From Phallusia mammillata (Eukaryota): DNA of 64,000 bases. The position numbers were made by a program, and so were the translations under genes. Within the stretch, counting starts at the first letter, position 1. Each line of letters opens with the position of its first letter. The stretch lies in the NCBI GenBank assembly GCA_965637545.1, contig OZ281494.1, forward strand, positions 1,364,001 through 1,428,000, given 5' to 3'. The notes under the pieces are model-generated. The model was not told where the DNA came from, searched no databases, and saw only the letters and a list, made by a program, of their open reading frames with translations. Below are positions 1 to 64,000 of this stretch, one piece after another.

Positions 1-1156
1 AGTGGCGTATCAAGCAACGTCACTTGCAAATGTAACCATCTCACCTTGTTCACTGTTCTGCTGGCTGTCGAGACCACCACCATACCAAATGGCGTCAAGG
101 TAAAGATTTTAGTGTCTAATAAATCACTGACAACTGAGACAAACTTTGTTTCAGATCACATCTTACGCCACAGAATCAACGTCAGTCGTGTTTCTGATTG
201 CCACCATAGTAATCCTCTACAAGTCGAAACACAGCGGAGATCGGGTTCCGGTTCAAATCAGCTTGTCACTGGCTCTGCTACTCTTCCACGCAGTCAACCT
301 ATCCCATGATCTTGCCGTAATGCACGAGATTCCATGCGTGATTCACACAGCAGCCAATCAATATTTGTTGCTTTGTACAGGTAAATAACTAACTAAATAA
401 TTCTACCATTAAAAGCTGTTTGTGATCGATTGTAACGTTTGTTTCAGGAATGTGGTCCCTGGTCGAAGGTATTCGTCTATTGATGGCCACTTCCTTTCCA
501 GTCGAGTTTCAAACTCAGGATTCAACGAAACGTCTCAGGGTCTTTATGCTCACTGGCTGGCTTATTCCCGCTGTATTAGTGGGAATATCTACTACTGTGG
601 GGTTTCTCATGGGAATCTACATGACGCCCCAACCGCTAAACGAGCAGTGTAAGGAATTTATACAGGTTCAAAAGTACGACAGATGCTGGTTGACGTCCGG
701 TACTCCGATCTTCTACACAACGGTCATCGCTCCTCTTTCTCTTGTCCTCTTCATCAACATGATCATTATCCTGAAGACAACACATGTGATGCTGAACTCG
801 AGAAGGATGCAGAACAGAGATGAAGATCCGGGGACTGGAGATGCATTAAGAGCTGCTAAGACTTTCAGCTTACTCTTCCTCATGCTTGGTGGAACTTGGG
901 GTTTGGGTTTTTTCACAGGTAATAATTCTACATTGGATCTTTCGAACTAGGAACAGATTAATTACGTTGATGTAATGCTAAATCAATAAATGTTAAGCAC
1001 TCTTTCCTTTTTGCAGGAATTGGCAACGAGATTTCGAATGAGGTGTTCATGTACATCCACAGCTTGGTGAACGGATCGCAGGGAATCGTCGTCTTTCTGT
1101 TGTATTGCGTCATGGATGACGATGTCAGAAACGAATTTCTACCGTGCAAGCGGTGA
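1..1156 (+). CDS. Adhesion GPCR, 3' part (GPS + 7TM, very short C-tail); exons <1-99, 155-380, 448-918, 1017-1156
   Basis: Frame +1 from base 1 gives SGVSSNVTCKCNHLTLFTVLL (GPS motif CxCxHL|T.F). GT-AG introns keep the frame through TM3 'MWSLVEGIRL' and TM7 'NGSQGIVVFLLYC', ending ...NEFLPCKR* (TGA 1154-1156). The 5' part lies outside the window. Confidence 0.93.
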
Positions 1157-1699
1157 GCTTATTTGATCTGATTCACGATTATCAGGACAAACACTAAGGA
1201 AGTAACATTTGTGACAGTCTTATTCGTTAGTTGGCTCAAACTTGTTGAGTACTTAATACTAAGGTCTACGTCTCCTTGATATAATTCTGTCTTCAACAAC
1301 ATTTCTTGATAGTAGCATTCATGTGTTTGAAATTTTTTGCTTATCTTTCTTGTACTTTACTGTAATATGTCGATTAACAGATGATTTAACTTTTGCGTTA
1401 AGTCGTGTTTACGTGAAAATAATCTGTATTTAAAATCAGTGTTAAAACAAAGTGCAGTGTCAGCAGGCATTTAAAACTTGATGGCGCAAACAGTGTTGAA
1501 AATGTTAATGTAAACATGATGTCCTAGATGTGTTAATTCACTATTTGCAGGTAAAAAAATCCATTATTTTCTAACGACTCCCAGAATTTATTTACTGTTG
1601 TGGACTTTTACAATCAGGTTTCTTTTTAAATTCTGCACTGTAGTATGTGTTGTGATTTCTATTGTGCATTGTGATTTAGTGGTAATTTTACTTCAATGT

Positions 1700-2040
1700 G
1701 TTTCCACGTCACTGACGAACACATTGAGTTCCTCTCACCCGACTGTCTCTGGGCAATAGTAGACGTTAAACTCCAGGAAATTTATCGATAAAAACACATC
1801 AATGCACGTCCTCACCTGTAATACTGTCGTGTTATGGCAGTTCATTCTTGTCGCGTCAAATGCACATTTTCCTCTTTGCACTAAGAACCACTGCAGCGAT
1901 GACATGTTACAGGCGCGTGATATTAAACGAGTGTGACGTGTGTACAATAAGACTGAGTGACTTATGTACAAAGGCAATGACCATTTCATTTTGGGAGAAT
2001 TGGTGCACTACCGAATCAGTAGTGTACACAACTTCTTGAA
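1700..2040 (-). pseudogene. Possible decayed GAIN/GPS-like coding remnant
   Basis: One minus frame reads VIAFVHKSLSLIV..FNITRL*HVIAAVVL...CVFIDKFPGV*...RGTQCV with several stops. The resemblance to GAIN subdomain B is loose and judged by eye only. Confidence 0.25.
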
Positions 2041-2919
2041 AATTCGTTACTTTATCAAAGTTACTTTATCAAAGCGAAGTATGTTTAATATTATTAGCAC
2101 TTAAATCAGCACACTTGATTCGTCTTTTTAAAAATATTAGAGATATACACGTTTCTCTGCAATGTCTTCAATAAACAATTAAATACTTTTTTTACTTTGC
2201 TAATACCCACGCACCGCATATAAAAGCGCCGGTTTGCGGTGGTCGTTTTGTGGCCGAGATATATCCAAACGTCGATGTGACTGTCAGACTCTCATCTGAA
2301 TCTACGTCATAATTGGCAAAGAAGAAAATGATAAGGGATTTGGGCTTTTTACAGGGTGTGACATAATTAAGTGACAACTATAAAATACAGGTTTCAAAAG
2401 ACAAACATAATATGAACACAACAGAGAACAGGAAAGAGTAATTTGGACGCTGGAGTCTACACCAACCTGAGATAGAAACTGATTGTTCGTAGGATCTCTA
2501 TTAACCTAGCATACAGTTGTGTCTGCGAAAGCAAATCACAAAAATTAAAATAATCTACGAATGATCGGTATAAAGTGGAAATCACAGTGAAAGATCTACA
2601 TCGTCATTTCAGCTGAATAATTGATCTTATTCACAACATCCCACCGTCTGCACTAAACTGCACAAACGTTTAAACCAAATAGAACGACAGCTTTAAATGA
2701 ATGCACACTTGCAATATAATTTGTATCAGATGCTAGCAATTGTAATTTGCTCTGTAATTACGATTGGTTGCGCTTTAGGAAACAGAAACCAGACATGGCC
2801 ACATAAAGTTAGAAAATTACAGTTTGTTATTATTTTGTTTTTATTATCTTGGACCAAACAGTAGACGCAATGAAAAGTAGGTGAAAACAGAATCTGTCCG
2901 CCAACCACAAACTGAATTG

Positions 2920-3243
2920 ATGACTGGAAGTTGGTTAAACACATTTTTATAAATTACCCTGATACTATCGCTTATAGGGACAAACTAAAAGTAAGTCAGT
3001 TTGAAATACCACTTCACATATTTAGATGTGATCATCTAAAGTTCTAAACCAAAGGGATGTTGTCAGTGATTATCTTTTCGTTGTGCACAAACGCAATTAC
3101 ACGACGACATTTCCAATTCAATACAAAAACGTCGTTTAGGTTGCTTTAGTCTTAGGTTTTTAGGCTTTTAGGTTAAGTTGCTTTTAGGATTTAGGTTAAG
3201 GACAGTGTATTGATATCATCTGATGATTTTGTGAATGCAAACT
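2920..3243 (+). pseudogene. Truncated remnant of the CTLD-PTP receptor family (signal-peptide exon + piece of CTLD exon 2)
   Basis: 2920-2990 aligns to the gene B signal exon (ATGACTGGA..TGGTTAAACACA..GGACAAACT.AAA|GTAAGT) but has TAA at 2950-2952 and is 2 nt short. 3201-3243 matches GACAGTGTGTTGATATTATCTGACGATCTTGTGGATGCAAAC of exon 2. Confidence 0.8.
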
Positions 3244-4793
3244 CTTCAGCGCCCTTCACCGGAGAAGTCAAACACGAATACGAAAGCTTCGAACCTACAA
3301 ATTCAAAGCCTACATACGTAATAATAACATAATCAGTTTGATTCCTTCTCTACTAATTTGTTTTTTGTTTTAGTTACTGCCTTCATTGAAACATCTTTTT
3401 ACTTTAATGTGTGTAGTGCTTGGCAACAGTCTGTGCAGTTAGCATAGTCGGAAACAGATTAGAAGACCGAAACTCTATGTTACAGCGCAAAAAGCTTCGT
3501 AGAAAATTGGTTCAAATTATGTATGAGTTTATTGAATCAATTAAATGCGTAAGATATGTTTTGAAAGCTCCAATGACCACAATCTTGTTCTGAATTTAAG
3601 GGAAATTGAATGCTGAAATTATTAATTATTACCAGTAAAAAAACTATTAGGAATTGTATGTGAGATAGTGTTTGTACTTTGTTCAAAAATTAGTTTGCTG
3701 TTTGCTACTATGTTCGCTCTTGTGGAATTTTACCTGCTATGTTGTGTAATAGCAATGTTGATTTTGCATGATGTCAGAGCTGAAATAACATCTCCACGTG
3801 TTGACATAACAACTGGATAAAACTCTGGCTTGTAATTTTGACAGAGCCATCAATCAATATCGAGAGTATGTTTATTCGACTTGTCACCCTTACACACACA
3901 TGCGTGCTCTACATTAATTTACACGAACATGTTTGGTTGTCTGGTTACGTTTGGGCTATTTGGTAGTTTAAGTATCCACATGTGCTTTATGACTTGATGA
4001 CATTAATGGAAATCACATAGGTATGAGATGGATTTTTGTTTGTTTTGTATCTTTTAAGTAGCCTAACACAAACACACGTATAATATTTACTTGTATATGC
4101 GGTCAGCAGTAGTTCATTTCAAATTTGCAATTAGAAATAGTGAAAAGTGTATTATTTACTTTCATATACTAAGGCAACCACGCAGCTCGTCAAATACATA
4201 TCGAACACGGCACAGATGTTTTGAATGTTGATATTAAACAAAAAAAGGAATAATCTATTCCCTTGCGAGTAGCGGTAACGTCATGATTATTTCTGAATAA
4301 ACTGGCGAGTATGCTTCTTGTCAGGATTGTACTTTGCCTTAAACAAAACTCTTGTGTTTACACACTATCACATTAAGTAATAATTCATCTATACTACAGT
4401 GCACACGAAATACATACGACGTCATATTGAACGAAGTCAATCATCGTGTTTTTGTGTAACAAGCATGAGCATGAAACAATTTGGCTGAAGTCATCTCCAA
4501 GTTGCGACAGAAATTTGTTTTGAGGAGTCGCTCTGTCAACAGCTCATAGTTCCACGTTTTAGTTAACGTGAATAAGGTAACTGTTGTGCATGATCTCCCA
4601 CACAGTGCTTTTGCAACGTAAGTAAATGTTTTCTCCACAAGCATGCGTCTGTTTTAAAAACATTTACTCAGAGGAAAAACAACAAGTCATTGCTAACACG
4701 GATAGCTGGACAGACAGATGCACATGGAACAATAGTGATTGACTAATTGGTTGAGTGTTGTATGGTTCAGATGTTGAGGTGAATTGGCCAAAT

Positions 4794-4810
4794 CAAGAAC
4801 TAGCTAATTG
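4794..4810 (+). promoter_or_regulatory. Conserved upstream block CAAGAACTAGCTAATTG (gene A copy; gene B copy at 9992-10008)
   Basis: Exact 17-mer found ~317 and ~270 bp upstream of the A and B start codons, inside otherwise diverged homologous upstream regions. Function is inferred. Confidence 0.4.
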
Positions 4811-5085
4811 CCACTTACCAGACACACGGTAGCTTAAAACGCTGTAAACAATTACCATTGCGTTCAAACGTAGAATGTTGATTTTAAACAAAACGACACT
4901 TTTATATTATTTCACATCATTATCGTCAGTTTGGGAAGTTGCAATATAAACATAATTAGTTATTGCTAATGGAAACAAACACCTGGCATTACTAGATAAA
5001 ACAAGCTTGTGTTTAAAACAATCCTTTATTTCTTCAGAAAAGATTTTGATTTTAGCGTATCCGAAAGTACATGTTAGTTTAAAAT

Positions 5086-5097
5086 TGTTCGCCAACC
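5086..5097 (+). promoter_or_regulatory. Conserved start-proximal motif TGTTCGCCAACC (also 10237-10248; variant 2895-2906; related CGCCAAACC on - strand ~30270-30281)
   Basis: Found 14 nt before the ATG in A, B and the 2.9-kb remnant; a related motif lies at a similar distance before the ATG of D/G. Confidence 0.45.
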
Positions 5098-5110
5098 AAA
5101 AACTGAAGTG

Positions 5111-7743
5111 ATGCCTGGGCATTGGTTGAACAAATGTTTAGAAATTTTGCTGATTGTTTATTGTTTACAAGCACAAACTGAAAGTAAGTGTCAATTAATA
5201 CTAGCTAATAAATTTTGACAGTGATTTATTTATTCAGATAATAACGCAAAGATTAAAACAAGGAAACAAAAAAGTTCAAAACATTTTAGGTTACCAAATC
5301 ACTTTTCAAGCAGTGGAGGACAGTTTATTGTTATTATCTGACGATCTTGTGGATGCAAACACTGCACAGGAGAAATGTTCGTTGCTGGGTGGAAATCTTG
5401 CAATGACTGATGACCCACAGATCAACATAACTCTCACTCAACTCATGACAGACAAATACACGACAGGTTTGCTTTGTTAAAAAGGGGAAGCTCAGCATTG
5501 TTTAAATGCAAGTTTTAGCGACAAAAGTGAGTTATTGAATATTATTAGAGATTTAACCACAAATCAACCTTTTACCGCAAGTCAACTGAATAGAACAGAA
5601 TTTGTTTCAGGATTGCAAAGGGTTTATCTTTTTTATGATCAATCTAAAAAATACGAACGCTACAAATACTCAAAAAATCAGACTGAAATTGCTTTCTGGA
5701 GTTCAACAAAATCTCTCGGACATCTGTGGTATTTCGACTTGTATAAAAGGTGAAGCTTTTTGTATGCACGTGTTGGTTTTGAGCAAACGGGCAAAAGAAC
5801 CAACCTAATAACAACTAACCTTATATCACTTGACTATATGTATAATTTTCAGTAAATCTGAAACCGAGATGCAGGACATTTACTTTTGTGATGCTCCAGA
5901 ATGGGCGACAAAAAACAAGGCTAAGTGGGGAGTCTTTATTGGTAAAACATGTGAATATCTTTTGAACGGAAATCCAAATGGTTCGTGTCACCCAGCTTGT
6001 TTACGCATATTCCTAATAATATGTAAACCATACCTCAGTAGTTACTATTTTTAGATACTTTATTAAACGTTTTCAAAATTACCTTCCATACTTCCAAGCA
6101 TCTAACTTTGCCCTCAGTGCCAAAACGTCATGGATTAATTTTTTTAAGAAACTAATGTATTTTCATTCATAATTCAATAATTATTTGAATATGCTCATTG
6201 CGTAACAACTGTGTGCGAAAACGATCACATGACCGAAACATTTTGCAGGATGGAAAGTCAGATTTACATTGTTTTCTAAAACATCAAAAGGACAAAAAGA
6301 GATATACAACTATAGAAGCAATAGCTTTGGTTCGGACAAGTTGCGCAGTGTGAATGAAACTGACGGAAATTTCTTAAACTACAAAGGATCGTTCCTGGCT
6401 CCAGGTGAGTTTTGTTTCAAAATATAAAAATACACTACGCCGGTTTGGATTCCCAAACACATACAATTTTTAGACATTAACGTTTTGGTTGGAGCTCGTC
6501 ACAACACGTCGTTGAATGGTTGGTATTGGAGCGACGGATCTTTTGCAAACTTTCCTGTTTCCAACGTTACAACTTGCCAGCAGGGAGCTTTGCATTATGG
6601 AATCGGATGGGAGCAGTCAAGCATGAACTGCAGCGGTGAACCGGCTTACTACGCCTGTCAAGTGAAACGTGAGTGTGATTATATTTATAACTTACATTAT
6701 ATAAAACTTCCCAACTGCATTGTCATATGCAGTTGTCACAACCGCAAAGACACTTCCGTGCAACGCTTCAACAGTGGTGGTCAGTTGGAGTGGACTCGAA
6801 AAATTTATCAACATAAATAGAAAATTTGCCCAAGTAATATCGTCTGTCTAAAAGTTGTTTTCTTAGTATTTGTATTAGATATCACCAGAACTTGCTTTGT
6901 CTTTTGGTTCAGGTTGAAATAAATGTTTTGGAACCAAACTGGAGAATGTATTCTTTGTACAGCGATTTGTCAAGAACTGTCAATAATCTTAACTACTCAA
7001 CTAAATACAATATCAAGGTACAATATTCTTTCCAATAACAACATAATAATAACTAGACCAGGCTGTTTGGTAACAGTGTGAGTAAATTGTCAAAGAGTGT
7101 ATTGTAATGTTTACTCATCTGGCTGATTTTTATCCCCCTTATTGTTGCAGGTAATAGTAATGCTTTGTGGTGTGCAGAGTGCTAATGTCACTTCAAATAT
7201 TGTAGTGAACACTTTCGGGAATCCCCCATCGAGTTGCTTTCCTCGAGGTGAGAAGAACATGACATGGTCCAGCATATTCCGTACATCTTGTAAGTAAAAT
7301 AGTAAGCAATTTTGATTCTATTTAGGAATTTATTTGGAAAGCAAATCGTTTGTTGTTTGGAGTCAGTAAACTATAAAATGTAAAAAAAAGTAGGCATCGG
7401 GTAGGACCAAAAACAAAAGGTAATGGTATTATATTTTAGCACTGACCACATTATCACCAACAAACCAACCAGTTGACAATGGTGGTATTTATCTGACAAT
7501 CATTGGGATTTTGGCTGGTGGAATGGTGTTTCTGGTGGTTGTGATTGTTGTATTAGTGATTTTGCTATTACGTCAAAAAATGACTAACCAAGCAACAAAC
7601 GCTAAGTCACAAAATCAAACAACAAAAGGTGAGGGAAGAAAAGTGCACAAATACTAGTTAACAAGTGATATTATGTTTTTGCAGGTTCCTCTCTCGGTAA
7701 AAATGCAAACGAGCGGGTGTACGAAACCTTTGACAAATTGTAA
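5111..7743 (+). CDS. Gene A: phosphatase-less type I receptor (SP - split CTLD with insert - 1 FN3-like - TM - short tail ending VYETFDKL), 472 aa
   Basis: 11 GT-AG exons: 5111-5183, 5290-5466, 5611-5749, 5853-5980, 6249-6404, 6474-6668, 6733-6833, 6913-7017, 7151-7247, 7440-7628, 7685-7743. Total 1419 nt, no internal stop. SP is MPGHWLNKCLEILLIVYCLQAQTE. CTLD motifs: [13 protein letters not shown] and GWYWSDGS..C..GW..MNC..YYAC. TM is IYLTIIGILAGGMVFLVVVIVVLVILLL. AATAAA at 7980. Confidence 0.88.
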
Positions 7744-10261
7744 CCAAACTGTGACAATTAACTGCGACCAAGAGTGGCACTCGATTGTGCTTGTACGTGT
7801 TTTGTTTCTGCTTTCGAGCTTTTCTCAACAGATTTTGGCTTTTCACAATCTTTCTTAGTTGTACAGTTATTAAGACTATTTGTGGATTATCTAAAGTGTA
7901 TTTTCGGACTCCCGTTGTCCCTACCTTTTCTGACTGGAAAATTTCCTTCTTTAGCATTGTTATGACATAATCGTTGCTCAATAAATATGTATCATTACAA
8001 TAACAGATGTGAAAGTCTCCTTTTTTTCTATGAATGTGATGTTGTGCGTTGTAAAGTCATTACATTAAATTTCGCAAACATTTTGTTTGTGTTTATGAAT
8101 TACATAAAGTTAACGATTTTTTTTTGATGCGCAACAAAACCATTCATGTGTGTCTCATGCCACTTTTCATCAACTAGAAGTTTATTAGATTATTTGTTAT
8201 CGGGTAGTGTTTTCGTTGCGTTTTGACGTGCTTGCGTTTAATTCGTTTTCCTTCGTTTATCGTGCACTGTACTATGCATATTAAAAATACTATTGCCAGA
8301 AGAGATCTATAAATTTGATTTGTTTATTGAATACCATGGAAACTAGGGTTGTTTATCGTCCTGGGGATGTTTAATAACTAATCAATGTTACATTACAGTA
8401 AACCAACGTTTTGCCTCCTATGATGTGTAAATGCTACATTTGCTTTGCATGACGTCAGAGGTGTAAGAACATCTGTACGTGATGACTCATAACAATTACC
8501 TTTGTCACATGTGTATAATTTTGTCAGGGCCACTAATGTATGCTTACGGTATGTAAATTTATCCAGTCGTACCTTGTGCTTATATATATATTGTAAGCCG
8601 GGGCGTTCTACTAACAGAGCTCATAGTTATATGTTGCAAAACACATCCATCGATGTACTTACAAATGATCGGCATGAAGTGGAAATTGTTAAATAAGTAA
8701 ACAGAAGTAACATCAGCAGTGATTTTCAGCTGTACTATGATTAACGACATCCAGCCGTCTGCTGCTGCTCCGTGCTGCATAAACGTCTAATGATCCAAGT
8801 ATTCCATTTGTTTTATAAATTGTAATGGATAATACTGTAGATTGGGTGGACGGAATTCAGACAACTGTTATGCATTATATCCCATGCAGCGATTCCGCAA
8901 AGTCAGTGAAGCTTTCCCACACAGAGAGTGTTTTGAATACAATTCATCAAAGATAAACCACGAAGCATGAACGGTGTAGATTGCTTTTCGGACAAATGAT
9001 AAAATACACCTTCGATATTTAAGCGTTAATCAAGGCGGAACTTGGAGGACGCTAGATAAGCTCTACGCGAAACTCACACTCGGTACAGTAATAAAACAAT
9101 TATGACGCTTCGCATACAGTGCCTTAATGCCCTCGCAGATCGCATAGCAAGAGACAGGCATGGATCACTTTTCAGACAGATGATAGTGAACAACATCAGT
9201 TGCGCAAAATTTTTTTGTTTTCCAGGGAAATTGTATTGGCTAACAAGAACTAACTATTTGACTTCAACTGTGTTTCGCGTTGCTCAGCATGTGGGCATAA
9301 AGCGCAGAGTTGCTGCCCGATCGATATTCGTTAACCTTGTTAAGAAGTTTACGACTGGAGTGCTGTGGAAACCCCGCAACGTAACTGATACATATCCAAG
9401 AACAAGGGAGAAATCCAAGCCCTTGTAACGTAACGTTACTTCGTTTCTCAAAAGTTTTCCACTGGAAAATGTTCTGTATAATTTACGGTTCACTTCACCA
9501 AGCGTTAAGGTGATGTTATTATAGAATAATATTGACTTGTCTGTTCCTTGTCAGGATTGTACGTTACCTTGCACAAAACACAATCACATTAAATAATGAT
9601 TTAGTTATGCCACAGTGCACATGATATGCAAGATGAGATGTTCCAACCACGTCATTATACGCATTTTCGTGCAACATGGCGTAGACAGTAAAAGCATACG
9701 ACAAGTCAAATCCAACCAACAACAGGAACCTGCTGTGAGGAAACGCTCTACTAACATAGCTCACAGTTTAAACGTTACTTGGTAACTGCTGTGCATTATC
9801 CCCCACCCAGAGCTTTTGAAACGTAGGTGAATGTTTCCCACACACCGGTGTATGTTTGGAAGTCAATTGCTCAGTGGCAAAACAACAAGCCATGGTTAGT
9901 GCCGAATGCTTAGAAGAGAGGTGCAGCGCAAAACATCAGTTGAGTAACACTGTAGTTCGGCTAAGATATTAAGGTGATGTAGCATGACAAACAAGAACTA
10001 GCTAATTGACTACCTCCAATCGGGGTTTTAAATAAATTTGCAGCCTTGTAATATCACTTCCTAATACAAAAGAGCTATTCGATTAAAAAACAAGCGTAAC
10101 AACTTATAAAACCTTCTGCCAAAGCCGCTAGCTTTTGTGAATGACGTTGCAAAGCAATTATTAGTTTGTTTTAAGTACTTTGCTTCATCTCGAAACGAAC
10201 AGTAGACACAAACGAAAGTGTATGATCAGCACAATCTGTTCGCCAACCCAAAACTCAAGGG

Positions 10262-13200
10262 ATGACTGGAGATTGGTTAAACACAGTTTTAGAAATTTAT
10301 CTGATGGTTTATTGCTTGCACGGACAAACTGAAAGTAAGTGTCAATTATCAAAGAGTTTTGAACATGCGCATGTTTAATTTCAAACAAATCAAACAAATA
10401 GGGATAAATCATTGTATGTCAGGCCTATCGAAGGCGCTATACATAATAAAGTCGATCTCGCAAACATTCCAGTATGACAAGGCATTAGAAATATCACAAC
10501 TGCTGTGGGATAAAAACCATGAAAAAAGCCTTTCAGGGTCACCCGGTCTGCCAACTGAGAGGGTTAGTTCTAATCTCGTCCAATATCAAGCCACACACAC
10601 AATTGCTTGTCACTTATGCTGCACATGTCAGCTTTGTAGGAGGCATTGTCAGTACGACTAAACGTTTGGGGATTTTTTAACTGAGGGCACATATAGTGGA
10701 GCTTCAGAAATAGAGATACCACTGGGCAGCTAAGATTAACATCTAATCAGCACTAAACCGTTCATCACAGCAGCGATTACGGCATAAACATTTGTGAATG
10801 AGTGTACGCCAGACTCATTAAAGACGATTTACCTTGTTGATGCCTTCTGATACACAAGGCAACCCGGACTGGCTTGATTAGTTATAACGCCGTCAATAGG
10901 ACGCTTTGGGACTAATCCCTGTTGTAAATGTGTGTCTTTCAAAGTCAAACATCGGTAAAACTGTAGTTTCAGCGCGATTTAGTCAAGGTATATGCATTAC
11001 GCACCGACGAAAAACAAGAAAACTTTGTAGGTTGCGAAAACAAATTTCAAGCAGTGAAGGACAGTGTGTTAATATTATCTGACGATCTTGTGGATGCAAA
11101 GACTGCACAGAAGAAATGTTTTTTGCTGGGTGGAAATCTTGCAATGACTGATGACCCACAGATAAACACAACTCTTACGCAACTCATGACAGACAAATAC
11201 ACAACAGGTTTGTTTGATGGAAATAGTAAATAGTCATTGATTTAAATGCAAGAGTTTGCAGCGACAAAACTCATTAATTCAGACCTATTGTTGATTTACA
11301 TTAGAACATAAATCCACTGTATAAAACCGAGTTGTTGTTTAGATTTGCAGCGGGTTTATGTTTTTTATGATCAATCAAAACAATACGAACGATGCAGGTA
11401 CTCAAAAAATCCGACTGAAATTGATTTCTGGAAATCAACCAAATCTCTCGGACATCTGTGGTATTTCGACTTGTATAAAAGGTAATACACATTATTAGTG
11501 ACGAAGTCTAATTTCAAAACTTGACGAATGTTGGTTTTGATCAATAGTGGTAATTTTAGTAATCAAAGACGTAAAAACTTTACCTATTCGCAACTGACCT
11601 AACACCACTGTACTTAATCATTTTCAGTAAATCTGAAACCGCGATGCAGAAAATTTATTTTTGCGATGCTCCAGGATTCGCCGCACGAAACAAGGCCAAG
11701 TGGGAAGTGTCTATCGGGACAACATGTGACTTCATTTTGAACGGACGTCTAACTGGTTGGTGTTAACCATCTTGTTTACACAAAAATCTTTACACAAAAT
11801 GCACACCACACCTCAGTGGCTACTACACAAAAATTTTCAGATACTCTATCTGATATATTTCAGACGTACTTTCTAAGACTATTAACATGACTGCCCAACG
11901 CTGTAGATAATGTTTTTGTGAAAGTGTTCTCTCAGCTCAATATTTAAGTTCAACAATTTGGCAACATATGTGAGATCTTTCACTTGATTTTCACCATTGT
12001 GCAAAATAGATCACTTGACAAATATATTTTGCAGGTTGGAGGGTAAGATTCACGTTGTATTCTGAAACTGTGAACGGTCAAAAAGAAATATACAACTACA
12101 AAAGTAGAGGCATAAACTCGGACAAGTTGCGCAGTGTTAATCAAACATTTGGAAATTTCTCACAGTACAATGGATCGTTCCTGACACCAGGTGAACATTT
12201 GGTGTAAACAACATAACACACTACTTCAGATTTGATACACCAACGTGTGCACTTTCTAGATATTAAAGTTATTGTTGGAGTTCGTTACAACACGTCGTTG
12301 AATGGTTGGTATTGGAGCGACGGATCTCAGGCAAACTTTCCCGTTTCCAACGTTACAACTTGCCAGCAGGGAGCGTTGCATTATGGGATCGGATGGGAGC
12401 AATCGAGCATGAACTGTGGTAGTGAAACAGCTTACTACGCTTGTCAAGTGAAATGTAAGTAATTACATAAACGAAAAACAAGCATCAAACAATCATTGCA
12501 TATTTCTGGGATTTGTTCCTATACTGTATAAGGTTGTAATTATTGTTTTGTTTGTTTTAGTCGCTGCAAGTGTGGAAGCATTTCCATGCAACGCTTCAAT
12601 TGCGATTGTCAGTTGGACTGGACTTGATCAATTCATCAACAATAACAATAACAACAATCTAACAGCGCAAGTAAGAACTAATTGTACCTGAAGATAATCT
12701 GACACCTAAAATATGTGATTTGTTTCTGGTGTTGTCTTTAGGTTGATATTCATGTTTTGGAAACAAACAGAAGAATTTTGGCATCATATGCAGATTTATC
12801 GACAACAATTGATAACCTAAAATTTTCAAAAAGATATAACATTAAGGTAAACGGTGTTTTAAAGTCGGCGAAAAAATATTTTATATTTATTTCATATGTG
12901 GTGTTTGTACCTGCAGCCTTGTGTTTGATAAAAACAACATCCCATTTTTTATATAAATATAAATGCAAATTAATCCAATTTTTGCTTAAAAAAATCTGAA
13001 AGTATCACGCAAAACAATTTACTCACTTTATTATTTTCAGATCACAACAATCCTTACAGGATGCCTAAAAGCTAACGTCTCAACAACCAAAGTAGTAACA
13101 ACACATGGAAACCCCCCATCGAGTTGCTATCCTAAAGGTAAACGGATGTGTTACTTGTGGTATTTGTATAAAGCTCAAAAAACATTTTCAGTAAACACGA

Positions 13201-16200
13201 CTGCAGAGACATTTCCATGCAACGCATCAACTGTGCTTGTCAGTTGGACTGGACTTGATCAAATCATCAACGAAAACGCACTAACAGCACAGGTACGAAA
13301 CAAAGTGTTGAACTATTGCTTTATGTAATTTTAAACACACATAAAAAATCAAACCAAGTAAACAAGTATTTTCCACCATAAATATCTACAGGTGACGATT
13401 GATGTCCAGGGTTGGAATCGAACAATCTCTGTTTTTTATTCCGACGGTTCCGCAACATTAGAAAATTTTTTAAACTCCACGTCGTATGATATTGAGGTTG
13501 CCAAAGTTTAATTTCACTATTTGCGTTGAAAACTATGCATCTTTTGCTGCAGCTAACAAACATTTTTGTATTCCAGGTGAAAGTGATAGCCACCGGTTCA
13601 GTTGACACTAACATCAAATGCAATCTAACAGTAACAACTCCTGGTAATCCCCCTCCAAGCTGTTTTCCTAGAGATAACACGACCTATCTTGCAAAGAGTG
13701 TTGGAATGATTGCTGGTCTAGTGATCGGGCTGTTGCTTCTGCTACTTGTCATTGTTGGGCTTGTGGTCAAGTTCATTCGTCGAATGCACAGGTTTGATCT
13801 ACCGATTTAGTTTAAACAATTATTGGGTTCGAACGGCGAGTAGTGAATCTTAAACTTAAGAGAAGGAATCTGAATTATCGCCATTAAAAAATAAAACCTT
13901 AATCGGTAGTTATGTTTTACTTATTTTCAAGTGCAGAAAAGACAAGGAGAAGTTCCAAACTGTCAAACAACTGAATCACCTCAAGGTGCCTTTAGTAAAC
14001 TCGACTTGTCCCTGCTAAAAATAAACTAAATTCAAAACCAACTACAACTTCTATTTTTACAACCAAAATTTGTTTGAAGTTCTGAAAAGTTTTTAACGTA
14101 CAATATTACACTTGCATTGGTCGTAGTAACTTGTACACATAACTGACAGGCCCGGAACTTGTAAATAATTGTAAGTACGTATAAAATTTAATATTAAATC
14201 ATAACGCAAACATTTTGGTACTTAGTTTGCTTTAACCTAAAACTTATTCTCTCATTTTCGACAATGTATTTTTTTCAACATGTTTTCTTGTTTTTCTTTT
14301 TTTTTTGTATATTTATGCCAGTCCAACCAAAAACTTTGTTTGCAGTGGCAGACGGTGTGTATCAAAACGTAGCGCATGAAGGCAGATCAAACAAAAACTT
14401 GTTCGAGTTGTTCAAGAAAAATGCTGAGTCAGTACTTCTTTTGGCCAACGAATTTGAGGTTTGACTTTTGTGGTAATAATGTCGAACAAATTTATGTTAA
14501 GCCCCAATCACCACACTGTAGTGTCTTCCCCATGCAATTTGGACGTAGTTTTGGTTTTGCAGCCCTTTCTGAAAGCAGAAATCAAGAAAGTCTAGCGTAC
14601 AAACATCGTAAATTAACAGCGTGAAAAATCATCAATAAACGAACAAAAAACACTTAAAATGGACTTTGGAACTTACACTCTAATCACAAGAACAGCCAGA
14701 CCAAGTGAGACCAATTTATAAACATTTTCAGGAAGTTCAAAACAAAAGCAAAAACAACCAGAGAACAAGGGACGTGTCACAGTTGCCGCAAAATGCTGCG
14801 AGAAACCGCTACAAGGACATTTTCCCATGTAAGTACTGCAACACAAAATGTAAAGTAGCTAGATCAATTAGGTTCTACCATTTGCCTAATTGTTTCATGT
14901 CGGAAACAGTGTATGGCAGAAACAATGTTGCAATGTTTGTCTTTTGCAAGCTCGCAGTAAACCAAGAATAGAAATAAACCTTATTACAAAAGATAAACTG
15001 ATGCTGTTTGCTTTACACTTATAGAGAGGAGTAGTCAAACAAAGTCCTGTTTTCTTAAAACTGACAAATGCTTTCATTAGCACTGCCTTAAAAACAACAC
15101 AGACAAATAGGTTGTGCATAAAGAGCACATTGTGAGAATGTTTTTACAACGGGTGATTCAATTATGCAAACAGTTGCACGTATAACTGGCTTACTGCAGT
15201 AACAACTTGTGTTTGTTTAATAGACGATCATGCTCGAGTAGTTTTGCAAGGAAGCGGTGGAAACGATTACATCAACGCCGCTTATATACCGGGTTACGAT
15301 AACGAGAGGAAGTTCATCGCCACTCAGGGTCCGAAGAAGGAGACAATCAGCGATTTCTGGTTGATGGTTTGGCAGGAAAACTCGAACATCATCGTAATGC
15401 TCACTGGTTTGGTGGAAAACGGAAAGGTGAGTTTTGTTAATTAACAGCTTGGTGTAGAGTGTGGTGTGAAATTTACTGCAAATGCTTAGGTTTGATCTTG
15501 AATATTATGTAATACGTTTATATCATTTGGCTCAGTGAACCTGCATTGTAAAACCATTCAAGTAAGTGTGTCAATTTTAATCCATTTTCTTTTTTCAGTA
15601 ACCACGCCTTCATGCAATGCATCTGTTATCAGATTCCAACCAATGCAGCTTTACAATACGAAGCTATTTCGGTTTCCGTATGCGATGTAAATGAAAGCAA
15701 CCTGTACAATCTGATTACCGTCGACCTCCGGTCTGCAACTAAGGCATTCGTAAGTTAAACTTTTACTTGAACTGTTAACTTTTAAATCACATTTCTTTTT
15801 AGGCCATCGTACAAAGTGAGTATGATTTATGTACGTTGTGCCATTGATGCAAATCCACGTGGCATTGGGCAGTATAAAAATATCACTAAGTAACAGTGCT
15901 GTTCAAAACGTAGCTTAACTTGTTTATAGACTGCCCAGCAATTGCTGCTTGTGCAAGTCAAGGGATGGAGTGACGTGGAACGACCGCCCAAAGAAATTGA
16001 TTTTATCAAAATTATCGAGAAAATGCAACTGATGAAGGCAAAACAGAATTGCCAGTGTGTGTTGGTTGCTTGCAGGTAAACCTTGTGCCTGTATCGCATT
16101 GATTCGTGTCAGCCATAATTTTCAATAACCCTAAACACAAATCGTGTCTACACCTGAAGCCCACCTTCGCTACATTTTCCAATACGACTTGTTCTTTATC

Positions 16201-16480
16201 GCAGTAACGGATGAACGAGAACTGGGACTTTCATCGCTCTGGTGAACATTCTCGAACGTTTGAAGGCTCTAAAGCGGGTGGATGTATTCCGAACTGTGAA
16301 AGACCTGAGAGATATGAGACCGAATATGGTCGACAACAAGGTAGTGTTTTACGTAAGCTTCAGAAATAAAGATTGCGTCTTCAAGCAATGTTTATGTTTT
16401 TACAGGAACTCTATAAATACTGCTACTCGGTCGTCATGCATTATCTGTCTGATTTCGACACTTATTCAAACTTCAAGTGA
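10262..16480 (+). pseudogene. Gene B: intact SP-CTLD/insert-2xFN3-TM, followed by a crippled PTP region (may encode a truncated receptor)
   Basis: Open exons: 10262-10334, 11031-11207, 11343-11481, 11628-11755, 12035-12190, 12260-12454, 12561-12670, 12742-12846, 13041-13137, 13192-13292, 13392-13496, 13577-13791. Lesions: the juxtamembrane acceptor is altered at ~13929-13931 (CAA versus CAG in F); a ~1.5-kb deletion at ~15555 removes the CEQYW, WPD and HCSAGxGR exons; TGA at 16212-16214 in D2. Last exon 16406-16480 is [24 protein letters not shown]. Confidence 0.85.
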
Positions 16481-17689
16481 CATACACCAAAAAATACCTA
16501 GCATAACAAACGGGACAAAATTTATCCAATATACAAATTGTAAGTTATTACGTCAATTCGCACAAGAAGCATCTTTGGTTATTGTTTTTATACGTACTTG
16601 TGCTTACTTGATCTGTCTGTTTGTTTGTTTGTTTGTTGTATACGTGCGCTCAATTTATTCGTTTGTTTGTGTGAAGCACATCTGAGTGAAAATGTCGCAT
16701 GAAAAGCCGCTCACCACAGATACGAATGTTTTCAATGCGTTTCTTTGCTTAAAAATTTTACAACTAACTGTCTCCTGACCCATTGCATTCACTTCAAAAA
16801 CACTGAAAAACTTCCGCAAACTGTTTCAATAGTTTAATGACGACCCTGATCAGTGTTGACTTGCATATTATTTATTTAGAATGAGGTATATGAACACCAA
16901 ACCAAACCTCTCAATACCTTGTCATCATTTTGTAATGTTAACAGTCATTTTAATATCAGAATATCTTCATACGCACATTACGAAAATAAGCATTTCGGGT
17001 ACAACGAAACTTTTTCCCCGAAAATCCCCGAAAATGGCTACGTGGAAAATAAACAAAATCAGCTGCATTGCAAAGAAACGCCCCTTTTTGTTGTTTGGTC
17101 CACCCCAATTGAAAAATTTATCTATTTTAGAATCGGTTTTGTGTTTATATATTTGGTGACGTGTCCAAGCCAAGTCTTTGAAAATGGTTACGTGTCATAA
17201 CGATTACGTTAATATGTTGAACTGCATTAGCCCTACGTTTACGACATGAAGATGTGGCATGCGAATATCAAGACACAAAGGTTTTGTACAAAAATGGGAC
17301 AGTAGATTCTGAATTCCAAGTTTCTTCTACACACTGATACCTTTACATTCATGGAATTCAAAATTGTTCCCCAGAGCGTTTCGATATTAGTCCCCAAAAA
17401 ATTTACCCACGAGTGAAATCATAGATCGACAAAACAACGAAGCACGAAATCAAAGACATTCAGCAGAAATTACAGAAGAACAACGAAAAAACGTTAATAC
17501 AGGAAAATAAACATGTTTCTGAATCGTAATTACGCAAAAATGTGATTGCTCTTGAACTAAAATCAGTCTTTAATGGTTGTTTTTAAAGGGAGAAGTTATT
17601 TGACAACCAACGATAAACGAAACACACACTTGTCCTACGATAAAAGTATTTTTCAAAATAGTTAACAGTGGACAATAAATGCGTATAAG

Positions 17690-20600
17690 TCACTTGAAGT
17701 TAGAATAAGTGTCAAAATCGGAAAGATATTGCATGACGACCGAGTAGCAGTATCTGTAGAGTTCCTGTAACAACAAATAGACATTATTTGAAGACTCACT
17801 AACTGGACAGTGTTTATTTCAGCCCCCAATCGCTAAGTATTCACCAGCGCTCTCGTTATTAGTGTAACGCTCCATAAGGTCACTTACGCCCAATTTGATA
17901 ATTACTGCTTTAATACTTTATTTTGTAATGATTAAACTTATTGCGGAACCACAAACAGGATTTGAAAAACATTACCTTGTTGTCGACCATATTCGGTCTC
18001 ATATCTCTCAGGTCTTTCACAGTTCGGAACACATCCAGCCGCTTTTGGACCTTCAAACGTTCGAGAATGCTGACCAGAGCGATGAAGGTTCCAGTTCTGG
18101 TTGATCCATTGCTGTAAACACATCAATATTACAGAATCAGGTATTTTGCGTTCAGACCAGAAAAACGGCTTTAGGCATTTGTTTTCCCCAGATGAAAGGA
18201 ATGGTTCGCACCCACTAGTTTAAATGGGTTTTAAATGTGTAGGAACTCGTAGTTATATGTCAAAACATGTTGATTATGTTTGAAATCAAACTTAATTAGG
18301 GTAGTTCAACAGGACTTGGTTTCTCAGCTCAGATTTGAGTTTAATTTCGTTTAAAAATTTGCCCGAAAAACAATTACTGTTGACAACAGTAAAGCGTAAG
18401 CTCTTAATGAGCTGCTGTCGCGGTTTTAAATCCCAAATTTATTGAGTTTGGACTTTTCTTCCACTCGCCTTTTCATATAAACGTCCGTATGAGACCGGCA
18501 TAACTCGGCATTTCGCCTCTAATTAGTTGTTGTGCGTTTCCACAAACAAATATTTAGACGTGGTATCCAAGTAAAACATTACCTGCATCCTACCAACACA
18601 CACTTGCAATTCAGTTTGGTCTTTAGTCGTTGCATTTCCTCAATAATTTTGATGAGATCCATTTCTTTCGGGGGTTGTCCCACGTCACTCCATCCCTTGA
18701 CTTGCAAAAGCATCACTTGCTGGGCAGCCTGACACAAAACAAGGGTTTTATTCAACTTTGTGAGAACAACTATAGTTTTGTTGAAAACAAGGAAAGCTTT
18801 AGTGTGGTTTGACTTTGCCATTTCTTTAATTACAAGATAAGGAATAATTCACCACGAAAAAGTGTTAAGATATTTTTTTGTTAAACGGTAAAGAATTAAA
18901 TCGAAACTCTTGTTTGAAACTTAGGCCATTACAGTACGCATGTTTCCATATTTGATATTGCTATACATAACGCAAACTCTCCTTGCCAACCTGTAATAAC
19001 CCTTCCAAAATACTCTCCATACAAAAAAGTATTATAATCTGTGCTGTTCGGAAGTTATTAACTTACAAAGGCGTTGGTTGTTGACCAAACGTTAACAGTT
19101 ATCAGATTGTGAAAGTTGCTTTCATTCACATCACGTACAGAAACCGAAATGTCTTCATATTGTATGGCTGTATTGATTAGAATCTAAAAAAGATGTATGA
19201 TATATAGTAAAGGCCTATTATAGAAAGATATAAACTGTCAAATTTACTTGAATGCTGTTGTCCAAATCAACGACAAGTGAAGCTCCTCGTTCAACGATCA
19301 TCTTCCAGAAGTTTTCTTTTTCTCCTGGACCAGGATTTCTTGCTGCGACAAGGCAGTCTAAAGAGCCATGTTCCTGTAAAGAGAAACCTTTGCATTTGAT
19401 TGACCACACTCCAAAATGCATTCGATTGATCCTGATTGGTTTTAGTGGAATGGTAATTAAATGCAGCATTCTGACTCCAAAAAAATCACATCTCGAAAGT
19501 TATTACCTGGATATATGAAGCATCTAACTGCTGTATGCTTTTATTCTTATTGTTGTTGACTTTGACTGATGTGTTCTTGTCTAAAAACAAATATTGTGTG
19601 TGATAGGATAAAATATTAAATATTTTTAGTGAATTATTTACATGTTCTCAGCTGTGGGTGATTTTCCTGCCATTCTTCGCCAAATCTCCACGATGACAGC
19701 GTGTTGAATTCTTTGTCTTGCATTTTCTTACTAGAACAGAAACCTTTGCTGTTTCATCTTATCAATTAGCCTAGTACTAAAACAATATGTGTACAATATG
19801 CCTAAGCGATCGTATGTCACATTCGCTTATACTGTACATAGCAAAGGTTTAACAATAAAAGTTTCACAAATCAACCGGTTTGGTCAAGTGCTTAAATATC
19901 CTACTATCTAACATACTACTAATCTGTTTGGGTGCAAGTCGTTTTTAAACGATACAAGATAATACAACTACTAAAAGGGTAACAGCCCTGTATCCAAACT
20001 AACAAAATAAAACATTTGGCAGCTAATTAGTCACATTTCACTTGAAGTCATCGACTGGAGTTCAGTCACATCTTTATCTGTTTCCTCCAAACTTTCACGC
20101 TCCATAAGCAGTTTGTAGACGTACATGTATTGTTTCTGTAGAAAATATACACTATTGAAACTGATTTAGGCGATACTAAAATTTGTTGCCAGCACATTAG
20201 CTAAACCAAAATGTTGTAATGAAACGGCAGACGAACAATCGTAATCAAATTTAGTCAAAATTATGGTCAAGTAAACACAAATGTTAGTAATGCTTAAGAT
20301 TCATATTCAGGTTTACAACGCCTCTAGACCAGTGCATGCGCAAATGGTTCACGTTTATTGACGGCGAGAATTATCATGGGGTCCCATACTTACGTAACTG
20401 CTTTCAATGTCAAGTTGTGTATTGAAGATAAAAATACACAGCAATAACATAACTATAGTCATATCGATTAATAACATCAGGCCAACTAAAGTCTAATGTA
20501 AGTAAAGCTTACCGTTCAAAGTTAGGTTTTTTGAAAGTATATGATTAATTTATCAAGTACAATTGGGTGATGATCAGCTTACCACATTTTGAATCATGTC

Positions 20601-23600
20601 TTTTCGATTCTCTCTCATTCTTAACACGGTTCGCGGCACATCTACTGTTCCTTTGTCGTCAAGTTCATGAAACAAAGTGTCCATTGCAATGTAAGTACCT
20701 GTGCGTCCCACTCCAGCACTGCATACAAACATATGCTTCATTTGAGTGATCAAATAAACATGTGGTTGATTAAGTCTTTACCTGCAGTGCACGATGATTG
20801 GAGCATTAGTGTTTTGCAAATTATCGACCATGTTACGTAGGTGGATCATGTTGGATGTAGTTACTGGAATCCCATGATCGGGCCAAGTTGTAAACTGCAG
20901 CTGTGTTACCGTTCGTTGCTCCTGTAAAACATACCCGCATAACTTATAATAACCTTTTTGTAGGGGTTGATAAGATTATGGGCAATCAATCGAACTTGAA
21001 TCAAATTATATCTAGCATCAAACAGTTCATGTTATTTTAATTATATGAAGCGGTTTTGGTCAGAACTTAAAAGGTTATCCAATCTCGAGCTAGTGGATTG
21101 CAAAGACATTCTATTGATAGACGCTTTGTATTTGCTGCAGCTCGTTTGCAGTCATTTCCAGCCTTTTTCTCTACGCCAAACCCTGATGGAAAGATCAGTT
21201 TCAGTTCAATTAATCAACAGGCAAGCCTCGTTGTATTCTAAGCTTTTGTGTTCAAGGAACCAAAGCGGTTTTGAAAACTTGTCAGACTGTTCGGAACAGA
21301 TTTGATATTTTGTTCTTTGTACTTACCCTGTTTGTGAATAAAACCAACTGTCGTTGAAGAATGCCACCGATGGTTATTTCAAGTTGTGTTCGAACTGTAA
21401 GCACTGGCGACAATTCCCTTTCAGATTCAACGTCAGGCCAGTATTGCTCGCACTTTGACTGGTCGAAAAACAAGGTTCGCAACATTAGTGCAAACTGTAC
21501 AATAATTTACGCTTGCTTGCTTCCCTTAAAATGGGTTAAACCAGGGGTGCACAACCTTTTCGCTAAGACGGCCGCATCGCAGATATTTTTCCAACGACCG
21601 CCAATTAACCTAACTGCTTGTTTTTGTTTTTATAATGATTATGTGAATATAGGGTTTGTCCGACATACATAAACCATCTAATGGAGTAAAAGCCCGGATG
21701 ATTTGAAACTTGATCCACAGAGTAAGCTAAACAGTCTTACGAGCAGTCTGAGCTATATTTATGACGTTATAATCTGTATTGTGACGCAAGAGGGGACTGT
21801 ATACTTGCATTGTTTGCACACAATAGGCGTGTGTAAGTGTGATGCACAGAGTTACTAGGCTGGTAATTTTCTTTACAGTCTTACAAAATCTATTTAAAGC
21901 TGTTTGAAAATCAACATATTTAGCAAAGGAGTTTTATTTTCGTCACAGCCACCAGTGCATATATTTTAATAAACATGTTCACGGCCGCACAAAATCGTCT
22001 ATTCGGCGGCAGGTTGTGCACTCATGAGTTAAACATATGTCATGTGGCACGATATGGTCGTTGTAGTACCCAATCATGACATCTTATAAGTTACGTATAA
22101 CTCGAAACCCAAGTATGGCTACGCATTATGCTGATAACAACTTGGTCATTAATCACACCACAGTGGATTACTCACTAAACACTTCCTTGTTTTAACAGTG
22201 CCCTGGCGAATGAAGGTTTATTTTCATAAATGTTTATTAGTGAAAAAGGCAAGCAATAACCAACCTTTCCGTTTTCCCTCAAGCCAGTGAGCATTACGAT
22301 GATGTTGGAGTTTTCCTGCCAAACCATCAACCAGAAATCGTTGATTGTCTCCTCCTTCGGACCCTGAGTGGCGATGAACTTCCTCTCGTTATCGTAACCC
22401 GGTATATAAGCGGCGTTGATGTAATCGTTTCCACCGCTTCCTTGCAAAACCACTCGAGCATGATCGTCTATTTAACAAACAAATCAAGAAGCTAATAGCT
22501 GATCACGTTTCCACGAGATAAACTGATCTGTAATCTGTTTGTTAGTTTTTCGTCAAGAAGGCGCCTGGTTGATTTTTTTTAACAACGATAAATAGTTGGT
22601 AGCATTTGGTAGCAACAAAACAGATTTGCTGATTAGTGTTTTATGTCATTGCTTTTCTGCTTAGGTGACTTAAAAAATACCTTTTCGCGCAAGAATCTAA
22701 GGTATTTATACGTTTTCTACTTACAAGGGAAAATGTTCTTGTACCGGTTTCTCACAGCGTTTTGCGGCAACTGTGACACGTCCCTTGTTCTCTGGTTGTT
22801 TTTGCTTTGGTTTTCGAGTTTCTGAAACAGCAAAATATCCAAATATGAAATAGTTTAAAACTCCGATTTTCCAGCATTATTCTGATGTGACAATAAGGAA
22901 AAGTCGCTCGTGATCATTTTCTCTGTTAAAGCTGATTCAAGTGACATTACAGTGAAAACAATTCATCTGTAAATTATGTTATTTCTGGTGCAATATGATA
23001 ACGCCTGATTAGATGAATTTTCCCCTCGATTTATCATTCTACTGATTGTGACGTTTCCTGGTTTCGATTGTGACGTATAGTCTGTGAATGAACCTTCCGG
23101 GTTTCGCTACGTGTATTCGATTAACAAATCTTACACCAGTAACTAACCTTAAACTCGTCGGAAAAAAGAGATCCTGACTCCACGTTTTTCTTGTACAAGT
23201 CAAACAATTTGGTGGCTCTGCAGTTGGACGCCGCGGTTTCAGGAAATGGGTTTTCGTAGACTTGGTTTTGAACTTGAGGCCCTAACAATTCAAAAATGAA
23301 CAAGTTTTCATCAAATTGTGCTAAAATTATGAAAATAGGTGAAGTAACACAAACAAAAACACTAAACATTGTGTCAGAGTTCATCCAACAAACATCTTTG
23401 AACGCAAATGAAGATGCTAGTTGTGGAATGTATTTCGTACACTTAAAATACTCAACATTTAGTGTTGACTCATAAGTCTAGTACGATTTTTGGCAGTTCA
23501 GATGAGAAATGTGTAAAGTATGCCTTTCTGATGTATGTGTCAGTAAAGACAAAAAAACATAAGACTTTGACAGCAACTGAAAATCCAAGGCTTAAAGATT

Positions 23601-26600
23601 GATGAACTCCCTCATGACTAGGTTGATCCGTTCCAAGCCTATAAAGCACAAAAGAACTTCAATTTCACTTCTATTGTGCACTCTTAAATTACCCTCTTGA
23701 CTGGCATGACTAAGCGCAGGTTTTTTCATGCATGCTATTTTGACAAGGTTTCAATATTTCGACCCCAAAACGAACTATTATTGACAATATCCATCACAAC
23801 AAATACCTGTTTTTTCGTCTTAAAAACATGACCACCACCACAACAATGACAAGTACCAGAAACAACAGCCCGATCACCAGACCAGCAATCATTCCAACAC
23901 TCGTTGAAGTCGCATTTAGATTTGCTAAACAAAACAGTTTGTTACACAAGGAGCACTGCTTTGGAGCACTTGCGTAACCGTATGTAATCAAAGTCGTAAA
24001 AACCTGTTTTAAAAATCGATCGGTGCTTACGTCAGCATATTGTTAGCACTCAAACCAAATGTCACGAAGCCTTCACAACTTCACGACATATGAGTGAACT
24101 TACGATACATGCCTTTACCTTTGGGATAACAGTTTGGAGGTAGATTCCCCGGAGTTTTTACTTTTTGATTGGATGTGATGTTTGTGTTGATTGAACCAGT
24201 GACAATCACTGCAACCTGGAATAAATAACAACGACAGTTCACACATTTTTATATGCAAGCTGTTGTATTTCTTTGTACTGTTTGCTTGAAGAGTAAAATA
24301 AAATGAGAAACAAATAAATGAAACAAGCATTTATAGCTTGGATAATTGCCAATCTACATAGCACAGACAAATAGTAATCACCACAGGCAAAAGAGTAATG
24401 AATGCGGTTCAATTACCAAATCACGTGACTGTGGAATGCGTGTCCGCGATTCACTTCCTTAAGGAAAATACACGAAGCGGAACCATAACACAAACCATAC
24501 AAAAACCGGCAACGTCGAACTATATTAATTAACAAAAGTTTGCATCTTGTAAAGAGTAAAACGTTTCTCACTTGTAAATTATAAACGGTAGAATGCGCCA
24601 AACTTCCTAGTGTTGTCGAATGGTCTGAATACGGAACGTGGAATTTCTTGTTTAATTTCGTGAAATGGACTTCCACCTGTTAGAAACAACAAGGATTTCG
24701 TTGTTACTGCATTTTGCCTAGCGAACTTTTTCTAACTAGCGCAAACTGATTAAATCGAAGCGTAATATTCATTATGTTGGGAAATTCAAACGAAAAATGA
24801 TGTATTGAAACTAATTCCTTTACCTTTGCATTTAAATTGTGTTTGTTGATGAACTGATCCAATCCAGTCCAACTGACAACAACTGATGAGGCATTGCATT
24901 CAAAGGTCGTGGTATTGGTGACAACTGTTGTGCATAACGAAAAAGAAACAATAACACTTTTAAACCAAATGTGTGAATAAGTGTTTTTTACTTGTTGTTT
25001 TACGTTTTTTTATTTGTAATTTAATGTAGGTTAAACCTTATTTTATTTCTACTGGTGCAAATGTGACAATATATACGTCAGCAAATTTCAGTTATTGGGC
25101 AAGTTCTGTTGCTCATTACACATTACACAAGAACTAATTGTTATTTTACCTGCAGGAAAGCAGTTTGGAGGGGGATTTCCCGGAGTTGTTACTGTCAGAT
25201 TGGATGTGATGTTTGTGTTGATTGAACCAGTGACAATTACTATGACCTGGAATAAATAACAAGACAAATTTGTTTGTTTAGAAAATATTGAAGCAAAAAG
25301 GGTGGGTTTGTTTAGAACAGTGCTTGGTGATACTTAATACGAACATTAAAAAACCTGCATCGTTATTAATTGGAGTTTACAATTGCCGGAAGAAAGCTAA
25401 GCGTCGCAGTATCATAATGTGGCGTACTGAAAGGGTTTCGATATGCGTGTAGTTATTTAATTACAATTAAAACGACAAACGAGTTAAGCGGATACACCAC
25501 TTGCATTACTGCTTAGAATGTAATGAGATAGACTTCATATAGCCATTAGTAAAAAAATTAAGGCGAGCTAAAAGTCTTACTCATGTCTCGTATTAGCATG
25601 GAACACACTTACGTGTATAATATTGACTGTAGAAGGCGTTAAACGTCGTACAGTTGCCGATTTGTCTGAATACTGACCGTAGATTTTCTCATTCAATACT
25701 GGTGTGAAAATCTCAACCTGAGCACATTTAACTCATTTAAAGAAATTATTTTTTACGAACTTTTACCACTATATTGCGGATAATAAAGGTTTGTAACCAG
25801 GCAAACAATCGTAAACGAGTAAAATGTTTGTTGAGACTCAAAAAATTGATCTGTTAACAGTAACACCTTTACCTTTGCAATTAATCCGTTTTTGTTAATA
25901 AACTGGTCAAGTCCAGTCCAACTGACAACAACTGTTGAGGCATTGCATTCAAAAGTCGTTGCGTTGGTAACAACTGTTGAAGCATAACGAAAATGTTATG
26001 CTCCCAAAAAATCACCAAAAATAGCTGCTAAGATTTCTCTTAGCTAAAAAAACGTCAGTGACGTATGGAAAAGAATAACCATCAGCACAAAATCAAAAGC
26101 AACTTGGCCCAGGATTGTGTTTGGAAACAATAACACTTTTGAAATTAAATGTGTGAAGAAGTGTTTTTTACTTGTTGTTTTACGTTTTTTTGGAATTCAA
26201 TTTAGGTTAAACCTTACTTTATTTCTACTGGTGTAAATGTGACAATATATATGACAGCAAATTTCAGTTATTGGGCAAGTTCTGTTGCTACTTACGCATT
26301 ACACAAGAACCAATTGTTAATTTACCTGCAGGAAAGCAGCTTTGAGGGGGGTTACCGGGAGTTTTTACTGTCAGATTGGATGTGATGTTTGTGTTGATTG
26401 AACCAGTGACAATCACTGTAACCTGCAATAAATAACAAGACGAATTTGTTTTGTTTAGAAAATATTGAAGCAGAAAGGGTGGGTTTGTTTGAAACAGTGC
26501 TTGATGATACCTAATACGAACATTGAAAAACCTGCATTTTTTGGAGTTTACAATTGCCGGAAGAAAGCTATGCGTCGCAGTATCATAATGTGGCGTACTG

Positions 26601-29600
26601 AAAGGGTTTCGATATACGTGTAGTTATCTAATTACAATTAAAACGACAAACGAGTTAAGTGGATACACCACTTGCATTACTGCTTAGAATGTAACAGGAT
26701 GGATTCGATATAGCCATTAGTATAAAAAAATTAAGGTGAGCAAAAAGTCTTACTCATGTCTCTGTAAGCACGACACTCACTTACGTGTATAATATTGACT
26801 GTAGAAGGCGCTAAACTTCGTACAATTGCCGATTTGTCTGAATACTGACGGTAGATTTTCTCCTTCAATACTGGTGTGAAAATCTCAACCTGAGCACATT
26901 TTACTCTAGGAATGAAATTATTTTTTCTCGAACTTTTACCCATATATTGCGGATAATAAAGGTACCTTCACCTCTGCAATTAATCCGTTTTTGTCAATAA
27001 ACTGGTCGAGTCCGGTCCAACTGACAACAACCGTTGAGGCGTTGCATTCAAAAGTCGTTGCGTTGGTAACAACTGTTGATGCATAGTCACAAAATTTAAA
27101 AAAGAATGTCAAATTATGCCTTTAACCCACACAAAGATTCTTTTATTACCTGGAGGATAGCAACTCGATGGTGGGTTAGGGAATGTTCTGAATTTACGCG
27201 TGAAGGAAACGTTAGAGCTAACGCAACCAGAGAGAATTGCTGTCACCTGGGATTTAAATGTTGTTTAAATAATTCTGCACAATTTCCGCGTATTACGTTG
27301 TTGAGCTACTTCGTGTTGTTACTGTTTTAGGTTATGTCGACGGTTACCGTTAACCTGTAATGTAAAAAAGAAATGTTCGCAATTTTTGACATAAATACCT
27401 TTAATTGATATTTTGTTTCAAAACTTAAGTTTCCAAGTGTAGTCGATCCATCTAAATACGGTGATGTATGTCTTTCGTTCAGTACCGAAACATGGATTTC
27501 GACCTACGTACAACACATTTCTCAATCTATAAAAATTTAACCTGCTTTGGATAAATGTTACCACTGGACTGAGATTATGTTTGTTGATAAATTGATCGAG
27601 TCCAGTCCACCTGACCACCACAGTTGAAGCGTTGCATCTAACTGTCTTTACTTTAGCTTTGACTAAAAGTGAAATAACAAGTTTAATTAAAATGCAGCAG
27701 CAGATTTGCACTGTATGTTTAATTTGTTTTTATTGCTTTGCAGCAACAGAAATATTCATCCACTATCTCTGTCAATTTTTCTACAGCATTTACTTGGACA
27801 AACACTGCCCTGGACTCTAAGTCGCGTGCTGTGATGTTCGATACTATAGTTCTATAGTTGGCTATTTTGTTATTTGGCAACAATTGCTGGCTAGACAAAC
27901 GACGAATTCGGAACGCGTATTGAATCATAACCAAGGGATGGAGAAGTAATATGGACATGACTGTAAACCGCCATCGCATAGCTTTGAGGCCTGATTTCAC
28001 AGTATGTGTCTGCAACTTTTGTATCTATAATATTACCTAGCTATAAAAAGTTAGTTGCTGGACTTAACCCGGTGCCAAACGGTGCCACGAATCTCATAAG
28101 GTTAAGATTAGGGTGAAAAAATGTCGTAATGATTAAAAGACATATCATAAAGCAGCGGGTGACTGACGTATGATTAAATGTCGTATACGGGTGATGAAAT
28201 TTCGAGTGTGATAAAACGTCACTCAACCGTGCTAAATAAACCGAAAAAGTCCTGTTTAAGGTATTGTCTATTTTTGCCCATCATGTATGCCTTTTCTACG
28301 TGTTGTTCTTTTTAGCTGTACTTATTGTAGGACATGTATGGATCTGTCAAACAAACTTTCGAATTTCAACCGGCTTTTCAATACCAATTCGGCATCGGGC
28401 TTACACTTTCCAGGTAATGGTCAAATTTCAGACACACTTACAGCCATAAATGTAGACAAACTGTGGAGAAAACAACTTCACAAACCGCAACTAACAATTG
28501 AATGTATACGATATTTAATTTTTGTTTCCTATTTTTAACTTGCGCTAAACTCCAGCCAACCAACTCGCGATATCACTCACGTTTTACTTGATAAGCGTAG
28601 TAGGCCTTTCTTTTGCACTTTATGCTTGATTGTATATGTATTGTTTATTTTAAGATGAATTGTTTTGTTTTTACTCACGATTACTTTACTCACGTTTCAC
28701 TTGGCAAGCGTAGTAAGCCACTTCCCCATTGTAGTTCATGCTTGACTGCTCCCATCCGATCCCATAATGCAACGCTCCCTGCTGGCAAGTTGTAACGTTG
28801 GAAACGCGAAAGTTTGCCCGAGATCCGTCCGTCCAGTACCAACCATGTAGCGACGTGTTATAACGAGCTCCAATAAGAATCCTAATGTCTAGAACAACAT
28901 TTGCGAGTGTTATTTATAAATAGAAATAACACGATCAAAACATATTTTCTTTGTATGTTTTCAAACCAAACGCTCACTTGGTACCAGAAACGATCCCTCA
29001 TATTTGGTAAACGTTTCATACGTTTTATGGACACTGCGTAACTTGCTAGAAATTGGATATGTATATCGCCCATAGGTGAATATTTCTTTTTGGCGCCCCA
29101 AGGTGTTAATTTTTGAAAACAAGGAATACCGGAATCTCCATCCTGAAAAGAATACAGATTTCGTTGTAGGTCAAACCTATGTAGATGGTTTTTGTTTGAC
29201 TGCAGTAATAAAGATGAAAGAAAGAACGTATTAGTCAAAACGGGATAAATAGCAAGATAGTATCACAATAGTATTTTTATTGGGAAGCTACACGGAAATT
29301 GATGAATAAGTTTGTTTTTGGTTGTTGCAGGGGACTTTAGACATCGTAGTGTGCTTGTGGCCTTGGGTAATGTTTTAAGTATATTTAGGCATCATTGGTA
29401 TATTTAATTCGAAATTTTCGACATTTTAGTACAAACATTTTGTTGTGGAACGTTAACAGTTACTAATCTGAGTAAAACGCAAACCTTGGACACTACAGTT
29501 TTTTCCAATGGTTACATTCCACCTCTCCGTGTCTCTGCCATTCGAATATTTGCAGAAGTAAATGTTTTCACCATAAGTTCCAGGATTGCTATCAGAGAAT

Positions 29601-30252
29601 AATCTGTTTAACTAGTTTGCATCAATTTGTTTGTATTTAAAATTGTCACCTTTTGTACAAGTCGAAATACCACAGATGTCCAAGAGATTTCGTACTACTC
29701 CAACCGACTTCAGCGGGATTCTTTGAGTATTTATATCGCCTAGGATCGGTGGTATTGTAAAAAATATAAACTCGCACTAAATCTGAAAAATGTTACGATT
29801 ATTTGTTTTTTACTTTATTTTGTTTATTATGTACAATGTGTTGATTTAAAGCTAAGTTTATCCTCAACTATGGTTACAACATGGTCTGTTGTTGAACTAT
29901 AAACCAGTTTTACAATACCAAGATTTTGCATTATAAAAACCTGTTGTGTGTTTGTCTGTCATGAGTTGATTGAGAGTTGTGTTGATCTGTGGGTCATCAG
30001 TCATTGCAAGATTTCCACCCAGCAAAGAACATTCCTCCTGTGCAGTGTTTGCATCCACAAGATCGTCAGATAATATCAACACACTGTCCTTCACTGCATT
30101 AACGGTTTTGTTACAACCTGATTAAGAACATTATTGTTTAAGATTTTTATTTTATAATGTCTCAGATTGCCATACTTACTGGGAGTTTGCCCCTTCGAGT
30201 AACAAACCAACAGCAAACATACAAGTATTTCAAATTTCATTTTCTCAGTCAT
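17690..30252 (-). CDS. Gene D: receptor-type tyrosine phosphatase (SP - split CTLD - 4 FN3-like - TM - D1 - D2), 34 exons, 1314 aa if normally spliced; juxtamembrane donor mutated
   Basis: The exon chain sums to 3945 nt with no stops. ATG 30252; CTLD/insert 30117-28694; FN3 27662-24119; TM 23924-23807; JM 23638-23577; NRYKNIFP 22821-22725; DYINA/QGP 22467-22265; KCEQYWP 21458-21327; WPDHG..VHC 20921-20782; SAGVGRTG 20718-20583; D2 19730-17976; FDTYSNFK* 17764-17690. The donor after 23577 reads TT instead of GT. Confidence 0.85.
21542..22026. mobile_element. hAT-type MITE in a PTP intron of gene D
   Basis: TIRs CAGGGGTGCACAACCT (21542) and AGGTTGTGCACTCATG (22011-22026; 14/16 match). 8-bp TSD GGTTAAAC/AGTTAAAC. 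Absent from the equivalent short intron of F. Confidence 0.8.
24119..27662 (-). repeat. Four tandem three-exon FN3-like modules (101/105/97 nt), partly duplicated with their introns at ~1.1-1.2 kb period
   Basis: Each module reads C-N-A-S..V.WTGLDQF / V(E)I....L....Y..K / V..I..G...N......T.(G)NPP..C(F/Y)P. Introns at 24950-25900 and 26130-26960 are visibly near-copies. Confidence 0.85.
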
Positions 30253-30739
30253 CGTAACAATTTGGTTCAGGTTTGGCGATAGACGGAAGTTCAACATCCA
30301 AATGTGATAATCTGCGTTCCCTCTTAGATGTGCACAATTTGTTTAATCCAACCAGGTTAAAATTTACAAGTCATGAAAATCATTATACAACTTTTATGTT
30401 ACAACCTTTGTTTGTTTCCTGCACACCTACAATACGTTGACGTAAAAGTCGTAATCTTTTATATTTCTTTTGTGCTTATTTCAGTGCCGAGCCAAACAGA
30501 AATATCGAGTTAATTGCCGCTGAGTTTCTTGTGCGCCTTGCTAGTGTAAGGTCTTTCTATTGCGCTCGACAAAATAAATATTTTTCCGAAACCGTTGGTT
30601 CATGTTTCAACCCGCTGCAGTAAATACTTCCCTAACGCCTGCCAGACTTGCGGGTTTCCTGATTAAATCAACTTACGATACGCCCTTTTGCTGCGCTGTA
30701 AAAATAAAACAAAAAACGGATCGGCCAATGCGATACAGG

Positions 30740-31020
30740 ACCCGAAGATTTTAACAAATACACATTCCACTTCTCCGTTCGCCTGTTTTTCCAAGCCTCG
30801 CAAATGTAAATTCATTCCATCGTGTTTTCAGGATTCCTGCCTGATATAATTCGGTTTAATTGATAGTAACAAGTTTATAATTATCTCCTTTTCACCTTTT
30901 GAACAAGTCGAAATACCACAGATGTCCGAGAGATTTTGTACTTTTGGGGAAATTTACTTTAACCGAATTATTTCTGTATTTTCATAATCTATTATTTTCA
31001 TCATCTAACTAGGCCTTATC
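30740..31020 (-). pseudogene. Remnant of insert exons 3-4 of the receptor family (duplicate at 63754-64000)
   Basis: [13 protein letters not shown]|GT ends at 30896. The next exon (from 30836) reads NPENTME*IYICEAWKNRRTEKWNV with TGA at 30814-30812. Confidence 0.8.
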
Positions 31021-31079
31021 TGTACTTAAGCTTTCTAACTAACATTAGTTCATTCACAACAGTCTAGCTAAAATGTACA

Positions 31080-32450
31080 ACACTCTATTTGATAAATGTA
31101 TAATACAATGCGCTGTACAAAACAACAAATTCCAACCGTTTTTGCGCGACGCTTGTTTGCACCATTTTATTAATCTTTTAATTCACTTAAGTTTATATGA
31201 ACGGGTGTAACTAATGGGGCCTCTAATATCGCTGATGATGGCATGAGCATTTAGTATTTTTCGTCTGTTTGGGCCGTAATGTTCATGATTAGGTATACAA
31301 CACATGTACGCAAATTTACTCCTGATTCCCATGCGTCAAGATGTTAACCTTACATCTGGTATGGCTACCTACTGCACATCTGCATAACTGACGGTACTGA
31401 CTCATAACACATTGTTGATTAGCTTCAAGGGATTTTTCTGTATGTTGTCGAAATTAGCACAATGGCTGAATAAAAGAGCTTTGCGTGGGAAAGTATGACT
31501 CAACGCTGCCCGCCTGTATATCTCATCCTCCAATTGCTTTTGTTGCATTTCTTAACCTGCAGGAGCGGTTAACGTAAAAAAAACGAGCATGCAAAAGGCA
31601 GTTAACGTAACAATCCCGTCTACCTGGTATTTCCGCGAGGTAAGCGTAGTTATTGAATCTGACGTACTGTTTATCTGAAAATTCCTAGGCAGAAACGCAT
31701 GCGATACTCGATGAATGAAGTTATAACCTGATAAAATCCAATTGCACATAACTTTTTTTAACGCTAAATTTGTAGGCTTTGCTTTGATCATATTCGTTGA
31801 AAATGAATGTGAATGTACTTATCCTTCTGTCCTTCATAGTGTTGTAGGTTACAATAATGCCTTCCTGCTTGTATTTTTGGTTTTTGCATTTAAATTTAAC
31901 AACTGAACTTGGTATGCAAGATAATTAAAACAACATCATAAAGCATCACGGCTAGAAAGTCATGCCTCGCCTGTTCTGTTCGAGTGGCAAGGTTTATACA
32001 ATAAGTGAGGCATTGGTTTTGAAACAACCTATCTCTTGTTAGCAGCTGCATTAATGAGATCTTTTTGGTCGAAACACTGTGCACTGTCTGCTGCTTCAAC
32101 ACTTGCTAAATAAAGTAAATGTTACAATATCAATTCTTGAAAGTTGCGAAAAGTGGATCAAGCCGTCGTGCCTTATTAAAAGGAATTTTGGTTCCTTTGA
32201 AAAGAATATCGGTTGCTAATTGTGCAGTGAAGCTTGCTTCCTGTACGTAAATGGAACTATGACAGCATTGTATCAGTTTCGATTGTAAGCACAAAGCCCC
32301 GACCAGGTCGTAGCCAAACACGGAAGAAAAACACAAAAGTAGAAGTTCTTAAGTAAAAATGCCGTTTTCGACTTTACCTTGTGACCAAATCTTCCAGACA
32401 AATATATTTCAAATATATTTCAATCTACGTGTAGGAAAGTCTAACCCTCG
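31080..32450. repeat. Inverted homologous segment pair (partner 37290-38790) upstream of the divergently oriented D and F genes
   Basis: Reverse complement aligns by eye over ~1.4 kb, e.g. GGCATGAGCATTTAGTATTTT at 31.24 kb versus AAAATACTTAATGCTCATGCC at 38.63 kb. Clearly diverged. Confidence 0.75.
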
Positions 32451-33324
32451 TTTAATTGTATTTAAATACTAACAAGAAAAACATTTTTGTAGCGGTTTTT
32501 CACAGCATTTTCAGGCAACTGTGACAAGTCAATTGTGACATTTGCTGAAGGGTCTTGCAGGGGTTACTCGTTGCTAAATAAAAAGGCCTGAAATGTGATT
32601 AACGCGACACTGCTGTCAGTTCTGCGACATCATGTCAACTAAACACGGTAAGAAGGTTTCTGACAAAATTATGAAATGTATGTAACTACTAAAGATTAGG
32701 TTTAGGTGATCAAGCATCGAAACAATTTTAACAGCATTACAAATATTCCATAAACGATCACAACATTCAACGCACAGATTTTAAAGCTGTAAAACACGTG
32801 GAGCAGGAAAGCTGACCAAATGATCTGTTGATAACACATGCTAATGGATCTAAACCAGTCTCGACCACTTGCTTTTTAAACAAGAAATTTACACAACATT
32901 TCTCAAAGCTTCCTTAGCCTAACTTTCCTTTAGGGCTGCAACTATACTTCCAAGTTCCAGTTCGACTACAACAAAGCTTAATAGTTAAACAATAGAAATA
33001 CAGCTCTTTACTGCCACCATACGTTAAAAGCATCGTCAAACAACACCAGAAAGTTAATCAGTTAGCAACGTACAACATTAACGCGGTTTGAGAAAACAAA
33101 AATACCTAAACTAGTTGAAACGGCTACTGCAGTTAGTAAACTTGACGCGTATATGTGAACATGAGTATAAGAATATGTCAGAATCAACCACAGAATGTTC
33201 GCTACCTAAAATAAACATGTAAAATTTAACTGCTTGTTACTTCAGTATGTTCGAAGTAACAGGCAGAAAAATCTATGTCACCAGTTTTGTTCAATGCCAC
33301 AACTGGGCATGAACCGCAGAGAAA

Positions 33325-33680
33325 ACTCAAATAATACAGTCCAGACATGGCAAATAATACAGATAGAAGACATGGCTTTAGTTGCAAAATAAAGTTATAG
33401 AGGAGATTAAGTCTGCTACATTTGGCTAATTTTCGATTCTACTGGATGAATCTACTGATGTGGCATCGTGTTCCCAGTTGATGGTATTTGATAAGTAAGC
33501 CCATTCAAACGCATTTAAAAAGGAGCTTCTTTTTTGTTCTTGTCTCGAAACAACTACGAAGGCTGTTGACTTATTTGAAAAGTTTCTTTTTTCTTTGAAT
33601 CCGAAGATATTTTGTGGAAAAAATATGTGGGTGTTGCACAGACGGAGCCCCAGCTATGTTAGGAAGTAAATCAGGATTTT
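33325..33680 (+). mobile_element. Decayed hAT (Buster/Charlie-like) transposase fragment
   Basis: Translates as SNNTV..IEDMA..QNKVIEEIK...FSILLDESTDVASCSQLMVF..KELLFC..LETTTK.....CTDGAPAMLGSKSGF with stops and frameshifts. DESTD at 33445 and CTDGA at 33635 are the hAT DDE motifs. Confidence 0.85.
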
Positions 33681-33858
33681 AAGCTCATAGATTCCATCCT
33701 GCAAATATCAAATATATGTGATATCCAAGACATGAAATGAAAAGGAGTCTGTATCATCGTTACGAAGTGAAAAACCTGACAAACCTAAACTGTAAGGTTT
33801 TGGCTATAATATGTTATTGTGATCCAACAAACGTTACTGAAGTAAGTAGAACACCAAC

Positions 33859-35199
33859 CGTTCCAATTTCCTTTGTTGTCTAGGCCTTCACAATTTCTTT
33901 CAATTGTTACATTCCACTTCTCCTTTTCAATTTTCCTGTTTTTACAAGCCTCGCAGAAATATATTGGTTTCATTGTGTTTTCGGGGTAAAAATTCTGTCT
34001 ACTTCAGTGGTTCTCAACCTGGGGTCCGCGCAAAGCGTTTTCGGGGGGTCCGCGACAACTTTCAAAATTTGCAGACAACGAGATTGATAAACTTGATTTA
34101 AAAAATATGTTTTAGCGTTTCAAAAAAGCATGAAACTTGTTTTTCAAAAAAGCATGAAACTTGTAAAACATTCTTCAAAGGCAAAAACCAAAATGCATTA
34201 TGATATATTAACCCCATTGTGATGCATCGGAGGTAAATTGTCAGTGGCAAACTACGTCACATCACAATGCATTGGCTCTCATTTTATGGGGTCCGATGTC
34301 GCAGCCCAGACAAAGGGATTGACATTTTGATCCCGCACCAAACATGGTTGGTATTTTATGCGTCATGTATCGGTTGCTTGTTATAAAAAATGTGTGAAAA
34401 TTACCAACACCTTCAGAGGGGTCCGCGATTTGCCTGCTAGTATCAAAAGAGAACCACTGGTCTAATTGAGAGTGAGAAGTTTGTAAATATCTGGTTTGAA
34501 CCTTTCATACAAGTGAATTTAAACCAATTTTTCCGCTGATCCAATCGGTAATTACCAGTTTATAATTATCTGTTTTTCACCATTTATGCAAGACGAAATA
34601 CCACAGATGTCCGAGAGGTTTTCTCCTTTTCCAGAAATCCACTTCAGCTGAATTGTTTGAGCATTTATATCGTTCATATGTGACGGGGTCATCAAAAATA
34701 TAAACCCGTTGCAAATCTAAAGGAAAGTTTGTTTCATAACCTTTATTTAAACAAGTTTTATTTTTTCTATACGGTTGATTTGCATTTAATAATCTTAAGA
34801 GTTTGTTTTGAAAATGTAATTTTTTTACAAACCTGTTGTATATTTGTCGGACACACTTTCTTTCACTGCTTGCATCGTTTTGTTGCATCCTGGAAAACAC
34901 CTCGTTGTTGCACTGTAATTGTTTGATGCAATAAATTGTTCAACGCAATACCACGCTTGATTTTGGGCAATTGCAGTGCATGTGGCAGAGTAAATTGCAA
35001 AAATAGGCAAAATTAAATACCCCAACGAACGGATATTAACAGTTTTGTTATTAAAAGTTGACTCACCGTGAATAGAAACCAAGCAATCAGATATTAACAC
35101 TTTTAAAAAGTAAAACAAAAAATTACATTTAGTTTGTGCGGTTATAACCCGAACCATCATTAAAATAACCACAATCGTGCTGATGTAAGGCTAACTCAT
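33859..35199 (-). pseudogene. Gene E: 5' fragment of the receptor family (SP exon, internally deleted CTLD exon, two insert exons)
   Basis: SP exon 35199-35127 (73 nt, TAG at codon 3). Exon 2 at 34889-34833 is only 57 nt (120 nt deleted in frame). Exon 3 at 34716-34581 reads DLQRVYIF..LGHLWYF. Exon 4 (IYFCEACK..WNVTIERNC..GNWNG) ends at 33859 and has no in-frame acceptor. Confidence 0.8.
34005..34459. mobile_element. hAT-type MITE inside pseudogene E
   Basis: TIRs CAGTGGTTCTC (34005) and GAGAACCACTG (34449-34459). 8-bp TSD GTCTACTT/GTCTAATT with central TA. GGGGTCCG subterminal repeats. Confidence 0.85.
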
Positions 35200-35689
35200 C
35201 ACGTTTGTCACAATTAACAAATATATGGTGACTTTCTACCTGTGTCTACTATTCGCTGCTGATGGAGAAGACAAGCTGTGTTTGCTGCTAGACAAGCCAT
35301 GTTCAAAGTTCAAACCCATCAATTGCAACATAAATATGGAACGAAAGTTGGGCTGTGGGTTTTTATCCTGTTTTCCTGACGCGTTGGAGTGCTGCAATCT
35401 GACTACGGCCAGTACAGCCAAATGTTGTCACCAGCTGAACCGATGAAACTTTGTATATCTGTAGCTTTTTTGGCAAACGTTTTCAGTTAATACGTGATCT
35501 TGTTTCTTATGGCCATGGCGCGTGACATATCGCTTGACGATTTAGTAGACTGTTTTTTAAGTAATTACCGTGCGAACGATCGCTTCGTGCAACAACTTTT
35601 TCAAACTCCTTTAATTGTGATTACGTTTGTGTGTGTGTGTGTGTGAGAGAGAAATAAAAAGATCAAACCTAAAAACAATCTCTACCGGG

Positions 35690-35860
35690 ATTACGCATTC
35701 GAAACGCCGCGCGCGCGCGAGCGCCGCGCACGAGACGCGCCGCTCATCCGACACGCAATCGAGCGCGACGCGCGTTCGCTCATCCGGCGAAACTCCACAG
35801 CTGGCGGACGACGCGTTTTTCATTCAACCAGCGAAACTCCACAGCTGGCGGACGACACTA
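35690..35860. repeat. CpG-rich patch with a 26-bp direct repeat GCGAAACTCCACAGCTGGCGGACGAC (35787-35812, 35831-35856)
   Basis: Read directly from the sequence; function unknown. Confidence 0.6.
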
Positions 35861-38800
35861 GAAACGCAGAGTAAAATATCTATGACGCACGCCAACTATT
35901 GGCGGTTTACTGTCTCGGTTGTTTTTGAAGTCATGACCCGCTTTCTTACAACAAACAAACAAACAAATAAATTAATCTTACACCCCAAGGTCAACAACAC
36001 CTGAACACAGATACCGGAAAGGTTAAACAAGGTCACACAGGTCTTGCGCAAGTCTTACTCATACTTCCTTTAAAATTCCAGGTAAAAAACACTTGCAGAT
36101 CACCTGAAACTTTCGCCAAGGTAAGACTTCCTTCGGAAAAGTCTTAAGACGTCTTCAAGGTCAAGGTCAAGGTAACCGGATGTCCTGCACGGAACCTGTG
36201 AATCTACGGACCATCTTCCTACTACTTTTCTACCTACGGAAATGGGGATCAACATGAATATGAAAATTCAGAAATGAATATGAAAACATGAATGTCACAG
36301 CAACAAACACAAACCCTGCATACGAAGAAATACAATAATAATTAAATAAGGTGTCATTCTTTAACTACTTTGTTCCTTTTCTTTTGGTTACTTGTGGTAG
36401 TTTTTATTTCTTGTAAGACAAGTCTCGAACATTAAAAACACGTTGCTAGTCTTAATTAAAACTGTAATAAGAAACTATTTTTTAATCCATCCTCGAATTC
36501 CTCGTATGAATCTGTCCAATGTCTCATTTGTTTGTTTCATTTCTATTCTCTGTCGTTAAACCACACACCTTAACGCATTAAACTTGTAATTAGTCCTATT
36601 TTCAAGGATATTTTATGTGTAATTGGTTGATTTGCTAAAGTTAGTGACTTTATTTTATTTCAACACAACTGATTCCATTGGGTTTGATCAAGTTGTGTAA
36701 ATATCTTCTTTAAAACACATGGTCGGAAATGGTTTAGATCCCGTAAGCGTGTGCTCACTAGACCATTTTGCCGGCTTTCCTGTTTTGAATGTTTCACAGC
36801 TTTAAATCATTGCTCTCGGAACGTTTGTCTTGTGTCTGGAAAATTTGTAATTGTTTGTTGCATATATAAGTGATCACATTTTACCAGCGGTTCCCAAACG
36901 TTAGTGGTTTTAGACCCTTTCATTTAGTTTGCATGATGTCGCTGGTAATACTAACAGCAGTCCCATGATAAACTCACATCTCACACTTTTTGCTTAGAAC
37001 AATAAGTCACCGTTGCATATCCGGTCAGCATATTGAGCTACCCTCACACACGTAACTAAGACAGATATAAAATTCAATTGTTACACAAAAAAATGTTTCA
37101 ACCGCAGATCAGCAAAACTATTTATAAAAGTAGATTGCAGCCAGATCAATCAGCCAGGTAGAGTGTTGCGCAAACAATTCGAGAAGTAACTCAATATAGA
37201 TTCCACGGACATCGTGTATGGAGAAGTTTGAAGATTGAAAACAGTTTTGTACAGAAATTAATTTCTTGTCCTTAAACATTTTTCTTGTAAGTGGGTTAGA
37301 CCTTCCTACACGTAGCTGAAAATGTATTAAAAATTATTTGGATCAAATATTTGGTAGTATAAAATATTTTGAGATTTGGTCACAAGGTAAAGTCAGGAAC
37401 GACATTTTTACACAAAGAACTTACTTTTGTGTTTTACTTCCTCGTTAGGCTACGACCTGGTCCAAAGTACAGGCTTTGTGCTTACAACAAAAACTGATAC
37501 AATGCTGTCTAAGTTCCATTCACCTACAGGTAGCAAGCCTCACATAGCAATTACCAATCGATGTTTTACTGAAAGAAAGCAAAATTCCTTTCATAAAGGT
37601 ACGACGGTTTTAACCACTTTTTTGCAACTTTTAAGAATTTATGTTTCTAAAATTTACTATTTAGCAAATAGAAGTTGCTTTCAGCTGCAGACAGTGCACA
37701 ATGTTTCGACCAATACGATCTTGTTAGTGCAGCTGGTGACAAGAGATCCGTTTTGGGCAGTGTAGACATCCGAAGGAACTCCAGTTCGTTGCGCGTAACA
37801 GGCTATACATGCCTTACCTATTGCATGCCTATTGCAGGCCTTGTCATTTATACAGAATGGGTAAGGCATGTCTTTCTAGCCGTGATGCTTTTACTGTATT
37901 GTTTTACTTATCTTGCTTGCCTGGAGATTTCCGTTGCTGATGGAAAACCTATTTTTACAGTCAAAGTGTAAAAATACTTGACTGAATTCAAATTCAAAAT
38001 CGAAAAATGTGTAGAGCCTTTTCAGACAAACAAAGTCACAAGTGAAAAAACACAAGCAATACATTAGTATAACATTCACCATTAGGAAGGACATAAGAAA
38101 TAGTACAGTATTATTCACTTTCAACGAATGTTATCAAAGCAAAGCCTACAAATAGTGTTTCTGACTAGGAGTTTCCCCATAGCGTTTATGTGCATTCACA
38201 ATACCGAAGCTCCATGATAAATCACACAGCGTCAGATCCACTACCTACGCTAACCTCGCGGAAATGCCTGGTAGATAAAATTGATTACGTAAACCGCCTC
38301 TTGCATGCTTGGTGTATTTTACGTTAACCGCTGCTACAGGTTATAGGAATTTAAAAAACGAATAGATGATGAGATATACAGACAGCGTTGAATCATGCTT
38401 TCCCACGCAGCGTTCTTATCGTTGAGACAAAGCTGTTCATTTACATAACGTATAGAAAAACTCCATTGAAGCTAATCAACAATGGTATGAGCCAGTACCG
38501 TCGATTGTGCAGATGTGCTGTGGGTAGTCATACCTGATGCAAGGTTAACATCTTGAAGCATGAGAATCAGGGGTAGATTTGCGTACATGTTGTCTACCTA
38601 ATGATGAAAATAACGGCCCTAACAGACAAAAAATACTTAATGCTCATGCCACCATCAGAGATATGAGAGTCCCCATCAGTTACACACGTTTATATAAACT
38701 TGAATATTGATAAAAAGGTGAGAACAAGCGTTGGCGTGCGTTGTCCTGTACAGCACATTGTATGGTACATTTATCAAATGAAGTGTTCTGCTGTAAATGA

Positions 38801-39281
38801 ACTTATACTTATTTTAATTACACAGCTTCAGCACAGATAAGGCTCGGTTCAAATGCGAGCAAAGCAGCACCGCAAGGAGTCCAAGTATGATACAGTAACT
38901 ATACAATTTAAAACGATGGCTATTCAAAGCTGCAGACAGATAAGGTTTCGTCAGTGCAGTTGGTAACAATACACTGGCCGTGTTGGCCGATATACTCAAT
39001 TGCGGCAAATCAAGTTGTTTTCTGCATTTTTTTTTTAAATCAAGTTGATTTCTGCAGCCGATGGTAACAACAAGCAGAAGCAGAAAGTGACCTTAATTTT
39101 GTTCATTGTGACAAACCAGACGTAATGACTTGGGTTTACACCAGCAAGATTGTGATTATTATTATGATGGTTTATATTATAACCGCACAAATTAAATGTA
39201 AGTGTCACTTTATCCGTTTGTGATTAATTAAGAAGCAAATGCTTCTGACTCAAAATCAGTAGACACTGGGTTGGTATATTC

Positions 39282-39319
39282 GAGATATATATTTCACCTA
39301 TTCAGGCATCGTCAGTCTC
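39282..39319 (-). ncRNA. Candidate minimal hammerhead ribozyme (mirror copy, left arm)
   Basis: Exact reverse complement of 41982-42019. Confidence 0.6.
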
Positions 39320-40633
39320 TAAAAACTGCAAACAACGAAGGTAAATCAAAAGAGAACAGATGTAACAGCATACAAAATAAAATAGTAAAAAACTTAAAAC
39401 AATAAAAGCATTTATGTCTAGTTTGGTTAACACAGTCTACACGAGCACAAAAGCGTAAATGTAACAAGGACGAAAAAACAGACGCGACGGCGGAAAAAAG
39501 GAGAAAAGGTGAGAGGCGTAAAACGGAAAAAGATAACGTCAACAGACACGCGCAAGATTAGAAATAACTCTGCGAATCAGCGCAATCTAGGTAAAACCAT
39601 TTTTTGAATATTGATGATGGCCTGTGTTATTTTAAGCCACTTGGCTTCACATGCATCCAGGTCTTTAGGTGCCGGCTGCTGTAGAAACGTTACGCTAAAA
39701 CATTGTGTTATGTCGGGGTGTGTTGAAAAAACTGCTATGTGTTTTGTGGCGTAGTGGTGCAATAATGCTGCATTGTCATTTTCCTCATTTACTTTGTGTT
39801 CTTTCCATGTGGATCTGTGATGTGTCCAACGGGTGCTAAACCGGTTTTTTGTTTGTCCAATGTATTGCGCGCTGCATATGTTGCAAGTAGCCGCATATAT
39901 GCCGTAGCACTTGCAGTCCAGGTCTTGTTTCAATTCTAAAACTTGTCCGTGTGTTGTGAACTTGCGCTGTTTATAAACCATGCTCTTATGACTACCATGA
40001 TTGCCACACAAAGCACACTTTTCGCAAGGGCGCGACTGGCCGACGGGTTGTTTTGGCGCATGGGCCAAGCTTCTGTAATTAGTCAGAAGGTTCCCCAGGG
40101 TACTTGCTCTTTTATAAACTACAGTCGCGGAAAGTTGTAAGTCCCTTTCCTTAGCTGTTAACTTCAAGGCCTGTGGGAAAGCTGTACCCCAAGCTATCCT
40201 TGGTTTGCGGGATCGACAAGTTGGTGACGCGAACCGTTTCATCCAAGTTTTCGAAACACTTAAACACTGTTCTGTAATGCGTTCGGGAAACGCAGATCTT
40301 TGGCACTTTTCCCTGAGTCGTTCCAGACTGGTGAAATAGTCTTTGTCCAACTCATTCAGCCTTCCTAATCTGCTGGCCTCACCCAACACAATGCCCCGAA
40401 ATACATGTGAAGGGTGATGGGAAGTTCCGTGCAGGAAGCAACGGTGTTTGCTTGTTTCTTTCACGTGGTCTTTGGTGACGAAATGTAACTTTGTAACACT
40501 TGAATAGCAGTGCAAAACATCAAGAAATTCCACACTCCCTTTCCGATCTCTATTGGAAAATTCCCGAAATGTGAGCTTTAAACCGGATTTGTGAAAAGCA
40601 GCTTGCAACGCTGACTTTATTTCCTTGGTGGCT

Positions 40634-40833
40634 NNNNNNNNNNNNNNNNNNNNNNNNNNNNNNNNNNNNNNNNNNNNNNNNNNNNNNNNNNNNNNNNNNN
40701 NNNNNNNNNNNNNNNNNNNNNNNNNNNNNNNNNNNNNNNNNNNNNNNNNNNNNNNNNNNNNNNNNNNNNNNNNNNNNNNNNNNNNNNNNNNNNNNNNNNN
40801 NNNNNNNNNNNNNNNNNNNNNNNNNNNNNNNNN
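40634..40833. other. 200-N scaffold gap whose flanks overlap by 69 bp
   Basis: 40565-40633 is repeated exactly at 40834-40902. Confidence 0.95.
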
Positions 40834-41981
40834 CGAAATGTGAGCTTTAAACCGGATTTGTGAAAAGCAGCTTGCAACGCTGACTTTATTTCCTTGGTGG
40901 CTTCCCGTCCAAACGATATTCTGTGGAGCAGATTAAGAAGGCTGAATGAGTTGGACAAAGACTATTTCACCAGTCTGGAACGACTCAGGGAAAAGTGCCA
41001 AAGATCTGCGTTTCCCGAACGCATTACAGAACAGTGTTTAAGTGTTTCGAAAACTTGGATGAAACGGTTCGCGTCACCAACTTGTCGATCCCGCAAACCA
41101 AGGATAGCTTGGGGTACAGCTTTCCCACAGGCCTTGAAGTTAACAGCTAAGGAAAGGGACTTACAACTTTCCGCGACTGTAGTTTATAAAAGAGCAAGTA
41201 CCCTGGGGAACCTTCTGACTAATTACAGAAGCTTGGCCCATGCGCCAAAACAACCCGTCGGCCAGTCGCGCCCTTGCGAAAAGTGTGCTTTGTGTGGCAA
41301 TCATGGTAGTCATAAGAGCATGGTTTATAAACAGCGCAAGTTCACAACACACGGACAAGTTTTAGAATTGAAACAAGACCTGGACTGCAAGTGCTACGGC
41401 ATATATGCGGCTACTTGCAACATATGCAGCGCGCAATACATTGGACAAACAAAAAACCGGTTTAGCACCCGTTGGACACATCACAGATCCACATGGAAAG
41501 AACACAAAGTAAATGAGGAAAATGACAATGCAGCATTATTGCACCACTACGCCACAAAACACATAGCAGTTTTTTCAACACACCCCGACATAACACAATG
41601 TTTTAGCGTAACGTTTCTACAGTAGCCGGCACCTAAAGACCTGGATGCATGTGAAGCCAAGTGGATTAAAATAACACAGGCCACCATCAATATTCAAAAA
41701 ATGGTTTTACCTAGATTGCGCTGATTCGCAGAGTTATTTCTAATCTTGCGCGTGTCTGTTGACGTTATCTTTTTCCGTTTTACGCCTCTCACCTTTTCTC
41801 CTTTTTTCCGCCGTCGCGTCTGTTTTTTCGTCCTTGTTACATTTACGCTTTTGTGCTCGTGTAGACTGTGTTAACCAAACTAGACATAAATGCTTTTATT
41901 GTTTTAAGTTTTTTACTATTTTATTTTGTATGCTGTTACATCTGTTCTCTTTTGATTTACCTTCGTTGTTTGCAGTTTTTA

Positions 41982-42019
41982 GAGACTGACGATGCCTGAA
42001 TAGGTGAAATATATATCTC
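41982..42019 (+). ncRNA. Candidate minimal type I hammerhead ribozyme in the Penelope 3' region
   Basis: GAGA-CUGACGA-U-GCCU[GAAU]AGGU-GAAA-UAUAUA-UCUC. This gives the core CUGANGA...GAAA, a 4-bp stem II, a palindromic minimal stem III, an AUA cleavage triplet and a 4-bp stem I. PLEs are known carriers of minimal hammerheads. Confidence 0.65.
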
Positions 42020-45000
42020 GAATATACCAACCCAGTGTCTACTGATTTTGAGTCAGAAGCATTTGCTTCTTAATTAATCATTTACTGAAAGAATTTTGAC
42101 TCAGTGATCGTGGATATTAACATGCCTACTATTAGAGGGACAGATCCGGTGAATAGCATTTATGTTTATCCGTTTGTAGGGCTATTTATTTATTTTTGCT
42201 ATCAATTGTGCCAAATGCACTGCAATTTTTTAAAACTTAACGTGTTAATCGGTTAAACAACTTATTTGGCAAAATATTTGCAGAAATCAGTTAACAATGA
42301 GGTACTCTCCAGGTTGCAACAAAACTTGTCAAGCAGTGAAGGAAAGTGTGTTGATATTATCTGACGATCTTATGGATGCAAACACTGCACTGGAGAAATG
42401 TTCTTTGTTGGGTGGAAATCTTGCAATGACTGCTGACCCGCAGATCAACACAACTCTCACTCAAATCATGACAGACAAATACACGACAGGTTGGCATATG
42501 TGCATCTGATATTAAGGCTTGGCAACAAAGTACAACATATAGACCCAACTGCCTGTCTCAACAAAGCGTTATTTTAGACTTGCAGCGGGTTTATATTTTT
42601 TTTGAGCCGGACAAATATGAACGATGCAAATACTCATATAGTTCGGCTGAACTGGATTTCTGGAAAAGTACAAAATCTCTCGGACATCTGTGGTATTTCG
42701 ACTTGTACAGAAGGTGAAAAAAAGGAACAAATTTGTCACTATCAATTAAACCTAATTATGTTGAACAGGAATCTTGAAAAGGCGATGGAATCAATTTACA
42801 TTTGTGAGGCATGGAAAAACAGGAGGCTGGAGACATGGAAAGTGAACATTGGAAGAAATTGTGCACGCCTAGACGGCGATGGAAATTGGAACGGTTAGTT
42901 ATCGTTGTAGCCAGATCAACAACACTGATTGGATCACAATATTATATTGAAACCTAAACTTATTTCTACTGTTTATGGTTTAGGTCTGTCAGGAACAAAA
43001 AAATTTTTTAATTTCTTTGAACGCACTTACAAATATTTGCAGGATGGAATCTGCGATATTCTTTATTTTCCGACACTAAAACAAGAAAACGCCAAAAACA
43101 AATGTTTATTTATGGAAGCATCGGTTTAATGAGTGGAAGCAAATTGCGAAGTGCCAATAAACCGTTTGAAAGCTTTAACAAATCAGATGGATCGTTCCTG
43201 GCACCAAGTGAGCGTTTGGTCTTAAAACGTATAACTTCTACCTCATGTTAAAAAAGTATTTTTACCGTATTCACCGTATTTTTAGAAGTCGACGTGTTTG
43301 TTGGAGCTCGTTACAACACGTCGTTGCATGGCTGGTATTGGAGCGACGGATCTCCAGCAAACTTTCCCGTTTCCAACGTTACAATTTGCCAGCAGGGAGC
43401 GTTGCATTATGAGATCGAATGGGAGCAGTCAAGCATGAACTCCAGTGGGGAACCGGCTTACTACGCTTGTCAAGTAAAATGTGAGTAATTACAATCTTTT
43501 TAAGTGTGTAAAATGTTTCGGTAAGATGTTCTTGTTTTTTTTTTTGGAAAGTTAAGTAATCGTGACCTTATTTAACTTTCGCAAACATTTACTGTAACGT
43601 CTGAAATCACGTTTAGTCAATGCTACTGTGGAGACATTTCCATGCAACGCTTCAACTGTGCTTGTCAATTGGACTGGACTTGATCAATTCATCAACAACA
43701 ACAATCTAACAGCGCAAGTAAGAACCAATCGTCCCTAGAGATAATCTAACATAAGTTTAAGAAATGTGATTTGTTTCTGATGTTGTCTTTAGGTTGAGAT
43801 TCATGTTTTGGAAACAAACAGAAGAATTTCGGCTCCATATGCAGATCTATCGACTAACATAGAGAATCTAAGATTTTCAAAAACATATATCATTAAAGTA
43901 AACGGCTACAAAAAATTTGAAAGCATCGTGCAAATCAATTTACCCACTTTATAATTTACAGGTCACAGCAATGCTTCTCAACGACCAAAATAGTAACAAC
44001 ATATGGAATCCCCCCATCGAGTTGCTATCCAAAAGGTAAGCGAATGTGTCACGTCTGCTATTTGTATAAACCCCAAAACACGTTCTTTTAGTAAACACGA
44101 CTGCAGAAACATTTCCATGTAACGCTTCTACTGTGCTTGTCGGTTGGAATGGACTCGATCATTTCATCAACGAAAACGCACTTACAGCGCAGGTATGAAG
44201 CAAAATCTGTAATATTTGCTTTATGTACATCAAAACAGAAGTAAAGTAGGAAAAACAAAAGAAATAAACCAAAGAAACCAGAATTTTCTATCATAAATAC
44301 CTGCAGGTTGCGATTGATGTCCAGGGTTGGAATCGAACAATCTCTGTTCCTTATTCCGACAGTTCCGCGACATTAGAAAATCTTTTAAACTCTGCTTTGC
44401 ATGATATTAAGGTAACCGTAGTTTCCTTTCATTGGTTGAAAACTACGTATCTTTTACTGGAATTAACTTACATTTTTGTACGTCCAGGTCACAGCGATTG
44501 TCACTGGTTCAATCAACACAAACATCACATCCAATTTGAAAGTAAGAACTCCGGGAAATCCGCCTCCAAGCTGTTTTCGTGAAGACATCCCGACCAATAC
44601 TGCAATGAGTGTTGCAAAGATTGCTGGTCTGGTGATTGGGTTGTTGCTTCTGCTGCTTGCCATTGTTGTGTCGTTGGTCATGTTTATTCGTCGAAGGCAC
44701 AGGTTTGATTTTAAACTTCGGATTTATATTGCAGCTAATTGTCAAAGTGCAGAGAAACTGTAAACAAAAATCTGAAAGTAATTTAAGTTAACATTGATAA
44801 AGAGGAATCTAACTCCCTTCATATAAATAAAAACCTTAAACCTGAAATATGTTTTACGTATTTGCAGGTACAGCAAAGAAGTTTCAAATCCTCAAATTCT
44901 TGCATCACCTCAAGGTGCCTTTGTTAAACTCGACTTGCCCATATATTTAAGATTGCTTATGTAAGAGCTTGAAAATACTTGAAAAAGTACAAAATACAAC

Positions 45001-48000
45001 AAGTCATTTTAAATAACTTGACAGAAATAGACAGAATATAGCTCAAAACAAATTACATTGGCCCACCTAAATTAAACTAAATGACTGATATCTTTTGGCA
45101 ACCACAACTTAATATTTTTACAGCCAATTTTTTTTGAAAGTTTGAAAAGTTGTAAACCATCAGTATGAACTAGTACACATAACTGAAAACTTGTAAATCG
45201 TTGTAATCACGTTCAAAATCTTAATATTAGGTAAAAAAGTAAACGTTTTTTATAGTATACTAAAAACTATTTCCATTAGGGCCTAGGTACTTTGTTTTCA
45301 CGGAAAACTTATTCTCGCATTTTCGAAAACGTTTTTTTTTTTCAACATGTTTTCTTCTTTTGCTTAGTTGGTAACAATTTATACATTAAGCGTTTTGTAG
45401 TGTACTTAAAATTATTTGTGCCAGTTTAATCAAAAACTTGTTTCAGTTCCAGACTGTGACTATCAAAACGTAGAACATGAATCCAAGTCAAACCAAAAAC
45501 TTGTTCTGGTTGTTCGAGAAAAATGCTGAGTCAGGATTTCTTTTGTCCAACGAATTTGAGGTAGGACTGTTGTGTTAACTATGTCGAACAAATTCATGTT
45601 AGGTCCTAATCAGCACACTGTAGTGCCTTCCCTGTGCAATTTCAACGCAGATTCGGTTTTGTAACCTTACACTCAAATCAGACTTTAAAAAAGTCCTAAT
45701 GCGCACAAAAATCGTAATTTAACAGCGTAATTATAATGGACTTTGGAAGTTACATGCTAATGACATACACGCATGAGTTAGTTACTATTGATAATTCACA
45801 CATGCTGCAAGCACATGCTAACCAAGTGAGACCAATTTTAAAACATTTTCAGGAAATTCAAAACAAAAGCAAAAACAACCAGAGAACAAGAGACGTGTCA
45901 CAGTTGCCGCAAAATGCTGTGAGAAACCGCTACAAGAATATTTTCCCTTGTAAGCATTCAAATTACAAAATGCACAGTAGTTAAATTAAATAAGGTTATG
46001 GAATGTGGCTATTTTTTTCATGTGCAAAAAACAGTGTATGCAGAAACAAATTTGCAATGTTTTTCTTTTGCATGTTCACAGTAAACCAGGAATGCAAATA
46101 AACCATGTCACAAAAGATAAGCAGATGCTGTTTGTTTTACACTTATAGAGAGGTGTAGTCAAACAAAGTCCTGGTTTCTTAAACTGACAAATGCTTTCAT
46201 TAGCATTGCCTTCAAAACAACAAAGCCGTGGATAAAGAACACATAGTGATAAGAAAATTTTTACAATCTGTGATACGATTGTGCAAACAGTAGTACGTAT
46301 AATTGGCATCCTGCATTACTGTGTTTCTTTAATAGACGATCATGCTCGAGTGCTTTTGCAAGGAGGCGGTGGAAACGATTACATCAACGCCGCTTATATA
46401 CCGGGTTACGATAACGAGAGGAAGTTCATCGCCACTCAGGGTCCGAAGAAGGAGACAATCAACGATTTCTGGTTGATGGTTTGGCAGGAAAACTCCAACA
46501 TCATCGTAATGCTCACTGGTTTGATGGAAAACGGAAAGGTAAGTTTTGTTAATTAACGGCTTGGTGGTGTGAAATTTACTGCAAATGCCAAGGTTTGATT
46601 TTGACGATTGAGTAATACGTTTATATCATTTGGCTCAGTGAACCTGCATTGTAAAACTCGTATTTTGTTTGCTTGTAAATTATATAAGTCACTAGTCTAG
46701 TTGCGTTTAACGTTATTCATCGTTATTTTCCTGCAGGCAAAATGTGAACAATACTGGCCTGATGTTGAAACCGAAATCAACTTGTCCTAAGATCAGAAAG
46801 TTCGAACGCAGTTAGAAATGACCATCGGTGGAATCGTTTAACGACAGTTTGTTATATCTACGACCACTGTAAGTATCTCGTTTGTATCATGTAGTTTGGT
46901 TTTGAGTTTGTTTCCATTTCTGCGATATTAGGATTCTAAGCATTGTGGCTTGTATGTGGCCTGATGAGCGTTATACAGTTGATTGTACATACACTTCTCA
47001 GGAACAACGAACCATAACACAGTTGCAGTTTACAACATGGGATTACAGTAACTACATCCAACATGATCCACCTACGTAACATGGTCGATGATTTGCAAAA
47101 CACAAATGATCCGATCATCGTGCACTGCAGGTAAAGACTTGACATACCTATTGTTAGTTTGATCGACCAATAGCCATATGTTTGGATGTAGTGCTGGAGT
47201 GGGGCGCACAGGCACTTGCATAGCGATGGACACTTTGTTTCATGAACTTGACGACAAAGGAACAGTTAATGTGCCGCAAATTGTTCTAAAAATGAGAGAG
47301 AATCGAATAGGCATGATACAAAATGCGGTACGTTTAAATTCAAATTCATTTTAATTTTGAATTGAAGGTCGCGTTTACAGAATCAATACAAGTACGTCTA
47401 CAAACTTCTAATGGAGCGTGAGAATTTGAAGAAAACAACAAAGATGTGACTGAACTTCAATCTATGACTTCAAGTGAAATGTAAACAATTATTATTTTTA
47501 GCAAACTATATGCAAGTGTTGGCTATCAGTTTGACATGATAGCTAGAAAATATGCAAAGAAATTTTTGGGCTTTAATACTTGTACGAATGTGCTGGTTGC
47601 AATGTTATAGTACATCTGATATCTGCTTATTTTGTAAAGGACAGTTGATTTCCCAATGCGAAAGTTTTATTGTTTTTTAGCAACAAATTTCAGGAGAAGG
47701 AATTTAATATATTGTCATCTTGGAGATTTGGCGAGGAATGGCAGGAAAATCACCCACAGCTGAGAACATGTAAATTAACGGACCATGCTTCGCTTTTTGT
47801 AGTTTGATATACAAATAAAACACAAACATGTTGTTTTTAGACAACAACACTTCGGTAAAAGTTTGGGACAATAGAAGTGAGATGATCCAGCAATTGGATG
47901 CTTCTTACATTCAGGTAACTTATAAATTAACATCAAAGCTTCTTACAACGATTTTGGCGTATTTCCGAAAAATCAGATCATTATTAAAAACGCAATTTCT

Positions 48001-50239
48001 TTAAATATACAGGATCATGGCTCTTCAGAATTCTTCATCGCAGCAAGAAATCCTGCTCCAGGAGAAGAAGAAAACTTTTGGAAGATGATCATGGAGAGAG
48101 GAGCTCCGCTTGTTGTTGATTTGGACAACAGCATTCAAGTAAGTGTGCCAATTTTAATCCATATTCTTTTTTCAGTAACCACGCCTTCATGCAATACATC
48201 TGTTATCAGATTCCAACCAATGCAGCTTTACAATACGAAGCTATTTCGGTTTCCGTATGCGATGTAAATGAAAGCAACCTGTACAATCTGATTACCGTCG
48301 ACCTCCGGTCTGCAACTAAGGCATTCGTAAGTTAAACTTTTACTTTAACTGTTAACTTTCAAATCACATTTCTTTTTAGGCCATCGTACAAAGTGAGTAT
48401 GATGGCGTTTGGCTGTATAAAAAGTCACTAAAAACAGTGCTGATTAAAACGTAGCTTAACTTGTGTATAGGCTGCCCAGCAATTGATGCTTGTGCAAGTC
48501 AAGGGATGGAGTGACGTGGAACGACCGCCCAAAGAAATTGATTTTATCAAAATTATCGAGAAAATGCAACTAATAAGGGCAAAACAGAAATGCCAGTGTG
48601 TGTTGGTTGCTTGCAGGTAAACCTTGTGCCTGTATCGCATTGATTCGTGTCAGCCATAATTTTCAATAAACCTAAACACAAATCGTGTCTACACCTGAAG
48701 CCCACCTTCGCTACATTTTCCAACACGACTTGTTCTTTATCGCAGTAATGGATCAACAAGAACTGGGACCTTCATCGCTCTGGTGAACATTCTCGAACGT
48801 TTAAAGGCTCTAAAGCGGGTGGATGTATTCCGAACTGTGAAAGACCTGAGAGATATGAGACCGAATATGGTCGACAACAAGGTAGTGTTTTACGGAAGAA
48901 TCAGAAATAAAGATTAAGTCTTCAAACAATGTTTATGTTTTTACAGGAACTCTACAAATACTGCTACTCGGTCGTCATGCATTATCTGTCTGATTTCGAC
49001 ACTTATTCAAACTTCAAGTGAACTACATCAAAAAATACCTAGCATAACAAACGGGACAAAATTCATTCATTGTGCAAATTGTATTACGTCAGTTCGCATA
49101 TGAAGCGTCTTTGGTTATTGTTTTTATAAGTAATTGTGCTTACTTGATCTGTCTGTTTGTTTGTTTGTTGTATACGTGCGCTCAATTTATTCGTTTGTTT
49201 GTGTGAAGCACATCTGAGTGAAAATGTCGCATGAAAAGCCGCTCACCACAGATACGAATCAAAAAAAGTTTTCAATGCGTTTCTTTGCTTAAAAATCTTA
49301 CAAATAACTGTCTCCTGACCCATTGCATTCACTTTCAAACACTGAAAAACTTCCGCAAAACTGTTTCAATAGTTTAATGACGACCCTGATCAGTGCTGAC
49401 TTGCATATTATTTATTTTATAATGCGGTATATAAACACCAAACCAAACCTCTCAATACCTTGTCATCATTTTGTATTGTTAACAGTCATTTTAATATCAG
49501 AATATCTTCATACGCACATCACGAAAATAAGCATTTCAGGTACAACGAAACTTTTCAAAGCCCCTAAATCCCCGAAAATGGTTACGTGGAAAATAAACAA
49601 AATCAGCTGCATTGCAAAGAAACGCGCCTTTTTGTTGTTTGGTCCACCCCAATTGAATAAGTAATCTATTTTAGAATCGGTTTTGTGTTTATATATTTGG
49701 TGACGTGCTTAAGCCAAGTCTGTAAAAAAGGTTACGTTTCATAACGATTACGTTAATATGTTCAACTGCATTAGACCTACATTTACGACACGATCTGTGA
49801 CATGCGAATATCAAGACACAAAAGTTTTGTACAAAAATGGGACAGTAGATTCTGAATTCCAAGTTTCTTCCACACACTGATACCTTTACATTCATGGAAT
49901 TCAAAATTGTTCCCCAGAGCATTTCGATATTAGTCCCCAAAAAAATTACCCACGAGTGAAATCATAGATCGACAAAAATCAACGAAGCACGAAATCCAAC
50001 ACATTTTGCAGAAATTACAGAAAAACAACGAAAAAATTTTAATACAGGAAAATAAAAATGTTTCTGAATCGTAATTACGCAAAAATGTGATTGCTCTTGA
50101 ACTTAAAGCAGTCTCTAATGGTTGTTTTTAAAAGGAGCTAGAAGTTATTTGACAACCAACGATAAACGAAACACACACATGTCCCAAGATAAAAAGTATT
50201 TTTCAAAATAGTTTACAGTTGACAATAAATGCGTATAAG

Positions 50240-53200
50240 TCACTTAAAGTTAGAATAAGTGTCAAAATCGGAAAGATATTGCATGACGACCGAGTAGCAG
50301 TATCTGTAGAGTTCCTGTAACAACATATAGACATTACTTGAAGACTCACTAACTGGACAGTGTTTATTTCAGCTCCCAATCGCTAAGTATTCACCAGCGC
50401 TCTCGTTATTAGTGTAACGCCCCATTAGGTCACTTACTCCCAATTTTATAATTACTGCTTTAATACTTTTTTGTAATGATGATTTGAAAAACATTACCTT
50501 GTTGTCGACCATATTCGGTCTCATATCTCTTAGGTCTTTCACAGTTCGGAATACATCCACCCTCTTTTGGACCTTCAAACGTTCGAGAATGCTGACCAGA
50601 GCGATGAAGGTTCCAGTTCTGGTTGATCCATTGCTGTAAACACATCAATATTATAGAATCAGGTATTTTGCGTTCAGACCAGAAAAACGGCTTCAGGCAT
50701 TGGTTTTCCCCCAGATGATATTAAAGCCTCAAAAGTTTTTGATCAAAAACGCGGCTGTCCGTTAATGTACGTCGAGACCAAACAGAACAAGCAGCAATTG
50801 CGTGATAGGCGCGTGTCTGGGGCGACGCTTGGCGGGCATTAAACTTGATTATGTGAACGGAGTTTTCATAACAATGTAACAAAGGCGACTTTTCTAGCAA
50901 ATGCTTGAGGTAGTTATAACGTATAATTGTTAGCTAAAGTTTTAAGTGATTATTGTGCGTGAGTTGCGGCAGTAAATTTTGTGCATCAGTTTATATTGTG
51001 CGTAAGTTAAGACATTACTTTCACTGCAATTCGTTATTGATGCTGTTGAGACAATGCAATGGTGCGGAATAATTGAAACAATTAACAAAAGCCCGCACGT
51101 AATTTCCGGGTGCACTTAACTGTTTATTGATAAGTTTCCTCATTAACTTTTATTTGCTGGTGCGTCGCAAGTCCAGAAAACTTTTCCAGAGGCGTCGCAA
51201 CAAAAACAGTTTGAGAACCACTGTATTGAAGGAATGATTCGCACCCACTAGTTTTAATGGGTTTTAAATGTGTATGAACTAGTAGTTATATGTCAAAACA
51301 TGTTGATATTGTTTGAAATCAAACTTAATTAGGGTAGTTCAACAGGACTTGGTTTCTCAGCTCAGATTTGAGTTTAATTTCTTTACAATAGTAAAGCGTA
51401 AGCTCCTAATGAGCTGCTGTCGCGGTTTTAAATCCCAAATTTATCGAGTTTGGACTTTTCTTCCACTCGCTTGTTCGTATAAACGTCCGTATGAGACCGG
51501 CATAACTCGGCATTTCGCCTCTAATTAGTTGTTGCGCGTTTTCACAAACAAATATTTAGACGTGGTATCCAAGTAAAACATTACCTGCATCCTACCAACA
51601 CACACTTGCAATTCTGTTTGGTCTTCAGTCGTTGCATTTCCTCGATAATTTTGATGAGATCCATTTCTTTCGGAGGTTGTTCCACGTCATTCCATCCCGT
51701 GACTTGCAAAAGTATTACTTGCTGGGCAGCCTGACACAAAACAAGGGTTTTATTCAACTTTGTGAGAACAACTATAGTTTTGTTGAAAACAAAGAAAGCT
51801 AAGTGTGGTTTAACTTTGCCATTTCTTTACAAGATACGTAATAATTCACAACGCAAAAGTGTAAGATATTTTTTTGTTAAACGGTAAAGAATTGAATCGA
51901 AACTCTTGTTTGAAACTTAGGCCATTACAGTACACATGTTTCCATATTTGATATTGCTATACATAACGCAAACTCTCCTTGCCAACCTGCAATAACCTTT
52001 CCAAAATACTCTCTCTATGTATATATATTTATCGGTGCTGTTCGGAAGTTATTAACTTACAAAGGTTGTTGACCAAACGTTAACAGTTATCAGATTGTGA
52101 ACGTTGCTTTCATTCACGTCACGTACAGAAACCGAAATGTCTTCATATTGTATGGCTGTATTGATTAGAATCTAAAAAAGATGTATGATATATAGTAAAG
52201 GTCTATTATAGAAAGATATAAACTGTCAAATTTACTTGAATGCTGTTGTCCAAATCAACGACAAGTGAAGCTCCTCGTTCAACGATCATCTTCCAGAAGT
52301 TTTCTTTTTCTCCTGGACCAGGATTTCTTGCTGCGACAAGGCAGTCTGAAGAGCCATGTTCCTGTAAAGAGAAACCTTTGCATTTGATTGACCACAACCC
52401 AAAATGCATTCGATTGATCCTCATTGGTTTTAGTGAAATGGTAAATGCATTTAAAGCATTCTGGCTCCAAAAAAATCACATCTCGAAAGTTATTACCTGG
52501 ATATATGAAGCATCTAACTGCTGTATTCTTTTATTCTTATTGTTGTTGACTTTGACTGATGTGTTCTTGTCTAAAAACAAATATTGTGTGTGATAGGATA
52601 AAATATTAAATATTTTTAGTGAATTATTTACATGTTCTGAGCTGTGGGTGATTTTCCTGCCATTCTTCGCCAAATCTCCACGATGACAGCGTGTTGAATT
52701 CTTGGTCTTGCACTTTCTTACTAGAACAGAAACCTTTACTGTTTCATCTTATCAATTACTACTAAAACAATATGTGTACAATATGCCTAAGCGATCGTAT
52801 GTCACGTTCGCTTACAAAAGGATCAATATTTAAACTTTTACGTATCAACCGGTTGGGTCAAGTGCTTAGATATCGCAATAATACCTAATATACTACTAAA
52901 CTGTTCGGATACAAGTTACTTTTAAACAATACAAGATAATACAACTACTAAAACGGTAACAGCCCTGTATCCAAGCTAACAAAATAAAACATTTGGCAGC
53001 TAATTAGTCACATTTCACTTGAAGTCATCGACTGGAGTTCGGTCACATCTTTATCTGTTTCCTCCAAACTTTCACGCTCCATAAGCAGTTTGTAGACGTA
53101 CATGTATTGTTTCTGTAGAAAATATACACTATTGAAACTGATTTAGGCGATACTAAAATTTTTTTTTTTTTTTTTTAAATAAAAATTTTTGAAAAAAAAA

Positions 53201-56200
53201 ACCAGCACATTAGCTAAACCAAAATGTTGTAATGAAACGGCAGACGTACAATCGTAATCAAATGTAATCAAAATTGTGGTCAAGTAAACACAAATGTTAG
53301 TAAAGATTCATATTCAGGTTTACAACGCCTCCTCACCAGTGCATGCGCAAATGGTTCGCGTTTATTGACGGCGAGAATTATCATGAGGCCCCATACTTAC
53401 GTAACTGTTTTCAGTGTCAAGTTGTGTATTGAAGATAAAAATACACAGCAATAACATAACTATAGTCAAGTCGATTCATAACATCAGGCCAACTAAAGTC
53501 TAATGTAAGTAAAGCATACCGTTCAAAGTTAGGTTTATTGAATCTATATGATTAATGTATCAAGTGCAATTGGGTGATGATCAGCTTACCACATTTTGAA
53601 TCATGTCTTTTCGATTCTCTCTCATTCTTAACACGGTTCGCGGCACATCAACTGTTCCTTTGTCGTCAAGTTCATGAAACAAAGTGTCCATTGCTATGTA
53701 AGTGCCTGTGCGTCCCACTCCAGCACTACATACAAACATATGCTTCATTTGAGTGATCAAATAACATAGGGTTGATTAAGTCTTTACCTGCAGTGCACAA
53801 TGATTGGAGCATTGGTGTTTTGCAAATCATCAACCATGTTACGTAGGTGGATCATGTTGGATGTAGTTACTGGAATCCCATGATCGGGCCAAGTTGTAAA
53901 CTGCAGCTGTGTTACCGTTCGTTGCTCCTGTAAAACATACCCGCATAACTTATAATAACCTTTTTGTAGGGGTTGATAAGATTATGGGCAATCAATCGAA
54001 CTTCAATCAAATTATATCTAGCATCAAACAGTTCATGTTATTTTAATTATATGAAGCGGTTTTGGTCAGAACTTAAAAGGTTATCCAATCTCGAGCTAGT
54101 GGATTTCAAAGACATTCTATTGATAGACGCTTTGTATTTGCTGCAGCTCGTTTGCAGTCATTTCCTGCCTTTTTCTCTACGCCAAACCCTGATGGAAAGA
54201 TCAGTTTCAGTTCAATTAATCAACAGGCAAGCCTCGTTGTATTCCAAGCTTTTGTGTTCAAGGAACCAAAGCGGTTTTGAAAACTTGTCAGACTGTTCGG
54301 AACAGATTTGATATTTTGTTCTTTGTACTTACCCTGTTTGTGAATAAAACCAACTGTCGTTGAAGAATGCCACCGATGGTTATTTCAAGTTGTGTTCGAA
54401 CTGTAAGCACTGGCGACAATTCCCTTTGAGATTCAACGTCTGGCCAGTATTGCTCGCACTTTGACTGGTCGAAAAACAAGGTTCGCAACATTAGTGCAAA
54501 TTGTACAATAATTTACGCTTGCTTGTTTTCCCTTAAAATGGGTTAAACCAGGGGTGCACAACCTTTTCGCTAAGACGGCCGCATCGCAGATATTTTTCAA
54601 ACGACCGCCAATTAACCTAACTGCTTGTTTTTGTTTTTAAAATGATTATGTGAAAATAGGCTTTGTCCGACATACATAAACCATCTAATGGAGTCCAAAA
54701 AGCCCGGATAATTTGAAACTTGATCCACAGATTAAGCTAAAGTCTTACGACCAGTCTGAGCTATATTTATGACGTTATAATCTATATTGTGACGTAAGAG
54801 GGGACTGTTTACTTGCATTGTTTGCACACAATAGGCGTGTGTAAGTGTGATGCACAGAGTTACTAGGCTGGTAATACTCTTTACAGTCTTACAAAATCTA
54901 TTTAAAGCTGTTTGAAAATCAGCATATTTAGCAAAGGAGTTTTATTTACGTCACAGCCACCAGTGCATATATTTTAATAAACATGTTCACGGCGGTACAA
55001 AATCGTCTATTCGGCCGTAGGTTGTGCACTCATGAGTTAAACATATATGTCATGTGGCATGATATGGTCGTTGTAGTACCCAATCATGACATCTTATAAG
55101 TTACGTATTACTCGAAACCCAAGTATGGCTATGCATTATGCTGATAACAACTTGGTCATTAATCACACCACAGTGGATTACTCACTAAACACTTCCTTGA
55201 TTTAACCACAGTGCCCTGGCGAATGAAGGTTTATTTTCATAAATGTTTATTAGTGAAAAAGGAAAGCAATAACCAACCTTTCCGTTTTCCCTCAAGCCAG
55301 TGAGCATTACGATGATGTTGGAGTTTTCCTGCCAAACCATCAACCAGAAATCGTTGATTGTCTCCTCCTTCGGACCCTGAGTGGCGATGAACTTCCTCTC
55401 GTTATCGTAACCCGGTATATAAGCGGCGTTGATGTAATCGTTTCCACCGCTTCCTTGCAAAACCACTCGAGCATGATCGTCTATTGAACAAACAAATCAA
55501 GAAGCTAATAGCTGATTACGTTTCCACGAGATAAACTGATCTGTAATCTGTTTGTTAGTTTTTCGTCAAGAAGGCGCCTGGTTGATTTTTTTTAACAACG
55601 ATAAATAGTTGGTAGCATTTGATAGCAACAAAACAGATTTGCTGATTAGTGTTTTATGTCATTGCTTTTCTGCTTAGGTGACTTAAAAAATACCTTTTCG
55701 CGCAAGAATCTAAGGTATTTATACGTTTTCTACTTACAAGGAAAAATGTTCTTGTACCGGTTTCTCACAGCGTTTTGCGGCAACTGTGACACGTCCCTTG
55801 TTCTCTGGTTGTTTTTGCTTTGGTTTTCGACTTTCTGAAACAGCAAAACATCCAAATATGAAATAGTTTAAAACTCCGATTTTCCAGCATTATTCTGATG
55901 TGACAATAAGGAAAAGTCGCTCGTGATCATTTTCTCTGTTAAAGCTGATTCAAGTGACATTACAGTGAAAACAAATCATCTGTAAATTATGTTATTTCTG
56001 GTGCAATATGATAACGCCTGATTAGATGAATTTTCCCCTCGATTTATCATTCTACTGATTGTGACGTTTCCTGGTTTCGATTGTGACGTATAGTCTGTGA
56101 ATGAACCTTCCGGGTTTCGCTACGTGTATTCGATTAACAAATCTTACACCAGTAACTAACCTTAAACTCGTCGGAAAAAAGAGATCCTGACTCCACGTTT

Positions 56201-59200
56201 TTTTTGTACAAGTCAAACAATTTGGTGGCTCTGCAGTTGGACGCCGCGGTTTCAGGAAATAGGTTTTCGTAGACTTGGTTTTGAACTTCAGGCGCTAACA
56301 ATTCAAAAATGAACAAGTTTTCATCAAATTGTGCTAACATTTTGAAAATAGGTGAAGTAACACAAACAAAAACACTAAACATTGTGTCAGAGTTCATCCA
56401 ACAAACACATTTGAACAAAAACGAAGATGCTAGTTGTGAAATGTATCTCGTACACTTAAAATACTCAACATTTAGTGTTGACTCATAAGTCTAGTACGAT
56501 TTGTGGCGGTTCAGATGAGAAACGTGTAAAGTATCCCTTTCTGATGTGTGTGTCAGTAAAGATAAAAAAAACATAAGACTTTGGCAGCACCTGAAAATCC
56601 AAGGCTTAAAGATTGATGAACTCCCTCATGACTAGGTTGATCCGTTCCAAGCCTATAAAGCACAAAAGATCTTCAATTTCACTTCTATTGTGCACTCTTA
56701 AATTACCCTCTTAACCGGCATGACTAAGCGCAGGTTTTTTCATGCATGCTATTTTGACAAGGTTTCAATATTTCGAACCCAAAACGAACTATTATTGACA
56801 ATATCCATCGCAACAAGTACCTGTTTTTTCGTCTTAAAAACATGACCACCACCACAACAATGACAAGTACCAGAAACAACAGCCCGATCACCAGACCAGC
56901 AATCATTCCAACACTCGTTGAAGTCGCATTTAGATTTTCTAAACAAAACAGTTTGTTACACAAGGAGCACTGCTTTGGAGCACTTGCGTAACCGTGTGTA
57001 ATCAAAGACGTAAAAACCTGTTTTAAAAATCGATCGGTGCTTACGTCAGCATATTGTTAGCACTCAAACCAAATGTCACGAAGCCTTCACAACTTCACGA
57101 CATATGAGTGAACTTACGATACATGCCTTTACCTTTGGGATAACAGTTTGGAGGTAGATTCCCCGGAGTTTTTACTTTTTGATTGGATGTGATGTTTGTG
57201 TTGATTGAACCAGTGACAATCACTGCAACCTGGAATAAATAACAACGACAGTTCACACATTTTTATATGCAAGCTGTTGTATTTCTTTGTACTGTTTGCT
57301 TGAAGAGTAAAATCAAATGAGAAACGAATAAATGAAACAAGCATTTATAGCTTGGATAATTGCCAATCTACATAGCACAGACAAATAGTAATCACCACAG
57401 GCAAAAGAGTAATGAATGCGGTTCAATTACCAAATCACGTGACTGTGGAATGCGTGTCCGCGATTCACTTCCTTAAGGAAAATACACGAAGCGGAACCAT
57501 AACACAAACCATACAAAAACCGGCAACGTCGAACTATATTAATTAACGAAAGTTTGCATCTTGTAAAGAGTAAAACGTTTCTCACTTGTATATTATAGAC
57601 GGTAGAATGCTCCAAACTTCCTAGTGTTGTCGAATGGTCTGAATACGGAACTCGGAATTTCTTGTTTAATTTCGTGAAATGGACTTCCACCTGTTAGAAA
57701 CAACAAGGATTTCGTTGTTACTGCATTTTGCCTAGCGAACTTTTTCTAACTAGCGCAAACTGATTAAATCGAAGCGTAATATTCATTATGTTGGGAAATT
57801 CAAACGAAAAATGATGTATTGAAACTAATTCCTTTACCTTTGCATTTAAATTGTGTTTGTTGATGAACTGATCCAATCCAGTCCAACTGACAACAACTGA
57901 TGAGGCATTGCATTCAAAGGTCGTGGTATTGGTGACAACTGTTGTGCATAACGAAAAAGAAACAATAACACTTTTAAACCAAATGTGTGAATAAGTGTTT
58001 TTTACTTGTTGTTTTACGTTTTTTTATTTGTAATTTAATGTAGGTTAAACCTTATTTTATTTCTACTGGTGCAAATGTGACAATATATACGTCAGCAAAT
58101 TTCAGTTATTGGGCAAGTTCTGTTGCTCATTACACATTACACAAGAACTAATTGTTATTTTACCTGCAGGAAAGCAGTTTGGAGGGGGATTTCCCGGAGT
58201 TGTTACTGTCAGATTGGATGTGATGTTTGTGTTGATTGAACCAGTGACAATTACTATGACCTGGAATAAATAACAAGACAAATTTGTTTGTTTAGAAAAT
58301 ATTGAAGCAAAAAGGGTGGGTTTGTTTAGAACAGTGCTTGGTGATACTTAATACGAACATTAAAAAACCTGCATCGTTATTAATTGGAGTTTACAATTGC
58401 CGGAAGAAAGCTAAGCGTCGCAGTATCATAATGTGGCGTACTGAAAGGGTTTCGATATACGTGTAGTTATTTAATTACAATTAAAACGACAAACGAGTTA
58501 AGCGGATACACCACTTGCATTACTGCTTAGAATGTAATGAGATAGACTTCATATAGCCATTAGTAAAAAAATTAAGGCGAGCTAAAAGTCTTACTCATGT
58601 CTCGTATTAGCATGGAACACACTTACGTGTATAATATTGACTGTAGAAGGCGTTAAACGTCGTACAGTTGCCGATTTGTCTGAATACTGACCGTAGATTT
58701 TCTCATTCAATACTGGTGTGAAAATCTCAACCTGAGCACATTTAACTCATTTAAAGAAATTATTTTTTACGAACTTTTACCACTATATTGCGGATAATAA
58801 AGGTTTGTAACCAGGCAAACAATCGTAAACGAGTAAAATGTTTGTTGAGACTCAAAAAATTGATCTGTTAACAGTAACACCTTTACCTTTGCAATTAATC
58901 CGTTTTTGTTAATAAACTGGTCAAGTCCAGTCCAACTGACAACAACTGTTGAGGCATTGCATTCAAAAGTCGTTGCGTTGGTAACAACTGTTGAAGCATA
59001 ACGAAAATGTTATGCTCCCAAAAAATCACCAAAAATAGCTGCTAAGATTTCTCTTAGCTAAAAAAACGTCAGTGACGTATGGAAAAGAATAACCATCAGC
59101 ACAAAATCAAAAGCAACTTGGCCCAGGATTGTGTTTGGAAACAATAACACTTTTGAAATTAAATGTGTGAAGAAGTGTTTTTTACTTGTTGTTTTACGTT

Positions 59201-62200
59201 TTTTTGGAATTCAATTTAGGTTAAACCTTACTTTATTTCTACTGGTGTAAATGTGACAATATATATGACAGCAAATTTCAGTTATTGGGCAAGTTCTGTT
59301 GCTACTTACGCATTACACAAGAACCAATTGTTAATTTACCTGCAGGAAAGCAGCTTTGAGGGGGGTTACCGGGAGTTTTTACTGTCAGATTGGATGTGAT
59401 GTTTGTGTTGATTGAACCAGTGACAATCACTGTAACCTGCAATAAATAACAAGACGAATTTGTTTTGTTTAGAAAATATTGAAGCAGAAAGGGTGGGTTT
59501 GTTTGAAACAGTGCTTGATGATACCTAATACGAACATTGAAAAACCTGCATTTTTTGGAGTTTACAATTGCCGGAAGAAAGCTATGCGTCGCAGTATCAT
59601 AATGTGGCGTACTGAAAGGGTTTCGATATACGTGTAGTTATCTAATTACAATTAAAACGACAAACGAGTTAAGTGGATACACCACTTGCATTACTGCTTA
59701 GAATGTAACAGGATGGATTCGATATAGCCATTAGTATAAAAAAATTAAGGTGAGCAAAAAGTCTTACTCATGTCTCTGTAAGCACGACACTCACTTACGT
59801 GTATAATATTGACTGTAGAAGGCGCTAAACTTCGTACAATTGCCGATTTGTCTGAATACTGACGGTAGATTTTCTCCTTCAATACTGGTGTGAAAATCTC
59901 AACCTGAGCACATTTTACTCTAGGAATGAAATTATTTTTTCTCGAACTTTTACCCATATATTGCGGATAATAAAGGTACCTTCACCTCTGCAATTAATCC
60001 GTTTTTGTCAATAAACTGGTCGAGTCCGGTCCAACTGACAACAACCGTTGAGGCGTTGCATTCAAAAGTCGTTGCGTTGGTAACAACTGTTGATGCATAG
60101 TCACAAAATTTAAAAAAGAATGTCAAATTATGCCTTTAACCCACACAAAGATTCTTTTATTACCTGGAGGATAGCAACTCGATGGTGGGTTAGGGAATGT
60201 TCTGAATTTACGCGTGAAGGAAACGTTAGAGCTAACGCAACCAGAGAGAATTGCTGTCACCTGGGATTTAAATGTTGTTTAAATAATTCTGCACAATTTC
60301 CGCGTATTACGTTGTTGAGCTACTTCGTGTTGTTACTGTTTTAGGTTATGTCGACGGTTACCGTTAACCTGTAATGTAAAAAAGAAATGTTCGCAATTTT
60401 TGACATAAATACCTTTAATTGATATTTTGTTTCAAAACTTAAGTTTCCAAGTGTAGTCGATCCATCTAAATACGGTGATGTATGTCTTTCGTTCAGTACC
60501 GAAACATGGATTTCGACCTACGTACAACACATTTCTCAATCTATAAAAATTTAACCTGCTTTGGATAAATGTTACCACTGGACTGAGATTATGTTTGTTG
60601 ATAAATTGATCGAGTCCAGTCCACCTGACCACCACAGTTGAAGCGTTGCATCTAACTCTCTTTACTTTAGCTTTGACTAAAAGTGAAATAACAAGTTTAA
60701 TTAAAATGCAGCAGCAGATTTGCACTGTATGTTTAATTTGTTTTTATTGCTTTGCAGCAACAGAAATATTCATCCACTATCTCTGTCAATTTTTCTACAG
60801 CATTTACTTGGACAAACACTGCCCTGGACTCTAAGTCGCGTGCTGTGATGTTCGATACTATAGTTCTATAGTTGGCTATTTTGTTATTTGGCAACAATTG
60901 CTGGCTAGACAAACGACGAATTCGGAACGTGTATTGAATCATAACCAAGGGATGGAGAAGTAATATGGACATGACTGTAAACCGCCATCGCATAGCTTTG
61001 AGGCCTGATTTCACAGTATGTGTCTGCAACTTTTGTATCTATAATATTACCTAGCTATAAAAAGTTAGTTGCTGGACTTAACCCGGTGCCAAACGGTGCC
61101 ACGAATCTCATAAGGTTAAGATTAGGGTGAAAAAATGTCGTAATGATTAAAAGACATATCATAAAGCAGCGGGTGACTGACGTATGATTAAATGTCGTAT
61201 ACGGGTGATGAAATTTCGAGTGTGATAAAACGTCACTCAACCGTGCTAAATAAACCGAAAAAGTCCTGTTTAAGGTATTGTCTATTTTTGCCCATCATGT
61301 ATGCCTTTTCTACGTGTTGTTCTTTTTAGCTGTACTTATTGTAGGACATGTATGGATCTGTCAAACAAACTTTCGAATTTCAACCGGCTTTTCAATACCA
61401 ATTCGGCATCGGGCTTACACTTTCCAGGTAATGGTCAAATTTCAGACACACTTACAGCCATAAATGTAGACAAACTGTGGAGAAAACAACTTCACAAACC
61501 GCAACTAACAATTGAATGTATACGATATTTAATTTTTGTTTCCTATTTTTAACTTGCGCTAAACTCCAGCCAACCAACTCGCGATATCACTCACGTTTTA
61601 CTTGATAAGCGTAGTAGGCCTTTCTTTTGCACTTTATGCTTGATTGTATATGTATTGTTTATTTTAAGATGAATTGTTTTGTTTTTACTCACGATTACTT
61701 TACTCACGTTTCACTTGGCAAGCGTAGTAAGCCACTTCCCCATTGTAGTTCATGCTTGACTGCTCCCATCCGATCCCATAATGCAACGCTCCCTGCTGGC
61801 AAGTTGTAACGTTGGAAACGCGAAAGTTTGCCCGAGATCCGTCCGTCCAGTACCAACCATGTAGCGATGTGTTATAACGAGCTCCAATAAGAATCCTAAT
61901 GTCTAGAACAACATTTGCGAGTGTTATTTATAAATAGAAATAACACGATCAAAACATATTTTCTTTGTATGTTTTCAAACCAAACGCTCACTTGGTACCA
62001 GAAACGATCCCTCATATTTGGTAAACGTTTCATACGTTTTATGGACACTGCGTAACTTGCTAGAAATTGGATATGTATATCGCCCATAGGTGAATATTTC
62101 TTTTTGGCGCCCCAAGGTGTTAATTTTTGAAAACAAGGAATACCGGAATCTCCATCCTGAAAAGAATACAGATTTCGTTGTAGGTCAAACCTATGTAGAT

Positions 62201-63266
62201 GGTTTTTGTTTGACTGCAGTAATAAAGATGAAAGAAAGAACGTATTAGTCAAAACGGGATAAATAGCAAGATAGTATCACAATAGTATTTTTATTGGGAA
62301 GCTACACGGAAATTGATGAATAAGTTTGTTTTTGGTTGTTGCAGGGGACTTTAGACATCGTAGTGTGCTTGTGGCCTTGGGTAATGTGTTAAGTATATTT
62401 AGGCATCATTGGTATATTTAATTCAAAATTTTCGACATTTTAGTACAAACATTTTGTTGTGGAACGTTAACAGTTACTAATCTGAGTAAAACGCAAACCT
62501 TGGACACTACAGTTTTCTCCAGTGGTTACATTCCACCTCTCCGTGTCTCTGCCATTCGAATATTTGCAGAAGTAAATGTTTTCACCATAAGTTCCAGGAT
62601 TGCTATCAGAGAATAATCTGTTTAACTAGTTTGCATCAATTTGTTTGTATTTAAAATTGTCACCTTTTGTACAAGTCGAAATACCACAGATGTCCAAGAG
62701 ATTTCGTACTACTCCAACCGACTTCAGCGGGATTCTTTGAGTATTTATATCGCCTAGGATCGGTGGTATTGTAAAAAATATAAACTCGCACTAAATCTGA
62801 AAAATGTTACGATTATTTGTTTTTTACTTTATTTTGTTTATTATGTACAATGTGTTGATTTAAAGCTAAGTTTATCCTCAACTATGGTTACAACATGGTC
62901 TGTTGTTGAACTATAAACCAGTTTTACAATACCAAGATTTTGCATTATAAAAACCTGTTGTGTGTTTGTCTGTCATGAGTTGATTGAGAGTTGTGTTGAT
63001 CTGTGGGTCATCAGTCATTGCAAGATTTCCACCCAGCAAAGAACATTCCTCCTGTGCAGTGTTTGCATCCACAAGATCGTCAGATAATATCAACACACTG
63101 TCCTTCACTGCATTAACGGTTTTGTTACAACCTGATTAAGAACATTATTGTTTAAGATTTTTATTTTATAATGTCTCAGATTGCCATACTTACTGGGAGT
63201 TTGCCCCTTCGAGTAACAAACCAACAGCAAACATACAAGTATTTCAAATTTCATTTTCTCAGTCAT
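50240..63266 (-). CDS. Gene G: apparently intact receptor-type tyrosine phosphatase (SP - split CTLD - 4 FN3-like - TM - D1 - D2), ~1312 aa, RPTP-alpha/epsilon-like C-tail
   Basis: Paralog of D with the same 34-exon structure. The JM donor is intact (CAG|GTGCTG at 56591/56590). WPDHG and HC|SAGVGRTG are intact (exon junction 53788/53725). One D2 exon has an in-frame 6-nt deletion. No stop found in the exons I read. Stop at 50242-50240. Confidence 0.87.
50727..51223. mobile_element. G-specific hAT-like insertion with one recognisable TIR
   Basis: About 500 bp absent from D. The right end is GTTTGAGAACCACTG, and the segment is flanked by TATTAAAG/TATTGAAG (TSD-like). The left TIR is not recognisable. 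Confidence 0.6.
54549..55034. mobile_element. hAT-type MITE, duplicate of 21542-22026
   Basis: Same TIRs and GGTTAAAC/AGTTAAAC TSD at the orthologous intron position in G. Confidence 0.8.
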
Positions 63267-64000
63267 CGTAACAATTTGGTTCAGGTTTGGCGATAGACGG
63301 AAGTTCAACATCCAAATGTGATAATCTGCGTTCCCTCTTAGATGTGCACAATTTGTTTAATCCAACCAGGTTAAAATTTACAAGTCATGAAAATCATTAT
63401 ACAACTTTTATGTTACAACCTTTGTTTGTTTCCTGCACACCTACAATACGTTGACGTAAAAGTCGTAATCTTTTATATTTCTTTTGTGCTTATTTCAGTG
63501 CCGAGCCAAACAGAAATATCGAGTTAATTGCCGCTGAGTTTCTTGTGCGCCTTGCTAGTGTAAGGTCTTTCTATTGCGCTCGACAAAATAAATATTTTTC
63601 CGAAACCGTTGGTTCATGTTTCAACCCGCTGCAGTAAATACTTCCCTAACGCCTGCCAGACTTGCGGGTTTCCTGATTAAATCAACTTACGATACGCCCT
63701 TTTGCTGCGCTGTAAAAATAAAACAAAAAACGGATCGGCCAATGCGATACAGGACCCGAAGATTTTAACAAATACACATTCCACTTCTCCGTTCGCCTGT
63801 TTTTCCAAGCCTCGCAAATGTAAATTCATTCCATCGTGTTTTCAGGATTCCTGCCTGATATAATTCGGTTTAATTGATAGTAACAAGTTTATAATTATCT
63901 CCTTTTCACCTTTTGAACAAGTCGAAATACCACAGATGTCCGAGAGATTTTGTACTTTTGGGGAAATTTACTTTAACCGAATTATTTCTGTATTTTCATA

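What the first reader, a model, noticed from the sequence alone, without database searches (positions are those of the whole stretch)
5111..63266. Expanded cluster of receptor tyrosine phosphatases with a lectin-type, variable ectodomain: candidate invertebrate recognition/immune receptor system
Seen: at least six paralogs plus remnants share SP - split CTLD - FN3-like x1-4 - TM - (D1-D2), in both orientations. They range from intact (A, G) through partly disabled (B, D) to dead (E, F, remnants). Known: classical tandem-domain RPTPs carry Ig/FN3, MAM, carbonic-anhydrase or short glycosylated ectodomains. I do not know of a CTLD-with-insert ectodomain on a D1-D2 phosphatase. Inference: birth-and-death turnover, a variable distal domain and a stalk dense in NxS/T sequons resemble immune or allorecognition receptor clusters (CD45-like, or NK-complex-like).
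Basis: partly seen in the sequence, partly recalled or inferred. Interest (0 to 1): 0.9.

Follow-up and report, generated by a model that had tools for sequence, protein, structure and literature searches.

The report
Lectin-like receptor tyrosine phosphatase gene cluster
This 58-kb stretch of an invertebrate (reportedly sea-squirt) genome really holds six related genes for cell-surface tyrosine phosphatases with a lectin-like tip on a sugar-coated stalk; only one full copy is intact, transcripts like it are spliced, and an immune role is untested.

Summary
Six paralogs (A, B, D, E, F, G) and three remnants share signal peptide, split C-type-lectin-like domain (CTLD), 1-4 FN3-like modules, a membrane span and a D1-D2 phosphatase.

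G (63266-50209, minus) reads open through 26 canonical exons (1,032 aa) to the end of a D1 with all catalytic motifs. Spliced RNA contigs join its last FN3-like exon to the membrane-span exon and the five D1 exons.

D is G's near-copy, with a GT>TT splice-donor lesion. B lost half its phosphatase. F has stops and frameshifts. E is debris. A has no phosphatase exons.

The locus is a roughly 31-33-kb tandem duplication of a tail-to-tail gene pair, patched by gene conversion. The N gap lies in a transposon palindrome inside intron 1 of pseudogene F and breaks no coding exon.

Both CTLD halves are recognised as lectin-type. The 139-codon piece between them matches nothing known, is under purifying selection, and could be skipped in frame. 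Every exon class has pooled dN/dS below 1. The lectin halves are the most conserved part.

The immune or allorecognition reading is untested. The phosphatase is PTP-alpha/epsilon-like.

This scan had already noted arrays described as the same family at five other places in this genome. Verdict: a new variant of a known kind, of moderate interest.

The parts
50209..63266 (-). Gene G, the intact full-length copy: signal peptide, split CTLD with insert, four FN3-like modules, membrane span, juxtamembrane, D1, D2.
   Evidence: 26 exons from 63266 to 53590, all with AG/GT, open for 1,032 aa. D1f and the D2 exons were placed by homology. RNA contigs laid on D carry G-type letters at most sites that distinguish D from G.
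62955..63131 (-). G: CTLD N half (one exon, phase 1-1), covering beta1, alpha1 and alpha2.
   Evidence: In the Atlas feature search, at least 90 of the 100 best named clusters carry PF00059; score 0.93, 173-176 shared features. 81-84% identical to D's copy in A, B and F.
61992..62796 (-). G: three insert exons, ins1 62796-62664, ins2 62617-62499, ins3 62156-61992 (417 nt, 139 codons), lying between the two CTLD halves.
   Evidence: Canonical splice sites and an open frame in A, B, D and G. Pooled dN/dS 0.22-0.35 with near-saturated synonymous divergence. No family match. Inclusion in mRNA was not tested.
61708..61902 (-). G: CTLD C half (one exon, phase 1-1), covering beta2 to beta5.
   Evidence: A profile search of the PDB returned only CTLDs: KLRG1 at E = 0.11 and Dectin-1 three times. 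In the Atlas search, at least 97 of the 100 best named clusters are PF00059. AF2 of the exon alone gives five strands at pLDDT 71.
57133..60676 (-). G: four FN3-like modules, each of three exons (101 + 105 + 97 nt, phase 1-1). Modules 2 and 3 are a 90.6% tandem duplicate.
   Evidence: The eight segments hit by an HMM of nine window modules that I scanned are all PF00041. RNA joints confirm the exon boundaries of modules 3-4.
56821..56938 (-). G: membrane-span exon.
   Evidence: A hydrophobic stretch followed by RRKNR. RNA contigs join it to the FN3-like exon upstream and the juxtamembrane exon downstream (in D coordinates 23806-23923).
53014..56652 (-). G: juxtamembrane exons and D1 (JM1, JM2, D1a-D1f). 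Motifs: [20 protein letters not shown].
   Evidence: PF00102 on the exons. A single RNA contig of 1,962 nt joins all of them. The RNA loose end reads [10 protein letters not shown], which fixes D1f.
50209..52451 (-). G: D2, a degenerate second phosphatase domain. KNRY has become NAFT, WPD has become WND, and the Cys-x5-Arg motif is kept as CSNGSTR.
   Evidence: PF00102 matches the equivalent D exon at E = 5.3e-10. The splice pattern at the start of D2 is unresolved.
17665..30252 (-). Gene D, near-copy of G (99.87% over the ectodomain, 97.2% from the membrane span through D1, 92-93% in D2). It has a splice-donor lesion after JM1.
   Evidence: The donor at 23576/23575 reads TT in D and GT in G. 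The nearest GT in D would shift the frame by one base.
5111..7654 (+). Gene A: signal peptide, split CTLD with insert, one FN3-like module, membrane span and a short tail. No phosphatase exons follow it.
   Evidence: An open canonical spliced model exists. No PTP exon lies between 7654 and 10262. A strong donor at 7627 leaves the true 3' end open.
10262..16550 (+). Gene B: the outer part and membrane span are open, the phosphatase part is broken.
   Evidence: Open model for the signal peptide through the membrane span. JM1 was not found. A deletion of about 1.44 kb relative to F removes D1c to D2b. D2e has a stop, SNG*TRTG.
32477..35187 (-). Gene E: a decayed copy. It keeps a signal-peptide exon with a stop, and fragments of the CTLD N half, ins1, ins2 and D1a.
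39125..49028 (+). Gene F: pseudogene. The signal-peptide exon (39125-39197) is intact. Intron 1 holds the transposon palindrome and the N gap. It has two FN3-like modules.
   Evidence: Two stops in D1c and frameshifts in D1d and D1f. Signal-peptide exon and donor shown.
39221..42080 (.). Inverted pair of a probable Penelope-like retroelement around the N gap (40634-40833).
   Evidence: The arms are 99.65% identical. GIY-YIG matches are weak, at E = 0.0032 and 0.00067, below Pfam's cut-off.
2895..3248 (+). Remnant copy: a signal-peptide-like exon with a stop and a fragment of the CTLD N half.
30761..30981 (-). Remnant of ins1 and ins2 (with a stop) upstream of D. Its twin at 63775-63995 lies upstream of G.

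Best explanation
What it is. The window holds one array of a multigene family of type I receptor tyrosine phosphatases that I could retrieve from no other species. Each full gene encodes a signal peptide and a C-type-lectin-like domain. That domain's coding sequence is split at the alpha2/beta2 junction by three extra exons of unknown fold. Then come one to four heavily N-glycosylated FN3-like modules, one membrane span, and a PTP-alpha/epsilon-like tandem phosphatase. D1 has all catalytic motifs. D2 is degenerate.

How the array evolved. A tail-to-tail gene pair (B/F type on +, D/G type on -) was duplicated in tandem. Short-tract gene conversion then homogenised some exons: both CTLD halves, D1a and D1b. 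Copies decayed by a splice-site mutation (D), a deletion (B), stops and frameshifts (F) and fragmentation (E). G is the working full-length receptor, and transcripts like it are made. A is a phosphatase-less sibling.

How it probably works (inferred, not shown). The lectin-like tip binds an unknown ligand on another cell or particle. It is more likely a protein or a non-calcium-dependent ligand than a classical sugar. Ligand binding or clustering, or size-based exclusion of the tall glycosylated ectodomain from close contacts, would change D1's access to membrane-proximal phosphotyrosine substrates, as is proposed for CD45, CD148 and PTP-alpha. A would bind the same kind of ligand without phosphatase output.
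For: Shown:
- Exon maps of six copies.
- G open through 26 canonical exons.
- PF00102 on D1 and D2 exons.
- Spliced RNA contigs from four runs with GT-AG introns join the FN3-like exon, membrane span, juxtamembrane exons and D1a-e, then continue at least 820-915 nt further. Depth is zero in most intron bins.
- Both CTLD halves are recognised independently. The canonical cysteines of alpha1 (N half) and beta5 (C half) are both kept.
- The eight FN3 HMM hit segments scanned are all PF00041.
- 23 sequons in 676 aa.
- Among the 10 best D1b representatives that I had named, the receptor phosphatases with a subtype name are PTP-alpha/epsilon-like (crinoid, amphioxus, salamander). A mixed profile of a crinoid PTP-epsilon-like protein plus window exons lists PTPRA/PTPRE of vertebrates.
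- Tandem duplication with an identity gradient from 80% to 99.9%.
- Synonymous divergence differs about ten-fold between adjacent exons: A versus D, CTLD N half dS 0.12 against ins1 1.39. Pooled dN/dS is below 1 for every exon class.
- Insert exons have pooled dN/dS 0.22-0.35, so they are protein-coding.
- All ectodomain units are phase 1-1.
Against: - No relative with this ectodomain was retrieved from any other species, so conservation of the architecture rests on paralogs.
- Pfam itself does not call Lectin_C or fn3 on single exons. I could not submit spliced proteins.
- Inclusion of the three insert exons in mRNA was not tested. My one read-laying run covered 20500-26499.
- The RNA contigs match neither D nor G exactly. 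They are G-like at 20643, 20688, 20822 (in X1 and X2 only) and 21422, D-like at 20697, and carry private differences. They may come from other individuals or an unresolved copy.
- D2's first exons are not resolved.
- Ligand, substrates and tissue are unknown.
Confidence: 0.75

Rival explanations
1. One reading: the cluster is an immune or allorecognition receptor system. It would be CD45-like or NK-complex-like, with paired receptors in which A is the partner or decoy of the phosphatase-bearing copies, and would be driven by diversifying selection on the distal domain.
For: - A multi-copy cluster with rapid birth and death.
- The only PDB sequence hits of the CTLD C half are the NK/myeloid-type CTLDs KLRG1 and Dectin-1.
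- A dense glycan coat.
- A phosphatase-less sibling.
- Several further arrays in the same genome according to earlier scan notes.
Against: - Pooled dN/dS is below 1 for every exon class, and only one of 66 pairwise values exceeds 1 (fnB1, B versus D, 1.12). The CTLD halves are the most conserved ectodomain part.
- There is no EPN/QPD or WND motif.
- A's membrane span has no charged residue, and no ITAM or ITIM was identified.
- There are no tissue, polymorphism or ligand data.
- An earlier follow-up on a sister array judged the activating/inhibitory logic 'not borne out as stated' (not checked by me).
Confidence: 0.2
2. The ectodomain tip is not one CTLD with a nested insert. It would be two tandem lectin-like domains: the N-half exon plus ins1 and ins2 (143 aa), then ins3 plus the C-half exon (120 aa). 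The inner halves would have diverged beyond recognition.
For: The two sizes fit CTLDs. CTLDs are often encoded by three exons. An earlier follow-up on a sister array speaks of 'two lectin-like domains' (unchecked). Ins2 has two cysteines and a tryptophan in a CTLD-like order.
Against: - ins3 is not recognised at all (recognition 1232, best score 0.61), whereas the true N half scores 0.93.
- hhalign finds nothing between ins1+ins2 and the C half, or between ins3 and the N half (probability 0.3% or less).
- The alpha1 cysteine in the N half and the beta5 cysteine in the C half are the canonical partners, and they would be orphaned in a two-domain reading.
- The second domain would lack helix alpha2.
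Confidence: 0.15
3. The three insert exons are cassette exons. The main product would be a compact, ordinary CTLD with the N half spliced straight to the C half, and the insert would appear only in some isoforms.
For: Skipping all three exons (133 + 119 + 165 = 417 nt) keeps the frame and puts alpha2 next to the WIGL-like strand at normal spacing. ins3 alone, and ins1+ins2 together, are also phase 1-1 units.
Against: The insert exons keep open frames, canonical sites and pooled dN/dS 0.22-0.35 in four copies, so they are translated at least some of the time. No RNA was laid on this part.
Confidence: 0.25
4. The D/G duplication, or its 6.3-kb stretch of 99.87% identity, is an assembly artefact such as haplotypes placed in tandem. 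The locus would then hold fewer genes than it appears to.
For: Only 8 differences in 6.3 kb between 24.6-31.0 kb and 57.6-64.0 kb. An assembly gap and a palindrome lie between the units. The DNA-like runs hold only about half the sampled words.
Against: Identity falls stepwise along the same unit: 99.87%, 97.2%, 92-93%, 80-84%. The partner genes B and F differ by a 1.44-kb deletion and by different lesions. That pattern fits old paralogs with a recent conversion tract, not duplicated haplotypes.
Confidence: 0.1

Closest known systems
Vertebrate R4 receptor phosphatases PTPRA and PTPRE (PTP-alpha and PTP-epsilon)
   Same: Type I membrane protein with a tandem D1-D2. D1 carries NRYKN, YDHARV, WPD and [11 protein letters not shown]. 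Among the 10 best D1b representatives that I had named, the receptor phosphatases with a subtype name are PTP-alpha/epsilon-like proteins of a crinoid, amphioxus and a salamander. A mixed crinoid-plus-window profile lists PTPRA/PTPRE of vertebrates.
   Different: PTP-alpha and PTP-epsilon have a short glycosylated ectodomain with no recognised domain. Here the ectodomain is 676 aa, with a CTLD plus four FN3-like modules. D2 is much more degenerate. I built no tree, so orthology is not shown.
CD45 (PTPRC) and CD148 (PTPRJ): tall glycosylated receptor phosphatases of immune cells
   Same: A large, heavily N-glycosylated FN3-type stalk on a receptor phosphatase. The size-exclusion mechanism proposed for them (reviewed in PMC10815196) is a plausible model here.
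   Different: They have no CTLD. CD148 has a single phosphatase domain. The CD45 phosphatase domains are not the nearest relatives. Neither is a tandem multigene family.
NK-cell and myeloid C-type lectin-like receptors (KLRG1, Dectin-1, the NK gene complex)
   Same: The CTLD C half matches only these in the PDB. Like them it lacks the calcium/sugar motifs. Like them the genes form clusters that gain and lose members.
   Different: Those are type II proteins that signal through ITIM or ITAM motifs or through adaptors. Here the CTLD sits at the N-terminus of a type I protein that carries the phosphatase itself, and the domain is interrupted by 139 extra codons.
Lineage-specific invertebrate receptor phosphatases with recognition-type ectodomains
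   Same: A PTP-alpha-like or related D1-D2 behind a lectin-type or adhesion-type ectodomain. Examples met here are amphioxus fibrinogen-C + fn3 + PTP (P0285) and oyster sushi or F5/8-type-C + PTP (P0139, P0152). From memory only, sea-urchin genome annotation names lectin-bearing receptor phosphatases; I could not find a paper for this.
   Different: None of the 150 nearest D1b representatives shares this ectodomain. Lectin_C is not among the 25 commonest families in the first 480 residues or fewer of 100 of their ectodomains.
Sister arrays of the same genome noted earlier by this scan
   Same: Described as lectin + FN3 + PTP-alpha/epsilon-type receptors in tandem arrays with phosphatase-less members. 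They lie 246, 408 and 620 kb before this window and 14.9-15.4 Mb beyond it.
   Different: I have not seen their sequences. One note speaks of two lectin-like domains. This window adds the duplicated convergent gene pair, the gene-conversion mosaic and the splice-lesion twin D.

Membership tests
Classical receptor-type PTP with tandem domains | A PTP catalytic domain (PF00102) is present twice in the cytoplasmic part. | tested here: met
   D1 exons at E = 8.5e-27 and 1.3e-11; D2 exons at E = 5.3e-10 and 0.12. Exon maps.
Classical receptor-type PTP with tandem domains | D1 carries the catalytic motifs KNRY, WPD, HCx5R and the Q loop. | tested here: met
   RNRYKN, TTWPDHG and [11 protein letters not shown] appear in the G and D translations. 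The Q loop reads QNVKQY instead of QTxxQY. Activity was not assayed.
Classical receptor-type PTP with tandem domains | Signal peptide, ectodomain, one membrane span and the phosphatase lie in one transcript. | tested here: met
   One 1,962-nt RNA contig joins the last FN3-like exon, the membrane span, the juxtamembrane exons and D1a-e. Shorter contigs join FN3-like modules 3-4. The link from the CTLD exons to the FN3 exons rests on the open frame and conserved order only.
R4 subtype (PTPRA/PTPRE) | The phosphatase domains are closest to PTP-alpha/epsilon. | tested here: inconclusive
   Best hits are named PTP-alpha/epsilon-like. No phylogeny was built, and identity in the best-conserved exon is only 51-58%.
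R4 subtype (PTPRA/PTPRE) | A short ectodomain without recognised domains. | tested here: not met
   The ectodomain is 676 aa, with a CTLD and four FN3-like modules.
C-type lectin-like domain (PF00059) | A match to the family model. | tested here: inconclusive
   Pfam finds nothing on either half-domain exon alone, and the spliced domain could not be submitted. The language-model search puts at least 90 and at least 97 of the 100 best named clusters in PF00059. The only PDB profile hits are CTLDs, with best E = 0.11.
C-type lectin-like domain (PF00059) | Canonical disulfides: alpha1 Cys to beta5 Cys, and beta3 Cys to the Cys after beta4. | tested here: met
   All four cysteines are in place in A and B. 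The cysteine after beta4 is replaced by Y in D and G and by S in F. Pairing is inferred from position only.
C-type lectin-like domain (PF00059) | Calcium-dependent sugar-binding motifs (EPN or QPD, and WND). | tested here: not met
   The C half reads ...[18 protein letters not shown]...GWEQSS... in all copies. It is therefore lectin-like in fold, not a classical lectin.
Fibronectin type III domain (PF00041) | A match to the family. | tested here: inconclusive
   Pfam finds nothing on single exons. An HMM of nine spliced modules hits RPTP ectodomains weakly (protein E from 0.003, single-stretch E 0.015-0.33). The eight hit segments that I scanned are all PF00041. The size (about 100 aa), the VSW strand and the L..L..T.Y.[IV].V motif fit.
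Paired activating/inhibitory immune receptors | The partner lacking the inhibitory module has a charged membrane-span residue or an ITAM-type tail. | tested here: not met
   A's membrane span has no charged residue. Its tail as read ends ...KVHKY, and a strong donor at 7627 leaves the true end unknown.
Paired activating/inhibitory immune receptors | Diversifying selection or high polymorphism at the ligand-binding face. | tested here: not met
   Pooled dN/dS per exon class is 0.12-0.58. Only one of 66 pairwise values exceeds 1 (fnB1, B versus D, 1.12). Site-wise tests and population data were not available.
   hhalign of ins1, ins2 and ins3 against each other gives probabilities of 2.8% or less. 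PDB profile hits are unrelated proteins.

The most novel reading that the evidence does not exclude
An invertebrate lineage, reportedly a sea squirt, built a large and fast-turning-over family of recognition receptors. In these, an NK-receptor-like lectin domain carries a nested domain of unknown fold inside its alpha2/beta2 loop and is wired directly to a tyrosine phosphatase. This differs from vertebrate inhibitory receptors, which recruit a phosphatase through ITIM motifs. Phosphatase-less siblings such as A would act as partners or decoys. The system would serve self/non-self or microbial recognition.
Probability: 0.15. Interest if true: 0.8.

Novelty: new variant of a known kind. Interest (0 to 1): 0.45.

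Why it matters
Receptor tyrosine phosphatases are known with Ig/FN3, MAM, carbonic-anhydrase or short ectodomains. A type I receptor with an N-terminal C-type-lectin-like domain on a PTP-alpha/epsilon-like tandem phosphatase, expanded into several arrays, is an architecture for which I found no paper.

If the tip really binds ligands on other cells or microbes, it would join recognition and inhibitory output in a single protein, and it would be worth testing in a sea squirt, a close relative of vertebrates. The locus is also a clean example of birth-and-death evolution with exon-scale gene conversion, and possibly of domain insertion into an intra-domain phase-1 intron.

Its value is limited in three ways. 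The function is unknown, the insert's fold and its inclusion in mRNA are untested, and the scan has met what is described as the same family repeatedly in this genome.

Tried and rejected
1. Finding the annotated or orthologous full-length protein.
- The search of protein representatives with the D1b exon gave 150 PTPs. None shares the ectodomain.
- Two homologous-protein runs used alignments that put window exons beside a long scaffold protein. They returned only oyster sushi-PTPs or a flood of vertebrate PTPRA/PTPRE.
- The CTLD C-half ORF alone found no candidate.
- So presence of the family in other species could not be tested here.

2. Pfam on single exons finds no Lectin_C or fn3. Spliced proteins have no reference, so I did not submit them to Pfam, structure prediction or homology search.

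3. AF2 on the CTLD C-half exon alone gave pLDDT 71 and five strands. Foldseek against the PDB gave nothing at E of 0.001 or better; a few NK-type CTLDs appear only at ranks 21-40. This was uninformative.

4. The insert as a beta-trefoil or as diverged CTLD halves: hhalign, PDB and Atlas searches were all negative.

5. My own first guess for the exon after D1e, a '[10 protein letters not shown]' ORF at 53365-53475, was wrong. The RNA loose end shows the real exon at about 53112-53014.

6. Literature searches on C-type lectin + RPTP + sea urchin, Ciona, ascidian or tunicate, on 'PTPRLec', and on Styela PTP multiplicity found nothing relevant. The sea-urchin phosphatase paper I recalled is not held.

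7. Identifying the organism through the look-up of encoding contigs with the GPCR ORF found nothing on record.

Full report
LAYOUT. The window has about 37% G+C and an intron-rich, eukaryotic gene structure. A self-comparison shows that 12556-30986 and 43612-64000 are two copies of one unit. Identity rises along the unit: 80-84% (12.5-15.5 kb), 92-93% (15.9-20.2 kb), 97.2% (20.2-24.6 kb) and 99.87% (24.6-31.0 kb, 8 differences in 6.3 kb). Each unit holds two genes tail to tail: B and D in the first, F and G in the second. Upstream lie gene A and a small remnant. Between the units lie the decayed copy E and an inverted transposon pair.

THE N GAP (tested as asked). The gap at 40634-40833 lies between the arms of a 99.65% inverted repeat, 39221-40374 and 42080-40927. 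The ORFs in the arms give a weak GIY-YIG match (E = 0.0032 and 0.00067, below Pfam's cut-off). Together with the inverted arrangement this suggests a Penelope-like retroelement. F's signal-peptide exon, with ATG and donor, is at 39125-39197, and its next exon starts at 42313. The palindrome and the gap therefore sit in intron 1 of F, which is a pseudogene anyway. No phosphatase-gene exon touches the gap. Whether the two sides are continuous cannot be told, and I did not fill it.

GENE MODELS. Exon-wise blastn and tblastn with D and G exons map every copy.
- G is open for 1,032 aa through 26 exons, all with AG/GT. These are the signal peptide (63266-63194), CTLD N half (63131-62955), ins1-3 (62796-61992), CTLD C half (61902-61708), four modules of three exons each (60676-57133), the membrane span (56938-56821), two juxtamembrane exons, and D1a-e (55834-53590). 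D1f (about 53112-53014) and the D2 exons (52451-50209) follow. The joins at the start of D2 could not be fixed without RNA.
- D1 reads RNRYKN, YDHARV, TTWPDHG and [11 protein letters not shown].
- D2 keeps the Cys-x5-Arg motif (CSNGSTR) but has NAFT for KNRY and WND or WSD for WPD.
- Pfam PF00102 matches D1 and D2 exons.

RNA. Four runs labelled 'RNA?' hold 7-10% of the words of 17900-27800. Their contigs, laid on 20500-26499, skip introns with GT-AG ends on the minus strand, and most intron bins have zero depth.
- One 1,962-nt contig joins 24119-24217 (last FN3-like exon), 23806-23923 (membrane span), 23577-23637, 23148-23281, 22725-22821, 22265-22467, 21326-21458, 20782-20920 and 20583-20718. 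It then runs on for 820 nt. In another run the continuation is 915 nt.
- Shorter contigs join the exons of modules 3 and 4.
- So ectodomain and phosphatase exons are in one transcript.
- The loose end after 20583 translates to [10 protein letters not shown], which identifies the real next exon.
- At sites that tell D from G, the contigs are G-like at 20643, 20688 and 21422 in all four runs and at 20822 in X1 and X2. They are D-like at 20697, and they have private differences. I read this as G-type alleles of other individuals. Transcription of D cannot be excluded.
- The CTLD region was not covered by my single read-laying run.

STATE OF THE COPIES.
- D has TT where G has GT at the donor after the first juxtamembrane exon (23576/23575 against 56590/56589). 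The only nearby GT would shift the frame.
- B lacks that exon. It has lost about 1.44 kb, so D1b is followed directly by D2c, and it has a stop in D2e. Its signal peptide to membrane-span part still reads open.
- F has two stops in D1c and frameshifts in D1d and D1f.
- E keeps a signal-peptide exon with a stop and fragments of four other exons.
- A has an open model through one FN3-like module and the membrane span, and no phosphatase exon follows. A good donor at 7627 means its tail may continue in an exon I did not find.

THE LECTIN-LIKE DOMAIN. Pfam does not see it on single exons. Three independent lines support it.
- A profile of the C-half exon from four paralogs, searched against all PDB sequences at E up to 10, returns only four hits, all CTLDs: KLRG1 at E = 0.11 and Dectin-1 three times. 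They are aligned at the WIGL / W-x-W-x-DGS region. The same test on insert exons returns unrelated proteins.
- The language-model search puts at least 97 of the 100 best named clusters in PF00059 for the C half, and at least 90 for the N half, with scores of 0.91-0.93.
- The cysteine in helix alpha1 (N half) and the cysteine in the last strand (C half) are the canonical partners. The beta3 cysteine and the cysteine after beta4 are present in A and B.
The EPN/QPD and WND motifs are absent, so this is a lectin-like fold rather than a classical calcium-dependent lectin.

THE INSERT. Between the halves lie three exons of 133, 119 and 165 nt.
- They keep open frames and canonical sites in A, B, D and G. 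Pooled dN/dS is 0.22-0.35 at near-saturated synonymous divergence, so they encode protein.
- ins3 is not recognised by the Atlas. hhalign finds no similarity of the insert to either CTLD half and no three-fold repeat.
- All ectodomain units are phase 1-1. The insert sits in a phase-1 intron at the alpha2/beta2 junction, and skipping it keeps the frame.
- My preferred reading is a domain inserted by exon shuffling into an intra-domain intron. A tandem pair of CTLDs and cassette splicing remain open.

THE STALK. Each module is about 100 aa from three exons, with one cysteine near each end. An HMM of nine modules gives only weak hits in RPTP ectodomains, and the eight hit segments that I scanned are all PF00041 by Pfam. 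G's ectodomain has 23 NxS/T sequons in 676 aa, 16-17 of them in the four modules.

EVOLUTION. Synonymous divergence is a mosaic. The pooled synonymous difference (pS) is 0.15 (CTLD N half), 0.27 (CTLD C half) and 0.05 (D1b), against 0.64-0.65 for ins2 and ins3. Between A and D, dS is 0.12 in the N half and 1.39 in the neighbouring ins1. Short gene-conversion tracts explain this best. They also reach pseudogenes: D1b of B and F is 94-96% identical in protein to D's. Pooled dN/dS is below 1 for every exon class, and only one short pairwise comparison exceeds 1.

RELATIVES. Among the 10 best D1b representatives that I had named are PTP-alpha/epsilon-like proteins of crinoids, amphioxus PTPRA and salamander PTPRE. 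None of the 150 representatives shares the ectodomain. Their ectodomains hold fn3, Ig, carbonic anhydrase, sushi and F5/8-C domains, and Lectin_C is not among the 25 commonest families. I could not retrieve any family member from another species, and I found no paper on such a receptor.

EARLIER SCAN NOTES. They report arrays described as the same family at five other loci of this genome, call the organism a sea squirt, and say the family type is present in other sea-squirt annotations. I treat these as leads only.

FUNCTION. The anatomy is shown. The mechanism is inferred: ligand binding by the lectin-like tip, with clustering or size exclusion of the tall glycosylated ectodomain, would control D1's access to substrates, and A would be a signal-less sibling. 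An immune or allorecognition role is possible but has no direct support here.

Noticed in passing
window 1-1150 (+): The 3' part of an adhesion-type GPCR gene. It has a GPS cleavage motif (CNHLT; PF01825, E = 0.00077) followed by a secretin-family 7TM region (PF00002, E = 7.8e-18). It is unrelated to the phosphatase cluster.
   Followed up: partly
window 39221-42080: Two copies of a probable Penelope-like element (weak GIY-YIG match) in inverted orientation, 99.65% identical, with the assembly gap at the centre. They are inserted right after F's signal-peptide exon.
   Followed up: partly
window 24945-26963 and 57959-59977: FN3-like modules 2 and 3 of D and G are a 90.6% tandem duplicate with a period of about 1.18 kb. 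RNA contigs show 'goes back' joints (26419>25611, 25715>25148). These could mean alleles with a different module number, or assembler cross-overs between the repeats.
   Followed up: no
window 15427-15647 versus 46539-48224: B's deletion of about 1.44 kb joins the N-terminal half of D1 (D1a, D1b) directly to the C-terminal half of D2 (D2c-f). It looks like an unequal exchange between the two phosphatase domains. The product would be a chimeric single domain, but D2e has a stop.
   Followed up: partly
window 53365-53475 (-) and 20358-20492 (-): An ORF in the intron after D1e reads ...[10 protein letters not shown]..., resembling the QYIFIH motif that ends a phosphatase domain. The RNA skips it. 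It may be a relic exon or chance.
   Followed up: no
CTLD exons of A, B, D, F, G (for example 63131-62955 and 61902-61708): The cysteines vary together. D, G and F have an extra N-terminal cysteine (CNKT) and have lost the cysteine after beta4 (MNY or MNS). A has the reverse pattern and B has both. This hints at an alternative disulfide.
   Followed up: no
window 21540-21584 and 21989-22011: RNA contigs with depth up to 38 map to short pieces inside the D1c-D1b intron and run on into unrelated sequence on both sides. This is probably a transcribed repeat from elsewhere.
   Followed up: no
window 31189-32392 versus 37372-38701: Two inverted-repeat blocks (79-82% identity) link the 3' part of decayed copy E to a stretch just upstream of F. 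This suggests a further plus-strand remnant between E and F.
   Followed up: no
window 13496-13807 (+): In B, the last FN3-like exon and the membrane-span exon lie in one open frame. This is intron loss or read-through, unlike D and G, where a 194-nt intron (57132-56939 in G) separates them.
   Followed up: no

Follow-up and report, generated by a model that had tools for sequence, protein, structure and literature searches.

Domains of the DUF5648 type serve as accessory recognition modules that are added to larger proteins, and their architecture is not that of a beta-trefoil. DUF5648 has been treated as the putative cell-wall-binding domain of an endolysin, and domains of the same fold act as accessory recognition modules in toxins, endolysins and glycoside hydrolases. 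Here, we describe a locus in which a domain of this architecture is predicted to sit inside a C-type lectin-like domain (CTLD). Both folds were already known; a literature search found no case of a CTLD that holds a whole second domain in its alpha2-beta2 connection. Nor did literature searches find anything on the family DUF7023, on a CTLD with a 'nested domain', or on C-type lectin receptor phosphatases in Ciona.

The locus lies in a 64-kb window, the whole stretch of Phallusia DNA that was analysed, which is AT-rich eukaryotic DNA with a GC content of about 0.36. Our explanation of the family represented by gene A and its relatives is that a CTLD without Ca2+ motifs carries a nested propeller, that the proteins are type-I receptors, and that their specificity would be borne by the propeller. 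We put the probability of this overall explanation at roughly 0.72.

Results

Exon structure of gene A and its copies

Gene A occupies positions 5111-6668 of the plus strand. Its six exons join into one open frame, every splice site is AG/GT, and the protein through exon 6 comprises 289 residues: a leader (residues 1-24), the N-half of the CTLD (25-83), an insert of 141 aa (84-224) and the C-half of the CTLD (225-289). Exon 1 (5111-5183) holds the start codon and a signal peptide (MPGHWLNKCLEILLIVYCLQAQTE), recognized by its ATG, hydrophobic leader and GT donor, and a homologous exon is found in copy B at 10262-10334. Exon 2 (5290-5466) encodes the N-half, with beta0/beta1, alpha1 carrying the first CTLD cysteine, and alpha2. 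Exons 3 (5611-5749), 4 (5853-5980) and 5 (6249-6404) encode the insert, and exon 6 (6474-6668) encodes the C-half, with strand beta2 (VLVGAR), the WYWSDGS motif, the second and third cysteines, and strand beta5 (YYAC) with the fourth. The exon coordinates and peptides of the original prediction were reproduced for gene A, with exon 6 reading DINVLVGAR..GWYWSDGS..YYACQVK. The phases are 1,1,2,1,1,1, the last being that after exon 6; given the intron phases of 1,1,2,1,1, the cassette formed by exons 3-5 is bordered by phase 1 on either side.

The predicted co-splicing of exons 2-6 rests on the conservation of frame and phase and on RefSeq models in two other species. Two sequencing runs that cover the gene A stretch behave as genomic DNA, the introns being covered, and two RNA runs show zero coverage of the same stretch. 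We also considered whether read 'joints' at gene A represent splice junctions and rejected this: GT..AG ends are missing from them, and they resemble artefacts of paralogues or of the assembly graph.

Four further copies in the window repeat the five-exon ectodomain of gene A (exons 2-6), with intact frames and AG/GT sites throughout. Copy B (11031-12454, plus strand) shows the same split layout with an insert of 141 aa, copy C (28694-30117, minus strand) has an insert of 134 aa, copy D (42313-43480, plus strand) one of 142 aa, and copy F (61708-63131, minus strand), again with 134 aa, is a near-identical duplicate of copy C. The originally predicted insert lengths of 141, 134 and 142 aa are thus recovered, though under other copy labels. 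Copies B, C, D and F run on into tyrosine-phosphatase exons; between the gene A ectodomain and copy B, no phosphatase exons were found.

Relatives in other tunicates

Among 1.84 billion representative proteins, searched exhaustively with HMMER, only 22 relatives were found. Four of these are full-length: their alignment runs over the insert and both CTLD halves, and conserved residues occur along its whole length. One is from Ciona intestinalis (XP_002129521, 483 aa), and three come from Clavelina lepadiformis, two of them short-tailed (592 and 537 aa) and the third, of 1090 aa, carrying two tyrosine-phosphatase domains. Public records label the Ciona and Clavelina orthologues as 'uncharacterized' or 'C-type lectin domain-containing'. 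Word-indexed homologue searches, run with the 289-aa gene A protein, the region of family member P0001 and the alignment A1, returned nothing beyond self. In the family alignment, invariant residues are spread across the whole insert, including two cysteines in exon 4. The layout is common to the Phallusia window, Ciona and Clavelina, indicating that it predates the split of these ascidian lineages. The RefSeq models annotated as 'isoform X2' in Ciona and Clavelina were considered as cassette-skipping forms and rejected, as their start is an internal Met near the end of the N-half and the cassette is retained.

But does a related CTLD exist that lacks the insert? A metagenome contig from another tunicate (L013) contains the N-half exon, one phase-1 intron of 687 nt and then, directly, the C-half exon; no cassette-like coding was found in this intron. 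The spliced product matches Pfam Lectin_C with 32.7 bits (E 1.3e-7) over positions 3-106 of 107. Its phase-1 intron sits at the same site as the cassette in the gene A family, which indicates that an intron can be present at this position whether or not it holds the cassette.

Conserved lectin exons and divergent insert exons

The copies in the window differ strikingly in where they vary. CTLD exons 2 and 6 share 84-90% DNA identity in every pair of window copies, whereas identity drops to 52-67% in the insert exons 4-5 and the introns are unalignable. Synonymous divergence amounts to 0.13-0.42 in the CTLD halves; in the insert it reaches about 0.9-1.9, with the A-B pair lower at 0.52. The dN/dS ratio of the insert is 0.2-0.4, meaning that it is constrained and not decaying. 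In the two genomic-DNA-like runs, the summed depth of contigs with 95% or more similarity to exon 2, the 3' end of exon 3 or exon 6 is hundreds of times that of the surrounding single-copy sequence, and exons 4-5 are found at single-copy depth. We take this summed depth, which is not a copy number, only as a sign that the genome holds many CTLD exons that are nearly identical. Near-constant CTLD halves combined with divergent blades 2-3 under purifying selection make the insert the likely specificity-determining head, and for a binding role of the insert as such we see even odds.

In the main functional rival, the nested domain would be a spacer or oligomerisation element, and binding would stay with the CTLD in a Ca2+-independent, NK-receptor-like manner. 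Many CTLDs indeed bind proteins without Ca2+ motifs, and the CTLD exons are the most conserved part of the gene. However, domains that share the insert's fold serve toxins, endolysins and glycoside hydrolases as accessory modules for recognition, and the insert is the part that differs between the copies, which fits a family needing many specificities. We consider a spacer unlikely and favor a propeller that carries the specificity.

A CTLD divided between alpha2 and beta2

How well does the lectin-like part hold up as a single domain? Pfam returned zero matches for the whole gene A protein, Lectin_C included. After deletion of the insert, Lectin_C scores 20.5 bits (E 8.6e-4; gathering score 22.6 bits), with an alignment that crosses the junction. 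A family profile built from five full-length sequences and run against all PDB sequences matches almost only CTLDs. For exon 2, profile positions 2-58 align with residues 2-57 of many solved CTLDs. CLEC4D is matched in two ordered stretches, profile 2-49 to chain residues 2-49 and about 189/190-255 to 60-128, the second of which (189-255) corresponds to exon 6. As these stretches flank the insert, it lies between alpha2 and beta2.

The whole-ectodomain AlphaFold model has a mean pLDDT of 59.6, with about 80 for the N-half (78-86 for exon 2) and 45-63 for the insert. It superposes on more than 500 solved CTLDs with Z 11.9-12.8 and an rmsd of about 3 A over 98-120 aligned residues. Since the CTLD-aligned residues are drawn from model positions 2-264, exon 6 included, the two halves are predicted to close into one CTLD around the insert; such closure, which the original prediction had proposed to examine by modelling, is seen here with moderate confidence. 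Profile matches, model closure and the insert-less relative together establish, at the level of sequence and predicted structure, that the CTLD is split, and they place the division between alpha2 and beta2 as had been predicted.

Cys54, Cys259, Cys277 and Cys286 of gene A are invariant in copy B and the four orthologues and are predicted to form the two conserved CTLD disulfide pairs (alpha1-beta5 and beta3-loop). The third CTLD cysteine gives way to Y or S in copies C, F and D. EPN, QPD and WND are absent from the canonical Ca2+ sites in all eight members examined (gene A, copies B-D, P0001, P0002, P0003 and P0017), extending the earlier observation that these motifs are lacking.

A single split CTLD is not the only way to read the exons. 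The ectodomain could contain no insert at all and instead consist of two tandem, partly degenerate CTLDs, the first made up of exons 2 and 3 plus the first 15 residues of exon 4 (through IYFCD), the second of the remainder to exon 6. By eye, stretches of the insert including IYFC recall WxWSDGS, the beta3 strand and FICE, the cysteine pattern can be read as C1-C4 twice, and the insert, when taken by itself, has language-model features that lead to Lectin_C clusters with a score of 0.88, which is a lead only. However, hhalign gives a probability of just 0.25% for the first part of the insert against the family C-half, exons 2 and 6 come together as a single CTLD in the model, the insert folds alone into a fold that is not a CTLD, and L013 joins both halves directly. 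Two tandem CTLDs thus appear highly improbable, and we proceed with one CTLD that encloses a separate domain.

Fold of the insert

The insert alignment (A7) combines the gene A insert, the four orthologous inserts and in-frame single-exon translations from window copies and metagenome loci, and was checked by eye. The alignment behind the insert model has 24 rows, mostly single exons, and paralogues entered it exon by exon only. It was used in place of a full-length alignment enriched with single-exon rows (A5), which was rejected since its exon 3 and exon 5 rows had been wrongly positioned by MAFFT.

The resulting insert-only AlphaFold model has a mean pLDDT of 84.1 and a pTM of 0.81, with four of five models at 80 or above. 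It consists of three beta1-beta2-alpha-beta3 units, giving nine long strands plus helices. The first unit, or blade, coincides exactly with exon 3 and comprises beta1 LQRVYLFYD, beta2 YKYS, the helix QTEIAFWSS and then beta3. Blade 2 begins in exon 4 with beta1 QDIYFCDA, beta2 KWGVFI and a short helix (CEYL), and ends in exon 5 with beta3 KVRFTLFS. Family alignment and model place both family-invariant insert cysteines in the exon 4 part. The rest of exon 5 forms all of blade 3 (KEIYNYRS / DKLR / FLNYKGSFLA), from which the helix is absent. A three-fold repeat in the insert sequence is not above chance when the exon 3, 4 and 5 blocks are compared with hhalign (P about 0.3). The three units of about 45 aa that had originally been proposed are right, their quoted motifs being exactly the beta1 and beta3 strands of the model, but they repeat in structure alone, with no significant likeness in sequence. 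That the insert is a separate three-fold domain agrees with the model: it is predicted to fold alone, with confidence, into three b-b-a-b units.

The three units of about 45 aa with their recurring aromatic motifs, and the need for close termini if the CTLD is to close, had suggested a beta-trefoil lectin domain, but this is the least credible of the alternatives: the confident model has nine long strands plus helices in b-b-a-b order and not 12 short strands, no trefoil reaches Z 2 among 48,161 PDB representatives, IL-1beta gives a TM of only 0.19 in Foldseek, and DUF5648, which had been named along with the trefoil, is itself not one.

The resemblance to DUF5648 fared better, on structural grounds. 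Against AlphaFold DB clusters, Foldseek returned seven DUF5648 representatives with the same three-unit architecture at probability 1.00 and TM 0.54-0.64. Further cluster matches are E4XKE2, a DUF7023 protein of Oikopleura (TM 0.56), along with C-terminal domains of MACPF proteins, a GH25 enzyme, an S8 peptidase and a protein restricted to cnidarians. In Swiss-Prot, the extracellular insert of vertebrate DISP3 is matched with TM 0.67-0.69. Among the 48,161 PDB representatives, an aligner-only search gave one strong match, 9uj0_A residues 352-482, which superposes over 119 residues with Z 10.5 and an rmsd of 3.2 A; behind it, with Z 3.2 to 4.2, come single-chain C1q/TNF trimers, which we attribute to three-fold symmetry.

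At the sequence level, all four orthologous inserts match the Pfam DUF7023 model with E 7e-5 to 8e-4 and 19.6-23.1 bits, against a gathering score of 27. The gene A insert matches neither DUF7023 nor DUF5648 in Pfam, its single exons are unmatched too, and relaxing the cutoff to E 10 brings no DUF5648 match either, for gene A or for the inserts of the four orthologues. Judged by these profiles, the DUF7023 match of the orthologous inserts is best read as remote homology, not membership. By its ESM-atlas features, the insert leads to Lectin_C, PAN and UL45 clusters with scores below 0.9; we took these as no more than leads, and they are contradicted by the fold model.

According to the model, the fold of the insert is three-bladed b-b-a-b, of DUF5648-type architecture. 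Combined with the split described above, a CTLD without EPN/QPD/WND that carries a folded three-bladed propeller in its alpha2-beta2 connection is the likely structure of the ectodomain.

Discussion

The features of gene A and its relatives are consistent with ascidian type-I membrane receptors whose outermost module would be the motif-less CTLD with its nested domain. The cassette may have entered, or may have been lost from, a pre-existing phase-1 intron of the CTLD by exon shuffling. In the mature receptor, the conserved CTLD would act as a scaffold, and the propeller, above all the divergent blades 2-3, would form the ligand-binding, specificity-determining surface. Judging from the analogy to DUF5648, this ligand would probably be a glycan. 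The signal would then leave the receptor via tandem tyrosine-phosphatase domains, as in copies B, C, D and F, or via a short tail in gene A.

The pattern makes speculation about a wider role enticing. A very large, diversified ascidian receptor repertoire with phosphatase or tyrosine-motif tails could use the split CTLD as its constant frame and the propeller as its variable head, amounting to a previously unrecognised invertebrate system of non-self or glycan recognition. The head would have come from a tunicate domain of the DUF7023 type, ultimately DUF5648-like, that was shuffled into a CTLD intron. We offer this larger picture tentatively and regard it as doubtful at present.

What do these assignments change? 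Placing about 140 residues of unassigned fold with DUF5648 and DUF7023 turns them into a testable glycan-recognition head on a lectin-like scaffold. It also brings to chordate cell-surface receptors a fold that is familiar mainly from bacterial toxins, endolysins and glycoside hydrolases, and links this fold to the unexplained extracellular insert of vertebrate DISP3. Near-constant CTLD exons set against divergent blade exons point, in addition, to a diversified recognition repertoire.

Finally, we would like to place the gene A family into the context of the systems that resemble it. With canonical CTLDs such as CLEC4D, collectins and snake-venom CTLDs, it shares the fold (Z about 12, about 112 residues aligned), the alpha1-beta5 and beta3-loop cysteines, and the WxWxDGS and YYAC motifs. 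In contrast to them, it carries a domain of 134-142 aa between alpha2 and beta2, its long-loop region is shortened, EPN, QPD and WND are lacking, and the intact protein is missed by Pfam Lectin_C.

For the insert, the nearest sequence family is DUF7023 (PF22894): the orthologous inserts match profile positions of about 21-114, consistently among the four, although this covers only about half of the 185-position profile. The model superposes on the DUF7023 protein E4XKE2 of Oikopleura dioica, likewise a tunicate; ahead of its matching segment this protein has only 47 residues, which leaves no room for a CTLD N-half. The C-terminal domain (352-482) of the 'Aegerolysin-L' pore (PDB 9uj0) and the extracellular insert of DISP3 have the same fold, but sequence identity is 6-19% and the host proteins are unrelated. 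The architecture is also that of the bacterial (beta3-alpha)3 or three-bladed beta-alpha propeller of DUF5648 (PF18885), which likewise has about 130-140 aa and three beta1-beta2-alpha-beta3 units. The gene A insert differs from it in showing no detectable Pfam sequence match, in the absence of the third helix and in an internal cysteine pair, a predicted disulfide, in blade 2. Its host, moreover, is an animal, and it is nested inside another domain instead of being appended to one.

Results

Sequencing depth over gene A (5111-6668, forward strand) was drawn from two public runs, both DNA-like. In run X1, the summed depth of contigs at least 95% alike, which is not a copy number, reached roughly 10,000-47,000 in its peak bins at exon 2, the 3' end of exon 3 and exon 6 (high-depth stretches 5288-5475, 5664-5757 and 6416-6697), but only about 54 over the introns and exons 4-5 (compared stretch 5758-6321). 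This excess suggests a genome carrying hundreds of near-identical C-type lectin domain (CTLD) exons, in which the exons for blades 2-3 of the three-bladed insert are unique.

The window copies A-D diverge unevenly: in CTLD exons 2 and 6 (5290-5466 and 6474-6668 in gene A), set against exons 4-5, dS is 0.13-0.42, three- to ten-fold below the 0.9-1.9 of the insert. Despite this low divergence, the introns flanking the CTLD exons are unalignable among the four copies. The low dS could reflect gene conversion limited to the exons or constraint at the nucleotide level.

In copies C, D and F, the third CTLD cysteine has been lost, MNC having become MNY or MNS (28695-28886, reverse; 43288-43479, forward; 61709-61903, reverse); its usual partner, Cys2 (TTCQQ or TICQQ), would therefore be left unpaired. 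The gene head to which copies C and F belong occurs twice, at 28694-30981 and 61708-63995, offset by 33,014 bases and with a per-exon identity of 98-100%; either the segment was duplicated recently or the assembly contains it twice. Orphan pieces resembling exons 2, 3 or 4 lie at 34714-34583, 33982-33875, 30981-30898 and 63995-63912 on the reverse strand and at 3195-3248 on the forward strand; the remainder of the ectodomain is absent beside them, and they are probably relics of additional copies. A run of 200 N between copies (40634-40833) is an assembly gap or a mask.

Gene A itself runs on past exon 6 (6723-7800, forward), with a further exon that corresponds to the PVLCDGTSLTVSW region in P0001, a family protein other than A-D, followed by a membrane-spanning segment (LTIIGILAGGMVFLVVVIVVLVILLL) and then a short tail. 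Between exon 6 and the start of copy B at 10262, phosphatase exons are absent.

Discussion

What do relatives of this split lectin look like? One relative in the family, on metagenome contig JGI24159J19872_10081426, has an uninterrupted CTLD: only one intron, of 687 nt and in phase 1, lies between its N-half and C-half exons (770-930 and 1618-1811), which once spliced match Lectin_C in full. For the insert, a counterpart is found in vertebrate DISP3, whose predicted extracellular domain (human residues 827-973) has the same three-bladed fold: in the Swiss-Prot comparison, it matched the AlphaFold model of the gene A insert alone (m8e41c9a22064) with a TM of 0.67-0.69 and a probability of 1.00. 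The three-bladed domain of DISP3 is apparently likewise inserted within a larger domain.

What the first reader, a model, noticed from the sequence alone, without database searches (positions are those of the whole stretch)
5611..43207. Variability is concentrated in the inserted domain while the flanking CTLD halves stay conserved
Seen: CTLD exons keep fixed lengths (177 and 195 nt) and near-identical stretches in A, B, D and F. Insert exon 4 varies in length (128/128/104/125 nt) and sequence. A: MQDIYFCDAPEWATKNKAKWGVFIGKTCEY. D: [29 protein letters not shown]: MESIYICEAWKNRRLETWKVNIGRNCAR. Only IYxC, WxVxIGxxC and a few others are kept. Exon 5 varies similarly. Inference: a constant scaffold with a diversifying ligand-binding module.
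Basis: partly seen in the sequence, partly recalled or inferred. Interest (0 to 1): 0.75.

Follow-up and report, generated by a model that had tools for sequence, protein, structure and literature searches.

The report
Lectin exons kept alike by gene conversion
In a sea-squirt family of over 100 receptor genes, the two halves of a lectin-like domain look constant mainly because the gene copies keep overwriting each other's exons, while the module between them has drifted into old sub-families with little sign of selection for novelty.

Summary
Copies A, B, D, F and a fifth copy, D', share fixed CTLD exons (177 and 195 nt).

The cause is mostly not a constrained scaffold next to a positively selected module.
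- **Synonymous divergence:** dS is 0.22-0.30 in the CTLD exons and 0.9-1.9 in the insert. Flanking introns cannot be aligned.
- **dN/dS:** it is similar in both parts (ML 0.37 against 0.50; exon 2 0.55, exon 4 0.66).
- **Trees:** across 33 of at least 118 genomic copies, the CTLD tree is star-like and conflicts with the well-resolved insert tree (AU p 0.0017).
- **Shape of the signal:** synonymous divergence dips in mid-exon and rises at the exon edges.
- **Young duplicates:** they differ more in CTLD exons than in introns.
- **Outgroup:** against Clavelina, the CTLD N-half is only 29% identical.

Together these point to exon-confined gene conversion.

The insert has a constrained framework (omega 0.1-0.4) and near-neutral loops (0.5-0.8). 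Loops exceed 1 only in the youngest clade (3.4, p 0.004). A family-wide site-model signal disappears once gap-adjacent columns are removed.

The assembly gap touches no compared exon.

The scan reached the same reading earlier on other DNA of this genome (s1-394850). My tests agree.

The parts
5290..6668 (+). Copy A, exons 2-6: 5290-5466 (CTLD N-half, 177 nt), 5611-5749, 5853-5980, 6249-6404 (insert: 139, 128, 156 nt), 6474-6668 (CTLD C-half, 195 nt)
Evidence: Read directly, AG/GT at every border, phases 1/1/2/1/1.
11031..12454 (+). Copy B, exons 2-6: 11031-11207, 11343-11481, 11628-11755, 12035-12190, 12260-12454
   Evidence: Best-scoring AG..GT open exons of the right phase. A and B align through their introns at about 80%.
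28694..30117 (-). Copy D, exons 2-6: 29941-30117, 29650-29782, 29485-29588, 28978-29142, 28694-28888
   Evidence: A putative signal-peptide exon lies at 30180-30252. PTP exons lie further down the minus strand, at 22468-17696.
42313..43480 (+). Copy F, exons 2-6: 42313-42489, 42578-42713, 42769-42893, 43043-43207, 43286-43480
   Evidence: PTP D1 and D2 exons lie at 46335-49015.
61708..63131 (-).
   Evidence: It differs from D by two non-synonymous changes in exon 4 and one synonymous change in exon 6.
40634..40833 (.). Assembly gap (200 N), flanked by an identical 69-nt direct repeat (40565-40633 and 40834-40902)
   Evidence: No family exon lies within 1.4 kb.
39221..42080 (.). Inverted repeat around the gap: arms 39221-40374 and 40927-42080, 99.65% identical
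30731..30981 (-). Orphan insert exons (exon 3-like and exon 4-like only) upstream of D; the same pair sits at 63745-63995 upstream of D'
   Evidence: tblastn with family exon peptides.
33875..34714 (-). Orphan exon 3-like (34583-34714) and exon 4-like (33875-33982) pair with no CTLD exons nearby
   Evidence: blastn matches to B and F exon 3.
12556..30986 (.). Segmental duplication partner of 43612-64000, with identity rising in steps from about 80% through 93% to 98.8%. B and F share this 3' backbone but carry inserts of different sub-families.
   Evidence: Self-blastn; feature identities for B against F.

Best explanation
The window holds five members of a very large sea-squirt family, with at least 118 exon-6 copies in the genome and about 94 of them in the first 1.8 Mb of contig C1. 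The genes encode type-I receptor tyrosine phosphatases.

Their N-terminal lectin-like domain (CTLD) is split after helix alpha-2 by a module of about 140 residues. Three exons encode this module in this genome.

1. Concerted evolution, the main cause. The two CTLD exons are islands of homology that keep exchanging sequence among paralogs by short gene-conversion tracts. This holds their divergence at a plateau of about 10-15% of nucleotides (dS about 0.25). The introns and insert exons fell below the identity needed for exchange long ago. They keep their true, saturated divergence and have sorted into about six old sub-families.

2. Weaker intrinsic constraint on the insert, the minor cause. 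About half of its columns form a conserved framework under purifying selection. The other half are indel-rich loops that evolve almost neutrally.

Positive selection on the loops is suggested only in the youngest expanding clade.

What is shown: the exon structure, the dS contrast, the tree conflict, the mid-exon valley, the excess CTLD divergence in young duplicates and the outgroup comparison. What is inferred: gene conversion as the molecular process, and any role of the insert in binding.
For: - **Window pairs:** CTLD dS is 0.22-0.30 for every non-trivial pair; insert dS is 0.9-1.9; omega is 0.30-0.52 (CTLD) against 0.20-0.44 (insert).
- **Family set, 33 distinct complete copies, 528 pairs:** median pS is 0.21 against 0.56. 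CTLD pS stays near 0.2 whatever the insert divergence. For the closest pairs it exceeds insert pS (0.09-0.13 against 0.02-0.08).
- **Young duplicates:** L031-L068 has 14 synonymous differences over 78 CTLD sites although its introns are 88-95% identical. This argues against constraint on synonymous sites.
- **Distant pairs:** CTLD exons are 85-91% identical while the introns beside them are at forced-alignment level. Similarity runs a median of 3 nt past the exon border. About 1% of pairs share 40-76 nt of intron, which looks like tracts that crossed the border.
- **Trees:** the insert tree has sub-families with 95-100% bootstrap. The CTLD tree is star-like, with deep support of 12-50%. AU rejects the insert topology on CTLD data (delta lnL 70, p 0.0017) and the reverse (delta lnL 559, p 1e-4).
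- **Sliding pS between sub-families:** 0.05-0.19 in mid exon 2 and 0.09-0.22 in mid exon 6, rising to 0.3-0.46 at the exon edges. pN stays flat at about 0.05. Equally conserved insert peptides keep pS at 0.47-0.66.
- **Shared alleles:** within young clades, 70 of 104 variable CTLD sites carry two alleles that both also occur outside the clade, against 28.5 expected from new mutations.
- **Mosaics:** L050 and L051 are 99-100% identical from exon 3 onward, but 93% in exon 2 and 42% upstream. B and F share a 3' backbone but not the insert.
- **Outgroup (Clavelina lepadiformis):** the ratio of cross-species to within-genome distance is 7.0 for the CTLD and 2.9 for the insert. Exon 2 is 29% identical across species.
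- **Clavelina paralogs P0016 and P0014:** the CTLD C-half is not homogenised (dS 1.64) and is only 64% identical. This is roughly what this family would look like without conversion.
- **Selection:** ML omega is 0.37 (CTLD) against 0.50 (insert). Within clades, the insert is at 0.38-0.52 in five clades. Framework columns are at 0.10-0.42 and loops at 0.51-0.77, with 3.4 in the youngest clade.
Against: - The flanking introns are not homogenised. A simple conversion model with random tract ends would predict that they are. I explain this by the need for homology on both sides of a tract, but no single tract was caught with a named donor.
- The 40 extra copies were the best exon-6 matches to copy A, so exon-6 similarity is somewhat over-sampled. 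Exon 2 was not used for the selection and is even more uniform. The five unselected window copies show the same contrast.
- Insert dS is saturated, so omega between sub-families is imprecise.
- NG86 and my own M1a/M2a code use fixed or simplified settings. The M0 log-likelihood matched IQ-TREE's.
- The shared-allele test ignores rate differences between sites. The insert also exceeds its own null, by 1.4-fold against 2.5-fold for the CTLD.
- 12 of the 40 fetched copies gave incomplete models, and several window copies carry lesions, so some of the variation may come from decaying genes.
Confidence: 0.75

Rival explanations
1. One reading: the CTLD halves are an invariant scaffold held by strong purifying selection, and the insert is a ligand-binding module driven apart by positive diversifying selection.
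For: - Using all insert columns, M2a beats M1a (LRT 51, about 9% of sites at omega 3). The CTLD gives LRT 6.
- Exon 4 has the highest omega (0.66).
- Loop columns of the youngest clade reach omega 3.4 (p 0.0036) while the framework stays at 0.42.
- The closest pairs have pooled insert omega of 1.1-1.8.
- The close Clavelina pair has insert omega of 0.94.
Against: - The M2a signal falls to LRT 3.3 (p 0.19) without gap and gap-adjacent columns.
- Insert omega is significantly below 1 in five of six clades.
- Exon 2 of the 'scaffold' has omega 0.55, above exons 3 and 5.
- The three- to five-fold difference in divergence lies in dS, not in omega.
- The scaffold is 29-46% identical to Clavelina's, so it is not constant over time.
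Confidence: 0.15
2. The CTLD exons carry a function at the nucleotide level, such as splicing enhancers, an RNA structure or an overlapping element. That function constrains synonymous sites, so low dS reflects selection and not exchange.
For: Low pS is limited to the exons and is deepest in mid-exon. Similarity stops at the splice sites.
Against: - Young duplicates differ at CTLD synonymous sites as much as, or more than, in their introns.
- The CTLD tree conflicts with the insert tree.
- Differences between sister copies reuse alleles found in other paralogs.
- From published work, splicing-related constraint is strongest near exon ends. That is the opposite of the valley seen here.
- In Clavelina, the C-half exon has dS 1.0-1.6 between old paralogs.
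Confidence: 0.05
3. Most of the insert's variation is neutral decay. Many copies are pseudogenes whose CTLD exons are passively refreshed by conversion from working copies.
For: - 12 of 40 fetched copies gave incomplete exon sets, and five identical broken copies exist.
- D, D' and F lack the third canonical cysteine.
- B lacks the D1 catalytic exons.
- Orphan insert exons occur in the window.
- Whole-insert omega in the youngest clade is 1.4, not different from 1.
Against: - Framework columns of the insert are under purifying selection in every clade (omega 0.10-0.42).
- All 33 analysed copies keep open exons with AG/GT borders.
- The same framework is kept in Clavelina.
Confidence: 0.1

Closest known systems
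Concerted evolution by exon-restricted gene conversion in tandem immune-receptor families, for example the CEACAM/CEA family (PMC7042247, abstract only, seen)
   Same: Paralogs are far more alike in particular exons than their age allows. Conversion acts exon by exon. Some segments or members escape and diverge.
   Different: As I recall the CEACAM literature (the abstract I saw does not say this), the homogenised exon there encodes the ligand-binding N domain of paired receptors. Here the homogenised exons are the two halves of the host domain and the nested module escapes. The family here is much larger (at least 118 copies) and the effector is a tandem phosphatase.
Clustered protocadherin variable exons, where conversion homogenises part of the ectodomain-coding sequence while other parts stay diverse (from my own knowledge of Noonan et al. 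2004; not checked here)
   Same: Regionally restricted conversion inside a large tandem array of cell-surface receptors gives a constant part and a variable part with no difference in mechanism beyond homology and selection.
   Different: Those are single large exons spliced to shared constant exons. Here each copy is a full multi-exon gene and the borders of the homogenised tracts coincide with exon borders.
NK-receptor-type C-type lectin-like domains (CD94/KLRD1, NKR-P1, CLEC2D, Dectin-1)
   Same: They are the best structure-database matches of the family profile. The domain is compact, with the four canonical cysteines and no EPN/QPD or WND calcium-sugar motif (read from the alignment).
   Different: Those are type-II membrane proteins with an uninterrupted domain and no phosphatase. 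Here the domain is N-terminal on a type-I receptor phosphatase and is split by about 140 residues.
Clavelina lepadiformis LOC143463404 (P0016, 1090 aa), P0022, and LOC143463089 (P0014/P0035, 592 aa, named 'C-type lectin domain-containing protein' by UniRef)
   Same: Same architecture: split CTLD with the homologous insert, a stalk, a membrane span, and two PTP domains or none. The CTLD N-half exon is 177 nt in phase 1-1 in both species.
   Different: Only three protein clusters were found there, against at least 118 exon copies here. The insert is in two exons, not three. The C-half is not homogenised between old paralogs (dS 1.0-1.6).

Membership tests
C-type lectin-like domain (Pfam PF00059 Lectin_C) | Match to the Lectin_C profile at or above the gathering score | tested here: not met
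   Single exons of the window give no Pfam hit even at E 10. The Clavelina homologue P0016:1-290 scores 19.4 bits against a cut-off of 22.6, over profile positions 41-106 only, which is the C-half.
C-type lectin-like domain (Pfam PF00059 Lectin_C) | Both halves align to complementary halves of solved CTLDs | tested here: met
   A profile of alignment A2 hits 29 PDB sequences at E up to 1, and 28 of them are CTLDs. The best are sea raven antifreeze protein (E 9.5e-4) and KLRD1 (E 0.0016). Alignments run from the N-half straight into the C-half, skipping the insert. In a single-sequence search, residues 10-69 match CLEC6A 16-75 and residues 194-263 match lithostathine 72-141. The E-values are weak.
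C-type lectin-like domain (Pfam PF00059 Lectin_C) | Four canonical cysteines (C1-C4 and C2-C3) and the WIGL-type and WxWxDG motifs | tested here: met
   In the alignment, A, B and all 28 fetched copies keep the cysteines of ..QEKC....TTCQQ....MNC.. and ..YACQ... They also keep LIGAR and GWYWSDGS. D, D' and F have lost the third cysteine.
C-type lectin-like domain (Pfam PF00059 Lectin_C) | The CTLD fold in a structure model | tested here: inconclusive
   AlphaFold2 on P0016:5-280 with the shallow alignment A2 gave mean pLDDT 46 and pTM 0.31. That is too low for a fold search, so none was run.
Calcium-dependent carbohydrate-binding C-type lectins (a subset of CTLDs) | EPN or QPD motif together with WND | tested here: not met
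   Read from the alignment: no EPN or QPD, and WEQ stands where WND would be. The family should not be called a sugar-binding lectin on this evidence.
Classical receptor-type protein tyrosine phosphatase with tandem D1-D2 domains | Y_phosphatase domains with WPD and C(X)5R motifs behind a membrane span | tested here: met
   P0016 matches PF00102 at E 9.8e-105 in two stretches. tblastn places D1 and D2 exons behind B, D, F and D'. FIATQGP and WPDHGIP are present. VHC | SAGVGRTG is split by an intron in D and F. A has no PTP exons, and B lacks the D1 catalytic exons.
Gene family under concerted evolution by gene conversion | Paralogs more alike than their age, at synonymous sites too, with trees that conflict between segments | tested here: met
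   dS 0.22-0.30 against 0.9-1.9. AU tests p 0.0017 and 1e-4. Mid-exon valley of pS. Outgroup distance ratio 7.0 against 2.9.
Gene family under concerted evolution by gene conversion | Individual conversion tracts with an identified donor and recipient | not tested
The only hints are mosaics (L050/L051; B/F) and rare shared intron flanks.
Diversifying (positively selected) recognition module | A class of well-aligned codons with omega significantly above 1 | tested here: inconclusive
   LRT 51 with all columns, but 3.3 (p 0.19) with strict columns. Exon 4 strict columns (14 codons) give LRT 10.3, p 0.006. Loop columns reach omega 3.4, p 0.0036, in one of six clades and 0.51-0.77 in the others.

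The most novel reading that the evidence does not exclude
The two homogenised CTLD half-exons may act as constant homology arms. These arms would let the insert cassette between them be swapped among more than 100 receptor-phosphatase backbones. Together with bursts of positive selection on the cassette's loops in young clades, this would build a germline-encoded, combinatorially shuffled recognition repertoire, perhaps for microbes or for self/non-self. The hints are the B/F and L050/L051 mosaics, the orphan insert exons, the conflict between trees, and omega 3.4 in the loops of the youngest clade.
Probability: 0.15. Interest if true: 0.7.

Novelty: new member of a known kind. Interest (0 to 1): 0.38.

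Why it matters
A pattern of constant flanks around a variable core in a large receptor family invites an immune-style reading. Here most of the pattern is a by-product of gene conversion, and that has practical consequences. Similarity between these exons cannot be used to date the duplications. Protein identity overstates constraint on the lectin-like halves. Selection scans on this family need recombination-aware methods.

The family is worth study in its own right. It has at least 118 copies of a receptor phosphatase with a split lectin-like head, against three protein clusters found for Clavelina. I found no description of it in the papers I could search. Its youngest clade gives a testable hint of adaptive change in the nested module's loops.

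Tried and rejected
- **Pfam on single exons:** nothing, even at E 10.
- **Word search with A's exon-6 open frame:** nothing.
- **Word searches with the Clavelina proteins:** P0016 found only itself and P0022; P0014 found only itself.
- **Exhaustive search with exon 6:** 21 hits, the best at 58% identity. Most are short exon fragments from metagenome assemblies.
- **Fetching more copies:** The analysis therefore rests on 33 distinct complete copies.
- **Alignment A1:** 140 exon pieces were aligned to the Clavelina proteins to deepen the fold alignment. MAFFT smeared exons 2-5 across the columns, so A1 was discarded.
- **Structure:** AlphaFold2 on A2 gave pLDDT 46. No fold search was run and variable sites could not be mapped onto a structure.
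- **DUF7023:** a weak hit on the Clavelina insert (E 2e-4, below cut-off), with no match in this genome. The lead was dropped.
- **ESM Atlas on the insert:** scores of 0.88, uninformative.
- **Family-wide positive selection:** rejected as a firm claim after the strict-column control.
- **First Clavelina exon-mapping script:** it failed on its filters and was replaced by per-residue codon mapping. A few edge codons there are noisy.
- **Papers:** four searches found no paper on this family or on split-CTLD receptor phosphatases.
- **Spliced proteins of this genome:** they were used only inside scripts. They were not submitted to any search or fold tool, so that joined step was left out.

Full report
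**What is there.** Earlier notes of the scan say the window comes from a sea-squirt genome. It maps to G000:C1:1364001-1428000.

I rebuilt exons 2-6 of four copies, A, B, D and F, and found a fifth, D', at 61.7-63.1 kb. Every exon has AG/GT borders, and the five exons form a phase 1-1 unit. Exon 2 is 177 nt and exon 6 is 195 nt in all copies.

**The gap.** The Ns at 40634-40833 lie 1.48 kb upstream of F exon 2, so no compared exon or reading frame crosses them. The 69 nt on each side of the gap are identical. The gap sits in the spacer of a 1.15-kb inverted repeat of 99.65% identity. Continuity across it remains unknown, and I filled nothing in. F's first exon could not be placed.

**What the genes are.** No Pfam model hits any single exon. 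An exhaustive search with exon 6 found only 21 proteins. Three of the proteins recovered are full-length proteins of the ascidian Clavelina lepadiformis.

These proteins show the whole architecture. After a signal peptide comes a lectin-like N-half, then the homologous insert, then the C-half. A stalk and a membrane span follow. The protein ends with two PTP domains (Y_phosphatase, E 1e-104) or with none (P0014).

tblastn places D1 and D2 phosphatase exons behind B, D, F and D' in the window. The catalytic VHC | SAGVGRTG motif is split by an intron.

The CTLD assignment rests on weak but coherent evidence:
- The Lectin_C profile hits the C-half only, below threshold.
- A family profile hits 28 CTLDs among 29 PDB matches, and the alignments skip the insert.
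- The four canonical cysteines and the WxWxDG motif are present.
- There is no EPN/QPD or WND motif, so sugar binding should not be assumed.

A structure model of the Clavelina head was too poor to use (pLDDT 46). The spliced proteins of this genome were handled only inside scripts. They were not sent to search or fold tools, so that joined step was left out.

**Family size.** Exon 6 has at least 118 matches in the genome. About 94 lie in the first 1.83 Mb of contig C1, nine at C4:22.8 Mb, four at C1:6.6 Mb, and a few divergent ones elsewhere. Together with the window copies, this gave 33 distinct complete exon 2-6 models.

**Why the CTLD halves look constant.** In the window pairs, synonymous divergence is 0.22-0.30 in the CTLD exons and 0.9-1.9 in the insert. 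dN/dS is 0.30-0.52 and 0.20-0.44 respectively.

Across 528 family pairs, median pS is 0.21 against 0.56. CTLD pS stays near 0.2 however far the inserts have diverged.

Between distant copies, the CTLD exons are 85-91% identical while the introns beside them are at forced-alignment level. Similarity extends a median of 3 nt beyond the exon border.

The rest of the evidence points to sequence exchange, not constraint:
- The insert tree resolves about six sub-families with 95-100% support. The CTLD tree is star-like. AU tests reject each topology on the other's data (p 0.0017 and 1e-4).
- Between sub-families, pS forms a valley inside each CTLD exon: 0.05-0.2 in the middle and 0.3-0.46 at the edges. 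pN stays flat near 0.05. Equally conserved insert peptides keep pS at 0.47-0.66. This shape fits short tracts that need homology on both sides. It is the opposite of splice-enhancer constraint, which from published work is strongest near exon ends.
- Young duplicates whose introns are 88-98% identical differ at 11-20% of CTLD synonymous sites. Two thirds of those differences reuse alleles present in other paralogs, against 27% expected from new mutations.
- Mosaic genes exist (L050/L051; B against F).

**The outgroup.** Against the Clavelina proteins, exon 2 is 29% identical and exon 6 is 46% identical. The ratio of cross-species to within-genome distance is 7.0 for the CTLD and 2.9 for the insert. 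The halves are therefore too alike within this genome for the rate at which they really evolve.

Between the old Clavelina paralogs P0016 and P0014, the C-half has dS 1.64 and 64% identity, with omega 0.17. The insert has dS 1.74, 41% identity and omega 0.32. Only the N-half shows low dS there (0.32). This gives a rough picture of the family without homogenisation: the insert is intrinsically about 1.5 to 2 times less constrained, and no more than that.

**Is the insert diversifying?**
- ML omega is 0.50 for the insert and 0.37 for the CTLD. Exon 4 is highest (0.66), but exon 2 (0.55) exceeds exons 3 and 5.
- My site-class test reproduced IQ-TREE's M0 likelihood. With all columns it gives LRT 51 for a class at omega 3. 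Without gap and gap-adjacent columns and near-duplicate copies it gives LRT 3.3, p 0.19.
- Within clades, where alignment is unambiguous, insert omega is 0.38-0.52 in five clades and 1.4 (not different from 1) in the youngest.
- I split insert columns into framework and loops, using only the other clades to define them. Framework columns come out at 0.10-0.42 and loops at 0.51-0.77, except in the youngest clade. There loops reach 3.4 (p 0.0036, about 0.02 after correcting for six tests).

So the genes are under selection, the loops are close to neutral, and adaptive change is only suggested in one young clade. The close Clavelina pair shows the same tendency, with insert omega 0.94.

**Verdict.** The pattern is real. 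Its main cause is exon-confined concerted evolution of the two lectin-like exons in a very large tandem family. The nested module is a moderately less constrained part that escaped homogenisation.

An earlier follow-up of the scan, on a cluster 445 kb upstream (s1-394850), reached the same reading, and my independent tests agree with it. The mechanism is a known kind. I found no description of the family in the papers I could search.

**Limits.**
- Only a third of the family was sampled, and it was chosen by exon-6 similarity.
- Insert dS is saturated.
- There are no recombination-aware site models, no population data and no transcripts from this species.
- No usable structure was obtained.

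Noticed in passing
window 12556-30986 and 43612-64000: A segmental duplication of about 18-20 kb, offset by about 33 kb, whose identity rises in steps from about 80-84% through 92-93% to 98.8% along its length. It looks like layered duplication or a large recent conversion.
   Followed up: partly
window 40565-40902: The 69 nt on each side of the assembly gap are identical. Either the contig ends overlap or a repeat blocked the assembler.
   Followed up: partly
window 39221-40374 and 40927-42080: A 1.15-kb inverted repeat of 99.65% identity is centred on the gap and ends 233 nt before F exon 2. It could be a fold-back assembly artefact or a real palindrome that removed F's first exon.
   Followed up: no
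window 30731-30981(-), 33875-34714(-), 63745-63995(-): Orphan pairs of exon 3-like and exon 4-like sequence with no CTLD exons beside them. They are remnants of insert cassettes.
   Followed up: partly
window 28694-28888(-), 61708-61902(-), 43286-43480(+): D, D' and F have lost the third canonical CTLD cysteine (..SSMNC.. has become ..SSMNY.. or ..SSMNS..), which all other analysed copies keep. Its partner cysteine would be left unpaired.
   Followed up: no
window 15429-15933(+), compared with 46542-48473(+): B lacks the exons for the D1 catalytic core (WPD and C(X)5R) that F has. About 1.47 kb of F (46658-48131) has no counterpart in B. A has no phosphatase exons at all.
   Followed up: partly
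window 29485-29588(-) against 62499-62602(-): D and D' differ in the insert only by two non-synonymous changes in exon 4. One of them hits the otherwise invariant I of the ..IG..C motif.
   Followed up: no
window 20589-20927(-) and 47036-47321(+): An intron splits the phosphatase active-site motif directly after VHC, and SAGVGRTG follows in the next exon.
   Followed up: yes
L053-L057 (G000:C1 at 1.29, 1.30, 1.49, 1.68 and 1.69 Mb): Five identical copies in both orientations of a member for which no good exon 5 could be found. A broken gene has been amplified recently by segmental duplication.
   Followed up: no
L064 (G000:C1:0.68 Mb) against L065 (G000:C4:22.88 Mb): These copies on different contigs are nearly identical, introns included (95-100%). 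The nine-copy C4 cluster may be a very recent inter-chromosomal duplication or assembly redundancy.
   Followed up: no
L071-L073 (Clavelina lepadiformis loci): The CTLD N-half exon is 177 nt in phase 1-1, as in this genome. The insert is in two exons (about 117 and 264 nt) instead of three, so the intron between exons 4 and 5 is either specific to this lineage or was lost in Clavelina.
   Followed up: partly
window 5111-5183(+) and 30180-30252(-): Putative 73-nt signal-peptide exons with GTAAGT donors lie just upstream of exon 2 in A and D. No equivalent was found for B or F.
   Followed up: partly
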